Origin: Squalus acanthias
Lineage: Eukaryota
Direction of reading: 5' to 3'
DNA: 64,000 nucleotides
NCBI GenBank assembly: GCA_030390025.1
Contig: CM059452.1
Span: forward strand, 7,750,001-7,814,000
How positions within the stretch are numbered: position 1 is the first letter of the stretch; the number at the start of each line of letters is the position of its first letter. The notes beneath the pieces were generated by a model, which ran no database searches, was not told the origin of the DNA, and saw only the letters and a list, made by a program, of their open reading frames with translations. A program made the position numbers and the translations under genes. Below are positions 1-64,000 of this stretch, in pieces.

Positions 1-423
1 TCGTTCTAATATCACGGCTCCATAAACCACTCCGACAACAGACGGGATCATTAGTTCATGAGTTCACTGACCCGTGAGGGAAAGCTCACTGGAGTCGGTA
101 AAAGTAACGAATGGCTCGCGGAATAAAACAAACCTATTCGCAATGATGTGCTTTCCGTTCTGAATGAACAGCCAAGGGTTTCATTCCCACCCCGGTCTCT
201 AAAAGCGGAACCATTCCCCTATAAGGACACTGACTATAGCCCAGCTCGGGCTGTTTCCATTCACTGGCAGCCAGCTCACCACCTACCGGTCTCACAGCAC
301 CACTGGGGATACAAGGAAGTGAGGTGAGAGCATCCTGAAACATGACAGCACATTATTGTGGGCAGGGATTAGAACGGGTGTCTTCAAATAGCCAACCCCC
401 CTTTTACAGAGCGGACAGCGGTA

Positions 424-889
424 ATGCGGCTACTCAGCATCTGGGCTGTGTGGGGGGCATTTCTGACAGGTAATTGTGGACCAAACACATTTCATCTTTT
501 CTCTCATTTCTAACATGGTTTGAATCTGAATTTTAAACACCCGCCGGTCTGATCTTTTCCTGTTTGTACATGTTTTTCAGATCTGAGTCTTGGAGATTCT
601 GTCACTCAGCCGCTGTCCTCAGGAGTTAAGACAGAAGGAGAAGCGGTGACTTTAAGCTGTACCTATGATACTACACAGAGCGGCTATTTTTTATACTGGT
701 ACCGGCAACACCCAGACACACAGCCCGAGTTTATACTGAGCAAATACTGGAGCGGTGCTGAAGTTAAAGCAGATTTTGCTAAAACCCGTTTCTCTGCTGA
801 GCTCCAGACCTCGACTAAATTCACCAGTTTAACCATCTCGGGGTTGCAGCTGACTGACGCTGCCGTGTATTACTGTGCTCTCTGGAACT
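424..889 (+). CDS. TCR alpha/delta V segment, family A (leader 424-469, V exon 581-889), intact
   Basis: Leader MRLLSIWAVWGAFLT with GT donor at 470; AG acceptor at 579-580. V exon DLSLGDSVTQ..VTLSC..YWYRQ..DAAVYYCALWN. RSS: CACAGTG 890-896, 23-bp spacer, ACAAAAACT 920-928. Confidence 0.93.
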
Positions 890-1271
890 CACAGTGATGG
901 AAAGCAGTCTCAGCCCTGTACAAAAACTGCCATTGGACTGTAGGGCGGAGCTCCTGTCTGTTGGGGTTGTGTGGAATCGCGGGCAGATGCAGCCACAATG
1001 AGCAGCGCGCTGTCAGGCGCTCAAACACACACCGAGAGGAAACCAAATTAACCTCGGATCAAACTGTCACCCAACTGTTTCCAGGAGTGGCCGAGAAAAC
1101 AAACTGCAGAATCCAATCGGCCCGAAAGATCGATCACAGAATGAACCGACCGGTTAAACTGTCCTTTCTGCTTCTGATCAGCTGTTTTCCCTTAAAGTCA
1201 TAGATCGATGTTCAGATCAGCTCCGAGAAAGAGGTTGCTGACAGCGCCAGGAACTTCCTGCTGGTCGCTCC

Positions 1272-2460
1272 GTTTTTTTATTCGTTTATGGGATGTGGGC
1301 GTCGCTGGCAAAGCCAGCATTTATTGCCCATCCCTAGTTGCCCTTGAGAAGGTGGTGGTGAGCCGCCTTCTTGAACCGCTGCAGTCCGTGTGGTGATGGT
1401 ACTCCCACAGTGCTGTTCGGCAGGGAGTTCCAGGATTTTGACCCAGCGACGATGAAGGATCGGTGATACATTTCCAAGTCAGGATGGTGTGTGACTTGGA
1501 GGGGAACTTGCAGGTTGTGGTGTTACCATGCGCCTGCTGCCCTTGTCCTTCTAGGTGGTAGAGGTCGCGGGTTTGGGAGGTGCTGTCGAAGAAGCCTTGG
1601 CGAGGTGCTGCAGTGCATCTTGTAGATGAACACACTGCAGCCACGGTACTCTGGTGGTGGAGGGAGTTAATGTTTAAGGTGGTGGATGGGATGCCAATCA
1701 AGCGGGCTGCTTTGTCCTGGATGGTGTCAAACTTCTTGAGTGTTGTTGGAGCTCCACTCATCCAGGCAAGTGGAGAGTATTCCATCACACTCCTTACTTG
1801 TGCCTTGTAGATGTTAGAAAGGCTTTGGGGATTCAGGAGGTGAGATATTTGCCGCAGAATACCTAGCCTCTGACCTGCTCTTGTTGCCACAGTATTTATG
1901 GGGCTGGTCCAGTTAATTTTCTGGTCAATGGTGACCCCCCAGGATGTTGATGGCGTGGGATTCGGCAATGGTAATGCCGTTGAATGTCAAATTGCCGTGA
2001 TTAGACTCTCGCTTGTTGTAGATAGTCATTGCCTGGCACTTGTGTGGCGTGAATGTTACCTGCCACTTATCAGCCCAAGCCTGAACGTTGTCCAGGTCTT
2101 GTTGCATTCGGGCATGGAGTGCTTCATTATCTGAGGAGTTGTGAATGGCACTGAACACAGTGCAGTCATCAGCGAACATCCCCATTTCTGACCTTATGTT
2201 GGCGGGAAGGTCATTGATAAAGCAGTTGAAGATGGTTGGGCCTAGGTCACTGCTCTGAGGAACTCGTGCAGCGATTTCCTGGGGCTGTGTTGATTGACCT
2301 TCAACCAACACAACCATCTTCCTTTGTGCTGGGTATTATTCCCGCCAGTGGAGAGGTTTCCCCCAATTCCCATTTACTTCAGTTTTACTAGGGCTCCTTG
2401 ATACCACACTCGGTCAAATGCTGCCTTAATATCAAGGACAGTCACTCTCACCTCACCTGT
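1272..2460 (-). mobile_element. CR1-clade LINE 3' fragment (HER1-like), degenerate
   Basis: RT motifs MFADDCTVF and YKAQVRSVMEYSPLAW in frameshifted ORFs 1321-1968 and 1925-2317. The 3' tail (GGATGGGCAATAAATGCTGG..GCCAGCGACGCCCACATCCC, then A-rich) is shared with the SINE at 34.0-34.5 kb. Confidence 0.85.
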
Positions 2461-4636
2461 AAGACAGGAGCTGGTTCCCATATTCTGCCTGTGTGTGTTA
2501 TTTCATTCAGTGTATTCCTTCGAACCCGGATATTTAATGAGCTCTGTCCGTGCTTCAGTTTTCCCTCTGGAGGCTGGAATAAATTGCCATTCAGTGGTTC
2601 AGTTGGATCACACCCTATCAATGATTAAAGCGGCCATGAAGGACAGAGTTTCCCACAATGTACAGCGGACCAGAAAAGCTCCTTTGTCGACCACGGGCTG
2701 CGCTGCACAATGGGAGCACTGTTCGCACATGGGCCACTCGCCAACCGCGTTAAAAGTCGCTATCTGTATCTTTATCTCTGTCGCATATTTTCTCCTTTTT
2801 ATTAAGAAAGGGAGACTTTTTCTTTCGTGGAAATTGAAGTCACACGTCACATCGCACGTCACACAAACATGGCCGCCGCCGCTTTGCCCTGCAGTGGATG
2901 ACCCCACAATCCATTCTAAACGTCACAGTACCGTAATTGGCTGCTTTTCACATTCAGTCACGGACAGAGTCAGAGGAAGTCTACAGCGTCCACTCTAAGC
3001 TAAAGTGTTCCAGTTTGTGCAGCCTGTGACCCCTGACTCAGGGCTGCGACCACGGGGGAATGTGTCACCCCGGGGCGTCTTAAAGGGGCCCTGCACCGCC
3101 AGAGAGTCCTCGAGCCTGGGGTCAGGACAGGGACGGGGGGACAAAGTGATGGTTGCTAAAAGTAATTGTAACTCCATCCATTCCCAAACTTCCTTCCGAG
3201 CCCTGCAGAAGGGCCGCTAATTCTTCCCTCCCTTACCCTGATGTGCGATTCAAACACAAGAGACATCACGCCTGAACTCCGGGAGTTTCGAGGAAAAGCA
3301 GCATCCCAGCAGAAGGAACATTCTGGAAGATACTCGGGCCTGGCCAGAAACATCTGGACATGTTCAGGTGGCCGGGAGGCTCCGAAGCAATCCGATAAGA
3401 CGGTAAAGGAGGAGGAGCGAAACTTTATTGAAACAGGGAGAGAAGGTCTGAAGGTCACTGACGGAACCCTGGAGTGATGTTCAGTGAGTTCGGGTAGATG
3501 GTTTCAGAGGGCATTGAGCAGAGCAGCAAGAAATGATCCCTGGGGTGAAGTTAGGTGAGTTCAGGTAGATTGAGCAGAGCAGGTAGACAGATCAACAGGG
3601 ATACAGGAGACAGAGGGTCAGGGTTAATGTGTGTGGCTCAGATTGGAGAAGGGTTGGATCTGGTTACCACAGAGCTCGGCCTACTTTATTCCTCGGTCCG
3701 TGGGAAACATTTGGACTCGGGTCTCCTTTAAAGGGGCGAATCCAAAATAAAAATACATTCTATGGTGCCCATCCCGAGAGGACGGCTCCACTCGCACACT
3801 TGGCTGAACAAAACCAAAATGATGTTCCATAATAATTGAATTTTGCCCGTCTTTCATAAAATCTGTATTCAGCGGTGACTACCGGCCGCAGAAAGTTCCA
3901 AATGTACCTGTGGACACCGCGTGATCCCTCACCTGCTCTCTATCAAATACAGACTCTCCTTCTTTCCTCTCTGCCTTGGACGTCTGAGTGTGTGTAAACA
4001 AAACAGATGGCGATAGAGTCTGTGTGTCAGTTCGGCCCAGTCTCTGGGAATCATTCCCAGTGTTTGTACTTCCTGGTGTGCCTGTGTCAAATATCTAACC
4101 CATGCTGTACCTGCCCTGGGCGTGTTTGATGGGAAAGAAAGAAAAATAAAGACTTGCATTTATATAGCGCCTTTCACGACCACCGGACGTCCCAAAGAGT
4201 TTCACAGCCAATTAAGTACTTTTTGAAGTGTAATCACTGTTGTAATGTAGGGACAGTGTAGAGGGAGATTTACTCTGCCATGTACTGTACTGTAGGGCTG
4301 TGATGGAGCAGAGCCCTGCTCTTTAATAGAACCTGTCATGTGACTGTGACAGACCATAATATTAGAGGGGACTGCGAGGTCGCTGTGCAGTCATTCCGCC
4401 TCTGGGCCTTGATATGAAAAGGCAGGGGTAAAGGTGTCGTACTCTGATGGGACACTGGGTGGCGCAGTGGCTCCTTAACGGGAGAGACTTGGGTTCAAAT
4501 ACAACCCAGACAGGACGGGTGAAAAATACCTGTCAGGGAAATAGAACAAAGTGTGATAGGCAAAAGGGAGCGGTGTGGAGGAGCCTTGGAGAAAGGAATT
4601 CAGCAAAGTCCAAGTTAGTTAATTTGTCATTCCAGA

Positions 4637-4642
4637 TTTATT
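4637..4642 (-). terminator. Candidate poly(A) signal for membrane IgM mRNA
   Basis: AATAAA on the minus strand about 435 bp past the TM2 stop. An alternative AATAAA lies at 5009-5014. Confidence 0.5.
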
Positions 4643-5076
4643 AATAATTTCACAGAGAACAATTTACAGAGAAGTTTTTAAAAAGTTAACATCAAAGTGA
4701 ATATAACAACTGAGCGTCACATTGAGACCAGAATACAGGCGGTCTGAGCTGCCAGTTATCTGTACAACTGTAACAGACACCAGGAGCTCAACATAAAGAG
4801 AAGGGAACAATCGTGGATTAGGAACGAGAAACGTTATTATTTACACATGAAACATTCAAACAACTGTAAGATGCATTTACATTATGGTCACGATTATCTC
4901 AAACATTTCAAACACAGAGACGGAAATCCCGTTTATGATTTTCTCAGCTACAGATTCTGATCTATTAAGTGAAGGCATTTGACTCTGAGAATCACCAAGA
5001 GGATATATTTTATTTTCATGACACAGAGATGTTAATAAACAAAGGAGGAAAATCCACGGCGTCCAAATTCAACCGT

Positions 5077-5085
5077 TCACTTCAC
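5077..5085 (-). CDS. IGHM: IgM TM2 exon (VK-stop)
   Basis: atctctctgtcacag|GTG AAG TGA completes the KVK cytoplasmic tail after TM1. Confidence 0.82.
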   Translation of the reverse strand: MK

Positions 5086-5216
5086 CTGTGACAGAGAGAT
5101 AAAAGAATGAAGCAGAGATTTAGTGGTTTGTGGCATTTATCTCAGGGATTTATCAATGAAACTTTGTCAAACCACTTCAGTCAGATTGAAGTGTGAATGG
5201 ATTGAGTCTTTTCAAC

Positions 5217-8200
5217 TTCTTCTCATCTTAGGCAGTCCCTGGGAACCGAGGATGACTTGTTTCCACACTAACAATGGGTTCTCAGGTGACTGATGAGTCC
5301 AATGCGGGACCGACAGTCTCTGTCACAGGTGGGGCAGACGGTGGTTGAAGGGGCGGGTGGGTGGGGTGCTTGGGTTGACGTGCGCTCCTTCTGCTCTTTG
5401 CGCTTGGCTTCCGCTTGCTCCCGGCGAAGAGACTCGAGGTGTTCGGCGCCTTCACGGATGCTTCTTCTCCACTTTGTGCAGTCTTGGGCCAGGGATTCCC
5501 AGGTGTCGGTGGGGATGTTGCACTTTTTCAAGGAGGCTTTGAGGGTGTCCTGGAAGCGTTTCCTCTGCCCACCTGGGGCTCTCTTGCCGTGTCGGAGCTC
5601 CGAGTAGAGCGCTTGTTTTAGGAGTCTCGTATCGGGCATGCGGACAATGTGACCCGTTCATCAGAGCTGATCGAGCGTGGTCAAAGCTTCGATGCTGGGG
5701 ATGTTGGCCTGAGCGAGCACACTGACGTTGGTGCGCCTAACCTGCCAATGGATTTGCAGGATCATGCGGAGGCAGCGTTGGTGTTACCTCTCCAGTGCTT
5801 TGAGGTGCCTGCTGTACATGGTCCATGTCTCTGAGGCATACAGCAGGGCGGGTATCACTGCTGCTCTGTAGACCATGAGCTTGGTGCTGGGTATGTGGCA
5901 CTGGTCTTCAAACACTCTCTTCCTCAGGCGACCGAAGGCTGCACTGGCACACTGAAGGCGGTGTTGGTCTTCGTCATCGACGTCTGCCATTGTTGACAGT
6001 AGGCTGTCGAGGTATGCAAAGTGGTCCACGTTGTCCAAGGCCTCGTCATGGATTTTGATAATCAGGGGGCAGTATTGTGTGGGGAGGGCAGATTGGTAGA
6101 GGACCTTTGTCTTCCGGATGTTTAGTGAAAGGCCCATGCTCTCATACGCTTCGGTGAAGGTGTTGACGATAGTTTGGAGTTCGGCCTCAGAGTGTGCGCA
6201 GACGCAAGCGTCGTCTGCATACTGTAATTCGATGACAGAGGATGGGACGACCTTGGATCTGGACTGGAGGCGACGGAGGTTGAACAGTTTTCCGTTTGTT
6301 CTGTAGATTAGCTCCACTCTAGCAGGGAGCTTACTGAGGGTGAGATGGAGCATTGCAGCCAGGAAGATCGAGAAGCGCGTTGGTACGATGACACAGCCTT
6401 GCTTGATACGCTTCGTACGTGAATTAGGTCTGTGGTAGATCCGTTGGTCAGGATCCTGGCTTGCATGTCATCGTGAAGCAGGCAGAGGATGGTTACAAAT
6501 TTTTGATGGCACCCGAATTTGCGGAGGATACTCCATAATACCTCACGGTTGACAATGCTGAAGGCCTTTGTGAGGTCAAAGAAGGCGATGTACAGTGGTT
6601 GGTGCTGTTCCCTGCATTTCTCTTGTAATTGACGTGCGGTGAAGATCATGTCCATTGTGCCCCTTAGTGGGCGGAATCCGCATTGCGACTCTGGGAGGAG
6701 CTCTTCAGCCACTGGGAGAAGGCGATTGAGGAGGATTCTTGCGATGACTTTCCTTGTGGCAGTCAGCAGGGAGACTCCTCTGTAATTACCGCAATTGGAC
6801 TTGTCACCTTTCTTGAGGATGGTCACCATTACGGCATCTCTGAGATCCCCTGGCATGCTCTCCTTCTTCCAAATAAGAGAAATGAGTTCATGTATTCGCG
6901 CCAATAGTGTTTCTCCGCCATGCTTCAGCGCCTCGGTGGGGATTCCATCTGCTCCTGAGGCCTTGTTGTCCTTCAGTTGTCGGATGGCCTTTTCAACCTC
7001 ATGCCGGGCTGGGGTTGTGCTGAGGTGGTTGCGGGTAGCGTGCTGCTGGATGGAGTTGAGGACACTCGCTTCGAAGACAGAGTCTCGGTTAAGGAAATCT
7101 TCGAAGTGCTCCTTCCAGTGGGCACTGACTGCCTCTCTGTCCTTGATGAGTACCTCTCCGTTCTTGGCCCGCAGTGGGGTAGGGCCTTGGGTGCTTGGGC
7201 CATAGATGGTCTTGACTGCGCTAAAGAATCTACACACGTTGTGGTTGTCGGCTTGTTGCTGGATCTCCTGCGCTTTCTCCACCCACCATCTGTTCTTTAG
7301 GTCGCGAGTTTTTGTTGGACCTCGGCCTTCAGGCGTCTGTAGAGCTGCTTTCTTGCTCTCTTGTTCTGTTTCTGCTTCCAGATCAGGAATGCCTTGCGCT
7401 TGCGGCTTATTAGCTCCTGGATCTCCTGGTCGTTCTCGTCGAACCAGTCTTGGTGTTTCCTGGTCGAGTGACCGAGTGTCTGTTCACATGTGCTGATTAT
7501 GGAGGCCTTGAGTGCAGACCAAGCGCTGTGGACACTTTTGTCTCTGCATTACTGGGAGCCGTCACGTTGTTTTTGAGGCGCAGCCTGAATAGGGCTTTCT
7601 CAGCAGGGTGTTTGAGTGCTCCAGCGTTGATTTTCCTGCGCCATTATTTCTGTTGCTGACGCTGTTTTGGGGCTACATTGATGGAGATGACAGAGCAGAT
7701 TAGGCGGTGGTCTGTCCAGCAGTCGTCAGCTCCTGTCATGGCGCGGGTGATATGGACATCCTTGCTCGGACGATGACGTAGTCCAGCAGATGCCAGTGCT
7801 TGGACCGAGGGTGTTGCCTTGAAGCCTTGTACCTGTCTCTCTGACGGAACAAAGTGTTGGTTTTGACAAGGCCAGGTTCTAAGCATTTCGTCAGGAGGGT
7901 ACCGTTGGAGTTGGCTTTCCCTACCCCTTCTCTGCCGATCACACCTCCCCAGAGGTCTGTGTCCTTTCCAACTCTGATGTTGAAGTCGCCGAGGAGGATC
8001 AGCTTGTCGCCCTTTGGGACTCGGGACAGGGATTGTTGGAGACTGAAGTACACTTCCTCTTTGGTCTCCTCTGTGGCTTCCAGTGTTGGGGCGTATGCAC
8101 TGATGACCGTAGCGCACTGATTCTGGGCTAGGGTGAGCCGTAGAGTCATGAGGCGTTTGTTTATTCCACAAGGGGAGTCTCTGAGACATTCAACTAGCTC

Positions 8201-8595
8201 ATTTTTTATGGCGAAGCCTATCCCATGGAGACGGCGTTCTTCTTCAGGTTTGCCTTTCCAGAAGAAGGTGTAACCACCACCTTGCTCCTTGAGCTGGCCT
8301 TCCCCTGCCCACCGGGTCTCGCTTAGGGCGGCGATGTCCATGTCGAAACGTCTGAGCTCCCGGGCAACAATAGCAGTACGGCCTTCCAGTCTGTCACTGT
8401 TGGGGTTGTCCATGAGAGTCCTGACGTTCCAGGACCCGAACTTCATTTTAAAGGGTGGAAAATGCCTGTGCGTGAATTCTTTTAACGTGGGGTGGCAGTT
8501 GCACACCAGCTACCACACGGGCTTGACAAAGCAAAGTCTTGGTCCAATGGAAAGGGGATCCAAGACGATTGGAGACCAGGCTCTGCTACATCGGC
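5217..8595 (-). mobile_element. Near full-length RTE-clade LINE (AP endonuclease + RT), frameshifted, in the TM1-TM2 intron
   Basis: MKFGSWNVRTL..DIAALSETRW..ILLGDFN (APE domain); PESQCGFRP, FFDLTKAF and LQYADD (RT); C-terminal CPTCDRDCRSRIGLISHLRTH. Split over several frames. Confidence 0.92.
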
Positions 8596-8719
8596 CGAGC
8601 ACACACACACAAACATACTCCAACTGCCCTCCTCCCTCCTCCCGCAGGTCCTCTCTGCCTGGGTTTCACACGCTGCAGTGTGGTCCCCCCGACCCCGCTG
8701 CTGGTCCACGCTGCGCCAC

Positions 8720-9130
8720 TCCTGGGCCTCGACCTCGCTGCTGGGCTCGTCCTCGCTCCTGGGCCTCGTCCTCGCTCCTGGGTCCCGACCTCGCTCCTGG
8801 GCCCCGTTCTCGCTCCTGGGTCCCGACCTCGCTCCTGGGCCTAGATCTCGCTCCTGGGCTCCGTACTCGTCCCTGGGCCTCGTCCTCGCTCCTGGGCCTC
8901 GACCTCGCCCCTGGGTCTTGTCCTCGCTCCTGGGTCCCGACCTCGCTCCTGGGCCTCGACCTCGCTCCTGGGTCCCGAACTCGCTCCTGGGCCTCGTTCT
9001 CGCTCCTGGATCCCGTCCTCCTTTTAGTGTGTCTCCTTCCAGTGAGTGTGTCCCGCGGTGCGTCTCCTTCCAGTGAGTGTGTCCCACGGTGCGTCTCCTT
9101 CTAGTGAGTGTATCCCGCGGTGCGGCTCCT
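8720..9130. repeat. GC-rich minisatellites (about 19-bp CCTCGCTCCTGGGCCTCGA-like and about 30-bp GTGCGTCTCCTTCCAGTGAGTGTGTCCCGCG-like units)
   Basis: Visible tandem repetition; it produces the spurious ORFs at 8289-9135. Confidence 0.85.
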
Positions 9131-9142
9131 TCCACTTCTCAC

Positions 9143-9270
9143 CTTCACGAGAGTGACGGCAGTGCTGTAGGAAATGCTCAGGACGAACAGGATGATGAAT
9201 GTGGAAGCGGTTGTCCAGATGTTGCCGTTCTCTTCCTCATAGTCTTCAATCGAGATGTGGTCTGAGGAAT
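9143..9270 (-). CDS. IGHM: IgM TM1 exon
   Basis: ccccgtag|(D)SSDHISIEDYEEENGNIWTTASTFIILFVLSISYSTAVTLVK|gtgag. Typical Ig transmembrane (CART) pattern, in phase with the internal Cmu4 donor at 14069. Confidence 0.93.
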
Positions 9271-9914
9271 CTACGGGGATGTAGAGGCGGAAATATATTA
9301 AGATCGTTTATTAATCCAAGATATCATATTATTATTATATATTCTCCTTTCTTTTCCTTAAGTTATTAGTTTGTTCTCTAATTTATTTTTTAATGTATAT
9401 CTTGTGTTAATTTAATCACTCTCAGCAATCTATCTCTGTTCCTAACTCCACAGCCGATCTTCCTTTATGATCCTCCTAAAGTCCGTGTTGGACAATATGA
9501 CATTTTTTCTTCAATGACATACGCAAATTGATTTTGCATTAATTTCGTACGATTTATCAGTCGGGAATAATATGATAAAATATCGAGGGATGTTTACTGA
9601 CTAAAATCGATTATTTTAACGACAGGTTTTTATAGATAGTTATTTGGAGACTGTCAAGGGAGCTGGGAAAGAGATCAGATGTGAGTTATAATCTTGCTTA
9701 TTTGTTTCTTATGGCAATGCTCTGAACATAATTAACTTGTATCAGTTTCCAACAAGAACATTGATTCAGTGTATGTGTAGGACCAGAATAGAGAAATGTG
9801 AGATGTTACGTTATCAGGAATTATTTATTCAGTACAATCGTTGAAGACTGTGTCCGTAAAAACTGCATTTTAATTCTACATTCGTCGATAGCCTGACGTT
9901 TTTTGGGCGCTTTA

Positions 9915-10450
9915 GTGATTGTGTTTGTGTGTACGACGAACTTTTGTTTTGGATTAGTCTGAGTTTCTGTGTTAATGTGTGTGTTGATGTGTAAGTGTGT
10001 GTGTATTTATGTTTAAGTGTGTGCGTGTTTTGTATAAGTGTTTGTCTATATTTACGTGTCAGCACGTGCGTATTTAGGTGCAACTGTGTGTGTTTGCCTG
10101 TATGTGTGTGTGTTTGTGTGTAATTGTGTATGTGTTTATGCAAGCGTGTGTGTGTGAATGCGTGTGTTTGTGTGTGTTTTGTGTAATTGTGTGTGTGTAT
10201 TTTTGCTATTGTTCAAAGTTTCAGAGAGTACCAATAACTGGGTCTGATAATGACGCTGTGTATTATATTCTGGGTATGTGTAATATACGGTGTCAGTGTG
10301 TTAATGTGTGTGTTTGTGTGTAAATCTGTGTGTGCTTGTGTGTAAGTGTGCACTTACAATAAACACACATACTTACACAAAATCGCAAACACACTTACAC
10401 ATAAACACAGACACACTCACTTTACACGCATTCTTCCCCGCTCTGTGTAA
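9915..10450. repeat. Degenerate (TG)n/(CA)n low-complexity tract
   Basis: Long imperfect TG dinucleotide runs. Confidence 0.8.
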
Positions 10451-10651
10451 ATGTGTTCTGTGTGAGACGCAATGTGACGTCAACCGATGGAATGCAATAA
10501 TTCAACCGATGGGCCGCAGAACCATCAGAGACACAACCGTGAGAAACCCGCAGAGGATTCAATCACCAGTTAGATTTGGACTATTAAAATACAATCTGTT
10601 AGTTTACAAATAACAGGGACAGGTTTACTCCCAGCACTTGTTAAAGATAAT

Positions 10652-11415
10652 GGGCCAAAAATTCGGCACTTGCCGGGTGAGTACGCGCTGTGTGCTCACC
10701 CGGGAGAGGCTCCTGAAGTGCCGGTTTCCTGCATGCACTACGCATGCGCGGGAAAACGGAACTACCGGTTTCGTGAAGGGACCGGTTCAGAGGTGAACCG
10801 CGTGCGCGGTAGAGGCTCCGCGCACGCAACGAACTTAGGTTTTTTGTAGGTTTCTCCGGGAGGGTAAGTATTGAAGAAGCTGCGCTTTTAAAAAGGAGGC
10901 GCGAGACCCGTTTTCAACAAGGTAAGTGGTTAATTAATTACAATTTAAATTTTTTTCCAACAGGTTTATCTTTTTTAGATACTTTAAAGAAACGTAAGTG
11001 TATTTTTAGCACTGTTAAAAAGAATTTTAATTTTTTCAAAAATTTAAATTTTTGTTTAAAGTAGTTAATTTATTTAACTTATAGTTATTTTAAAAATGTG
11101 ATGTTTTTTAAAAATGTATTTTAAGTTTAGGTTTTGTTTTGGGGCCGATTTCAATTCAAAGATTTGACAGGTCTTCCTGTAAAATCATTGAATGAAAGAT
11201 GGTCTGCTGCCATTGGCTCTCCATGGCCCACGTGATCCCAGGGGACGCATCATACTAACTACGCCCCTGGGATACACAAGCACTGCGCGCAGGCAGTTGG
11301 GGGAGGCCCAGGAGCTGAAGTCCCCATGGGCCGAGAGGTCAACGGCAAGCACGGTAGGTAGGTGCGCGCGGGATCCTTGCACCCGCGGAAAGCCAGGGAG
11401 CCTAATTTCTGGGCC
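10652..11415. mobile_element. Non-autonomous TIR element (MITE-like), copy 1
   Basis: Ends GGGCCAAAAATT...AATTTCTGGGCC; internally homologous to 60746-61505; no coding capacity. Confidence 0.72.
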
Positions 11416-11544
11416 AATATGTTGACTAAATATTTATAACACAAAATGATTCCCATGCGGCAAGATTAATGTTTTCGGACATTGAGTTAGAAGCTGACTT
11501 ACTACTGATGGCAACTGAGTTCATATAATTGAGATTGGTTCACC

Positions 11545-13575
11545 ACCCCTCTCTATGATGGGAGATTGGGAGGGACAGTGGGTTCACAATTGCACTTCCC
11601 CCTCTCTCTGGTGAGCGAGTGGGAGGTGCAGTGGGATCACAATTCCCCTTTACCCTCTCTCTGGTGGAGGATTGGGAGGTACAGTGGGTTAAAAATTGAC
11701 CTTCCCCCTCTCTCTGGTTAGGGAGCGGGAGGTACAGCGGGTTAACAATGGCCCTTTCCTCTCTCTCTGGTGGGGGAGTGCGGGTACACTGGGTTAATAA
11801 TTGCCCTTTCCCCTCTCTCTGGTGGGGGAGTGGGAGGTACAGCGGGTTAACAATTGCCCTTTCCCCTCACTCTGGTGGCAGAGTGGGGGTAGAGTGGATT
11901 ACCAATTGCCCTTTCCCCTCTCTCTGTTGCGGGAGTGAGAGGTACAGTGGGTTAACAATTACCCTTTCCCCTCTCTCTGCTGGGGGAGTGGGAGTACAGT
12001 GGGTTAACAATTACCCTTTCGCCTCTCTCTGGTAAGGGAGTGAGAGGTACAGTGGGTTAACAATTACCCTTTCCCCTCTCCCTGGTGGGGGAGTGGGGGT
12101 ACATTCGGTTAACAATTGCCCTTACCTGTCTCTCTTGTGCGGGAGTGGGAGGTACAGTGGGTTCACAATTGCCCTTTCCGTCTCTCGGGTGTGGGAGTGG
12201 GGGTACAGTTGGTTAACAATTGCCCTTTCCCCTCTCTCTGGTGGGGGTGTGTGAGGTACAGTGGGTTAACAATTGCCCTTTCCCCTCTCTCTGGTGAGGC
12301 AGTGGGAGGTACAGTGGGTTAACAATTGCCCTTTCCCCTCTCTCTGGTGGGGGAGTGGGAGGTACAGCGGGTTAACAATTGCCCTTTCCCCTCACTCTGG
12401 TGGCAGAGTGGGGGTAGAGTGGATTACCAATTGCCCTTTCCCCTCTCTCTGTTGCGGGAGTGAGAGGTACAGTGGGTTAACAATTACCCTTTCCCCTCTC
12501 TCTGCTGGGGGAGTGGGAGTACAGTGGGTTAACAATTACCCTTTCGCCTCTCTCTGGTAAGGGAGTGAGAGGTACAGTGGGTTAACAATTACCCTTTCCC
12601 CTCTCCCTGGTGGGGGAGTGGGTGTACATTCGGTTAACAAATGCCCTTACCTGTCTCTCTTGTGCGGGAGTGGGAGGTACAGTGGGTTCACAATTGCCCT
12701 TTCCGTCTCTCGGGTGTGGGAGTGGGGGTACAGTTGGTTAACAATTGCCCTTTCCCCTCTCTCTGGTGGGGTGTGTGAGGTACAGTGGGTTAACAATTGC
12801 CCTTTCCCCTCTCTCTGGTGAGGCAGTGGGGGTACAGTGGGTTAACAATTGCCCTTTCCCCTCTCTCTGCTGGGGGAGTGGGAGGTACAATGGATTAACA
12901 ATTGCCCTTTCCCCTCTCTGTGGTGGGGAGTGGGGGGTACAGTGGGTTAACAATTGCCCTTTCCCCTCTCTCTGGTGGGGGAGTGTGAGGTACAGTGGGT
13001 TAACAATTGCCCTTTCCCCTCTCTCTGGTGGGGGAATGGGAGGTACAGTGGGCTGACAATTGCCCTTTCCCCTCTCTCTGTTGGGGGAGTGTGAGGCACA
13101 GTGGGATAACAATGGCCATTTCCACTCTCTCTGGTGGGGAATGGGTGTACAGTTGGTGAACAATTGCCCTTTCCCCTCTCTCTGCTGGGGGAGAGGGAGG
13201 TACAGTGGGTTAACAATTGTCCTTTCCACTCTCTCTGGTGGGGGTGTGTGAGGTACAGTTGGTGAACAATTGCCCTTTCCCCTCTCTCTGGTGGGGGAGT
13301 GGGCGGTACAGTGGGTTAGCAATAACCCTTTCCCCTCTCCCTGGTGGGGGAGTGGGAGGTACAGCGGTTTAACGATTGCCCTTTGCCCTCTCTCTGGTGG
13401 GGGAGTGGGGGTACAGTGGGTTAACAATTGCCCTTTCCCCTCTCTCTGGTGGGGGAGTGGGAGGTACAGTGGGTTAACAATTGCCCTTTCCTCTCTCTCG
13501 CTTGGGGGAGTGGGGGTACAGTGGGTTAACAATTGCCCTTTCCCCTCTCTCTGGTGGAGGAGTGGGGGTACAGTT
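11545..13575. repeat. 53-bp G/C-tract minisatellite (about 38 units) between the secretory tail and TM1
   Basis: Unit AACAATTGCCCTTTCCCCTCTCTCTGGTGGGGGAGTGGGAGGTACAGTGGGTT, with a higher-order 525-bp duplication. Confidence 0.95.
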
Positions 13576-13972
13576 CGTGTTCGTGTGCGGCCTCATTTCC
13601 GATCGCAGAGGAAGTGATGCTGTAAAATAAAATTGGCCCCAATTCTGAAGGGATGGACAACACGAGAAACAGGGACACCGAGATCTAAATGTACCGCGTT
13701 TGTTTGTCGGAAGTGGGAACTTTACAGATTCCCCCCAGCGGGAGGAAAGCTGCTGACGTGACTTTGAGGAATCCTTTCATGAAAGAACTTCAGTCTGTCT
13801 CTAACCCGTGTTGTATCTGAGCTGGGAGCGCTGGCTGTACAAGCCTTGGGCTCGAGACCGGCAAATATCCTGCTTCAGATAAACAGCCCTCCCCTTGGCA
13901 AAAATGGAAAACAAAATTAATTGAGCGGCTGTGTGTGTAACTGACGATTGGAAGAAAAGGCCTTTTTTTGTT

Positions 13973-13978
13973 TTTATT
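13973..13978 (-). terminator. Poly(A) signal for secreted IgM mRNA
   Basis: AATAAA about 30 bp after the secretory-tail stop codon. Confidence 0.75.
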
Positions 13979-14006
13979 TAAGAACTGAAATGCAATCGAG
14001 AAATTC

Positions 14007-14398
14007 TCATTGACAAGAATTGACGGTGTCCATCAGAACAAGGGAAATGTTCACAAAACTGGGTTTACCGCTGGATTTATTAGCGGTTCTGTTGATGATC
14101 TTCAAGGGGATCGCTTCATGTCCCACCACACAGGAGTAAGAAGCGCCGCTGGCCCACTCCTCCGCTGCAATGGATAACAGGCTGTACATGAAGAAGGAAC
14201 TGCTGCCGTTCTCCGCCATCACCTCGGTGTTCTTGTAGTTGCCGGAATTCACCGGCTTGTCATTGACGGTCCACTTGACGAAGATCTCTCGCGGGGAGAA
14301 ACCTTTCACTAAGCAGGTGAGGGTGACGAACCACTGAGCGGAGACTTCTTCTGCCGGGGGCAGGAGGACAGACACGGACGGTTCCCGCGGATCTTCAA
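14007..14398 (-). CDS. IGHM: IgM Cmu4 exon + secretory tail
   Basis: ttctgcag|(V)[53 protein letters not shown]|GTAAA internal donor. Tail [20 protein letters not shown] has the N-glycosylation sequon and penultimate Cys. Confidence 0.96.
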
Positions 14399-14915
14399 CT
14401 GCAGAACAATTACAATAAAGGTCAATAAACTGGAGAATTCCAGGGACAATGATACCGACTGTTAAATGTGAGAGAAATGTGCTTTGCGCTGAATTTTAAA
14501 GGATTCCCTTTTCACCTCTGTGTCCTGTCCGGTTTTCCAGCCCGGAGCAGTGGGAGATACAATCCTTCTCTCTGGGAGCTTGAAGAGTTGGACTGGAAAA
14601 TTATATAGAATTCACATCATAGAAACAGACCATTCGGCCAACTGGTCAATGCCGCTGTTTATGCTCCACTCGAGACTCCTCCCACCTTACTTCATCTAAC
14701 CCCAATAACATATCCTTCTATTCCTTTTTCCCTCATTGACTTATACAGCTTCCCTTTAAATGCAACATATCGGGTCCCAGAGGGTTTAGTTCGTGGAATT
14801 ATCCATTGAATTATCAGAGCAGTCCATTAAAACACTTAATATAACGAAACGGGCCGTGCACAAGCACTGGAAATAGTCACAGAGTCTCACTTACTGCTAC
14901 AATCTCACCGCTCAC

Positions 14916-15224
14916 CTTTTTCCTTGTGGATGGAATCTCTTATAGGAGTCGGCATATCCTGATGGCTCACCACGCAGTAGAATTCATCCCCTCTCAGCCA
15001 GGCTTGTGTCGAGATGTTTAAGTTGCTGATCACGCTGTTGGGAGCCTCTCCGCGTTGGACGGCAATCTCTGATTTCAAAGTCTTCTTTTCTCGGGTCCAG
15101 GACACGTTGACTCCATAAGGAGCATTAGACACGACGCAGGTTAAGGTCACCGTCGCCTCCAGTAAGATCTGTTCTAGTGACGGTTGCGGAAGAGTGATTT
15201 CTGGTTTGCTGCATGAGGAATCAA
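14916..15224 (-). CDS. IGHM: IgM Cmu3 exon
   Basis: ttcacag|(V)[65 protein letters not shown]|gtgag; 309 nt, phase 1. Confidence 0.95.
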
Positions 15225-15929
15225 CTGTGAACAGAAATGAAAGTCAAGCAAAGCTTCATCTTGAGAATCAGGACACCAGTATTCAGCCTTCACTCTCTCA
15301 GGGAGAATAAATCAACTTTGAGAGATTAACCTCTCGTTGTTGCTTAAACACCATCGTTATTGGAAAGACAAGGAATTGGCAACGATTACGGGAGACTCTT
15401 TAACATTTCCTGTGTATTTGCTCTCAGAGCCTCCTGTAATGGGCTGTGAAGCCAATATCCGGCGTAAAAAGTGAATAAATTCGGGCGCAATTTATTTGGC
15501 ACTAAATAGCGCTCTATCCGAAATCGCTTGCTCCTTTACGCCCGTCTATAGATCCTTGTTCCCGAACGCATTCCCACTCATTATAATTTTCCCGCCTCCA
15601 GCGTCAAGAGCTCTACACGAAAATTACACTGCTTCAAAACGAGTGTCAAATGAAATCCAGGATTTTAGGTGCAACTGGAAACATTGTTAATTTTCTGTTG
15701 TCTTGTTGCGATTTTTGGGGCGATGAAAATGTGCAGGAATCAGTTGCAGCCCCTGTCAGAGGAGAAGTGAAAGGTCGGGAGTTGGAATTCCAAGGGGTCT
15801 TTTGTGGTGGAGAATAATTTGTAATGCCGATGTGAAGTAATTTGTTCATTTCTGTCATTAGTGAGCATTTCTCATCTCTGGTGAGAGACAGTCAGAAGGA
15901 AATATGACCGCAGGGCAGTAATAACAACA

Positions 15930-16470
15930 TGGAAACAGGAGTAGGCCATTCAGCCCATCCAGCCTGTTCCGCCATTCAATGAGATCATGGTTGATCTGCA
16001 CCTCAACACCATCTACCTGCCTTGTTTCTGTAACCCTTGATACCCTTGCCTAACAAATATCTATCAATCTCAGTTTTGAAATTTTCCGTTGACCCCCAGC
16101 CTCAACAGCTTTTTCGGGGAGAGAGTTCCAGATTTCCACTGTCCTTTGTGTGAAGAAGTGCTTCCTGACATCACCGCTGAACGGCTCAGTTCTAATTTTA
16201 AGGTTATGCCCCTTGTTCTGGACTCCCGCACCAGAGGAAATAGTTTCTCTCTATCTCCCCTATCAATTCCATTTATCAACTTAAACACCTCAATTAGATC
16301 ACCTCTTAATCTTCTATAATCAAAGGAATACAAGCCTATTCTGTGCAACCTCTCCTCATAATTTAACCCTTTCAGCCCCGGTATGATTCAGGTAAATTTG
16401 CGTTGCATCCCCTCTAAAACCAATATATCCATCCTGATGTGTGGTGACCAGAATTGAACGCAGTTCTCTA
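15930..16470 (-). mobile_element. CR1 LINE 3' fragment
   Basis: LYSFDYRRLRGDLIEVFK..SRTRG C-terminal motif plus CR1-type 3' tail. Confidence 0.8.
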
Positions 16471-16679
16471 AATAGGGAAGATGCCCTTTCTAGCAGTGGG
16501 TCCCGAGACAGTTACCAGCAAAGAGTTCCAGACACCTACTGTCGCTCCGAATATGATCAGCCAACTCAGGATTAACCTGAGACCAAGGACACCTCACTCA
16601 CTGACTGGCATCAGAGCAGAGGGAAATCTTCTTTGGCGAGGTTGTGGAATCCTGAACCATGAGGAATCCTGATTCAGAG

Positions 16680-17100
16680 GATCGTGGGTTCAATTCTCAC
16701 TCCAAATACTTGAACACAAAATGTGAGCTGATACTTCCAGTGCAGTACTGAGGGAGCGCTGCACTGTCGGAGGTGCCATCTTTCGAAGGAGACGTTAAAC
16801 CGAGGCCCCGTCTGCCCTCTCAGTTGAACGAAAACGATCCCATGGAACTATTTCGAGGAAGAGCGGGGGAGTTCTCCCAGGTGTCCTGGCCAATACTTAT
16901 CCCTCAACAAACATCAGCAAATAATAAGATTATCTGGTCATTATCACGTTGCTGTTTGTGGGACCTTACTGTCTGCAAATTGGCCGCTGCGATTTCTAGA
17001 TTACAGCAGTGACCACATTTCAGGAAGTACTTCCTTGGCGGAAAAGCGCCTTGGGACACCCGGAGGTCGGGAAAGGCGCTATGTAAAGGCAGTTCTTTCT
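16680..17100 (+). mobile_element. tRNA-derived SINE
   Basis: B-box-like GGGTTCAATTC near the 5' end; 3' tail GAAAGGCGCTATGTAAAGGCAGTTCTTT, related to copies at about 4140-4250 and 19560-19770. Confidence 0.65.
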
Positions 17101-17249
17101 TCTATTTTATATTGGAAGAAAACGCAAACAGCATGATTGTAAATTAGAAATAGAGCTTTCTCGGGGGAAACCTGAGACTGAGGACACCTCACTCACTGTC
17201 TGACATCACAGCTGAGGGAAACCTTTGTCGAAGTGATTGTGTCTCTTAC

Positions 17250-17561
17250 CCTTAGATCTGGAGATGTTTCGGCTTTGGGTGACCCCTTGATGAGAGACCT
17301 GGCAGGTATAGACCGAGCCGGCGAACCACTGCCCGGCGGGAAATGTCAGCCGACTGGTCGCCGCGAAGTTCCCGTTCAATTCAAAGACGGGAGAGGTGAC
17401 GAAGCCCGAATCCATGGGCTGTCCATTCTTCAGCCAATTCACGGTCAGTGACATTGGACGGAAATCGATGATTGAACAGACGGTGTTTGCAGACCTGCTG
17501 CTGATGATTTCTTCACTGGAACTCAGGGTGAGGATCACAGTTGGATGATGTACCACACGAT
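17250..17561 (-). CDS. IGHM: IgM Cmu2 exon
   Basis: tcttacag|(D)[59 protein letters not shown]|gtaag; 312 nt. Confidence 0.95.
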
Positions 17562-17619
17562 CTGTAAGAAAATACATTTTATTGGGATTATGCTGCAATT
17601 AAGAACTGTAAAGCAGTTG

Positions 17620-18140
17620 TTTGCATAGAATCTACAACACAGAAACAGGTCAATCGGCCCATCAGGTCGGTGTTTATGCTCCACATGAGCCTCCTCTCTC
17701 CCTACTTCATCTCCCCATCAACATAACCTTCTATTCCTTTCTCCCTCCTGTACTTATCTAGATTCCCCTGAAACGCATCTATTCTATTCGCCTCAACTAC
17801 TCCATGTGGTAGCGAGTTCCACATTCTACCCACTCTCTGGGTAAAGAAGTTTCTCCTGAATTGCCTATTGGATTTATTAGCGATTATCTTATATTTATGG
17901 CCCCTAGTATCGGGCTCCTCCTCAAGCAGAAATATTGTCTCTACATCTAACGTTTCAAACCCCTTCATAATTTTAAAGACCTCTATTCGGTCCCCCCTCA
18001 GCCTTCTCTTTTCTAGATTAAAGATCCCAAACCCGTTCAATCATTCCTGACAGTTACAATTTTTCAGTTCTGGTAAATCTTGTAAATCTTCTTTTGAACT
18101 TCTCCATCATTCTGTATCATTCTTATAAAATGGAAACCAG
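17620..18140 (-). mobile_element. CR1 LINE 3' fragment
   Basis: LEKRRLRGDRIEVFKIMKG..TRGHKYK..FFTQRV..WNSLP. Confidence 0.85.
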
Positions 18141-18740
18141 AACTATGGACAGTACAGTAAGTGTGATTATGAAGACCAGACCTGTACACAGTACTCTAAT
18201 TGTGATATGGAGACCAGACCTATGCACAGTTCTCTAAGTGTGATATGGAGACCAGACCTGTGCACAGTACGCTAAGTGTGATATGGAGACCAGAGCTGTA
18301 CACAGCACTCTAAGTGTTATTATGGAGACCATCCTGTACACAGTACGCTAAGTGTGATATGGAGACCAGACCTGTACACAGCACTCTAAGTGTGATATGG
18401 AGACCAGACCTGTGCACAGTACTCTAAGTGTGATATGGAGACCAGACCTGTACACAGTGCTCTCAGTGTGATATGGAGACCAGACCTGTACACAGTGCTC
18501 TAAGTGTGATCTGGAGACCAGACCTGTACACAGCACTCTAAGTGTGATATGGAGACCAGACCTATACACAGTACTCTAAGTGTGATATGGAGACCAGACC
18601 TATACACAGTAATCTCAGTGTAATATGGAGACCAGACCTGTGCACAGTACTCTAAGTGTGATATAGAGACCAGACCTGTGCACAGTACTCTAAGTGTGAT
18701 ATGGAGACCAGACCTGTACACAGTACTCTAAGTCTGGTCT
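18140..18740. repeat. 38-bp minisatellite derived from CR1 RT coding sequence
   Basis: Unit GTGTGATATGGAGACCAGACCTGTACACAGTACTCTAA; the minus strand translates as HLEYCVQVWSPY, the CR1 motif. Confidence 0.88.
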
Positions 18741-18815
18741 AACCAAAGTTGTATAGAAGTTGAACATAACTTCTCTGCTTTTCACAGTTTTCCCCCTGTA
18801 TCCCACAACACTAAC

Positions 18816-19115
18816 CTGGCATTTTGACGCTCCAGTCCGTCTCACTTCGTCGAACCTGGCAGTAGATGGCGCTGCTCCCCACCTCTGACTCGGTGATGGT
18901 TAACTGGCTGCTCAGGGTGTAGGTTCCCTTCTTGTTGAACACTGACGGGTAGGTCTTCAATCCAGTGGTGATCGGCTCTTTATCTTTACTCCAGGAAAGG
19001 CTGGTGATTTCCGGGAAGTAGTCCATCGCCAAACAGCCGTAGGTGACGGGGCCGCCGGTGTTGGGTTGTTCACAGGAGGAGAGCAGGACGTAGAGGGTGG
19101 GAGGAGACTGTGTCG
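18816..19115 (-). CDS. IGHM: IgM Cmu1 exon
   Basis: ttcccag|(A)[68 protein letters not shown]|gttag; 300 nt; shark Cmu1 signature. Confidence 0.95.
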
Positions 19116-20899
19116 CTGGGAAAGAATGGCCAATTGAACAAGTTAGACTCTGTAATCCGTGCTTATAACATAACCAAACAACTCGAAATGTGACTACAGG
19201 ATGAACAATTCCATCATTTGCCGATCAAAACCTAGATCAGTATTTGAGTTTCTGTGACTTGTGAGACCCGACGTGAAATGCCTTCATGTGACTCCAGTCT
19301 TGTACATAAGAAAAGTCAGGAGTCTGAAAGGGGCATTCTGTCCATGAGGCCCCTTTATACCGAGTGAATGCTGGAATATTGTATCGTGGACTTCCTCCAG
19401 CTCTTGATCCCCTGTTATGGAACACTCCCCTCATTCCCCAACCACTTTCACATTAGATTCTTTCACATTCTGTCCACTGAGCTCCTCCCTACATCCTTTT
19501 GCTGTCAGCCTCTTATTATCAGCACAGAATCAGGCCATTTCCATGATATCAAAGTGTCGTCATCTCTCCATTGTAAGATGCTGCCTTAAAACCTACCTCT
19601 TTGACCAAGCTTTTGGTCAACTGTCAGAGTAACTGCCAACCATACTAAAGAATAAAATGATATATCCTTATGTGGCTCGGTGTCAGATTGTATCTGCTTC
19701 CGCTCCTGTGAATCGTCTTGGGACGTTTTACTACGTTAAAGGCGCTATATAAATGCAAGTTGTTGTTTTCAGGGGATAGACTTGTTTGAATAGCGGTGGG
19801 ATTAGTTCTCCTAATCACACAACTCCTACAGCTAGATCTACTAGTTGTATTACCTTTAAAACAAATCCCAGCATGTTTATAGAGCATGACCAGAATTATA
19901 AAATATTACAACTTTACAGCACAGAAGGAGGCGATTCGGCCTATCGCTCCTCTGAAAGATCTCTCCACCAATCCCTTGCACCTTCCAATTCCCAATCTTC
20001 TCAACTGTGCAATTTTATCGAGCTATTGTGGATTCTGCATGCAGCCCTCTTTCTGATAGGACATCCCATGTTTAACAGCCCCCTGTGTAGAAAAGTAGAA
20101 TAATACCCTCTCCCTTCATTCTGTTGCTGCTGATTTTCAATCAGTGCCAGTTACTCACCAACTCACCGACTCGGGGAAATATGTTTCCCGAATCCCTTCA
20201 TAAAACCCTTTAAAATTCCAAACCCCTCTATCAGACCTCATCTAAATCTTCTTTGTTCCCATGACAATAAAGGACGTTTACAATAAATGGTTGAAGTCTC
20301 CTTTAAAATGTGAGCGGAATAATTTAGCGCACAGATTTGAATAGGGAACTTTTGCACAGCCTGGTTTCTAAGATTCAAGCTTTAGGTGAATCGGGATTGA
20401 TTCGAGTCTCTCTCTTTCCTTCTCAGAATTGGAGGGAGAGCGATGCAGTGTGACTTGTGCTCTATCCCATTCTACTGAATGGATATCTCCAAACTTTCCT
20501 CCTCTTAATCACTCAATTAAATAATCCGAATTAAATACAATTCCCAAAGCCGGTTATATGGAACGATGCTCTTTAAATGCTCCATTTCATTTTCCAAATT
20601 ACTTTCCAACCTCCCACCAGTGAGAACAGGCGCTGCTTTCTGGGCCGTTACAGTCACTTCTTGTTGCTGTTTCTACCGAACATAATCTAAACATCGGGAC
20701 AGGTTTCTTCTTTAAATATCTAATATTGGCAATCCTTAAACATTATAAATCGATTGGTTATCAGCGGGTTCTATGCAAGGAAGGACAAACAATAACTAAT
20801 GTGCTGACTGCTGATATGGGCAACTCTGGCTTCTGGTTTGTGCGGGGATGCAAGAGCAGGGGGACCTGGGGAGCTTATTCACAAATCTTTGAAGGTGGC

Positions 20900-21510
20900 A
20901 GGGCAAGTTGATCAGGGGGTTACGGACGTGTGTGGGATACTTGCCACTGCAATAGGGGCATTGAATAGAAAAACAAGGAAGTCCTGCTAAACCTTTACAA
21001 ATCACTGGTTAGGCATCAGATGTAGCAGTGTATTCAATTCTGACCATCACAATTTTGGAAGGATGACAAGGCCTTGGAGAGGGTACAGAGGAGGTTGACC
21101 AGGATGATACCGGGGATGAGAGACTTCAGTTATGCGGAGAGATTGGATACGCTGGGATTGTTCCTTGGTGCAGAGAAGGTTAAGGGGAGACCTAATAGAG
21201 CTGTTCAAAATTGAGGGAGGTTTTGTCAGAGCAAGTTGGGAGAAAAGGTTTCTTCTGGCGAGTTTGTCGGTAACCAAAGGTCACTGAATTAAAATAATTG
21301 GCAAAATATCTAGAGGGGAAATGAGGCTCATTTTTTCAAACGGAGTGTTGTTAATTTCTGGAATGCACAAGTCAGCTGGACATGTTCTTGAAGAGACTCA
21401 TTGGAGGGTTACGAGGAAACGTTGGGATTTGATTGGACAGCTCTTTCAGAGCCAGCACAGGCAAGACGGGCCGAATGGCCCCTTCTGTGCTCTGAGATTC
21501 TGTGATTCTA
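20900..21510 (+). mobile_element. Old CR1 LINE fragment
   Basis: Degenerate ALERVQRR..RMIPGMR..RLRGDLIE motifs plus 3' tail. Confidence 0.7.
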
Positions 21511-22239
21511 CACGACTCAGCGGAATTAGTTCTTCCCGATTTAATGGAAAGAAACGCTTCATAATGTTGAACACCTCTATCAGATCTATTTTATTGTTGG
21601 TTATAATGCAAGAGGATATTTAAAATAAAAGGAACTGAGGAATTTGACTCAAATGATCCAATTGGATACCGTCACAGAGTCTTAAAGCTTATTGTGAATG
21701 ACGACTCATCGCAGGCTGACTGTTTGTCATTAAATGTTTCACAGAGGTGCGGCTCAGTGACTGTGAGCCTTGTGCTGTGACCCAGTCCAACAGCTGCACC
21801 TCACCCGAGTTTGTCCCGGCCTGGTACCTTTTTAAAAAAACAAATTGAGCGAAATAATGTTTTCAAACATAAGGTTCCCATGATGGTTATTTGGAGCGGG
21901 AGTCTCGACATTCTCCATTTAAATTGTCAAAATAACTCCCAGCCTCCCATCAGATCAGAACAGGCGCTGCTTTCTGGAGCGTTACAGTCACTTCCTGAAA
22001 CTGTTTGTTCTGAAAGTGAGCTCAGGATCAGGCCAATCTCATTCAATCATTATCTGACACTCAAAATGTTTAAAGTTTACCAATTCATTAAAAATTGGGC
22101 AGTTTTATTTGCAATAATGTTAAACTCAATTAATGCGCGGTTGTTTCATCGGAGCAATGGAAAGTTTTATTTTTATATATCTGGCTCGAGAACTCACACT
22201 TTATTAGTTGGATGCACATTAAGCTTCCTTGAACAACAC

Positions 22240-22610
22240 GGGACATAGCACTCACAGATCTGTTACAGTACAGATACAGAGTAAAGCTCCCTCTGCACTG
22301 CCCTGCCATGCGCTGTATGATCAGGTATAGGAAGGGAATGAATCCGAGCAACGCCAAGTCTGCACAGTACTGTCAAACACTCCGGGTAAGGCACCGCACT
22401 GGTTAAATACAGAGTAAAGCTCCGTCTACATTCCACAATCAAACACTCCCAGGGCAGGTGCAACACGGGCTAGATACAGAGTAAATTCTCCCTCTACACT
22501 GAACCATCAAAGATTCACGGGGCATAACAGCACGGGTTAGATACAGAGTAAAGCTCCCTCTACACTGTCCCATCAAACACTCCCAGGGCAGGTACAGCAC
22601 GGGTTAGAAA
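22240..22610. repeat. About 65-bp satellite (GATACAGAGTAAAGCTCCCTCTACACTGTCCCATCAAACACTCCCAGGGCAGGTACAGCACGGGTTA)
   Basis: Several degenerate tandem units; a related inverted unit lies near 4095-4280. Confidence 0.75.
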
Positions 22611-25600
22611 CTGATTTAAGCTCCTTCTACTGTCTGCCAGACGTGTTTCTGAAATGCTGCTTCTGAATGTCACAAACTGGGTTACTGAGACACCTCCTCA
22701 AACTTAAAGTCAAACTATCGCATTTCTCACAGATACAAGCTTCTGAAATAAATGAGTCGAATTGTACTCCATGAAACACAAGAGAACAAACCAGCAGGTT
22801 TACAACCAGTCAGGAGGACTCCTGATTCTCACACAGTGAGCAGGCGCACAGAAACAGAACAGACACAAACGGTGCAACAATCGTGCTCTCAGCAGATAGA
22901 TCTGGTCAATCTGTCAATTTCAATGAAGCTGATTTCTAATTGATCTCTTGTCAATTTCCGACCACCTCAAGTCTGCACGTTTTTTGAAATTAAACTGATA
23001 TTAATTTGAAAAAGTTCTTCGACTTCCAACCATTTCTCCCTCCCTGTCTACAATCTTACAAACAGATAAGATTTAGTTTCCCTGAAAACAAGTATACTGA
23101 AATAATTCACATTCCAGGGTAATTTGCTGCATATAACTGGGACTCCGTGACAGAGTAAGAATTTAACGAACTAGGAACCACTAGGTTAATATAATTTCAT
23201 AATTAAATATAACCGGTAAAATCATCGAGGCAAAACACGAAGTTGATTCATTAAAATCTGCGGCGACACCTTCTCGAGCTGAGCACAGCTGAGTAAGACA
23301 TGTATTGCTTCTAAATTAATTTTAGACATAATTTAAAATTCTCTACAACCCTTGAGATTTTACAGTAACTGTCATCCTGTCCAGCATACAACGCAATTGT
23401 GGGAGGTCATTTATGTTTAATAAATTCGCACTCATATTATATTCTAAGTTAATATTGATGTTATGCTGCATTATAATAAAATTAGTTGATATTAATTTGA
23501 ATCCTGTTTCTGCCTGGTAACTTGTGAACTTATAGGGTTTCAATTAAATTAACATGACAGTTATCAATATTAAAATATTAAAAATCATATTAATAGATAA
23601 AGACATTCAGACAAATATATTATTTTTATTTAAATCAAATCACTTTTGAATAAGTTAAAATGGTCACTAACTTCCAATACATTCGCGCTCTCTATCTACA
23701 CACTTGTAAACTCTGCATGTTTCTGAACTCTCTGATACAACATAAACTCCATCTTTTCTCAGAGTGGATTTCACATGATGGATTTAGGAGTGAACTATTT
23801 TAAATAGTTCAAAGTCTGGCGGTGGTCACATCTCACTAACTACCGATTGAGTGTAACACCGTATGTTTACTAAAGCAGGGCTCGCGAGTTTAAACATTGT
23901 CCTCAATCTTAACTACAAATACTATTTTCGTGAATTAAAAGACAACCGGCCAGTTTGCAGTCAGTAACAGAGACTCCGCTATTTAATAACACAGACAATC
24001 TTTTTATACTTTACTCCCGTAATTCACACAATGCCCGTAAATTAATTATTAAATATATTCTACTATTTATTGAAAATCAGTTCCAGAATGATCAGTGTAA
24101 AACTGGCGGAGAACAAATCAATCAGACCATCTCCGACACTGAAATTTAATGAGCAAATGGAGGAGAGATTTTGTTGATCAATTTAACATTAATGAGAATT
24201 AAACATAACTCTCAGATGTAATCTGTTCCCTGTCTATAATTCTATCCCGTATACAGCACAGCTATGGGAGACAGGATGTTGTTATTACATTCAAAATAAT
24301 ATTAATCTTGCATAATTAAATTAATCTGCTTGAATGTCAATGGGTTATTTGTCTGTCTCCAGCCTTACGCAGTCTGCACCTTGCTTGAATTTAAATAGAA
24401 TCATATGAACAATTATTTGACTGCCAGCGACCGCTCAGCCAATGATCTTACAAACTGTTTAAGATTAATTTAGTGATAATTGTCTCGCTATCAAACAACA
24501 AATAATATTGAAGGAATAACATGGTTTCCGCTGCACAGTAAGAATTTAATAACCCGGCAGATTTATTACATTTACAAACTGCAATTTACAACTCGCATTT
24601 AATGCATAATTAAATACAATCCGTCATTCATCTGTGTAAAACAGGGAGATAACAATTAATTTCAAACCCACATTAAACTGAACACTGCGGTGGAATCAGT
24701 CTGTTATGAAAATAATTTCAGACATAATCAGAAATTGTCTCCAGCCTCTAAAATTCTCCGCTCAGGTTAATTGTGACCAGTGCACAGCAGAATTGTGGAA
24801 GGAGAATAATATTTAATACATTAATATTAATAATACAGTATATTAAGTGATATTGGGCAATATTACCGCATTCTAATTGTTTGAGTTATGTTAATTTAAC
24901 TCTCCTTCAACCTGCAAATTGTTAATTATATAATTCGTAATTACAGTAACATTTCACCTATTAAATGTGAGCACCGTAAACCACAGATTAATAATTGAAT
25001 CAGTAATTCTCACTTAAATATAAAGATGCATTAAATTATTTTTAAATGATTTCTGATTTATAAAACCTACTTGTTGTCAGCCTACAATCATCTTTCAAAC
25101 AGTTTAAACAGATCTGAAAACCTGCAGCAGTTCGATGTCACCGAGATTAAACATTGCAGAAACTCCAAACAGTTTCACAAACTTTAGTTATTCAAAGTAA
25201 CCCAGGCACACACTCTCCTCAGCAGATAAACAGCAAATCACATCACTGAGGGGCTGAATCCCGCAACAGAACGTTTTGTGGAGAAGCAACTTAATTCTAT
25301 AAACCCTTTCAGCAGAATCAAATGTAACATTACAAAAAAATCTCAATACATAACCCCGCGAACCCATCTATCACTGAACGAATTAATTATTGAAATAAAC
25401 ATAAATATAAAATAATGACAGCGGAATTGTGAGTAGACGGATCATGTTTAATAAATTACTATTGATGTAGCATATTGTTGTAATATTGGGTGATATTAAT
25501 ACATTATAATAATTTAATCTATATTCATTTAAATCTGATTCAGGCAACAGATTTGTTAATTATGTAGTTATTAATTACAATAACAGTTCACGCATTCAAT

Positions 25601-26107
25601 ATGACCATTGGTGAACATTAGATTAATAGCTGACAATGTAAACATCACAAATAAAAATACGGTAAAATATCTTAAGATTATTTTTGACCTCTAAAATTTT
25701 CTGTTTTCTGCCTACAATCTTATTTCAAACACATTTAGTCACATAATGTTTACATTTGATCAGAAAACCTGTAACCATTAGATGTCACCGAGATTAAACA
25801 TTGTAGAAACTCCAAACAGTTCAACAACCGTTGGGTATTTAAGTAACCCAGGCTCACAGTCTCAACAGCAGATAAACACCAAATCACATCAATCAGGGGT
25901 TCAATCCCTCAACAACAATTTTATTGCTGGAGAAACTGTTTAAATCTATTATCACTTTTCAGCAGAATCAAATGAAACATTGCAAAAAATCTCTTTACAG
26001 ACTCCACCGAACCCAAGTTTCAGTGAATGAATTAATTATTGAAATAAACAGAAATATAAAATAAAGACACAAATACAACAGTTACTGAAAGAGTGAATGT
26101 TTCTTAC

Positions 26108-26155
26108 CTGCAGTCACCGTCACCATGGTGCCTTGTCCCCAGTATTCGAGGTAGT
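26108..26155 (-). CDS. IGHJ: IgH J segment (unrearranged)
   Basis: YLEYWGQGTMVTVTA G|gtaag, with the WGXG motif. Confidence 0.96.
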
Positions 26156-26194
26156 CACAGTGTTACATTCCCCGGGCTGGGTCACACAATAACC
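26156..26194 (-). other. JH 23-RSS
   Basis: Heptamer CACAGTG 26156-26162, 23-bp spacer, nonamer ACAATAACC 26186-26194 (read on the plus strand). Confidence 0.95.
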
Positions 26195-26520
26195 GGCTCT
26201 GTGTAAAACAGACAGAAATCCAACATTAGTTTAAATATTCACATCCCAGAGGAAAAGTAAAGTCACGATGGATCTTCATAAAATGATGCATGTGTCAATG
26301 GATACTTTTCACTCTTTATAAATTCCCTGATGTTTTATATTTCACAGAGTAACCCATGAACAGTTAATGAAATCACCAACTGATCAATGATTAATTATCA
26401 CAGTTTATCCATCTTAAGCTGTGCTAGTAGACAGTGCTGGACACAAATAGGATTTCACTGCATCGTCAGTTGGATTGTGAAAGCGAGCACTGACCCAGAC
26501 TCACTCAATTAGTGCTGAGG

Positions 26521-26548
26521 GGTTTTTGTATTGACAGTAACTGCTGTG
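26521..26548 (-). other. 12-RSS at the 3' end of the joined VH-D(D)
   Basis: CACAGCA + GTTACTGTCAAT (12 bp) + ACAAAAACC. Confidence 0.93.
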
Positions 26549-27044
26549 CCACCCAGCACCGCTGTACTCTCTTGCACAGTAATAGATGGCGGTGTCTTCG
26601 GTCCTCAGGTTCTTCATGTCCAAAGCGAAGATGCTGTTTGAAGTGTCTTTGGAGGCAGTAAATCGACTCTCAATCCCTGGGGCGTGATGCTTGTTCGATG
26701 AACTGTAATATCTAACCAGCCACTCCAGCTCCTGTCCGGGAACCTGTCGGAACCAGTGCATGACGTAGCTGCCAAGGTCGAACCCGCTGGTTTTACAGGT
26801 CAGTCTCAGGGAGCCTCCGGGACTCCTGGTCTCTGCCTCTGGCTGAGTCAACACGACATCCGACTGGACACCTGTAAAAACAATCAAAAACCCCGAGGAT
26901 TAATCCTGGTGAAATGATTCCTGACTCTGTAACATTCCAGAGAGAGACTAACACTGAGACAGTAACAGTGAGAGACTTGGACAATAAAAACTACTCACCG
27001 GATAAGAAAGCCAACAACAGACTGAGAGAAATCGCCGACCTCAT
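26549..27044 (-). CDS. IGHV: IgM VH pre-joined to D sequence (leader 26999-27044; VD(D) exon 26549-26871), open frame
   Basis: Leader [16 protein letters not shown]|gtgag. tttacag|[69 protein letters not shown], then a 12-RSS. Confidence 0.95.
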
Positions 27045-27136
27045 CCTCCTGGCAATGGGTGGGAAATGGTTCTAACAAGAACTCACTGAGCAAACCCGCT
27101 CCCGGACTGGTGTATTGCGGTCCCAGTGACCGGCAG

Positions 27137-27220
27137 TTAAATACCCGGTAGAAGGGGGCGAGGTTACAGGCGCCGCCTTGTGATTCCCCCGATAGAGGCG
27201 GCTACTGGATCCACGTCACA
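27137..27220 (-). promoter_or_regulatory. VH promoter: TATA-like box, CTCF-like motif, CRE-like element; no octamer
   Basis: TATTTAA 27137-27143; TCACAAGGCGGCGCC 27169-27183; TGTGACGTGG 27211-27220. Shark VH promoters are known to lack the octamer. Confidence 0.55.
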
Positions 27221-28744
27221 CCCTCCACATCACCAACTGGACTCACAACTGGACTGTCAATGAAATCCCTTTATTTCCTCACTCCTTCACAGCGCATGTG
27301 AATCTCTGAGATTAAATTACATTACCAGGCTCTAAAGAGACAGCCAGTATGTGTTACTCCATCTCTCGCTATCTATCCATTCACTCAGTTCCAATAAAGT
27401 ATCCCCTATATTATGAATTGCTTTTGGTCTATGTACCTGAATGCGGGAGATGGGTGGTGTGATTCTATTTACAATGTGGATGGCTATAGCTACACTATTT
27501 GGGTCCGGAGATGAATAGAAAGCCCTCACATTATACAAGTGTCTCAAATTGCATTTTTCTAACTGCCCCTGAGTCTGTGACCCTAAGACAGTCCTTTATA
27601 AAATTAGCTTTAAAATAAGTCCTCTTGCCTGATAATTAAGGAGTGAGTTGACGGAGACACAAAAAAATTTGAGCCCGCCCGCTTCAGATCAGCTTTTTAA
27701 AAGAGAAGCTGGTGAATCAGAACTGATAACGCGATCAGCAAACCCCGGCATCCAAATCCTTGCAGCGAACGTTAATAGCGCCCGACTGTGTAACAAACAC
27801 TGGTATCAGGAACACAGTATATCAGGACATAGCGGTATCTTACAGAATATCACAAGAATAAATGCTTCATCTCCCGCTGAAACAGATCACAAACTGAACA
27901 TTTCTCTGCCCTTTGGTAGCCGGGCTCTGAGAGGGGTTGTTTAGGAATCAAAATCAGCAAAATTAAACTGCACAGTGCGCGGCTGCTAATCAGTAATAAG
28001 GGAGCCCTGAGTTTCAATCAGGGTCACAACTCTGAGAATATTCAAGGAAGTGCAGCGGGTTCGAGGCAATTCCACCGATTGTTTTATTTACTTTGCGATT
28101 CGCACTGATCTCATTACAGTGTGGGTGTGGGGACAGTAAAATCTCTCTCCAGCACTTCGTGCAGTGCTGAATAAACCGACTGAATTATTTAGAATTGTCT
28201 TTAATAGGAATTTTAAAAATTAATTAGCATGTGGATCCATTTACTTTTTTCTGAACATATTTTATAATATTGTGAGCAAGTCATTTACCGAAAGTCATTC
28301 TTTAGATGTTATACCATGTAAAATGTTTCTTTCTTGTGAGAGCACTGCTGAATAATTTAATGTTCAAATAGTTAAATCCCATCTTGTTCCCATTCATATT
28401 CACGCCAATCTGCCCCACGCAGTATTTGGCAGCAGCCCAGCCGACTGTCGTCAGGGAGGCTCGAACACCCAATGTCATTTACAGGAAGCATCTGGGGTTC
28501 TGTGCAGTGAATCAAAGATCTGTTTCCTCACTACTGACCGCTTGGCTGAAAGCCAACTTCAAACCCTTAACATTGTGAGTGAGGTCTATTGATAAACAAA
28601 TCTACCCAGCAACAGTACTGGAGTCAATTTTAATTATTCAGTTGTGTAACTGTGTGTAAAGGTTCCCATCTTTCAGATAGGAAATATATCCAGCGTCTCA
28701 GACATCCTGTCAGCAGCAGCAGTCAGCTGGAGGGTCTGTCCAGC

Positions 28745-28941
28745 NNNNNNNNNNNNNNNNNNNNNNNNNNNNNNNNNNNNNNNNNNNNNNNNNNNNNNNN
28801 NNNNNNNNNNNNNNNNNNNNNNNNNNNNNNNNNNNNNNNNNNNNNNNNNNNNNNNNNNNNNNNNNNNNNNNNNNNNNNNNNNNNNNNNNNNNNNNNNNNN
28901 NNNNNNNNNNNNNNNNNNNNNNNNNNNNNNNNNNNNNNNNN
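28745..28941. other. Assembly gap (197 N)
   Basis: Run of n characters. Confidence 1.
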
Positions 28942-31759
28942 CAGAGGACCTCAGAGAGAGGATACATTCTGAAATAAATAAGTATGCGTGTTTGCATGGA
29001 TGGATAGATGGATGTAGCGATGCATGAATAGAGAGATAGTTAGATGTCTGAATTTTTATTAATGGATCGATGAAAGGATTAATGCAAGGATGAATCGATG
29101 GATGGATGGTCCTGAAAGTTGCTGTTAGAACATAAGAACATAAGAAATAGGAGCAGGAGTAGGCCATTCGGCCCTTCAAGTCTGCTCCTCCATTCAATAA
29201 GATCATGGCAGATCTGATCTTGGCCTCAACGTCACTTTCCCGCTAGCTCCCCATAACCCTTGACTCCCCTGTAGCTCAAGTATATGTCTACATTCTCATC
29301 TTTGTGAGTCTCTACTTCTTAACACGAGGCAGCCCCTTTACATTTGTGTCAGTCTGGCGCCTCCAGTCCTTCCTGATTTTCTGTATCATTTCACTCCATA
29401 CAGTGTCCATTTATAACGAGCTGAAAATCACGAAGAGAAGCCTGAAGGTATCCATGCGGTACCAAGGATCCTTCTATGGTGATGGGGAATCTCCATCTCA
29501 GAGATATAAAGCGAGCACGTGTCTGGGTTGAGAAGGGACAAGTGTAATATTTGGAACATGTGCTCCTTTCATGTACAACAAAGCACTCAATATATCCTCA
29601 CCCGAATTACTTCAATCAATGCGGAAACACAGCAGATCAACGGGTACATAATTTTTCCACTTCCCTACCTAAATCCTTGCTCCTCTGTGAGACTGGTGCA
29701 GTCACACCATTCTGAACACACGGATAAAAGGAGCATGAACTGTGACTTTCTTTACCGCCATATAGTCATTGTAAGTCATTGCCACAGTGAAATATGTCCC
29801 GTGGGTTTTGGACATTGTGGTCGTAAATTGAAATGCTCTTAACTCCTTTAACCACACTCCCCAGAGCCTTTCCATTCAGCCCATTCATTCACTGAATGAA
29901 TTGTTCACCAGTTGGGCGGGTAAGGTCAATACATCACTGAGATGTGCTCAGGTTGATGGGGTCACCGGGATGTAGATATATGGTTAGAGTGGACATGGTA
30001 CATCATGCAGACAGAGTTGAGTCGGTCAAGTTGCCGAATATGGTGATTTAAATGAAAATTTTGGACAAGATTATTGGCTCAATGTTCTATGACATGAGGT
30101 TAAAGCAGATTCTTATTTCTCAGAAGGTTGTACTTTTTTGTGCGACATGATTAGGTTCGTGGAGAGCTGGTGTAGAGATATAAAGAACGGAATAAGGTGC
30201 CATTATGGCCATATTTAGAAATTACTTATCCACGTAATTTTCTGGTCCAAATGTATAGCTTCAAACCCTATCTTAATGTTCCAAAGGGCTTTAAAATGAA
30301 TTGTAAGTATTGAAGTGTTATTGGTGATGCGATTTTCCGCGAATGGCTCCGAGGGACTGATTCCTGATTCACCCCTCCCCCTTGTATAAGAGGCGCTCTC
30401 TCATAATCGACGGATTATTAATGTGGTTTGTGCACAGTTCCCATTCCCGCTCAATACCCCACACTCGGGAGTAACAAACTGTCTCTGCGCCAAATAACAG
30501 AAATATTGACAGATGGACGAAGAGAGATTTCCGGACGCATTGGTATTTCCCAGGCCGTCATATTACTAAACAAATGATAATTCTCAATACTGTCGGCCTT
30601 CATCGTGTTTTCCAAACCACAGATGTTTCTCAATCCATTGATGGGTTCAATCTATTGATAGTTCCCCAACCATCAACTTTCTCAAACAATTGATAGCTTG
30701 CAATCAATTGATGTTTCTCGACCAATCAATGATTCCCAAACCTTTCAGGACTCCCTATAGATTGACGTTTAACAATCTATTAATGATCACCAATCCTTTA
30801 ACGATTCACAATCCATTGATGTTTCGTTTATAAAATAAGAGAGTTCGCCCACATATCCTTTAGGTTTTTCCCTTTACCCGTGGCCATTCTGGTTTCTCTA
30901 CTAAGCGGTTGGACTTTTAGTAAAATTCCCAGAATGGCCTTGTGATTTCGGTGTCGAATTCAGGGTCACACCTGCAATCAGTGTCTGTACTACCGGCCGT
31001 ACTGTACAACTGCAGTGAATATCTGAGCGGCCCGGACTCAGTCTGAGTTGCCTCTCTATCTGCAATGGAAGTTGAGCCGTTGAATGCCTGGGGTTCCATT
31101 TACCTATTTCTTGTTGATCTATATTTTAATCAGTAATGGCCATTCATCATTAGTAATTGGTGTAAATAAGGGAGTGTTGGATTGATTCGGTAAATCATAG
31201 AATCCCAGAATGATACAAACGAAAAGGAGGCCATTCAGTCCCTCATGACTGCACCAGCGCTTTGAAAGATCTATTCAATTAGTCCCACTCCCCGCTGCTG
31301 TTTCCCCACGGCCCTGCATTTTTTTCCTTTTGAAGTAATTATCCAATTCCCTTTTGAATGTTACTATTGAATCTGCTTCCACCACCCTATCAGGCAGTGC
31401 ATTCCAAATCACAACAACTCACTACTTAATTCCTCCACCCTCATATCGCCACTAGAACACATCTCTGCTCTTCTATTTTATGAGCCAATGAAAGATAATT
31501 TATTGTGGTGACGTACGCAGTTTTTTATTTTGTAATGTTACTGTAATGTGATAGAGCTCGGGGACAGAGAGTTTTTTTCCTGACCATGGGATCGACAGGT
31601 GCTTATGATAAGTACGAGGCAAAAGAAGATGGCAATGGGACAAATTAAGAAACAAAAGATGGCTGTAGATGAAGTGTAAATAGTACTGGCAGAAAGAAAG
31701 ACAGCTGTCATATGAGAGACAGAAACAAAATAAATGGAAAATAAGTAGGGGCATAGGTT

Positions 31760-32820
31760 ATGGTCTGAAATTGTTGAACTCTATGTTGAGTCCAGAAGGC
31801 TGTAAAGTGCCTAATCGAAAGATGAGGTGCTGTTCCGCGAGCTTACGCTGAGCTTCCGTGGAACAATGTAAGAGGCCGATGACGGTGAGGTCTGAGTGGG
31901 AGTGGAGCGTAGAATTAAAGTGACAGGCGACCGGAAGCTCGGGGTCACCCTTACGGACTGAACGGAGGTGCTCCGCAATTCAGTCACCCAATCTGCGTTT
32001 GGTCTCCCCAATGTAGAGGAGACCACATCGTGAGCAGCGAATACAGTATACTAAATTGCAGGAAGTACAGGTAAATCGCTGTTTCACCTGGAAGGGGTGT
32101 TTGCGGCCCTGGAAAGTGGGAAGGGGGGAGGTTTAAGGGCATGTGTTGCATCTCCTGCGCTTGCACGGGAAGGTGCCGGGCGAATAGGAAGGGGTTTTGG
32201 GGGTGATAGAGGAGTGGACAAGGGTGTCGTGGAGGGAGTGGTCCCTTTGGAATGCTGAAAGGGGAGGTGAGGGGAAGATGTGTTTGGTGGTGGGATCAGG
32301 CTGGAGGTGGCGGGAATGGCGGAGGATGATCCGTTGAATGTGAAGGCTGGTGGGGTGAAAGGTGAGGACCAGGGGAACCCTATCGTGGTTCCGGGAGGGA
32401 GGGGAAAGGGTGAGAGCAGAAGTGCGGGAAATAGAACGGACACGGTCAAGGGCCGTGTCAACCACAGTAGAGGGGAATCCTCGGTTGAGGAAAAAGGAAG
32501 ACATGTCGGAAGCACTGGTATGGAAGGTGGCATCGTCAGAGCAGATGAGGCGGAGACGGAGAAACTGGGAGAATGGAATAGAGTCCTTACAGGAAGCGGG
32601 GTGGGAGGAAGTGTAGTCCAGGTAGCTGTGGGAGTCAGTGGGCTTGTAGTGAATGTTCGTCAATAGCCTATCCTCAGAGATGGAGACAGAGAAGTCGAGG
32701 AAGGGAAGGGAAGATTCGGAGATGGATCATGTGAAGATGAGGGAAGGGTGGAAATTGGAAGCAAAGTGAATGACATTTTCTAATTCAGGGCGAGAGCAGG
32801 AAACAGCACCGACACAGTCA
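31760..32820 (-). mobile_element. Penelope-like retroelement fragment (RT C-terminus / GIY-YIG region)
   Basis: TNIHYKPTDSHSYLDYTSSHP..IPFSQFLRLRLICS..FLNRGFP..VPLVLTFHP..CKRRRCNTCP. Confidence 0.85.
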
Positions 32821-34029
32821 TTCAATGATCTTGAATATCTCTATCAAACCTCCCCTTCACTTCTCTGCTATTAGGAAAACAACCCCAGTTTCTCCAATCT
32901 CTCCACCTAACTGAAGTATTTCATCCCTGGTACCATGCTAGTAAATTTCTTCTGCACCCTCTACAAGACCTTGATATCCTTCCTAAAACCTGGTATCCAG
33001 AATCACACACGACTCCAGCTGGGGCCTAACCAAGTGTTTTACAAAGGTTTAGCAAAGCTTCATTGCTTGTGTACTCTATGCCTTTATTTCTAAAGCCAAG
33101 AATCCGGTATTCCCTTTAAACAGCCTATGAACTTACTCCCCCAGGTACCTCTGACCTGCACCCCATTAAAATTGTGACAATTAGTTTTGATTGTCAGGGT
33201 CTAGTGTAATAAACCAGATACATGTACTGGTGCAAAACAAACGGTGACATGGACTTGTGTAATATAAGCAAAGGCATCTTCTAGTGTAATATAAGCAGAG
33301 ACATGGTCTAGTGCAGTAATTATTAAGACAGGGCCTAGTGCAATATAAGTACAGACATGGTCGAGTGCAGTAGTAACTGAGGCAGAGTTTAGGGCCTCAA
33401 CAGATGAAGTGGTGTGGCACAGGGCCTGGGGTTGTACAAAAGGCCAGTATTGTAAGATGGCATAAATCTCGCAGTGTTGTCGGGATGGAGGAATTTACAG
33501 AGATATGGAGCAGCGAGGCCATGGTGGAATTTTAGAACAAATCTGGAGAATTTTAAAATCCAGGCGTTGATGGGTGAACGGGACTTGGTGCCATTTAGAA
33601 TGCGGGCAGCAGAGTTTTGGATGAGTTGGAATTGATGGAGTTTAGTATTATAACCGCTGGGTTGGTTGGCAACTGTTATAGTGCTGTGTGCAGTGATTGA
33701 CGTCTCATTATAGGAAGGGCTTTAAAGTTCTAGAGACTGAAACAGCTCAGATTCACTGGGACAGCCTTGGAAAGGGTAACTACGGTAATAATGAGAGACT
33801 TCAGATTTTCAGTTAAGCAAACACGGCTAAGGGATCAAATCGAGTTTTACTTAATTGTTAAAAGAAGATGTAAAGACTGATTCCTCTGCTCGAGGAGTCT
33901 GTAACCAAACCTTCATCAAATTACAATTGTCAATAAGAGAGAGAGGGGTCAGGATATCTCTGTATAGGGGGTTGTTGGAGGATTGGAATATTTTGCCACA
34001 TAGAATGGCCGAGGTAGTGAACATAAAAG

Positions 34030-34475
34030 GATGCAGTAGTGTAGTGGTAATGTTACTGGATTAGCAATCCCGAGGCCTGGGCTATTAATACATCAATTAA
34101 AATCCCACCATGGCATTTCAATTCAGATTTTTAAAAGCTGGAAATGAATAATCTGGTGTCTGTGAGACGGATCATGAAACTATGGGATTGTGATAAAACC
34201 CCAACTGGTTCACTAATGTCCCTTTGGGGAAAGAACCCTGCCGTCCACATCTGGTCTGGCCGATATACGACTGTAGTCCCACACGAACGTGGTTGACTCT
34301 TAACTGTCATTTGAACTGGTCTCGGAAGCCCCTCAGTTGTATGAAACTGCTGGAAAGAGCAGAAATGTAGTGGTTGAAGAAGAAGGCCCCCCACCACCTC
34401 CTCAAGGGGCAACTAGGGGATGGGCAGCCAACTCCGGCTTTGTCAGCGGTGCCCACATCTCGGGAATTAATAAGA
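34030..34475 (+). mobile_element. HE1-like SINE
   Basis: tRNA-like head GTAGTGTAGTGGTAATGTTACTGG; 3' tail shared with the LINE at 1272-2460. Confidence 0.7.
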
Positions 34476-35619
34476 ATTGGAAAGTGTTAACAGGCAGTGG
34501 CATTCATTTCTGATTGCTGCCAGAGATTGATGGGTAGATGTTTGTAGGAAAGGTTATTAAGGGTAAGGGAAACAAGGCGGGTGGATGAAGTTCTTATGCA
34601 GATCAGCCATGATCTAACTGAATGGCGGAATAGTCTCGAGGGGCTGAATGTCCTCCTGTGTTCCTCTGTTCCTACTGCTTTATTAATATTGGATACATAA
34701 ATAAACAAGATCGAGATTGTCTTTTTTGCATGGACTAGTTGGCCCGAATGGCCTGTTTCTGTGCTGTATCTTCTATGTAAATATGACGCGGCAAAAGATA
34801 CATTTTATGGTTAGAAAACATGATTTACACAGAGCGAGGTGAGAATGTGGAATTCTCTGCCAGAAAGTATATTTGACTCCGACTCTTGTGGAGGAGTGAA
34901 GGGATTTGGGATTCCAGGTACTTTCTAGATTATATCAATTTGTGGCCAATAATAACAATAGGCTCTGGTTACACAATGATCGACACATCTCTCTGTCTAT
35001 CTGTCTGTTTATGACACATTGAGGAAGCATTGTGGATGGAAGAATTGTTATCCTTCTCCTTCGGACTACACCGTGAGATTGGACCATGTCACAGTCTCCC
35101 GCGACCTAACACCTGCAGTTTATGTGTCGGCTCTTGCCCGAAATACACCAGCGGGTGCGGTGTTAAAACACTGAAGTATTTCCTGCAATCCCCGGCTGTC
35201 ACCTGTGAAACCCTTAAACTGACCGCTCGATAAGTTTTGGCCAAAGAAGAGGTGAAGTTGAATTTATAACAGTAATTTTAGTCATTTCGCCCTTAATTCC
35301 TCCTGATCCATTGCCCCTCTTCTGGTTCGCCTGAGAAACTCCTCTAGGTGAACGTAACTCGGTAAATGCGGAATTATGAATCATGTTTAATAAACTCAGG
35401 GGCCTGTAGTAGATGTTGTTCATCAGCAGGTGGCGACAGTGATCTTATTGAAACATGAATCCTGCAGAGGCCGATGTTGCTGTGCCCACAAGTCACTGTC
35501 AGAACAAGGAATATCATTGCTATCAATATTGATAATACTCAGATTACTGCTCAGTCCAATTTTAAGAGAGCATGTACCCTTAGTCATAATCTGAAGGAGA
35601 AATAAATATTGCATTTATT

Positions 35620-36140
35620 TCAATCCACACATTAGGAAGGATGTCAAGGTCTTGGATAGGGTGCAGAGGAGATTTACTAGAATTGTACCAGGGATGAGGG
35701 ACTTCAGTTATGTGGAGAAACTGGAGGCTGGAGAAGCTGGGAGAAGAGAGCAGAGAAGTTTAAATGGAATTTAATAGAATTGTTCAAAAACCATGAAGGG
35801 TTTTGATAGAGTTAACAGTGAGACATGTTTCCACTGGCAGGAGTGTCGGTAACCAGAGGATACAGATTTAAGATAATTGCCAAAGAAACAGCGGGGATGT
35901 GAGGAGTTTTTTTTGCAGCGAGTTGTTATGATCTGGAATGCACTGCCTGAAAGGGTGGCGGAGGCAGATTCAACAGTATCTTTCAAAAGGGAATTGGATA
36001 AATACTTGAAAGGAAACATTTGCAAGGCTTTGGAGACAGAACAAGAGAGTGGAAGTAATTGGATAGCTCATTCAAAGAGCTGGAACAGGCACAGGCACGA
36101 TGGGCCGAATGGCCTCCTTCTGTGCTGTAAGATCCCATGA
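35620..36140 (+). mobile_element. CR1 LINE 3' fragment
   Basis: FFLQRVVMIWNALPERVAEADS..FKRELDKYL. Confidence 0.8.
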
Positions 36141-36929
36141 TTCAGTGAATTTAAATTGCACGAATCAAAAGTTTTGTAATTGTATTGTTGAAGTTACTAT
36201 TTGTGATATTAGTATATGGACGCTGAATATCAACAATATTAACCGGTATTATTTTAAAATAGTTTTGCTGAACTTTCTTTGCGCAAATGTCACCTAAACC
36301 CATTAAGCATTGTAGTAACAGCTTGGCTAAAGTGACTTTATTCTGGTTTCAGCATCAGCAGATTGTAGACTTCACATCAACTTCAGAACCTAAGCACATT
36401 AACTAGGCGTCCAATGGGTGCAGCACTGAAAAGGAACTACCTCTCCCGAGCGAATAGTGTCTCCCCGCCCGCCGCACCTTGTCTGTTGAGGTGGGCATTA
36501 AAGCTCCCAGGGCCCCAGACTGTATCCGGATCAAAATTCCTCACTTCAACCAAGTTCAACAGAAACACAATAACAGGAATCGAGCCACTTTGCTCTTTTG
36601 CTGATCTTTCTGTGCGCGAATCGGCAACGTTCACGTGCAATTAGTTGCACTTTAAATCCTTCGGGAACTCCCGTAGAATGTGATGAGGTAGTCCTTGAAT
36701 GAAAGGTGTTTCTTGATACATTAATGTCAGAAACAGTAACTGACATCTTAATTTTCCCCAATACAAAAAGAAAATACTGCAGATGCTGGAAATCTGAAAG
36801 AAAAACAGAAAATATTTCTCTCTTCACAGATGCTGCCTGACCTGCTATTTTCCCAATAGGAGTAATGGCAACGTTTTGCCACTAGTTGGCAGCAAAAACT
36901 CGATTGTTTTTCTTCCACTAAACAGGCTC

Positions 36930-38465
36930 TGCCTCAAGTTATTACTGCACTATAACCTGTCACTATTTAGATTCCACTATACCCTGTCGCAGTTATTACT
37001 GCACTAGAACCTGTCACTCTTTATATTGCAACAGATCCTGTCTCAGTTATTACTGAAAAAGATGCTGTCACTGTTTATATTACACGAGGCCCTGTCTCAG
37101 TTATTACTACACTAGACCCTGTCTCTGTTTATATTACACTAGACCCTGCCTCTCTTTATATTACACTAGACCCTGTCTCTGTTTATATTACACTAGGCCC
37201 TTTCTCAGCTATCATTGTTCTAGACCAGACCTCTGCTGGATGGATAGATAGGTATTAATGTAAATAAAGATATATGTGTGAGTGGGCGGGAGGATGCAAA
37301 CATTTATGGTTTCAAGCATACCTTTACTGCTGTTGATCAGTATCAGGAGCAGTGTGGAATTTCTAATTGAACTGGTATTTTGTCGGTAATATTTGTGTTG
37401 AAAGGATGGGGTGAATCTTGTAACAATCTGCCAGAGATGAACTGCGATTGAGGGGCAGAACTAAAGGTGAGCAATAGTGCCCTGCCCTTTGCCCTATTTA
37501 GTAGCAAACTCCGTTGTGTTAAAGTTTACTAATTCACACTTGTGTTGGAATGTGCCAATTGCTCACAATCTTTTTAATGTTAAGGATTTCTTTCCTGCAG
37601 TATTTTCTATTTAGCTTTCACGTCACCCACTGATTGTGTGACAGCACCTGGAATCGTGACCTCACAGCACCGACGGATGGGCGGCTGCAGGGTCCTAATG
37701 TCCACCCGATCATTCACCATCTGGTTAAGAGGAACAACTGAAAAGATCACACACAGAGTGTTTGATATATGTGTGAGTGTCAATGTGAGTGTACGAAATA
37801 CATCATTTTTGATGTTTGCAAGTGCATTCTGCAATGATAAATGATTATCTTCACAATTATTTTTGAACATTTTCTTGTATTCAGAATGTAATTGCAAATT
37901 GCTTAATATATTTTACATTGATTAATAACCGATTCTCTTGAGTGCTCTTGTTTAGAAAGCGATGTCACTGACCATTCCGTTACCAAGTCAAACATGACTG
38001 TCCGCAGTATTCAGTTGGAAAGGGGATTAAATCACACCGAGGATAATGAGCAGCTACCCACCAGTCTCTGCGCATTATTGTCCAGTGATCACCTCAGCAT
38101 CACACAGAATTTCCTGATATACACCTCGAGTGTGTGACGATTGGTGTAAGTGATGGTAAAAATGAAACTGTACCTGACATGGGGTTCATAAATTTTTAAT
38201 TATCTGACTATTATTTCTCTCATTACACGAGGCCCTGTCTCAATTTATATTACACTAGACCATGTCTCAGTTTATATTACTCTAGTCCCTGTCTCAGTTA
38301 TTACTGCACTAGCCCCTGTCTCTCTTTATATTACTCTAGGTCCTGTTTCAGTTTATATTACACCAGACCCTGTCTCTGTTTATATTACACTAGATCCTGT
38401 CTCTGTTTATATTATACTAGACCTTGTCTCTGTTTATATTACATTAGACTCTGTCTCTGTCTTAT
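36930..38465. repeat. 27-bp satellite blocks (AGACCCTGTCTCTGTTTATATTACACT) at 36930-37230 and 38220-38465
   Basis: Tandem units, inverted relative to the arrays at 52.8-54.5 kb. Confidence 0.8.
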
Positions 38466-39230
38466 TCTGAGACTGTGACCCCTAGTTCTAGACATCCCAG
38501 CCAAGAGAAGCATCCTCCCTTCATCTACCCTGTCGAGCCCTGTAAGAATTTTGTATGTTTTAATGAGGTCACCTCTCATTCTTCTGAAATCTAGAGAATA
38601 TAGGCCTCGTCTACTCAATCTCTCCTCACAGGACAATCCTCCCATCCCATAAATCAGTCTGGTGAACCATCGTTGGACTCTCTCTATGGCAATTATATCC
38701 TTCCTTCGGTAAGGAGACTAAAACTGCAGGATGCAGGGTGTCCTTGAAGTGTTTCCTCTGCTCACCTGGGGCTCTCTTGCCATGCAGGGAGGAAATACTT
38801 CAGTCACGTAGAGAGACTAGAGAAGCAGGTTTTGTTCTCAATAGAGCAGAGAAAGTTGAGAGGACATTTAATAGAAGTGTTCAAAATTATGAGGAGTTTT
38901 GATAGAGTAGATAGGGAGAAATTGTTTCCACTGACGCAAGGGTTGGTAACTGGAGGACACAGATTTAAGATAATTTGCAAAAACAACAGACGGGAGAGGA
39001 GGAGAAATTTGTTCAGGCACTCAGTCGTTATGATCTGTAACGCACTGTCTGGGAGGGTGGTGGAAGCAGAATCAATAATAACTTTCAAAAGAGAATTGGA
39101 TATATACTTGAAAAGCAAAAATGTGCAGGGCTATGGGTAAAAAATCGGGGAACTGGACTAATCGGACAGTTCTTTCAACGAGCCGGCACAGACACCATGA
39201 CCTCCTTCTGTGCTGTATAATTCAATGATT
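38460..39230. mobile_element. Two CR1 LINE fragments in opposite orientations
   Basis: ORFs 38439-38645 (-) and 38832-39140 (+) carry RRMRGDLI and RKLRGHLIEVFK motifs. Confidence 0.8.
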
Positions 39231-39350
39231 CAGCCCACAGGAATTGCACTCGGTGCTGCAGCTCGCTCTGACCGCACTGAAACTCATCCTCCGCCAAAAC
39301 AGACCGCAGGCAGCTTTTGTACGAGAGGAGAACTAGGTCATATCTCTGTG

Positions 39351-39815
39351 TCGGAGCGATGGGGCAAATCCACAGATGTACAGCGCCGTGTTTCTCAGCT
39401 GGAGATCAGTGACGGTTAAAATAGACACTTCTGAACATGTCTTTAATTCAGAATTGAAGCGATTCCCAATATTTTTTGCTTTTCCCCAACTGTTGCCGGA
39501 ACTTCTCCACACGATCATCTCCGGGGGTGTATCGGGATACTTTCGCTATCAGTACAGGTCGTACCAGCCTGCTGTTGCCGAATAGCTACATTGCGCCCTG
39601 AAAGTCTGTCCCATTTTCAGGACTGCAGCCGACCAATCCTGAGACACAATCTCCCTGACTCAGATCTGGTGGAAAGACTGAAAGTATTGATTGGATGTTA
39701 ATTGTGGGTTTACAATCAAACTTTGTTAAACGTAGCTTTGTACTATATCATCCTTTAAAGATTTACTAAATGCTGAGCAGGTGAGTGTAGTCAAAAGGGT
39801 GAATTTGAAATGCAT
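39351..39815 (-). pseudogene. TCR V pseudogene (leader 39767-39815, V exon 39351-39665)
   Basis: Leader MHFKFTLLTTLTCSAF. FR1 frameshift; the W-Y of WYRQ read TGA TAG; ends ..LRNTALYICGFAPSLR. RSS: CACAGAG 39344-39350, 23 bp, ACAAAAGCT 39312-39320. Confidence 0.85.
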
Positions 39816-41327
39816 GGTCTCCGACAATCCCCGCCACTGTGGGCCTCTCCGGGTCGAGCTGATTTCCAATACTCTCTCCTTTGCTGGGAAGCTGATCCAG
39901 TTTTTGCACTGAGCAGCTCGCGGCAATATTCTTCAATGACAAATCACGTGCTCCAGTTTAAACCAATCGGAACCGTCCGTGAACGGTCCTTGCGATGATT
40001 GGATATATGAGAGAGAGAGACCCAGTTTGATTGGATAAATAGAAGTGGCGTGTTAATTCATTCTCGGGCTGCAGGTGTCGCTGGCGAGGCCGCCTTTATT
40101 GCTGGTCCCCCGTTGTCCTGAAATGGTGAGTCCAGTCCAGTCCCACACCAATGTGGTTGACTCTTAGCTGCCTTATGAAGTGGCCCAGCAAGACCGCCAG
40201 TTGTATCATTGCAAGTAGAACTGGAAAGTACATGCCAGTCTTGCCAGCGACGTCCACATGAATTAAAAACATGAATTAAAAAATGATCCTGAACCAATTC
40301 AACACGTGACCGACATCACCTCACACTGATCATTGTATCCGCTCCCCTTCCTTCACCGTCAGTGGTCGTTCATTAAAGGTATATAGAATTCTCGGTGTCA
40401 CCACCTTGGTTTTTAAATAAATATTGTACCAATTTGGTGAATTGACGGTTCCTCTGTGTTTCAGATCGTCACATCAGGAGTTGGTTTCGATCGAACCCCT
40501 TTCCATTGCAATAATTTCCGGCAGCCAACTGCTTCCTCATGTTCAGTTGACAAACTCCATCTGAAGCTAAGGCGGCGACTTCACTGAGCGGAAGGGTGGA
40601 GTCCCGCCGCCCCCTGGTGGCTGGCCCAAACATTGCACGCGGTGCTGCGGGACAGATTCTTAAGAAAATGTCAGATGACACGAAGAAAGGTGAATTTCGC
40701 CGTGTTCTGGCAATTAGAGCTTAACCAAGAAATAAACTGCGCTTGATAGATAAGGTGATGCTAGTAACACGAATAAAACAAGTTTCAAAATTTAGATTAA
40801 TCAAAATAACGATGATAGGTGGTTTATTCAGAAACAAATCAGCCTAAATATGTAACTCAGTGATTACTTGACCACACACCAGAAGCGCTTTGGGGAATCT
40901 GAACACACTGGATAAGGCTTTATGTAAATACAAAGTTTTGATCAGATTTCCTGCACACATTCAGCGCGTTCCCTCGGTGTTATCGACCTGCCGCTGGGTT
41001 TGCCTGGTGTGTACAGCTCCTTGAACGGCTGGAACACAATGTCCAATTGTTTGGGCAGTGTTTCTGCCGCAATATCTTTTATTGATGAACTGGTATAAAT
41101 TCTCTAAACACATCTTTTCACTATGTTCAGGAGGACCAGAGGAAAGTTTCCCCAATGCCTATCTGTTGCTCTCGGTTTGCTGTTTATTTGGGTGCATTTA
41201 AAATCAGCACCTTCTGGTGACAAGATTAGAAAAATCCCCGTTTCTCCGCAAACTGCCCGCTGTCCAAAGACCTTGTCATGTTCGGCAGTGTTATTGTACG
41301 GGGCTCCCTCTGGTTCCTGTCACTGTG

Positions 41328-41850
41328 TCTCTCAGCCCGCAGTGATACACCGCGCTGTCAGACAGCCGCAGGCCGCCGATGGTGAAATTCCCTTCACTTT
41401 TCGAAGTGTCGAGAGATGCTGAAAATCGAGCCCCCGCCCCCTCTGCTTTGGAAACATCCCCAGCAGAAGGGATGTAGATCAAGAATGTGGGGCCTTTGTC
41501 CCGGTCCTGACGGTACAGTTGTAAGAAATAGAAAGTAGCAGTGGTCGAATAATTGCAATTGATGGTCACCGAGTCTCCTTCAAACTGCATCGCTGTAACC
41601 GGCCCCTGTGAGACCGAGTCCGCACCACTGACACCTGCAGAAATTTAGAAATACAGAACTGTAAGCTCTCACTGTCATTTAATTATAACTAATATAATAA
41701 TGGTGACGGAATACATGGCAAGTATAGAGAAACACAGTTAAAAGATTCTCTATGTTAGTGACACCTGCAAGAGAAGTTTGTGTAACTTGTGAACTTACCA
41801 GTTAATAGAGCTGCAGCTGTGACGACTGAGTAAAAAGTCACACCCAACAT
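41328..41850 (-). CDS. TCR alpha/delta V segment (leader 41799-41850, V exon 41328-41634); open frame but conserved Trp41 reads Leu
   Basis: MLGVTFYSVVTAAALLT G|VSGADSVSQGP..VTINCNYS..FLQLYRQ..DSAVYHCGLR. RSS: CACAGTG 41321-41327, 23 bp, ACAATAACA 41289-41297. Confidence 0.88.
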
Positions 41851-41929
41851 GTTTGCAGAGAGTTGATGGCGGATTTGAACTGTAATTGTTTTAGTCAAAA
41901 GTTGGGAAGATATTGAGTAATATCCGTCT

Positions 41930-42090
41930 CTCTGCCGATTGGTTCATTCCTGACAGAGTCAACAGGTGACATCCAATCAACTCAGGGGTCCTTTGTTCTC
42001 CAATTCATCCAATCAGCTCACAGTTCCTTTGTTCTCCCAATCATCCAATCATCTCACAGCTCCTTTGTTCTCCAACTCATGACGTCAGAG
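41930..42090 (-). promoter_or_regulatory. TCR V promoter with CRE, CCAAT boxes and three TCF/LEF motifs
   Basis: TGACGTCA 42080-42087; CTTTGTT at 41991, 42027 and 42063, interspersed with CCAAT. Confidence 0.55.
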
Positions 42091-42482
42091 CGGGGAGCGG
42101 CGAACGGAGTGAAATTGTTCTCCTCACAACAGAGAACTGGACGGGGATTAAACCCAATGTTCGCTCTTTAACAGGGGCAGTATGTGCGTTGGGAGCAGTG
42201 AAGGGAAATGGTTATCTTGTTTAGTATAAGTGCCGGAGGGTCCCGTTAAAATATCTGCTCACGGACCATGTGAACTACCCACAGCCGATATAAATGGGGA
42301 AATTATATAGAATTACACTGTGCACAGCACAGAAACAAGCCATTCAGCCAAACTCGTCTTTATAATTTGGTTTCCGTTCTATTATCTGATCATAATCCAG
42401 GTTACAGATCTGATTCATTGAGAGGAGGAGAGAGTCCTTTGCTAGTTTTTGTACGGACTGACTGCGCCCCTGTAACAGTGTG

Positions 42483-42922
42483 GGGCGCTCAGCGCACAGA
42501 AATACACGGCAGAGTCAGAGATGAGCGCTCCGGAGACATTTAAAGGAACCGTTTTGTTGTTTTGGTCCAAATCAGCAGAGAACCGTTCTGGAGTATCTGG
42601 AGCCTTTTCTCCGGACACCGAGCTATATCGCTTCAGTAAATATCTCGGAGCTTCCCCGGGATACTGGATGTACCAGAAGAGGGTTGAGCCAGTGTACTCT
42701 GCCGAGTAACGACAGTTCAGTATTATGGTCTGTCCTTCCTGAGCGGTTAATTCTGGCGGATCCTGAAATACTGCGTCTTTTCCACTCGTACCTGTAACAA
42801 AATACAGAATGTGTGAAAAGCCTGGCAGTGAATACAACCCATGGAACACACACTGGCCATTTAAACACAGACTCACTGGGCAGCACGACCATTATTATTA
42901 GTAAAGAACACAGGGTGCACAT
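42483..42922 (-). CDS. TCR alpha/delta V segment (leader 42877-42922, V exon 42483-42791), intact
   Basis: MCTLCSLLIIMVVLP S|TSGKDAVFQDP..IILNCRYS..LFWYIQYPG..DSAVYFCALSA. RSS: CACACTG 42476-42482, 23 bp, ACAAAAACT 42444-42452. Confidence 0.93.
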
Positions 42923-45194
42923 GATGTCTGGTTTAGAGTTCGACAGAAAATAACAGAATGTTCTAAACATGTGCGATATTAAAGATTAAACCCAGATCAG
43001 GTTCAGGCTTCACTTATTGAGAAACTGAGGGGCGTTTCCCAGGACATGATTGGCTGGTCTCTCAGAACTGTCTTCAGCTTTGCACCAATGAGTGTTATTT
43101 GTGTCCAATTACTGCAGGATCTATTCAAACTCTTTCCTTGCCTGCCTGTGTGTCATTATCTCTCTATATATATATGTCTATTTAACTCAGTGTCTCTATC
43201 TGAGTCACGGTTTCTCTCTCCCTCTCTCCCTCTCTCTCTTTGTCTTTTCCTTTCATTCTATCTCTGTCGCTCTCTAACTGAGGTGAAATGTGAAGAAATT
43301 CCTGAAGTCATTGTGTCCCATTAATAGTTGCAATCTTAAGAATACGAATTACATTACACACACACCAACATTAACAAAAATACACAGAATGTTTGATATC
43401 TTTGGAGGTTAATGACATATATTCAGTTGTGCTTTCCTTGAGATGCAAACTCTTGAACAAGTGATCAGAGAGCGCACTCCTGTGTCAGGCACAAGCCTCA
43501 CACAGAGCATTGGATACAAGCACATGACCACAGACACCTGCACATAGACAGTCAGACACACACACACTCAAACACACACAGACACTCATACCAGAATAAA
43601 CAGAGACAGGCACACAATGATTGATATCTTGTGGATGTTATTGATGTATATTCAGTTGTGAATTGTTTGAGATGAATGAGAAACAGACTTGGTGCAAACT
43701 ATTCTAAAATTGTATTAATTCCGTCTCTCAACAATGTGCCAAAATGTTTCCCAACCAATCAGACAATTTCTGAATATCATGTGACAAGCTGCACCCGCTC
43801 ATCCCTGAGTCACGGGTTGTATATTTGTCCTTACTCGCTTCTCTTCCTGGACACAATCAGCACAGCCCCGTTCCCTCGGTGCGATCTACTTGCTGCTGTC
43901 TTTAACTGATGAGTGCAGGTCCCTGAACGGATCAAAACATTAATCTCATATTGTTTGGGCAGCAACTCGTCCACATTCTGTTTTCAGATGCAATGGGATC
44001 TAAATTCACTAACAGGTGCAATCTGTGCGGTGGGGCAGTAAAGGGAAATAGTTAATGTTGTTCTGGTATCAGTGCCGGAGGCTCCGATTAAAAGAGCTGC
44101 TCACTGACCATTCGATCTATCCACTGCTGATATAAAGGGGAATATAGACGGCCAGCGGGTCCTGAGGGACTTGAACACAACGATACGGTAAATTGTACAA
44201 ACGCCACCTGTTATATGAATGAAATGGGGAATGACTGACATGTTTGAGCAGAATGGGAGGATGCGAGCAGCGGATAGGCTCAGTGATACTACGGTGAGCT
44301 GGTCATTAAAATATTTACAACATGTCATTAATAATACTTTAATAATTCACAATAACATTAAAATAAAACAATGCTTCCATTTGAAATTAATGCCTTTATT
44401 TCTGAATCCCTTTATTAAATAAATGAACTGAACGGTGTTGTCCGTCTGTAACTCGCCCTCACACTGAAACCAACAGTGAACAGATCCGCCCACTGCCCTC
44501 TGGTGGCGACTACCTGTAACTACAAGGTACAAATCCCGCCGTGTTGCAGTTCACCAGATCACTGAGAATGAGGGAGGCCATTCGGCTTGTCTTGTCTCAT
44601 CCATCCAGAGAGATCCTAACTCCCGCCCCTCACTGCAGCCTCAAACTTTCCTTAAACGATTCCAGGGTATTTCCCTCGGCCACTCTATCCAGAAGTATAT
44701 TCCACACATTAATCACTCTGTGTGTGTGAAGAATTTCCTGGTACCAGCCGTAAAATGAGCTTTTTTACATTGAACCCGTGTCCCCAGCTTCTACTTCCAC
44801 AGCTCAGTTTAAAGTAATATTGCGGGTTCGGTTTTAATGCTGATACTCCTCTTGGGGTCATTGCAGTCGGGCACTGGGACACGCTGCTGCTTAAATCAGC
44901 TCCTGTGACCATCCCCTTCATCATTCCGCTTCAGAGAAAGGGCTCATTGCGAGAGAAAGTGAGCACCAGGCGACTATTTCCTTCTTCTCACTCCCTCTTC
45001 TTTAGCCCCGCCCACAGCTTCCGTTTGCTGCTCTCGCTCTGACCCGCCTTGCCTGCCCTGTGTTATTGGAGAGATTGCTGCCGCTGTTCCCTGCTTGGCA
45101 TTGGGTGGATCTGCAGTGCCGTGAGGCGGGGATCTGTATTTCTGCTCCGACAGAGGATTTCCCGGACTGCAAAGTTACAGACTCAGGGAGCATC

Positions 45195-45506
45195 ATGCGG
45201 AACCGTCTCGCACCGCTCCTCATCATTATATCACTCCTCAGTGAGTATTTCCTCCTCAGTAAACAGCCATTCTCCCCCCTAACTGCTGTAACCCAGGTGT
45301 TATTGTTGGTGAAATAGCGATGATGATGGCGGATCAACACACATTTCAACTTTTCTCTAATTTCCAACATGGTTTGAATCTGAATTTTAAACACCCGCAG
45401 GTCTGTCATTTTCTTGTTTGAACATTTTTTTCAGATCTGAATGATTGTGATTCTGTCACTCAGACGCTCTCTTCAAGAGTTAAGACAGAAGGAGAAGCGG
45501 TGACTT
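45195..45506 (+). pseudogene. 3'-truncated chimeric TCR V (family-B leader 45195-45240; family-A FR1 from 45435)
   Basis: MRNRLAPLLIIISLL|gtgag ... cag|LNDCDSVTQTLSSRVKTEGEAVT, then homology breaks and a stop follows; no RSS. Confidence 0.85.
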
Positions 45507-45673
45507 GTGGAGTGTTCTGTTTTTTCTCCCTTTTAACAAGGTCCCTCTGACTCACTGTGGAGGCTGAATTATCGCTTCTGTTTGTCGGTGTGAGAGCGCC
45601 CTCTGGTGAGCACCAACTGTAACTCTCAGTGTGGGTTTTTGTACGGGATCCGCTATATCTCTGCAGCAGTGTG

Positions 45674-46154
45674 GGGCTCCAAGGCACAGAAATATACGGC
45701 GGTGTCTGAGATTAGGGCTTTGCCGATCGTTAGCTCGGTAATCTTGGTAGTTTTATTAAACCTAGAATTGAATCTGTCAGTGAAGTCGGGATTCCGGTTT
45801 GCATTCTCTCCTATAAGACGAAGCACGTACTGTGGAGGCTGCCCGGGGCGCTGTCTGTACCAGAACACATAAGTGTTAGTAGCGCTTGTTTTCAAGATGC
45901 AGGTTGATATGACATTACTTTCCTCTTCAACCGTCATCTCAGGGATCGGCTGTTCAACTGCGTCTTGGTGGCTCCATTCTAACATAAAATAACAGGAATC
46001 ATCATCATCACCATCAATGTCATCTCAAGCAAAATAACCATCATCATTTTAGCAATAATAACATCTGGGTTACAGCAGTCATGGGGAGAATGTGAAGGAA
46101 ATCCTTACTTAGAAGTGATATAATGATGAGGAGCGGTGCGAGACGGTTCCACAT
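45674..46154 (-). CDS. TCR alpha/delta V segment, family B (leader 46109-46154, V exon 45674-45978)
   Basis: MWNRLAPLLIIISLL|KWSHQDAVEQP..STCILKT..FWYRQRPGQPPQY..DTAVYFCALEP. RSS: CACACTG 45667-45673, 24-bp spacer, ACAAAAACC 45634-45642. Confidence 0.9.
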
Positions 46155-46943
46155 GATGTTCCCGAGTCTGTAAATCTGCAGTCCGGGAAATCCTCTGTCG
46201 GAGCAGAAATACAGATCCCCGCTCCACTGCACTGCTGATCCAAGCAATGCCAAACAGCGAACAGCGGAAGCAATCTCTCCAATAACGGAAGCTGTGGGCG
46301 GGGCTGCCGCGGGCAGTGTCACCGCAAGCTTTGTCTGTAAATTTCCAGTTGATACCGCGCCCTCTGACGGTGGCTCTGTGAATTTTACACTGTCAGGATA
46401 ATGGGCAGAGTAAAGTGTGAGTTCATCGATGGTGCAGTTTCCTGGGGCCTATTTTTGGGAGACATTGTGCATTGTTTCAGACGATTCAGCTTTGTAAATA
46501 GGGGGAAGGGAAATGTGAGTGAAGTTAAAGGAAAGGACATTTTACTTTATTTCTGAATCTCTTTCTTTATGGCTTTTTCTTACCTTTTAGCTTTGTGTTT
46601 CTCACTCGTTATTTCTCACTTTCTTTCATTTCTCGTTCCCTCCTTTCCTAACCTGCTGTCCTCTACACTCTCATTATTACACCGCTCTTTCTCTTTCTCT
46701 CTCTCATTCTGTCTTTGGTCTTTTCTCTTTCTTTTCCTCTGTCTATGTTTCCAACGCTCTTAATTTCTCACTTTCTTTAAATCTTTCTCTTCAATATATC
46801 ATCATTGTTCTGTGCTCATTCCCTCTGCCCTCCGATTATTATAACCGGGCCCCTCTCAATCCCGTTACTCCAAACACAGCAGAGCGGCGCTCCCCCTCGG
46901 TGCAGGTTTCTGTGCGGACTCTCCGCCTGTTTGTTACACTGTG

Positions 46944-47277
46944 GGCTCCCGGCGCAGAGATAGGTGGCGCTGTCTGTCACTCGCGCGTCTCTCACAGTCA
47001 GGACACTGAGTTTATTGCCTCCCCCGATTGAAGCAGTGATCCTCCCGTGTTGATCGGTCCCGCTTGTGGCCATCACCAGGTGCTGGAGGGTCTGATCCGA
47101 GTTCTGTCTGTACCAGTGCAGGAAGCTAAACGCAGTGGTAGCGGAGCAGTTGATGGACACGATTCCCTCTTCAGGAACAAACAACTGCCGAGGGAGCTGC
47201 TCCACCCCATCTTTACCGCTCACATCCGTGCAGATCAGAGTGTAAATCAGCAGGGAAACGCTGTAAATCCGGAGCAT
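46944..47277 (-). CDS. TCR alpha-like V segment with signal peptide and V domain in one exon
   Basis: MLRIYSVSLLIYTLICTDVSG-KDGVEQLP..VSINCS..LHWYRQ..DSATYLCAGS in one continuous frame. RSS: CACAGTG 46937-46943, 23 bp, ACAGAAACC 46905-46913. Confidence 0.88.
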
Positions 47278-47458
47278 TATCGGATCTGGCGAAGAGGATG
47301 CAGAAAGATTTGATTGTACACAGATGTTCGTTTAGAAACTGGACACGGGTATTATATTCAGGATAATTAACAAGGAGACAAACACCCGCTTCTTGTTCAA
47401 CTCAGAGGATTCATCCTGTCGAACTAACGAACCAAGGTGGGTTTCGGGGTTTACTCAC

Positions 47459-47725
47459 CCGGGCCGCCCACACTCAGTGTTTCTCACTGACACCAGCTCA
47501 CACTGTCTCTGAGCTCACACCGGGCCGCTCACACTCAGTGTTTCTCACTGACACCAGCTCACACTGTCTCTGAGCTCACACCGGGCCGCCCACACTCAGT
47601 GTTTCTCACTGACACCAGCTCACACTGTCTCTGAGCTCACACCGGGCTGCCCACACTCAGTGTTTCTCACTGACACCAGCTCACACTGTCTCTGAGCTCA
47701 CACCGGGCTGCCAACATTCAGTGTG
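47459..47725. repeat. 61-bp minisatellite x4, overlapping the putative non-coding first exon of the V at 46944-47277
   Basis: Unit CCGGGCCGCCCACACTCAGTGTTTCTCACTGACACCAGCTCACACTGTCTCTGAGCTCACA; GTGAGT donor on the minus strand at 47458. Confidence 0.9.
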
Positions 47726-49073
47726 TCTTTCTAACAGCAGCTCAGCCCGGACCACTTACACGCAGTATTTCTCACTGTTTCACCCTGTCCTCTGGTGGCG
47801 AGTACTGGTAATTGCGAGGTGCAATTATTGACGCCAATTCCCGATAATTTGCAGTACACAAGATAGTTATAAGAGAGAACGGCGACTCACTCAGGCAAGG
47901 GATGACTCCGTCATTCAGAGAGATCCAAGCTCTCGACTTCCATTGTAGCATCCAACGATCCCAGTGCATTCTCCTCCCCCACTCTAACTGAAAGTTTATT
48001 CCACGCATTGATCACAATTGTGTGTGAAGCAGAATTTCCTGATACCAGTCCTAGAATTTTAACCGGTGTTCTTTCCCAGAAGGATGGAGTGGGAATTTTT
48101 TATGCTAATATTTACAACATATCAATAGTAATAATAACATTGATAAATCAAAATGAAAATTGATAATAAGCCATATAAACACTGATATTAATTTCAAAAT
48201 AATGCCTCTATTTCCGAATCTGCTTCATTAATCCCTTCATTAAAGTCACTGAACAATGTTCTCAGGCTGTAACTCGCATCGATACTGAAACTAACACAGT
48301 GAACACATCCTCGTACTGCCCTCTGGTGGCGACTGCCTGTAACTACAAGGTACAAGTCCTGTCCTGTTCCAGTTCACAAGATCATTCTGAATGAGGGAAG
48401 CCATTCTTCCCGTATTGTCCCATCCATCCAGAGAGATACTATCTTCCGGCCCCACTGTGACCTCAAACTTTTCCTTAAAAGTTTCCAGGATATGTTCTTC
48501 CACCACTGTATTCGGAAACTTATTCCATACATTCACCAGTTTCCATGTGTGAAGAAGATATTTTCCTATATTTACATATTATACTTTGAACCCGTGCTTC
48601 CCTCTTCTACTTCAAACAGTTCAATTTAAAGTAATATTGCTTAATATGGTTTTAATACATCAACTGTGTGATACTTCTCTAGATGTCATTGCAGTCAGGC
48701 ACTCGGATACGGTGCTGTTTAAAACTCTCGCACATCCGCGAGCAGCAGGTCACAAGCGCTGGGTTTGTCTCCTTGGGATGGACTATTCCAAAGAAAGAAG
48801 GCAGGGATCATTGTGAGAGAAAGTGAGGACAGCGCGACAATTCCTCACAGGTGGGTCCTACGTGTGACAACACTTCCCGCGGCAGCCCCGCCCACAGCTT
48901 CCGTTTGCTGCTCTCGCTCTGACCCGCCTTGCCTGCCCTGTGTTATTGGAGAGATTGCTGGCGCGGTTCACTGTTTGGCATTGGTTGGATCAGCAGTGCA
49001 GTGGGGGCGGGGATCTGTATTTCTGCTCCCACAGAGGATTTCCCGGACTGCAGAGTTACAGACTCGGAGCATC

Positions 49074-49623
49074 ATGCGGAACCGTCTCGCACCGCTCCTC
49101 ATCATTATATCACTTCTCAGTAAGTAATTCCTCCCCAGTAAACATCCATTCTCCCCTGACTGCTGTAACCCAGGTGTTGTTATTGGTGAAATGATGATAA
49201 TGATGGTGAATTAGGCACATTTCATCTTTACTCTCATTTCCATTATGTTTTTAATCTGAATTTGAAACACCCGCCGGTCTGATCTTTTCCTGTTTGAACA
49301 TGTTTTTCAGATCTGAGTCTTGGAGATTCTGTCACTCAGCCGCTGTCCTCAGGAGTTAAGACAGAAGGAGAAGCGGTGACTTTAAACTGTACCTATGATA
49401 CTACACGGAGCGGCGGAGGCTATAATTTGTACTGGTATCGGCAACACCCAGACACACAGCCCGAGTTTATTCTAATGAAATACGCGAGCGGTTCTGAAGA
49501 TAAAGCACATTTTGCTCAAACCCGTTTTTCAGCACAACTCGACAGCTCCACTAAATTCACCAGTTTAACCATCTCGGGGCTGCAGCTGACCGACACTGCA
49601 GTTTATTACTGTGCCCTGGGACT
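49074..49623 (+). CDS. TCR alpha/delta V segment: family-A V exon (49311-49623) with family-B leader (49074-49119), intact
   Basis: MRNRLAPLLIIISLL|NLSLGDSVTQP..TLNCTYDTTRSGGGYNLYWYRQ..DTAVYYCALGL. RSS: CACAGTG 49624-49630, 23 bp, ACAGAAACT 49654-49662. Confidence 0.92.
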
Positions 49624-50615
49624 CACAGTGATGGAAGCCAGTTAAACCCTCGTACAGAAACTCCCTCCGCTTTGTAGATCAGAGGCTCCGCCTTCTGAAG
49701 CCGGATATAACGACGGGCAGATGTGAAGAGCGATTAAAAATAATTATTCAGCAAATCTGCCATTTTCTTATTTTCTATGACAGTATCACCCGAGTGTGTC
49801 TTTAAGCGGCCCACATTACCCTGAGCCTCCCGCTTTCTCTTCTTACTTTGAAAACGTTTCCATATAATCGCCATCAGAGGGCAGTTCATTGTTGGTTTTA
49901 GTGTCGGGGCGAGTTACAGACTAAGAACATTGTTCATCTTATTTAACTAAAGAATTAGAGAAACACATTTTTAAATGCAGGCATTAAGTTCAAAAGGAAG
50001 TCTGTGTTCCAAATGGTTAACTATTAAGTTATTGTGAATGTGGTTATTGTTAACGTGAATACGTTGTAAATATTTGTAATGAACAGCTCGCCCCAGAATC
50101 AGTAAAACTATCTGTTGTCTGCACCCTCCCATTCTGCTCAAACCTGTCAGTCACTCCCCAATTCATTCATATAAAAGGTCGCGTTTGTCTAATTTACCAC
50201 ATCGATGTGTTCAAATCCTCAGGATCTACAGGCCGTCTCTACCTCCCCTTATATCGGCTGTGGGTAGTTCTAATGGTCAGTGAGCAGCTCTTTTAATGGG
50301 AGCCTCCGGCACTGCTGCCAGAACAATATTAACAAATTCCTTTCACTGGCCCCACCTCACAGACTGAAACTGTTAAAGGGCCAACATTGGGTTTAATCCC
50401 CGTCCAGTTCTCTGTTGTGAGGAGAACAAATGAGCTGTGAGCTGATTGGATAAATTGGAGAACAAAGGACTAGTGAGCTGATTGGATATCTCCTGCTGAC
50501 TCTGTCAGGAATGAACCAATCGGCAGAGAGGCCGGATATCAGTCAACATCTTCCCAGCTCTTGACTAAAACAAACTCAGGTTCAACCCGTCATCCGACAT
50601 CAACTCTCTGCAAAC

Positions 50616-50667
50616 ATGTTGGCTGTTACATTTTATTTATTCGTCACAGCTGCAGCTCTCCTAATTG
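50616..50667 (+). pseudogene. Orphan TCR V leader exon with promoter (inverted paralogue of 41799-42290)
   Basis: MLAVTFYLFVTAAALLI G|gtaagt; no cognate V exon follows. Confidence 0.8.
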
Positions 50668-50829
50668 GTAAGTTCAAAAGTTACACAACACTGAATTTCA
50701 CATCTGCATCATACATTATATTTAATCGATCAGTCCCCGGAACACAAGATTATCAATAGATTGACGCGCACTGACGAAAACCATCCGGATCCACCTTTAT
50801 TCAACACTGAACACGGTTTGGGGAAAATC

Positions 50830-51723
50830 GTGTTAGATTCGAATTTGGAGAAACTCTAGACGGAGACGGAATTGAGGACAAGTTCAGAATTTATTAAAAT
50901 AAGCAAAAGACTTGTGCACAAGGGAGAGCCACTCAGCTTCCTCAAGCTAGGGGCGCACTCTCTGAGGAACAAGTAACGGTTCATTCAAGTTATACATTTC
51001 TATAAGCACCGCCCACTTACTACAGAATGGGGCGTACACGTACAAACAGTGTCACTACAGTTACTCTCTATTGGTTATATGGTTAGTCACTCAACTGTCG
51101 GGCCCTCCCCTTGAACCCTGACCATGCCAGTCACACATGTTGGTTGCCTCATCCTACTCCCCAAATTCTTGCTGTTATCTCTTCCTTTGCGGGCATAGTT
51201 TATAGTTTGAGAAAACATATTTTATCCCTGGCTGTCGGACAGAGCGGGGTGGCTCAAGGCCGTAATGGCTTGGATGCTCAGTGACTGGAACCGTGTTGGT
51301 CATTAATTGCTCCCTTATCTCTTGGGAGACCAGGTTCGAATAGTAGATGTACCCCCCGTGCCTGGAACTGTGTTGGTTGTTAATTGCTCCCTTATCTCTT
51401 GGGAGGCCAGGCTGTGCTTTGACAATGGCTCTACTGAGGTTGTGAATACATATATCCCAAGGTTTGATAAGGGGAGGGAGGCACCTTCCAGTCTACAAAT
51501 ATGCCTTAATTAGCTAAACCTACTATCCGAAATAAGTAGAGGGTAATGTAGTCAAGTATCCCAGCATTCTTTGGGAACAAGCTGGATCCTTCAGTCGACA
51601 AAAACCTCCAGTGAATGAAAGCGGAAGAGTTGAGGTGAGATTACAGGCGAATGGCAGACAGACCCGCTCCGCCCCGCCGGGGTCAATGACGGACTTTGAC
51701 AGATAGACGATTCTTAAACCCAC
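50830..51723 (-). mobile_element. Possible solo LTR / unclassified insertion
   Basis: About 0.9-kb block with TG..CA-like ends, a minus-strand AATAAA near 50890 and an internal direct repeat (TAATTGCTCCCTTATCTCTTGGGAG x2). No TSD found. Confidence 0.35.
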
Positions 51724-51866
51724 AGACCGTTTGAAGTTTTCCCTTCACATCACAAGAGGTGAAGGTGAGGAACTGTTCCGGTGGAAGGTGCTGCAGGTTC
51801 ATTAAAGGAAGTTTTATTCAGTCGATCTCAGCATCTTCCCGTGAGCAGCCCCTGAGCTGTGGGGAA

Positions 51867-52298
51867 ATGTACTTATGTTTAACTGCCCTGATTTACTTCT
51901 CAGGTAAGTGTTGGGGGTGACGGGCTGATTCTGGGGGATAGACACAGTGAAGTGACGTTGTTTCATTTAATATCGCTCTGGGCTCTTGCAGGACATTGTC
52001 GAGGAGACTCTGTTTCACAGACACCGGCTGCAACCACAGTCAGTGAAGAAGACGATGTTCAGTTGCACTGTAATTATACAGCTACACGCACCAGCGATCT
52101 TTACCTATTCTGATACCGTCAGTATCCCAGCGGATCCATGGAGTATCTGCTGCAGAGAACAAGATACAGCAAGAACGAAGGGACAGTTCCAGGGGACCGT
52201 TTTTCAGCGAAGCTCAATGATTCGAGCCGAACCGTCCCGCTGAATGTGTCTGAAACACAACTGACAGACTCCGCGGTGTATTACTGCGCACTGAGCCC
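51867..52298 (+). pseudogene. TCR V pseudogene (leader 51867-51903, V exon 51992-52298); Trp41 is a stop
   Basis: MYLCLTALIYFS G|HCRGDSVSQTP..VQLHCNY..LYLF*YRQ (TGA 52111-52113)..DSAVYYCALSP. RSS: CACAGAG 52299-52305, 23 bp, ACAAAAACT 52329-52337. Confidence 0.9.
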
Positions 52299-52779
52299 CA
52301 CAGAGACACGGAGCTGGGCTGGACCTGTACAAAAACTGTCAGAGCGTCGCTCAACATATCAGCGCGTCAGAGGAACATTGTGATCAGCGGCGAGTCTCAG
52401 CTGGTCCCTGTATTTGTGATTAGACATTGTGCTGTTAATTCTAATATATAGATATCTTTATTCCTGCAATTTGTCTCTTTTTAAGTATTTATCCAATTCC
52501 CCTTTGAATGTTATTATTGAATCTGCTTCCACCGCCCTTTCAAGGCAGTGAATTCCAGATCACAACAACTCACTGAGTAAAACAACAAATCTCCTCATCG
52601 CCTCTCTCCAATTCTTTTGCCAAATTACTTCAACGTGTTTGTCATAGACTGGGTTTGTATTCCCTTGAATATAGAAGATTACGGGGTGTTATAATTGTGA
52701 TGTTGAAAAAGATGAAAGGAATTGATAGGGTGGATAGAGGGATAAACAGGCGATAAGATGTAGTATTGTTATCACTCAG

Positions 52780-53750
52780 ACATGGTCTCCTGTAATATAA
52801 CCAGTGGCAGGATTTAATTTAATATAAATAAAGACATTATCTAGTGCAGTATTAACTGAAAAAGGGCCTAGTGTAATACAAAGAGAGACATTGCCTAATG
52901 CAGTAGCAACTGAGACAGGGCCTTGTGAAAAATAAACAGTGATAAAGTATAGTGCATTGATAGCTGATACGGGGCCTGGTCTTATATATACAGAGAAAGT
53001 GTCAAGTGCAGTAATAACTGAGACAGGGTCTAGTGTAATCTAAACAGAGACAGGGTCTAGTGTAATCTAAACAGAGACAGGGTCTAGTGCAGTAATAACT
53101 GAGACAGGGCCTAGTGTAATATAAATAGAGACATGGTCTAGTGCAGTTATAACTGAGACAAGGCCTAGTGTAATATAAACAGAGACAGGGTCCAGTGTAA
53201 TATAAACAGAGACAGGGTCTAGAGTAATATAAACAGAGACAGGTTCTAGTGCAATATAAACAGAGACAGGGTCTAGTGTAATATAAACAGAGACAGAGTC
53301 TAGTGTAATATAAACAGAGACAGGGTCTAGTGTAATATAAACAGAGACAGGTTCTAGTGCAATATAAACAGAGACAGGGTCCAGTTTAATATAAACAGAG
53401 ACAGGGTCCAGTGTAATATAAACAGAGACAGAGTCTAATGTAATATAATCAGAGACAGGTTCTAATGTAATATAAACAGAGACAGGGCCTAGTGTAATAT
53501 AAACAGTGACAGGGTCCAGTGTAATATAAACAGAGACAGGGTCTAGTGTAATATAAACGGAGACATGGTCTAGTGTAATATAAACAGAGGCAGGGCAGAG
53601 TGTAATATAAACAGAGACAGTGTGTCATGTTATAATAAAAAAGACATGGTTTAGCGTCAATTAATCTGCGACAGCGTCTAGTGTTATCTTTGAGAAATGC
53701 ACTTGTTAACATTAAGAATGATGTGCTTTACACACACACACACACACTCA

Positions 53751-53806
<56 letters not shown>

Positions 53807-54480
53807 ACGCTTTGGGTGTGTTATTTTCAGTGTTCTTGTTAACCAGATGATAGTTGTGCACTTGGTATCATTAGGAACCTGTGGCAGCCCATCAGGCGTT
53901 GCTGTGAGATCACGGTCCCAGACTCTGTCCAGCTCTATCAGTGGGTCATGCGAAAGCTAAATAGAAAAGTCTATGTAATATAAAGAGAGACCGGGCCCAG
54001 TGTACTATAAACAGCGGCATGGTATGGTGCAGTATTAAAAAAGACAGGGTCTATTGTAATATAAGCAGGACATGGTCTACTTCAGTAAAACTGAGACAGG
54101 GCCTTGTGTAATATAAATAGAGACAGGGTCTAGTGAAATATAAATAGAGACAGGGTCTAGTGTAATATAAACAGAGACAGGGTCTAGTGCAGTAGTAACT
54201 GAGACAGGGTCTAGTGAAATATAAATAGAGACAGGGTCTAGTGTAATATAAACAGAGACAGGGCCGAGTGTAATATTAACACAGACATTGTCCAGCACTT
54301 TCTAACTGTGACATGGCCTAGTGTAATATAAACAGGGGCATGGTCTAGTGCAGTAATAAATAATATAGGGCCTAATGTTATATAAGCAGAAACATTTTCT
54401 ATTGTAGTAATAAATGAGACGGGGCCTAGTGTAATATGAACAAAGACAGGGTCTCGTGCAGTAATAATTGAGATTTTGGC
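52780..54480. repeat. 27-bp satellite arrays (AGTGTAATATAAACAGAGACAGGGTCT) interrupted by a (CA)n(TA)n microsatellite and a unique spacer
   Basis: Many near-identical tandem units at 52780-53640 and 53970-54480. Confidence 0.92.
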
Positions 54481-54924
54481 CAGATCTTTAACCATTGAGT
54501 ACAGACAGACATTGAGCTGATTCATCGAGGGAAGCCTCACTCACCTGCACAGATACATTGCTCAGATGTTTAACCTTTGAGACCAGACAGGCCTTGAGCT
54601 GCTCTACCGTGTCGGTCCTCACTCACCTGCACAGATACATTGCTCAGATATTTAAGCATCAAGAGCAGACAGGGATAGGGCTGATACACCGTGGGGGTCC
54701 TCACTCAGCTGCACAGGTACGTTGCTGAGATCTTCCTTTCGTTTAATCACTTCCATTGTTCCATTTCTTAATTTTAATCTGCTGTTTGTTTTTCTGATCC
54801 TTGTCTGTTTTATATATCTATTTATCCCTATCTGTTCTGCTTTTCCTAATGCTCGGTTCTCCCCATCTCCCCCATTTCCTGCAAAACATCCAGATTCCCC
54901 CTTTCCCATGTACTCTGGTGACAC

Positions 54925-55110
54925 CGTGCAGTCTGTGTGAGGTCAGTCTGTGTAACGTGAGTATGCAGTCTGTGTGACGTCAGTCTGCTGTCTGTATGAC
55001 GTCAGTCTGCATTCTATGTGTGTGACGTCTGTGTTTGTCGTCAGTCAGTGTGACGTCAGTGTGCAGTCTGTGTGACGTCAGTCTGCAGTCTGTGTGACGT
55101 CAGTCTGCAT
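54925..55110. repeat. About 22-bp minisatellite rich in CRE palindromes
   Basis: TGACGTCA at 54975, 54997, 55051, 55073 and 55095. Confidence 0.8.
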
Positions 55111-55662
55111 TCTGTGTGTCCCGGAGTTTCAGTTAGCGTCAGCCTCTCTCGCTCTGTGTTTGAGTGACGTGGCGTGGGCCACATTTGAGTGACGTACAGT
55201 CGGACTTGTTTGGGTGCCGCACAGACGGCCTTGTTTGAGGGAGCTATAGTCGGCCATGCTTGAGAGATGTGATGCCGGTGATGTCGGCGATATTTGGGTG
55301 ACGTTTGAATGTCAGCAACCTCCTTCTTGGAGCTGATCTGAATATTGATCAATGACTTTAAGGGTAAACAGCTGATCAGAAACTTAAAGGACAGTTTAAC
55401 CGGTCGGTTCATTCTGTGATCGATCTTTCGGGCCAATTGGATTCTGCAGTTTGTTTTTTCGGCCGCTCTTGGAAGCAGCTGGGTGACAGTTTGATCTGAG
55501 GTTAATTTGGTTTCCTCTCCGTGTGTGTTTGAGCGCCTGACAGCGCGCTGCACATTGTGACTGCATCTGCCCGCGATTCACACAACCCCAACAGACAGGA
55601 GCTCCGCCCTACAGTCCAATGGCAGTTTTTGTACAGGGCTGAGACTGCTTTCCATCACTGTG

Positions 55663-56126
55663 AGTCTCAGGGCGCAGTAATACACGGCAGTGTCAGTCAG
55701 CTGCAGCCCGGAGATGGATAAACTGGTGAATTTAGTCGAGGTCTGGAGCTCTGCAGAGAAACGGGTTTTAGCAAAATCTGCTTTATCTTCAGCACCGCTC
55801 GAGCGTTTCCTCAGTATATACTCGGGCTGTGTGTCTGGGTGTTGCCGGTACCAGTATAAATAATAGTCGCTCCATGTAGTATCATAGGTACAGCTTAAAG
55901 TCACCGCTTCTCCTTCTGTCTTAACTACTGAGGACAGCGGCTGAGTGACAGAATCTCCAAGACTCAGATCTGAAAAACATGTTCAAACAGGAAAAGATCA
56001 GACCGGCGGGTGTTTAAAATTCAGATTCAAACCATGTTAGAAATGAGAGAAAAGATGAAATGTGTTTGGTCCACAATTACCTGTCAGAAATGCCCCCCAC
56101 ACAGCCCAGATGCTGAGTAGCCGCAT
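55663..56126 (-). CDS. TCR alpha/delta V segment, family A (leader 56081-56126, V exon 55663-55969), intact
   Basis: Inverted paralogue of 424-889: ..TLSCTYDTTWSDYYLYWYRQ..DTAVYYCALRL. RSS: CACAGTG 55656-55662, 23 bp, ACAAAAACT 55624-55632. Confidence 0.93.
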
Positions 56127-57544
56127 TGTCGCTGTCTGCTCTGTAAAAGGGGGGCTGGATATTTGAAGACACCCGTTCTAAACCCCGCCCTCAATAATCG
56201 GCTGTCCTGTCTCAGGATGCTCTCACCTCACTTCCTGGAGTCCCCAGTGGTGCTGTGAGACCGGTAGGTGGTGAGTTGGATGCCCGTGAATGGAAACACC
56301 CCGAGCTGGGCTACAGTCAGTGTCCTTACAGGGGAATGGTTCCGCTTTTCGAGACCGGGTATGAATGAAACACTTGTATGCTAATTGTAATTTGAAAGCA
56401 GTGGGTTATAAATGGGTTTGGTTCATTCCGGCGTCAATGCGATCTCTAGAATTCAGTTCGCCTTACCATCAGGACACTGGTAACCGTGACTCCAGTGCGC
56501 TTTCCCTCACGGGTCAATGAACTCGATATTTCAGCTGAATGATTTGTAGATCCGTGATATTAGAGCGATGATATTTGCTGTTACTGAACAAACAATTGAA
56601 CAGACTTAAAGAATAAACTCCTGCTGTAATTTAAACAGGGTTTCGAGAACCGCCCTTTCTGTGGTTTGCATTTAAAATTGGTTTAAATTCTATCTGTTGA
56701 GTTCTCCGCTTCTTTGTGCCAGTTCTTTAAATCTTTCATTCTTTAAAGATTCATAATCTTCAGATGTTGGATTTGCAATGAGAGAGAATGAAGGGAGCGG
56801 CGCATCCGCGCTTTTCAACAATTTCCCGCTCATCTGCTTAAAGTGCCCAGGAGCAGAGCGCGAGGAGCGGCTTCAAAGGGTGAGGTGTCGGGCGGGACCT
56901 CGTTAACAGAAGCTCAACACCAGCAGGGCGTGAAAAACTCCTTACAACTTTCACTCATAATAGAAAAGGATGTGGCGCAGAGAAATAAACACAATGCAGG
57001 CAGTTTCGGTTTGTGTTTCGCCCCTTTAACATCGATCTCCAGCATCGGTACAGTTAATGGCTTCAGAAATCAGATCTCAGGCTGTGTCTTTCATTCACAT
57101 TTTAATATTTCTTGCCCCATCTTCCACACCCTTCCACTCACTGGTCCTGCCCACTGGTTAGTATCAGAAGTCAATGCTTCGCAATGAGCGATGTCTTTTT
57201 CTGACGATTATTGCCCGAAGTGCCGACCCAGCCAATTGTGGCAAATTAATTTCAAATATTAATCATCTTTTGATTCAGAAATTGACACAACTGTTAGAAA
57301 AACAGCATTTAACTCGCTGCCCGGGGTCTGCGTCGAAAATGGAATATTGTGACCTGACGCCCTCTTGTGGATATTCTGAGAACGGTTCAGATGTCGGTGG
57401 ACAGGGTGAGAAATCCTGTGTTTTTTCTCTGCCCTGTCTGTAGTTCCTGTTTATGGGAAGCTGGGTTGGAGCGGTTCTGAATTAATATGCGGAGCAGCAG
57501 CAAAGGCCTTTCATCGTTAAACTAAAGACTGGACGAAGGAGGTT

Positions 57545-58450
57545 AGAGTCATAGAGTCATAGAGTTATACAGCACAGAAAGAGGCCCTTCGGCCCATCGT
57601 GTCCGCGCCGGCCATCAAGCCCTGTCTATTCTAATCCCATTTTCCAGCACTTGGTCCGTAGCCTTGTGTGCTATGGCGTTTCAAGTGTTAATCTAAATAC
57701 TTCTTGAATGTTGTGAGGGTTCCTGCCTCTACCACCCTTTCAGACAGTGAGTTCCAGATTCCAACCACCTTCTGGGTGAAAAAGATTTTCCTCAAATCCC
57801 CTCTGAACCTCCTGCCCCTTAACTTGAAACTATGCCCCCTGGTTATTGACCCTTCTACGAAGGGGAAAAGTTCCTTCCTATCTACCCTATCTATGCCCCT
57901 CATAATTTTGTACACCTCAATCAAGTCCCCCCTCAGCCTTCTCTGCTCGAAGGAAAACAACCCCAGCCTGTCCAGTCTCTCTTCATAGCTGAAGCGCCCC
58001 AGCCCAGGTAACATCCTGGTGAATCTCCTCTGCACCCTCTCCAATGCAATCGCATCCTTCCTATAGTGTGGCGACCAGAACTGCACACAGTATTCCAGCT
58101 GTGGCCTAACTAGCGTTTTGTACAGCTCCATCATAACCTCCCTGCTCTTATATTCTATGCCTCGGCTAATAAAGGTAAGTATCCCATTTGCCTTTTTAAC
58201 CACCTTATCTACCTGTCCTGCTGCCTTCAGGGATCTATGTACATGCACACCAAGGTCCCTCTGATCCTCTGTCCTTCCTAGGGTCCTACCATTCATTGTG
58301 TATCCCCTTGCCTTGTTAGTCCTCCCAAAATGCATCACCTCACACTTTTCAGGGTTAAATTCCATTTGCCACTGTTCTGCCCATCTGACCAACCCATCTA
58401 TATCGTCCTGTAACCTGAGGCTTCCCTCCTCGCTATGTACCACTCCACCA
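57545..58450 (-). mobile_element. Young 5'-truncated CR1 LINE
   Basis: 251-aa open RT C-terminus (WQMEFNPEKCEVMHFG..LVRPQLEYCVQFWSP..) plus short-repeat tail. Confidence 0.92.
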
Positions 58451-58596
58451 ATTCAGAGGTTCATAGGATTATGGGTAAAGAGTGGAGACAGGGGATGAGA
58501 AGGGACAGGCAGGCACGGAAAGAGCATCGAAAGACAAAAGGTGTGTAAGGCACCACAGATACATTTGCAACATGTATTTTTATTATTAATACACAG

Positions 58597-58950
58597 GAAC
58601 ATAAGAACATAGGAACAGGAATAGGCCATACAGCACCTCGAGCCTGTTCCGCCATTCAATGAGATCATGGTTGATCTCTGACCTAACTTCATATACTCAC
58701 CTTTGCCCCATATAACTGAATACTTTTGATTAACAAAAATCTCTCAATCTCAGATTTAAAATTAACAATTGACCCATCATCAATTATCGTTTGCCGAAGA
58801 GAGTTCCAAACTTCCACCACCCTTTGTGTGTAGAAATGTTTCCTAACTTCACTTCTGAATGTCTGGCTCTAATTTTTAGACACTGCAACCTAGTCCTACA
58901 ATCCCCAAACAGCGGAAATAGTTTCTCTCTATCTACCCTATCTGTTCCCC
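58597..58950 (-). mobile_element. CR1 LINE 3' fragment
   Basis: DRVDREKLFPL motif and TTCTTATGTTC tail. Confidence 0.75.
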
Positions 58951-59111
58951 AATATGAGCTGTAATCAACAACCAATATAATTCCGCAAATGGATCTCACC
59001 TGTTGTTGTTAAGTGTGGTGGTTTTTGCCATTTTAAGGAGGACCCTGTGACTCTCACTGTGGAGGCTGAATTATCGCTTCCGTTTATCGTTGTGAGAGCG
59101 CCCTCTGGTGA

Positions 59112-60319
59112 TAAAGGGGAACCAGTGGATGTAGTATATTTGGATTTCCAAAATGCATTCGATAAGGTACAACATAAAAGGTTATTACACAAGATTAGGG
59201 CTCATGGGATTGGGGTTAATATAGTAGCATGGATAGAGGATTGGTTAACGGACAGAAAACAGAGAGTAGGGATAAACGGATTTTTTTCAGTTTGGCAGAC
59301 TGTAACTAGTGGGGTGCCGCAATGATCAGTGTTGGGGCCTCAGCTATTTACAATCTATATTAATGACCTAGATGAAGGGACCGAGTGTAATCTTTCCAAA
59401 TTTGCTGACGATACAAAGCTAGGTGGGACTGTAAGCTGTGAGGAGAACACAAAGAGTCTGCAAAGGGATATAGATAGACTAAGCGAGTGGGCAGTAAGGT
59501 GGCAGATGGAGTATAATGTAGGGAAATGTGAGGTTATTCACTTTGGTAGGAAGAATAGAAAAACAGAATATTTTTAAATGGTGAGAAACTTTCAAATGTC
59601 GGTGTTCAGAGAGATTTGGGTGTCCTAGTGCAAGAAGCTAGCATGAAGGTACAGCAAGAAATAAGGAAGGCAAATGGCTTGTTGGCTTTATTGCAAGGGG
59701 GTTGGAGTATAAGAGTAAGGAAGTCTTGCGACAATTGTACAGGGCATTGGTGAGACCACACCTGGAGTACTGTGCACAGTTTTGGTCTGCTTTCTAAGGA
59801 TGGATGTACTTGCCTTGGAGGTGGTGCAACGGAGGTTCACTGGATTCATTCCTGGAATGAGAGGGCTGTCCTATGATGAGAGATTGTATAGAATGGGCCT
59901 ATATTCCCTGGAGTTTAGAAGAATGAGAGGTGATCTCATTGAAACATACAATATTCTGAAGGGGATTGACAGGGTAGATGCTGAGAGGTTGTTTCCCCTG
60001 GCTGGAGTATCTAGAACTAGGGGGCATAGTCTCAGGATACGGGGTAGGCCATTTAAGACCGAGATGAAAGGGAATTTCTTCACTCAGAGGGTTGTGAATC
60101 TTTGGAATTCTCTGCCCCAGAGGGCTGTGAATGCTGAATCTTTGAGTAAATTCAAGGCTGAGATAGATAGATTTTTGGACTCTAGGGGAATCAAGGGATA
60201 TGGAGATCGGGCGGGAAAGTAGAGCTGAGGTCGATGATCAGCCATGATCTTATTGAATAGCGGAGCAGGCTCGAGGGGCCGTATGGCCTCCTCCTGCTCC
60301 TATTTCTTATGTTCTTATG
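59112..60319 (+). mobile_element. 5'-truncated CR1 LINE inserted just downstream of a V RSS
   Basis: DKGEPVDVVYLDF..SGVPQ..KFADDTKL..; TTCTTATG tail. The empty site is visible in the paralogue at 45601-45620. Confidence 0.92.
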
Positions 60320-60384
60320 AGCACTAACTGGAAGTCTCAGTGTAGGTTTTTGTACGGGATCCGCTATATCTCTGCAGCAGAGTG

Positions 60385-61646
60385 TGGCTCATGGCACAGA
60401 AATACACGGCGGTGTCGGAGATCAGGGTGTTGCTGATCGTTTGCTCGGTAATCTTGATAGTTGTATTAAACGTAGAAGAGAATCGGTCACTGAAGTCGGG
60501 GTTCCGGTTTACTCTCAATACAATAACATAAAACACGTACTGTGGAGGCTGCCTGGGGTGCTGACTGCACCAGTACATATAAGGGTTAGGGCAGCTTGTT
60601 TTCAAGGTACAGGTTAGAGTGACATTACTTTCCTTTTCAACTGTCATTTCAGGAACCGGCTGTATTACTGTGTCTTGGTGGCTCCATTCTAAAATAAAAT
60701 AAAAGTAATAGTCATCATCTTATCACCATCATCTCAATAAACATAGGCCCAGAAATTCGTCCGAATACGGGAGAGTACGCACTGTGTACTCAGCCATATT
60801 CGGTCCCGAAGTGCCGGTTTCCTGCATGCACTGCGCATGCGCGGGAAACCGGCACTTCCGATATTGCGAACGGGGCGATTCCTAAGTGAACCGCGTGCGC
60901 ACTACAGGTTGCGCGCACGCAGCACACTTAGTTTTTTTTTCAGGTTTGAACGCGCAGGTAAGTTTTGAAGATTTTGCACATGAAGAAAGCAGGCGTAAGA
61001 CCCCCTTTTAACAAGGTAAGTAGTTAATTAAGTATTATTTAATTTTTTTTCAACAGGTTTATCTTTTTTAGAGACTTTAAAGAAAGGTAAGTATATATTT
61101 ATAACTTTTAAAAAGAATTAAATTTTTTCAAAAATTTTAATTTTTGTTTAAAGTGGTTAATTTATTTAACTATAGTTATTTTATTAATTTAATGGCTTTT
61201 TTAATTTAATTGAGGTTTAGCTGTTCTTTTGGGGGCCTGTTGTATTCATAGTTTTGACAGCTCTTCCTGTCAAAACTATGAATGAAAGATGGTGTGCTGC
61301 CATTGGCTCTAACTGGCCCACGTGATCCCAGAGGTCGCATCGAACTAACTGCAACTCTGGGACACACACACACTGCGCGCCGGCACCATGTAGAGGCCCA
61401 GGACCAGAAGTTTGTGTGGGCCAAAACCATAAAGGCAGGCGCAGAGTGCGATATCGCGGGGGATCCTTACCCCCGCGGCAACCATCGAAGTCCAATTTCT
61501 GGGCCACTATCTTCATCATCATCATCATTTCATCAATAATAACATCTGGGTTACAGCAGTCAGAGGGAGAATGGATTTTTACTGTGGAGGAAATACTTAC
61601 TGAGAAGTGATATAATGATGAGGAGCGGTGCGAGACGGTTCCACAT
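60385..61646 (-). CDS. TCR V segment, family B (leader 61601-61646, V exon 60385-60688); open frame with atypical residues
   Basis: MWNRLAPLLIIISLL|KWSHQDTVIQP..TLTCTLKTSCPNPYMYWCSQ..DTAVYFCAMS. RSS: CACTCTG 60378-60384, 24 bp, ACAAAAACC 60345-60353. A MITE sits in the leader intron. Confidence 0.82.
60746..61505. mobile_element. Non-autonomous TIR element (MITE-like), copy 2, in a V leader intron
   Basis: Perfect 12-bp TIRs GGCCCAGAAATT/AATTTCTGGGCC; absent from the paralogous intron at 45979-46108. Confidence 0.8.
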
Positions 61647-62029
61647 GATGCTCCCTGAGTCTGTAACTCTGTAGTCCGGGAAATCCTCTGTCGCAGCAGA
61701 AATACAGATCCCCTTCCCACTGCACTGCTGCTCCAACCAGTGCCAAACAGGCAACAGCGGCAGCAATCTCTCCAATAACAAAGTGCAGACAAGGCGGGTC
61801 AGAGTGAGAGCAGCAAACGGAAGCAGTGGGCGAGACTGCCGCGGGCAGTGTTATCACACGTTAGGTCCACCTGTGAGGAACTGAACTCAATAATAATGTC
61901 TTCTTCGGAAATTATATAACTCTGCCTCTCTATGAGGGCTGTGTCCCTTTCACATTCGTTACAAATTCGGAGCAAACAGACTCGCGATAGGAATTGCAGA
62001 TTATTATATTGTTCAATAGTTAACGAAGT

Positions 62030-62985
62030 CTTCAACAGTGAAGTGGGTGTACCGGGCACAATTTCATAATTTGCAAATGACACAAAACTTGGAAGTATAG
62101 TAAACAGTGAGGAGGATTATGATAGACTTCAGTAAGGCATAGACAGACTGGTGAAATGGGCGGACACGTGGCAGATGAAATTTAATGCAGAAATTGCGAA
62201 GTGATACATTTTCGTAGGAAGTACGAGGAGAGGCAATATAAATAAAAGTATACAATCCTAAAGTGGGTGCATGAATAGAGAGACCTGGGGGTATGTATGC
62301 ACAAATCATTGAAGGTGACAGGGCAGGTTGAGAAAGCGGTTAAAAAAGCATACGGGATCCTGGGCTTTATAAATAGAGGCATAGAGTCCAAAAGCAAGGA
62401 AGTTATGATGAACCTTTATATAACACTGTTTCGGCCTCAACTGGAGCATTGTGTCCGATTCTGGGCACCGCACATTAGAAATGATGTTAAGGCCTTAGAG
62501 ATGGTGCAGAAAAGATTTACGAGAATGATTCCAGGGATGAGGGACTTCAGTTACGTGGATAGACTGGAGAAGCTGGGGTTGTTCTCCTTAGAGCACAGAA
62601 GAGTGAGAGGAGATTTTATAGAGGCGTTCAAAATCATGAGGGGTCTCGAGAGAGTAGATAGAGAGAAACTGTTCCCATTGGTGGAAGGGTCGAGAACCAG
62701 AGGTCACAGATTTATGGTGTTTGGCAAAAGAACCAAAGGCGACATGAGGAAAAACTTTTTTACGCAGCGAGTGGTTAGGATCTGGAATGCACTGCCTGAA
62801 AGGGTGGTGGAGGCAGATTCAATCGTGGCTTTCAAAAGGGAATTGGATAAGTACCTGAAGGAAAGAATTGCAGGGCTACGGGGAAAGGGCGGGGGAGTGG
62901 GACTAGCTGAATTGCTCTTGCAGAGAACCGGCACGGGCTCGACGGCCGAATGACCTCCTTCTGTGCTGTAACCATTCCATGAATC
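62030..62985 (+). mobile_element. CR1 LINE 3' fragment
   Basis: ORF 62297-62953 is an RT C-terminus. Confidence 0.9.
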
Positions 62986-63112
62986 TATGAACCGGAGGCT
63001 GAAACTAGCCTTGGGAATTAGAACAAAATGGCAACTGGTCCAAAGGTTCTGGAAAGGCACATCTCGTTTCCACTTAACTAAATTCCGAAATTATGAAACT
63101 GTAAATGAATGT

Positions 63113-64000
63113 CATAGAAACATAGAAACATAGAAATTAGGAGCAGGAGTAGGCCATTCGGCCCCTCGAGCCTGCTAGGCCATTTAATGAGATCATGGCT
63201 GATCATCCAAATTCAGTACCCTGTCCCTGCTTTCTCCCCATATCCCTTGATCCCTTTAGCCTTAAGATATATATGTAACTCCTTCTTGAATATATTTAAT
63301 GCATTGGCCTCAACTGCCTTCTGTGGTAGAGAATTCCACAGGTTCACCACTCTCTGGGTGAAGAAATTCCTCCTCATCTCAGTCCTAAATGGCTTACCCC
63401 TTATCCTTAGACTGTGACCCCTGGTTCTGGACTCCCCCGCCATCGGGAACATCCTTCCTGCATCTAGCCTGTCTAGTCCTGTTAGAATTTTATAAGTTTC
63501 AATGAGATCCCCTCTCATTCTTCTAAACTCGAGCGAATACAAGGCCAATCGTCCCAATCTCTCTTCATACGTCATTCCTGCCATCCCAGGTGTCAGTCTG
63601 GTGAATCTTCGCTGCACTCCCTCCATGGCAAGAACATCCTTCCTCAGATAAGGCGACCAAAACTGCACACAATACTCAAGGTGTGGTCTCACCAAGGCCC
63701 TGTACAACTGCAGCAAGACATCCTTGCTCCTGTACGCGAATCCTCTCGCTATGAAGGCCAACATACCATTTGCCTTCTTAACCGCCTGCTGCACCTGCAT
63801 GCTTACCTTCAACGACTGGTGCACAAGGACTCCCAGGTCTCGTTGTACTTCCCCTTTTGCCAATCTATTGCCGTTCAGATAATAATCTGCCTTTCTGTTT
63901 TTGCCACCAAAGTGGATAACCTCGCATTATACTGCATCTGCCACGCATCTGCCCAATCACCCAACTTGTCCAAATCATACTGGAGTTTCTCTGCATCCTC
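63113..64000 (-). mobile_element. CR1 LINE 3' portion (runs off the window)
   Basis: ORF 63213-63863 LVRPHLEYCVQFWSP..; TTTCTATG tail repeats at 63113-63136. Confidence 0.92.

What the first reader, a model, noticed from the sequence alone, without database searches (positions are those of the whole stretch)
4637..27220. A complete, apparently functional IgM heavy-chain gene nested inside a TCR alpha/delta V array
Seen: L, VD(D), JH, Cmu1-4, secretory tail, TM1, TM2 and both poly(A) signals, all with GT-AG junctions in the correct phase and no stops. An intact TCR V (424-928) lies on the same gap-free sequence about 3.7 kb beyond the 3' end of the gene. Ten more TCR V segments lie upstream (39-62 kb). 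Established: shark IgH genes are self-contained V-D-D-J-C clusters, and IgHV-TCRdelta chimeric rearrangements and Ig-like V segments in the shark TCR alpha/delta locus have been reported. Inference: this is a whole BCR/antibody transcription unit, not a stray VH or a decayed cluster, interdigitated with TCR V genes. That makes it a hybrid B/T antigen-receptor locus needing lineage-specific accessibility control over a few kb.
Basis: partly seen in the sequence, partly recalled or inferred. Interest (0 to 1): 0.92.

Follow-up and report, generated by a model that had tools for sequence, protein, structure and literature searches.

The report
Shark IgM gene among TCR V genes
This is a complete shark antibody (IgM) heavy-chain gene lying among T-cell-receptor V gene segments, a layout published for sharks and rays in 2025, so it is a good example and not a new kind of locus.

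Summary
On the minus strand, 27044 to about 4637, lies a complete cluster-type IgM heavy-chain gene. It has a split leader, a VH already fused in the germline to D sequence and ending in a 12-spacer RSS, one JH with a 23-spacer RSS, Cmu1-4, a secretory tail, TM1, TM2 and poly(A) signals. Every junction is AG/GT in phase and no exon has a stop.

TCR alpha/delta-type V segments with 23/24-spacer RSS flank it. One intact V (424-928) lies tail-to-tail 3.7 kb beyond the gene on gap-free sequence. Ten V elements lie at 39-61 kb, across a 197-N gap; six are intact.

Three RNA-like runs express this IgM family strongly and use the predicted Cmu1-Cmu2, Cmu3-Cmu4 and J-Cmu1 junctions. At five listed places every contig covering them read another letter than this cluster's, so its own expression is unproven.

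Flajnik et al. 2025 (PMC12227049) already reported IgH clusters linked to TCR alpha/delta with TCR-type V exons between them. The scan's first readers noted the same layout in other windows of this genome. The 12/23 rule already forbids most cross-joins here. Linkage to TRAC/TRDC and synteny could not be tested. Interest is modest.

The parts
26999..27044 (-). IgM leader exon ([15 protein letters not shown], phase 1 out)
   Evidence: ATG at 27044, donor GTGAGT after 26999
26549..26871 (-). VH exon fused in the germline to D sequence (ends ...[12 protein letters not shown])
   Evidence: Pfam V-set E 1.4e-17. PDB best matches are antibody VH/VHH chains. Identity is 77% to Heterodontus HV01 and 80% to a partial S. 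torazame VH.
26521..26548 (-). 12-spacer RSS after the fused VDD (CACAGCA-12-ACAAAAACC)
26156..26194 (-). 23-spacer RSS in front of JH (GGTTATTGT-23-CACTGTG)
26108..26155 (-). JH (YLEYWGQGTMVTVTA), 393 bp from the VDD coding end
   Evidence: In run X9, loose ends at the Cmu1 acceptor read the reverse complement of 30 nt identical to this J.
18816..19115 (-). Cmu1 exon (300 nt)
   Evidence: Pfam C1-set E 3.7e-14. RNA depth 24,873-534,091 in bin 18856-19032.
17250..17561 (-). Cmu2 exon (312 nt)
   Evidence: C1-set E 2.5e-17. Joint 17561->18816 in X11 (2 contigs) and X9 (2 contigs), none in X13 or DNA run X1.
14916..15224 (-). Cmu3 exon (309 nt)
   Evidence: C1-set E 8.4e-10. All three listed Cmu3-Cmu4 joints leave from 14916.
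14007..14398 (-). Cmu4 exon with secretory tail (…[20 protein letters not shown]). The internal donor for the membrane form lies after 14069.
   Evidence: C1-set E 2.1e-22. Identity is 81% to a Chiloscyllium punctatum partial protein and 65% to Callorhinchus IgH.
13973..13978 (-). AATAAA for the secreted form
9143..9270 (-). TM1 exon (…NIWTTASTFIILFVLSISYSTAVTLVK)
5271..8509 (-). Decayed LINE in the TM1-TM2 intron, in the same orientation as the gene (endonuclease plus a reverse transcriptase split over two frames)
   Evidence: Pfam Exo_endo_phos and RVT_1
5077..5085 (-). TM2 exon (V-K-stop)
4637..5014 (-). Membrane-form 3' UTR with AATAAA at 5014-5009 and 4642-4637
424..928 (+). Intact TCR alpha/delta-type V (split leader, V exon, CACAGTG-23-ACAAAAACT), tail-to-tail with the IgM gene
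   Evidence: Pfam V-set. The best chains with a single matched stretch in PDB are TCR alpha or delta.
39366..39647 (-). TCR-type V pseudogene (two in-frame stops at the WY position)
41336..41620 (-). TCR-type V with Leu in place of Trp41; RSS CACAGTG-23-ACAATAACA
   Evidence: V-set
42490..42780 (-). Intact TCR alpha/delta-type V with a 23-RSS
   Evidence: The PDB single V-domain chains (109-113 aa) listed are all V-alpha domains.
45449..45505 (+). 19-codon fragment of a TCR V of the 592/49322/55668 family
45680..45967 (-). Intact TCR alpha/delta-type V, RSS spacer 24
46816..47277 (-). Intact TCR alpha-like V whose leader is not split (one ORF from ATG into V); 23-RSS
   Evidence: None of the 60 PDB rows shown is named as an antibody chain.
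49322..49618 (+). Intact TCR alpha/delta-type V with a 23-RSS
52003..52293 (+). TCR-type V pseudogene (stop at the Trp41 codon), RSS kept
55668..55958 (-). Intact TCR alpha/delta-type V. With its flank it is an inverted copy of 173-1243 (93.7% over 1071 bp).
60390..60677 (-). Open TCR-type V with an atypical FR2 (WCSQ) and heptamer CACTCTG, spacer 24

Best explanation
This is an ordinary, structurally intact elasmobranch IgM heavy-chain minilocus of the partly germline-joined VDD-J type. It lies among TCR alpha/delta-type V segments in the region published as the elasmobranch antigen-receptor complex.

How it would work (the steps below are inferred from the anatomy; only family-level splicing is shown):
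1. In a B-lineage cell, one RAG-mediated deletion of 393 bp joins the 12-RSS behind the fused VDD to the 23-RSS in front of JH.
2. Transcription starts upstream of the leader, and splicing gives L-VDDJ-Cmu1-4.
3. Use of the tail and the AATAAA at 13978 gives secreted IgM.
4. Use of the donor after 14069 with TM1 and TM2 gives the membrane receptor.

The neighbouring TCR V segments carry 23/24-spacer RSS. They belong to the TCR V pool, or are its relics, and do not take part in the IgM gene. The 12/23 rule forbids TCR V to JH joins. It also forbids joins of this pre-joined VDD to 12-RSS TCR D or J partners.
For: - All exons, phases, GT-AG junctions, RSS and poly(A) signals are present, and no exon has a stop.
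- Pfam gives V-set for VH and C1-set for each of the 4 C exons.
- VH and Cmu4 are closest to shark IgM sequences.
- A Scyliorhinus torazame V model (P0015) runs through the same heptamer-12-nonamer after extra D-like residues. VD(D)-joined genes therefore exist elsewhere.
- In three RNA-like runs, depth is 24,605-534,091 on exon bins and 0-40 on unique intron bins.
- The joints 17561->18816 and 14398->14916, and J sequence spliced at the Cmu1 acceptor, match the predicted borders. None of these joints is in DNA run X1.
- TCR identity of the flanking V: chains with a single matched stretch are TCR alpha or delta, and no antibody appears among the 60 rows. All V bodies carry 23/24-spacer RSS.
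- PMC12227049, sections 6 and 15, reports the same organisation.
Against: - At 14002, 14083, 14085, 15053 and 15084, every contig covering them in the four runs laid reads another letter than the window.
- The commoner Cmu3-Cmu4 junction contigs carry a different first 3-6 nt of Cmu4. Expression of this particular cluster is therefore not shown.
- The one junction row that fits this cluster is a single contig, marked 'between: not known'.
- The cluster has Ala where 5 of 5 homologues covering that column have Val.
- There is no ATGCAAAT octamer anywhere in the window.
- A LINE lies in sense orientation in the TM1-TM2 intron.
- The link to the ten upstream V elements crosses a 197-N gap.
- TRAC/TRDC were not located.
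Confidence: 0.8

Rival explanations
1. The cluster looks intact but is silent or barely used: a young non-functional paralogue in a very large IgM cluster family.
For: - The window's letters at five listed places in Cmu3, Cmu4 and the 3' UTR are absent from all contigs covering them in three RNA-like runs and one DNA run.
- It carries private non-synonymous changes: Val->Ala in the tail region (5 of 5 homologues have Val), and Pro->Arg and Glu->Lys in Cmu3 (one search read).
- There is no octamer in the window.
- A LINE lies in the TM1-TM2 intron.
- DNA run X1 lays 38,423 contigs on 5.3 kb (7,772 at 99% or more). The family has many copies, and single members may be dispensable.
Against: - No stop, frameshift or broken splice site or RSS in about 1.9 kb of coding sequence.
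- Contigs drop rare variants and the runs may come from other individuals, so absence proves little.
- Cmu1 shows no listed difference from the RNA contigs.
- One junction contig in X11 fits this cluster's Cmu4 5' end.
Confidence: 0.3
2. Assembly artefact: the IgM cluster and the TCR V segments were joined wrongly through repeats.
For: - One side crosses a 197-N gap.
- The TCR V at 173-1243 is a 93.7% inverted copy of 55310-56376. Repeats of that kind can mislead assemblers.
- No run held more than 0.43 of the sampled words.
Against: - The 3' side is gap-free from TM2 to the V at 424-928.
- First readers noted the same neighbourhood in several other windows of the same piece and of other pieces (unchecked notes).
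- Four other elasmobranch assemblies show TCR-type V exons between IgH clusters (PMC12227049).
Confidence: 0.05
3. The juxtaposition is functional cross-wiring. Either this VH feeds Ig-TCR delta trans-rearrangements, or the inverted TCR V 3' of Cmu joins the IgM cluster to give TCR-V/Cmu chains.
For: - Ig V to TCR delta trans-rearrangements are reported in nurse shark. This is cited in PMC12227049 sections 6 and 15; the original papers are not held.
- An inverted V behind C is a known feature of the TCR beta and delta loci (same paper, section 15).
- Other first-reader notes propose this for other windows.
Against: - Here VH is already joined to D and carries a 12-RSS.
- JH carries a 23-RSS and all TCR V bodies carry 23/24-RSS.
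- No free 12-RSS lies in front of a D or J in this cluster, so a TCR V cannot make a productive join.
- The only 12/23-compatible pair is the TCR V RSS at 890-928 with the VDD RSS. These are convergent, and joining them would fuse two V coding ends head to head and delete J and Cmu.
- VDD(12) cannot join 12-RSS TCR D-5' or J partners. That spacer assignment is recalled from mammals.
Confidence: 0.05

Closest known systems
Elasmobranch antigen-receptor complex (AgRC): IgM/IgW/IgNAR clusters linked to TCR alpha/delta (Flajnik et al., Sci Adv 2025, PMC12227049)
   Same: A minicluster IgH gene lies on the same stretch as TCR alpha/delta-type V exons. [quoted passage not shown]
   Different: - The species of this window is not known to me.
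- Linkage to TCR C genes, PSMB5 and UrIg2 could not be checked.
- Here the V segments are dense (11 elements in 64 kb, 7 intact) with canonical RSS, and one lies tail-to-tail 3.7 kb from TM2.
- The paper's coordinates (table S1) were not seen.
Germline-joined shark IgH clusters (VD-J, VDD-J and VDJ types of horned shark, nurse shark and others)
   Same: V is fused to D sequence in the assembled germline. A 12-RSS faces a 23-RSS JH, so a single join remains. The VDD-J configuration is named in PMC2435157 (passages). Germline joining is the subject of PMC2193156 (search listing only).
   Different: - In PMC2435157, VDD-J is described as a somatic intermediate in nurse shark lymphocytes. Here it is the assembly consensus.
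- Whether one or two D segments are included rests on my recollection of the shark RSS layout (V23; 12-D1-23; 12-D2-12; 23-J).
VH-delta / TAILV: Ig-like V segments inside TCR delta loci
   Same: A VH-type V lies among TCR V segments.
   Different: TAILV and VH-delta are stand-alone V segments used with TCR delta D-J-C. This VH has its own JH and a full Cmu with secretory and membrane ends, and it carries a 12-RSS, not a 23-RSS.
Inverted V behind the constant gene in TCR delta and TCR beta loci
   Same: A V with a 23-RSS lies a few kb beyond the last constant-region exon, in the opposite orientation (mentioned in PMC12227049 section 15).
   Different: In those TCR loci the inverted V joins a D with a free 5' 12-RSS by inversion. 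This cluster has no such partner, so the likeness is topological only.

Membership tests
Cluster-type elasmobranch IgM heavy-chain gene | Split leader plus VH of shark IgM type | tested here: met
   V-set. 77% to Heterodontus HV01, and 64-80% to nine cartilaginous-fish VH aligned.
Cluster-type elasmobranch IgM heavy-chain gene | Own D/J with RSS obeying 12/23, or a germline-joined variant | tested here: met
   VDD with CACAGCA-12-ACAAAAACC and JH with GGTTATTGT-23-CACTGTG, 393 bp apart.
Cluster-type elasmobranch IgM heavy-chain gene | Four C1-set constant exons in phase 1 | tested here: met
   Pfam C1-set for 4 of 4 exons. Lengths 300/312/309 nt plus Cmu4, all AG..GT.
Cluster-type elasmobranch IgM heavy-chain gene | Secretory tail with Cys and an N-glycosylation site in the Cmu4 exon, an internal donor, and TM1 and TM2 | tested here: met
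   Tail ...[14 protein letters not shown], conserved in 4 homologues that cover it. Donor G|GTAAAC after 14069, TM1 and TM2 (V-K-stop).
Cluster-type elasmobranch IgM heavy-chain gene | Transcribed and spliced as predicted | tested here: inconclusive
   The family is strongly expressed and the Cmu1-Cmu2, Cmu3-Cmu4 and J-Cmu1 borders are used. This cluster's private letters were not seen.
TCR alpha/delta V gene segments | V-set domain most like TCR V-alpha/V-delta and not like Ig or TCR beta/gamma | tested here: met
   Tested for four V segments from four sequence families. The reference set is PDB, mostly human and mouse. Alpha and delta cannot be told apart.
TCR alpha/delta V gene segments | 23-spacer RSS at the 3' end | tested here: met
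   10 of 10 V bodies have heptamer-23/24-nonamer: 8 with spacer 23 and 2 with spacer 24. The 19-codon fragment has no 3' end.
TCR alpha/delta V gene segments | Physical linkage to TRDC/TRAC and use in TCR transcripts | not testable with these tools
Antigen-receptor complex (AgRC) of PMC12227049 | IgM, IgW, IgNAR, TCR alpha/delta, UrIg2 and PSMB5 on one linkage group | not testable with these tools
   Unchecked first-reader notes place IgM, IgW-like and NAR-TCR elements on the same piece within about 1.3 Mb, and an IgNAR cluster 9.9 Mb away. No note mentions PSMB5.
TAILV / VH-delta | Stand-alone Ig-like V without its own J-C, with a 23-RSS, used with TCR delta | tested here: not met
   This VH is followed by its own JH and a complete Cmu, and it carries a 12-RSS.

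The most novel reading that the evidence does not exclude
Germline VDD pre-joining may act as a recombination lock for IgM clusters that lie inside the TCR V field.
- Swapping the VH 23-RSS for a 12-RSS and using up the 5' RSS of the D segments removes this VH from capture by TCR D-delta.
- It also removes any landing site for the inverted TCR V that lies 3' of Cmu. The cluster can then make only IgM.
- If so, joined clusters should be enriched among those embedded in TCR V arrays.
- A repeated module of an IgM cluster plus an inverted TCR-type V would recall the inverted V behind C in TCR delta and beta loci. It would hint at a shared ancestral unit.
Probability: 0.12. Interest if true: 0.6.

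Novelty: new member of a known kind. Interest (0 to 1): 0.3.

Why it matters
The window gives a base-level example of how closely antibody and T-cell-receptor genes are packed in cartilaginous fish. A full IgM unit and intact TCR V segments with working-looking RSS lie within a few kb of each other.

This bears on three questions:
- how Ig-TCR delta chimeric rearrangements arise;
- how B and T lineages keep their receptors apart;
- how the translocon loci of higher vertebrates arose.

The principle was published in 2025. The added value lies in the exact anatomy, the RSS logic that limits cross-joining, and a testable idea about germline joining.

Tried and rejected
- Homology search with a TCR V found nothing: 2 candidates, none scored. 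The V segments were therefore classed against PDB only.
- Species identification failed. Best identities were 81% (Chiloscyllium punctatum Cmu4), 77% (Heterodontus VH) and 80% (partial S. torazame VH). Run and organism names were coded.
- Deiss 2019, Ott 2021 and Criscitiello 2010 are not held. What I say of them comes from the reference list and text of PMC12227049, and from recall.
- Octamer search: 0 matches against 3.4 expected. I draw no firm conclusion, since shark VH promoter requirements are not known to me.
- Rfam: no match in the window.
- The TAILV reading was rejected, because the VH has its own J and C.
- The TCR-V/Cmu hybrid reading was rejected for this cluster on RSS spacers and orientation.
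- A somatic origin for the VDD join was considered unlikely. An assembly consensus reflects the majority germline.
- The joined spliced model was neither built nor searched. Exons were translated and searched one at a time.
- Supplementary table S1 of PMC12227049 gives gene coordinates and may already list this locus if the species is one of its four. I did not see it.

Full report
**What is in the sequence**

The window has one N run, at 28745-28941. Reading the minus strand from 27.4 kb downward and recomputing every boundary gives a complete IgM heavy-chain gene:
- Leader exon 27044-26999 ([15 protein letters not shown], donor GTGAGT).
- V exon 26871-26549.
- JH 26155-26108.
- Cmu1 19115-18816, Cmu2 17561-17250 and Cmu3 15224-14916.
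- Cmu4 14398-14007, ending in the secretory tail ...[20 protein letters not shown] and a stop.
- AATAAA at 13978-13973.
- An internal donor (G|GTAAAC) after 14069.
- TM1 9270-9143 and TM2 5085-5077 (V-K-stop).
- AATAAA at 5014-5009 and 4642-4637.

All introns are GT..AG. All constant-region junctions are in phase 1, TM1-TM2 is in phase 0, and no exon contains a stop. Pfam gives V-set for the V exon and C1-set for each of the four C exons. The joined spliced model was not built or searched; each exon was handled alone.

**The V-D-J part**

The V exon does not stop after YYCAR. It runs on through seven more codons (EYSGAGW), and only then comes CACAGCA / 12 bp / ACAAAAACC. JH is preceded by GGTTATTGT / 23 bp / CACTGTG, 393 bp downstream.

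- A VH followed by a 12-spacer RSS means V has already been joined to D sequence in the assembled germline, so one RAG join remains.
- Calling it VDD and not VD rests on the shark layout as I recall it (V-23; 12-D1-23; 12-D2-12; 23-J). I could not check that layout in a held paper.
- PMC2435157 (passages only) names the VDD-J configuration.
- A Scyliorhinus torazame V model (P0015) reads through the same heptamer-12-nonamer after extra D-like residues. A whale-shark model (P0019) looks fully VDJ-joined.
- This agrees with the separate first-reader note s1-889883.

**Identity of the gene**

- VH is 77% identical to Heterodontus francisci HV01, 80% to a partial S. torazame protein and 74% to a Chiloscyllium punctatum protein.
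- Its best PDB matches are antibody heavy-chain and VHH domains.
- The Cmu4 exon is 81% identical to a C. punctatum partial protein, 89% over 78% of its length to an unnamed sequence, and 65% to Callorhinchus IgH.
- The species was not identified.

**The flanking V segments**

I built an HMM from eight V regions of the window and searched it against all six-frame ORFs of 25 aa or more. I also ran tblastn and direct translations. Together these find 11 TCR-type V elements besides VH.

| Class | Elements |
|---|---|
| Open, with both Cys, Trp41 and an RSS (7) | 592-882 (+; gene 424-928), 42490-42780 (-), 45680-45967 (-), 46951-47214 (-), 49322-49618 (+), 55668-55958 (-), 60390-60677 (-) |
| Leu at the Trp41 position (1) | 41336-41620 (-) |
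| In-frame stops (2) | 39366-39647 (-), 52003-52293 (+) |
| 19-codon fragment (1) | 45449-45505 (+) |

The V at 60390-60677 has an odd FR2 and the heptamer CACTCTG. All ten V bodies carry a heptamer-23/24-nonamer RSS.

Against PDB:
- The V at 46951 matches only T-cell-receptor chains; none of the 60 rows shown is named as an antibody chain.
- For the V segments at 646, 42487 and 45680, the top rows are multi-domain antibody constructs whose scores add several domains.
- For those three, the best chains with a single matched stretch are TCR alpha or delta. In one search the single V-domain chains of 109-113 aa listed are all V-alpha domains.
- This reference set is mostly human and mouse, and it cannot separate alpha from delta.
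- A protein search with one V found nothing.

They lie on both strands, and they are separated from the IgM gene by the N gap. The V at 424-928 is on gap-free sequence, tail-to-tail with the IgM gene, 3.7 kb beyond its last poly(A) signal.

**Expression**

The look-up of sequencing runs listed 21 coded runs. The best DNA holder has 0.43 of the sampled words. I laid X11, X13 (organism A), X9 (organism B) and DNA run X1 on 13900-19200.

- Depth pattern. The three runs guessed to be RNA behave as RNA. Summed depth is 24,605-534,091 on the bins that hold Cmu1-4 and 0-40 on unique intron bins (14431-14607, 15316-15492, 16555-16731). X1 is far more even.
- Cmu1 to Cmu2. The joint 17561->18816 is in X11 (2 contigs) and X9 (2 contigs), and in neither X13 nor X1.
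- Cmu3 to Cmu4. All three listed joints leave from 14916. One (14398->14916; X11, 1 contig, marked 'between: not known') fits this cluster. The commoner ones carry 3 or 6 other letters at the start of Cmu4, so they come from paralogues.
- J to Cmu1. Nine loose ends at the Cmu1 acceptor in X9 read the reverse complement of 30 nt identical to this JH.
- Cmu2 to Cmu3. This joint is not among the 15 rows shown (42 more were not shown).

Against expression of this cluster itself:
- At 14002, 14083, 14085, 15053 and 15084, every contig covering them in the four runs reads another letter.
- Three of these are amino-acid changes private to the window: Ala for Val, Arg for Pro and Lys for Glu. At the first, 5 of 5 homologues have Val.
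- Contigs drop rare variants, and the runs may come from other animals. This is absence of evidence only.
- X1 lays 38,423 contigs on 5.3 kb, so the IgM cluster family has many copies, introns included.

**How it compares with what is known**

PMC12227049 (Flajnik et al., Sci Adv 2025) is the key paper. I read the abstract, all of sections 6 and 15, and further passages.

[quoted passage not shown] - It states that this proximity explains Ig-TCR delta trans-rearrangements.
- Its coordinate table (S1) was not seen.
- Three further searches turned up no other genomic description.
- PMC2435157 (passages) reports that shark IgH loci are partly rearranged but not transcribed in thymocytes. That fits Ig clusters lying in chromatin that is open in T-cell precursors.

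The scan's first readers noted the same layout in other windows of this genome, for example s1-889954, s1-890157, s1-887986, s1-889864 and s1-889428. These notes are unchecked.

**Mechanism and RSS logic (inference)**

- The IgM gene needs one deletional 12/23 join.
- TCR V segments (23/24) cannot join JH (23).
- The VDD (12) cannot join the 12-RSS of TCR J segments or of the 5' side of D-delta. Those spacers are recalled from mammals.
- The cluster has no free 12-RSS in front of a D or J. The idea raised in other notes (s1-889865, s1-889053), that an inverted TCR V behind Cmu could invert onto IgM D segments, therefore cannot work in this cluster.
- The only compatible pair is the RSS of the V at 424-928 with the VDD RSS. 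They are convergent, and joining them would fuse two V ends head to head and delete J and Cmu.

**Verdict**

Noticed in passing
window 46816-47277 (-): A TCR alpha-like V is read as one open frame from ATG through the signal peptide (MLRIYSVSLLIYTLICTDVSG) into the V domain. It therefore has no leader intron, although split leaders are described as canonical for antigen-receptor genes (PMC12227049, passage). Its RSS is intact.
   Followed up: partly
window 173-1243 (+) and 55310-56376 (-): These are inverted copies, 93.7% identical over 1071 bp, of a TCR V with its flank. The IgM cluster and most of the V array lie between them. 486-928 also matches 49216-49662 at 88% in direct orientation. 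This points to recent local duplication or inversion in the V array.
   Followed up: partly
window 11546-13574, 18130-18733, 8719-9020: There are long tandem arrays inside IgM introns: 53 bp x 38.6 between Cmu4 and TM1, 38 bp x 15.9 between Cmu1 and Cmu2, and 38 bp x 8 just 3' of TM1.
   Followed up: no
window 5271-8509 (-): A decayed LINE (endonuclease plus a reverse transcriptase split over two frames) lies in sense orientation in the TM1-TM2 intron and ends about 190 bp before TM2. The intron holds one sense AATAAA, at 8165. It might affect the membrane form.
   Followed up: partly
window 40608-59111: CTCF-like motifs (CCASYAGRKGGCR) give 3 exact matches against 0.06 expected, and 13 with up to one mismatch against 1.48 expected. 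Eight of the 13 lie in the TCR V array, seven of them on the minus strand. Two plus-strand sites at 35423 and 36879 lie between the array and the IgM gene. None is convincing around the IgM gene. This agrees with note s1-889921.
   Followed up: partly
window 17561-17564 (Cmu2 acceptor), run X13: Two loose ends read a J-like sequence directly onto the Cmu2 acceptor. Another X13 joint (17545->18813) carries 19 foreign letters. This may be a Cmu1-less isoform or a paralogue.
   Followed up: no
window 27045-27400 (-) and the whole window: There is no ATGCAAAT octamer on either strand anywhere in the 64 kb (0 found, 3.4 expected). A TATA-like TATTTAA lies about 100 nt upstream of the IgM start codon.
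   Followed up: partly
window 10674-11321 and 60768-61411: A 650-bp stretch of the Cmu4-TM1 intron is 80% identical to the 5' flank of the TCR V at 60390-60677. It is probably a shared interspersed repeat.
   Followed up: no
window 14393-14398, 14083, 15053, 15084, 17484-17486: This cluster differs from the abundantly expressed paralogues by several mostly non-synonymous letters and by the first two codons of Cmu4 (V-E against A-K) (one search read).
   Followed up: partly

Follow-up and report, generated by a model that had tools for sequence, protein, structure and literature searches.

How an IgM heavy-chain V exon of Squalus acanthias came to be followed directly by D sequence and a single recombination signal, whether that fusion is inherited, and whether the gene that carries it is used are the questions raised by the locus analysed here. 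Partly germline-joined IgM clusters were reportedly described by Kokubu et al. in 1988. In horned shark and skates they include the VD-J, VDD-J, and VD-DJ states, according to the available parts of three reports (PMC2193156, PMC5192425, PMC4279169). The window referred to throughout is the whole stretch of DNA that was analysed, 64,000 nucleotides in length (G000:C29:7750001-7814000).

At ~ 22 kb, the gene forms an entire IgM heavy-chain minicluster of the shark kind, with its V, D1, and D2 already fused to one another (VDD-J); Table 1 lists its parts. Every exon, from the leader, V, and J through Cmu1-4 and the secretory tail to TM1 and the candidate TM2, is open with AG/GT sites present, and Pfam assigns a V-set and four C1-set domains to the gene product. 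The features of an elasmobranch IgM minicluster, namely a split leader, one VH, a JH bearing WGxG, Cmu1-4, a secretory tail, and TM exons, were all found. The best short protein match of the VH was a horned shark VH (77% identity), and longer protein matches of the gene included a shark IgM heavy chain (73%). Between TM1 and TM2 (window 8500-5270, minus strand) sits a broken LINE-like element, in which endonuclease- and RT-like frames were recognized by eye, and tandem repeats occur in the Cmu4-TM1 interval (13570-11550), after TM1 (9100-8700), and after Cmu1 (18730-18130).

Table 1 Features of the VDD-J minicluster, in window positions
Feature	Position	Strand	Remarks
Predicted VH promoter region	27045..27245	-	Sequence comparison with split clusters
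Leader exon, GT donor	26999..27044	-	
VH exon up to second Cys, open, V-set domain	26576..26871	-	
V coding end	26568..26575	-	8 of 9 germline nt retained
D1 remnant, 11 nt	26557..26567	-	5′ end intact, 3′ trimmed by 3 nt
D2 remnant	26549..26556	-	Final 8 nt of D2, 3′ end intact
D2 3′ RSS, 12-bp spacer	26521..26548	-	
D2-J intervening DNA, 326 bp	26195..26520	-	
JH 5′ RSS, 23-bp spacer	26156..26194	-	Intact
JH segment (YLEYWGQGTMVTVTA), GT donor	26108..26155	-	
Cmu1 exon, open, C1-set	18816..19115	-	
Cmu2 exon, open, C1-set	17250..17561	-	
Cmu3 exon, open, C1-set	14916..15224	-	
Cmu4 and secretory tail	14006..14398	-	Internal donor at 14069, end NSCQ*
TM1 exon	9143..9270	-	
Candidate TM2 exon (VK*)	5077..5085	-	Sole minus-strand match in 1-9143; present in second copy too
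Tract common to G000:C29:7443603-7457557	20501..34500	.	98.0-99.8% identity per kb

Downstream of YYC, the junction reads GCA AGA GAG TAC AGC GGT GCT GGG TGG (AREYSGAGW; 26575-26549, minus strand), base for base as in the preliminary description, in which remnants of D1 and D2 had been guessed at. Alignment to unjoined D1 and D2 segments of the same genome, with the germline ends of V, D1, and D2 taken from its split clusters, bore out both guesses: the 27 nt are made up of the V end (8 of 9 nt), D1 (a 10/11 nt match), and D2 (8 nt), and zero untemplated bases are required. The D1 remnant differs from the closest D1 variant by a single A>G; an alternative parse, read from the sequence, assigns 7 nt to D1 and leaves 4 untemplated nt. 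The junction fits RAG joining in that the coding ends are trimmed and the inner RSSs and intervening DNA are cleanly absent; P nucleotides were not seen in it, so that it gives no sign of a hairpin step. From the trimming, the clean loss of signals, and the precedent available in part of PMC2193156, we infer that the join was made by RAG. Other VDD junctions in the locus hold unassigned bases (3 in L003 and ~ 12 in L004), and TdT-free joining was thus not universal in the locus. The inherited junction sets nine CDR3 codons, minus trimming.

The signal that follows the junction is CACAGCA-12 bp-ACAAAAACC (26548-26521, minus strand), as first described. An RSS scan likewise agreed with the earlier reading that the V lacks a 3′ 23-RSS and that a free D is absent between V and J; exactly 326 bp lie between the 12-RSS and the nonamer of the J 23-RSS. 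The CACAGCA heptamer, non-canonical in appearance, is the genome's normal D2 3′ signal, since the gene's 28-bp 12-RSS is identical to the D2 3′ RSS in 11 of 12 split clusters; for the same reason, a 12-RSS search with a strict consensus returned 0 matches. The signal is not a chance match, as a pattern built on this 12-RSS has 21 matches genome-wide and its reversed control 0. Both remaining signals, the 12-RSS of D2 and the 23-RSS of J, show 0 mismatches to the common forms of the split clusters, and with both signals and J intact, a single recombination step (D2-J) is all that is left to complete the gene, as had been proposed. That the fusion was "fixed in frame", as the same description put it, carries no information, because all 15 D variants are free of stops in every reading frame and the D2-J join decides the frame. 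A blunt D2-J join in this gene is out of frame, so that the final join cannot do without processing, and roughly one attempt in three should succeed. The 393-bp stretch starting at the 12-RSS is 2.5-5.4% different from that of most other clusters; compared to eight split clusters, the D2-J DNA differs by 3.45% on average, while split clusters differ from one another by 2.25% on average (range 0.25-3.82%).

The V-D1-D2 join is almost certainly inherited in the germline, as had been suggested, since the same junction is present in two diverged copies of one assembly. The second copy lies 327 kb away (C29:7449193-7450153), and comparison of the two gave 0 differences in 393 positions of the D2-J stretch and 4 in 649 upstream. 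They share ~ 14 kb (window ~ 20.5-34.5 kb) at ~ 99% identity, and identity drops to 88-97% in the flanks. The second copy has its own intact and different Cmu gene, with Cmu exons 94-97% identical, and carries an A-to-V change in the framework D-T-A motif preceding YYC. Whether the copies represent two loci or two mis-joined alleles, both imply inheritance of the join. Measured against the family majority, the V has 4 framework and 6 CDR replacements, which lies within the range of the seven split genes tested (2-7 and 6-9) and thus gives no sign of a hypermutated clone.

The VH loci fetched numbered 43 (a lower bound, with 47 Cmu1 matches and 40 of 82 candidates scored in the first DNA search, and with loci on small contigs that may represent the second haplotype of loci on C29). 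Twelve of them are split and the other 31 are joined; C29 by itself has 26, of which 19 are joined. Joined states were VD-D-J (1), V-DD-J (1), V-D-DJ (2), VDD-J (8), VD-DJ (4), V-DDJ (2), and VDDJ (13), and all eight possible V-D1-D2-J joining states are present across C29:5.96-10.3 Mb and the small contigs (L001-L045, L095-L098). Searched by motif, the DNA fetched at 8 of 11 extra Cmu1 sites and at four further stretches contained no VH. By inspection, the eight VDD-J loci hold six distinct junctions (L001/2, L003, L004, L006, L007/8, and L009), and junctions recur in diverged copies in L007/L008, L012/L017, and L095/L096/L098. The VD-DJ locus L020 and the VDDJ locus L024 have sister V exons (100/100) and a common junction sequence, which points to serial joining, with L024 apparently derived from L020 by a further J deletion. 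L029 and L041 have a common D1D2 junction and different V exons, and the L029 V pairs with that of the split locus L033. In L022 (C449) and L032 (C29:8790000-8792700), the V end has a D1-like tail, GGGGGT, and yet a normal V 23-RSS comes next, with D1, D2, and J still intact beyond it; this looks like a VD1 join with a regained V signal, giving a three-D gene. A genome-wide census of IgM joining states was not found in the literature searched, which had most subscription papers outside its scope.

Taken together, we consider it likely that this gene is a VDD-J minicluster that arose through what were probably ancestral germ-line RAG joins and that stands one D2-J join away from a mu chain. Two RAG joins would have taken place in cells of the germ line in which TdT was scarcely active or inactive, and gene conversion or unequal crossover would then have copied the VDD cassette to a second cluster. 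Little TdT activity in germ-cell RAG joins, and VD and VDD genes in shark germ lines, are reported in the available part of PMC2193156. In lymphocytes, RAG would bring the 12-RSS of D2 and the 23-RSS of JH together, with the loss of ~ 390 bp, an ordinary final step given that shark segments join in no strict order within one minilocus, as stated in the part of PMC2435157 that was available. The resulting CDR3 would begin with the inherited AREYSGAG, variation would be confined to the last junction, and the mu chain would pair with a light chain into ordinary secreted or membrane IgM. Fewer joining steps could give the gene a head start under H-chain exclusion. On its intact exons and signals, the gene is somewhat more likely than not to be rearranged and expressed at some level; enrichment of its use in neonates is somewhat less likely than not. 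The literature on such use is divided, with PMC4279169 in favour and, on the other side, PMC2193156 for horned shark H chains and PMC3454362 for opossum VH3.1. Among 21 database proteins (8 near-length and 13 longer matches, from a clustered database with few shark cDNAs), EYSGAG was found in 0.

The germline join may instead be a passenger: leaky RAG in the germ line would have produced it incidentally, it would have drifted and been duplicated along with the array, and the gene would now be rarely or never used and turning into a pseudogene. We regard this as somewhat unlikely, and the evidence divides. Every joining state is present with no clear preference, and several joined genes have stops or frameshifts (a V frameshift in one of eight VDD-J genes, and V stops in two of six in-frame VDDJ classes). 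The promoter region keeps, as in the split clusters, TATTTAA and TGACGT, which we take to be promoter motifs (TATA-like and putative, respectively); its site TCAATAGG, found in 11 of 11 other clusters compared, is changed to TCACAAGG in this gene and in the second copy, which speaks for a passenger. The framework change in the second copy also counts against use. The D2-J DNA is only 2.5-5% different among clusters, making intact RSSs weak proof of selection, and for horned shark the available text of PMC2193156 states that germline-joined H chains were not found to be expressed. Against decay, two complete copies have all exons and signals intact, and six of seven independent VDDJ junctions (L025/31, L028, L036/39, L037/45, L040/42, L095/96/98, and L024) are in frame (P = 0.007 against an expected 1/3), an excess suggesting that joined genes, taken as a class, are under selection. 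An early expression advantage has also been reported for joined clusters, in the available portions of PMC4279169 and PMC5192425. At the other extreme stands a bolder version of the germ-line RAG reading, which we think unlikely: RAG would have edited the IgM array repeatedly and stepwise, in line with the eight joining states, the conversion of a 2-join into a 3-join gene, and the in-frame excess, and the VDD-J cassette would have been selected and gene-converted onto a second Cmu gene as a fast, one-step, semi-public antibody. If true, the VDD-J cassette with its inherited CDR3 stem would form a heritable tier midway from innate-like to adaptive IgM.

Selection could also have kept the join as insulation. 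Through the 12/23 rule, this explanation depends on TCR delta D and J segments carrying a 5′ 12-RSS: a V with a 12-RSS only could not go to TCR delta D or J, neighbouring TCR Vs would find no free D, and the gene would be restricted to B cells. The surroundings offer the opportunity, in that ten TCR alpha/delta-type V exons with a 23/24-RSS flank the IgM cluster in the window (658-890, plus strand; 39350-60611, both strands), and their relatives, dozens of V exons in all, are interspersed with IgM clusters over ~ 4.3 Mb (C29:5.99-10.3 Mb). Two of the ten have stops, and the one such exon searched had TCR alpha/delta chains as its best single-V PDB matches. Trans-rearrangement from IgH V to TCR delta is described as common in sharks in the available text of PMC12227049. 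Nevertheless, 7 of 26 clusters on C29 are still split, this array also retains V-free states, V-DDJ among them, and nothing points to selection for insulation; we hold this explanation to be improbable.

A still less probable origin of the VDD segment is deletion without RAG, retroposition, or the direct joining of V to D2 with D1 passed over and N bases inserted. GTACA starts both D1 and D2 in most clusters and the D1 match contains one mismatch, both of which speak for such an origin. However, the stretch following V is 19 nt long, compared to 14-15 nt for the longest single D, and since it exceeds any single D, two Ds must be present; a 10/11 match to the eight D1 variants arose in 51 of 200,000 random 11-mers and 162 of 200,000 shuffles, i.e., by chance in < 0.1% of trials. 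Inside the junction no RSS remnant was found, and the retained leader intron and D2-J DNA indicate that the gene is not a processed copy. Finally, that the assembly caught a somatic VDD-J partial rearrangement is barely credible, for although these are common in shark thymocytes and occur in B cells, their junctions are each unique with N/P additions (as far as given in the available text of PMC2435157), whereas this junction needs none and occurs twice with ~ 1% divergence across 14 kb, which implies inheritance for loci and alleles alike, and other junctions of the locus likewise recur in diverged copies.

The VDD-J gene is an added example of an arrangement long known in sharks. Like the joined clusters of horned shark and skates, as presented in the available parts of PMC2193156, PMC5192425, and PMC4279169, it is a V-D1-D2-J-Cmu minicluster with V and D germline-fused, the RSS cleanly lost, and a 12/23 pair intact; it differs from them in its lineage-specific junction, for which the split clusters of its own genome allowed a parse here, and in its two copies on different Cmu genes. 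Nurse shark IgM1gj is also a germline-joined IgM-class H chain and provides a precedent for neonatal expression, but it is fully VDJ-joined and without Cmu2, whereas in this gene J is separate and Cmu2 intact (PMC4279169 and PMC5192425, both available in part). Nurse shark NS4 (kappa) light chains, also germline-joined, resemble it as recent joins from split relatives with trimmed ends and little sign of TdT; they differ as light chains with a single complete V-J join, for which expression in pups has been shown (PMC2193156, same portion). Opossum VH3.1 is similarly a V germline-fused to D that needs one recombination step to JH, although it belongs to a mammalian translocon locus and, in the accessible part of PMC3454362, is seldom used and does not show up until later in development. 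IgH miniclusters that are linked to TCR alpha/delta and interspersed with TCR-type V exons are a feature shared with the elasmobranch antigen-receptor complex outlined in the available text of PMC12227049, which does not catalogue joining states. H-chain germline joins are considered hard to dissect and their biological significance is held in doubt in the part of PMC2193156 consulted. This gene could serve as a test case of whether and when partly joined H genes are used, as its junction is readable against split relatives 3-7% away and it is duplicated, intact, and marked by a unique CDR3 tag. The locus-wide series of joining states is more interesting than this single gene, and the whole array, with 31 of 43 fetched loci joined, could reveal in what order and at what rate RAG events occur in the germ line and how selection acts on them.

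The V sequence itself has F37 and E44 in FR2 (window 26760-26720, minus strand; Kabat numbering), which we presume to be VHH-like. The hallmarks of VHH-like antibodies are a set of FR2 residues at Kabat 37/44/45/47 and the loss of CH1, and a heavy-chain-only reading of this gene was rejected because L45 and W47 are retained and Cmu1 is intact. F37 was found in L030 too and E44 in the catshark protein P0003, and the FR2 of L029 and L033 deviates further (WYRQVPRQRLEFV). A V-exon tree of 32 of the 43 loci, omitting 6 second-family V exons and 5 later additions, grouped L001 and L002 at 100/97 and did not single out a nearest split relative. The second VH family (L006-L009, L011, L018, and L095-L098) has ~ 68% DNA identity, the same D2-J DNA, and the same Cmu type; its joining states include VDD-J in four of nine loci and VDDJ in three of nine. 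In the cloudy catshark, the predicted protein P0004 runs on from its V, by way of a short junction, into the same D2 12-RSS, and the VDD-J type of joined state is thus not confined to this genome.
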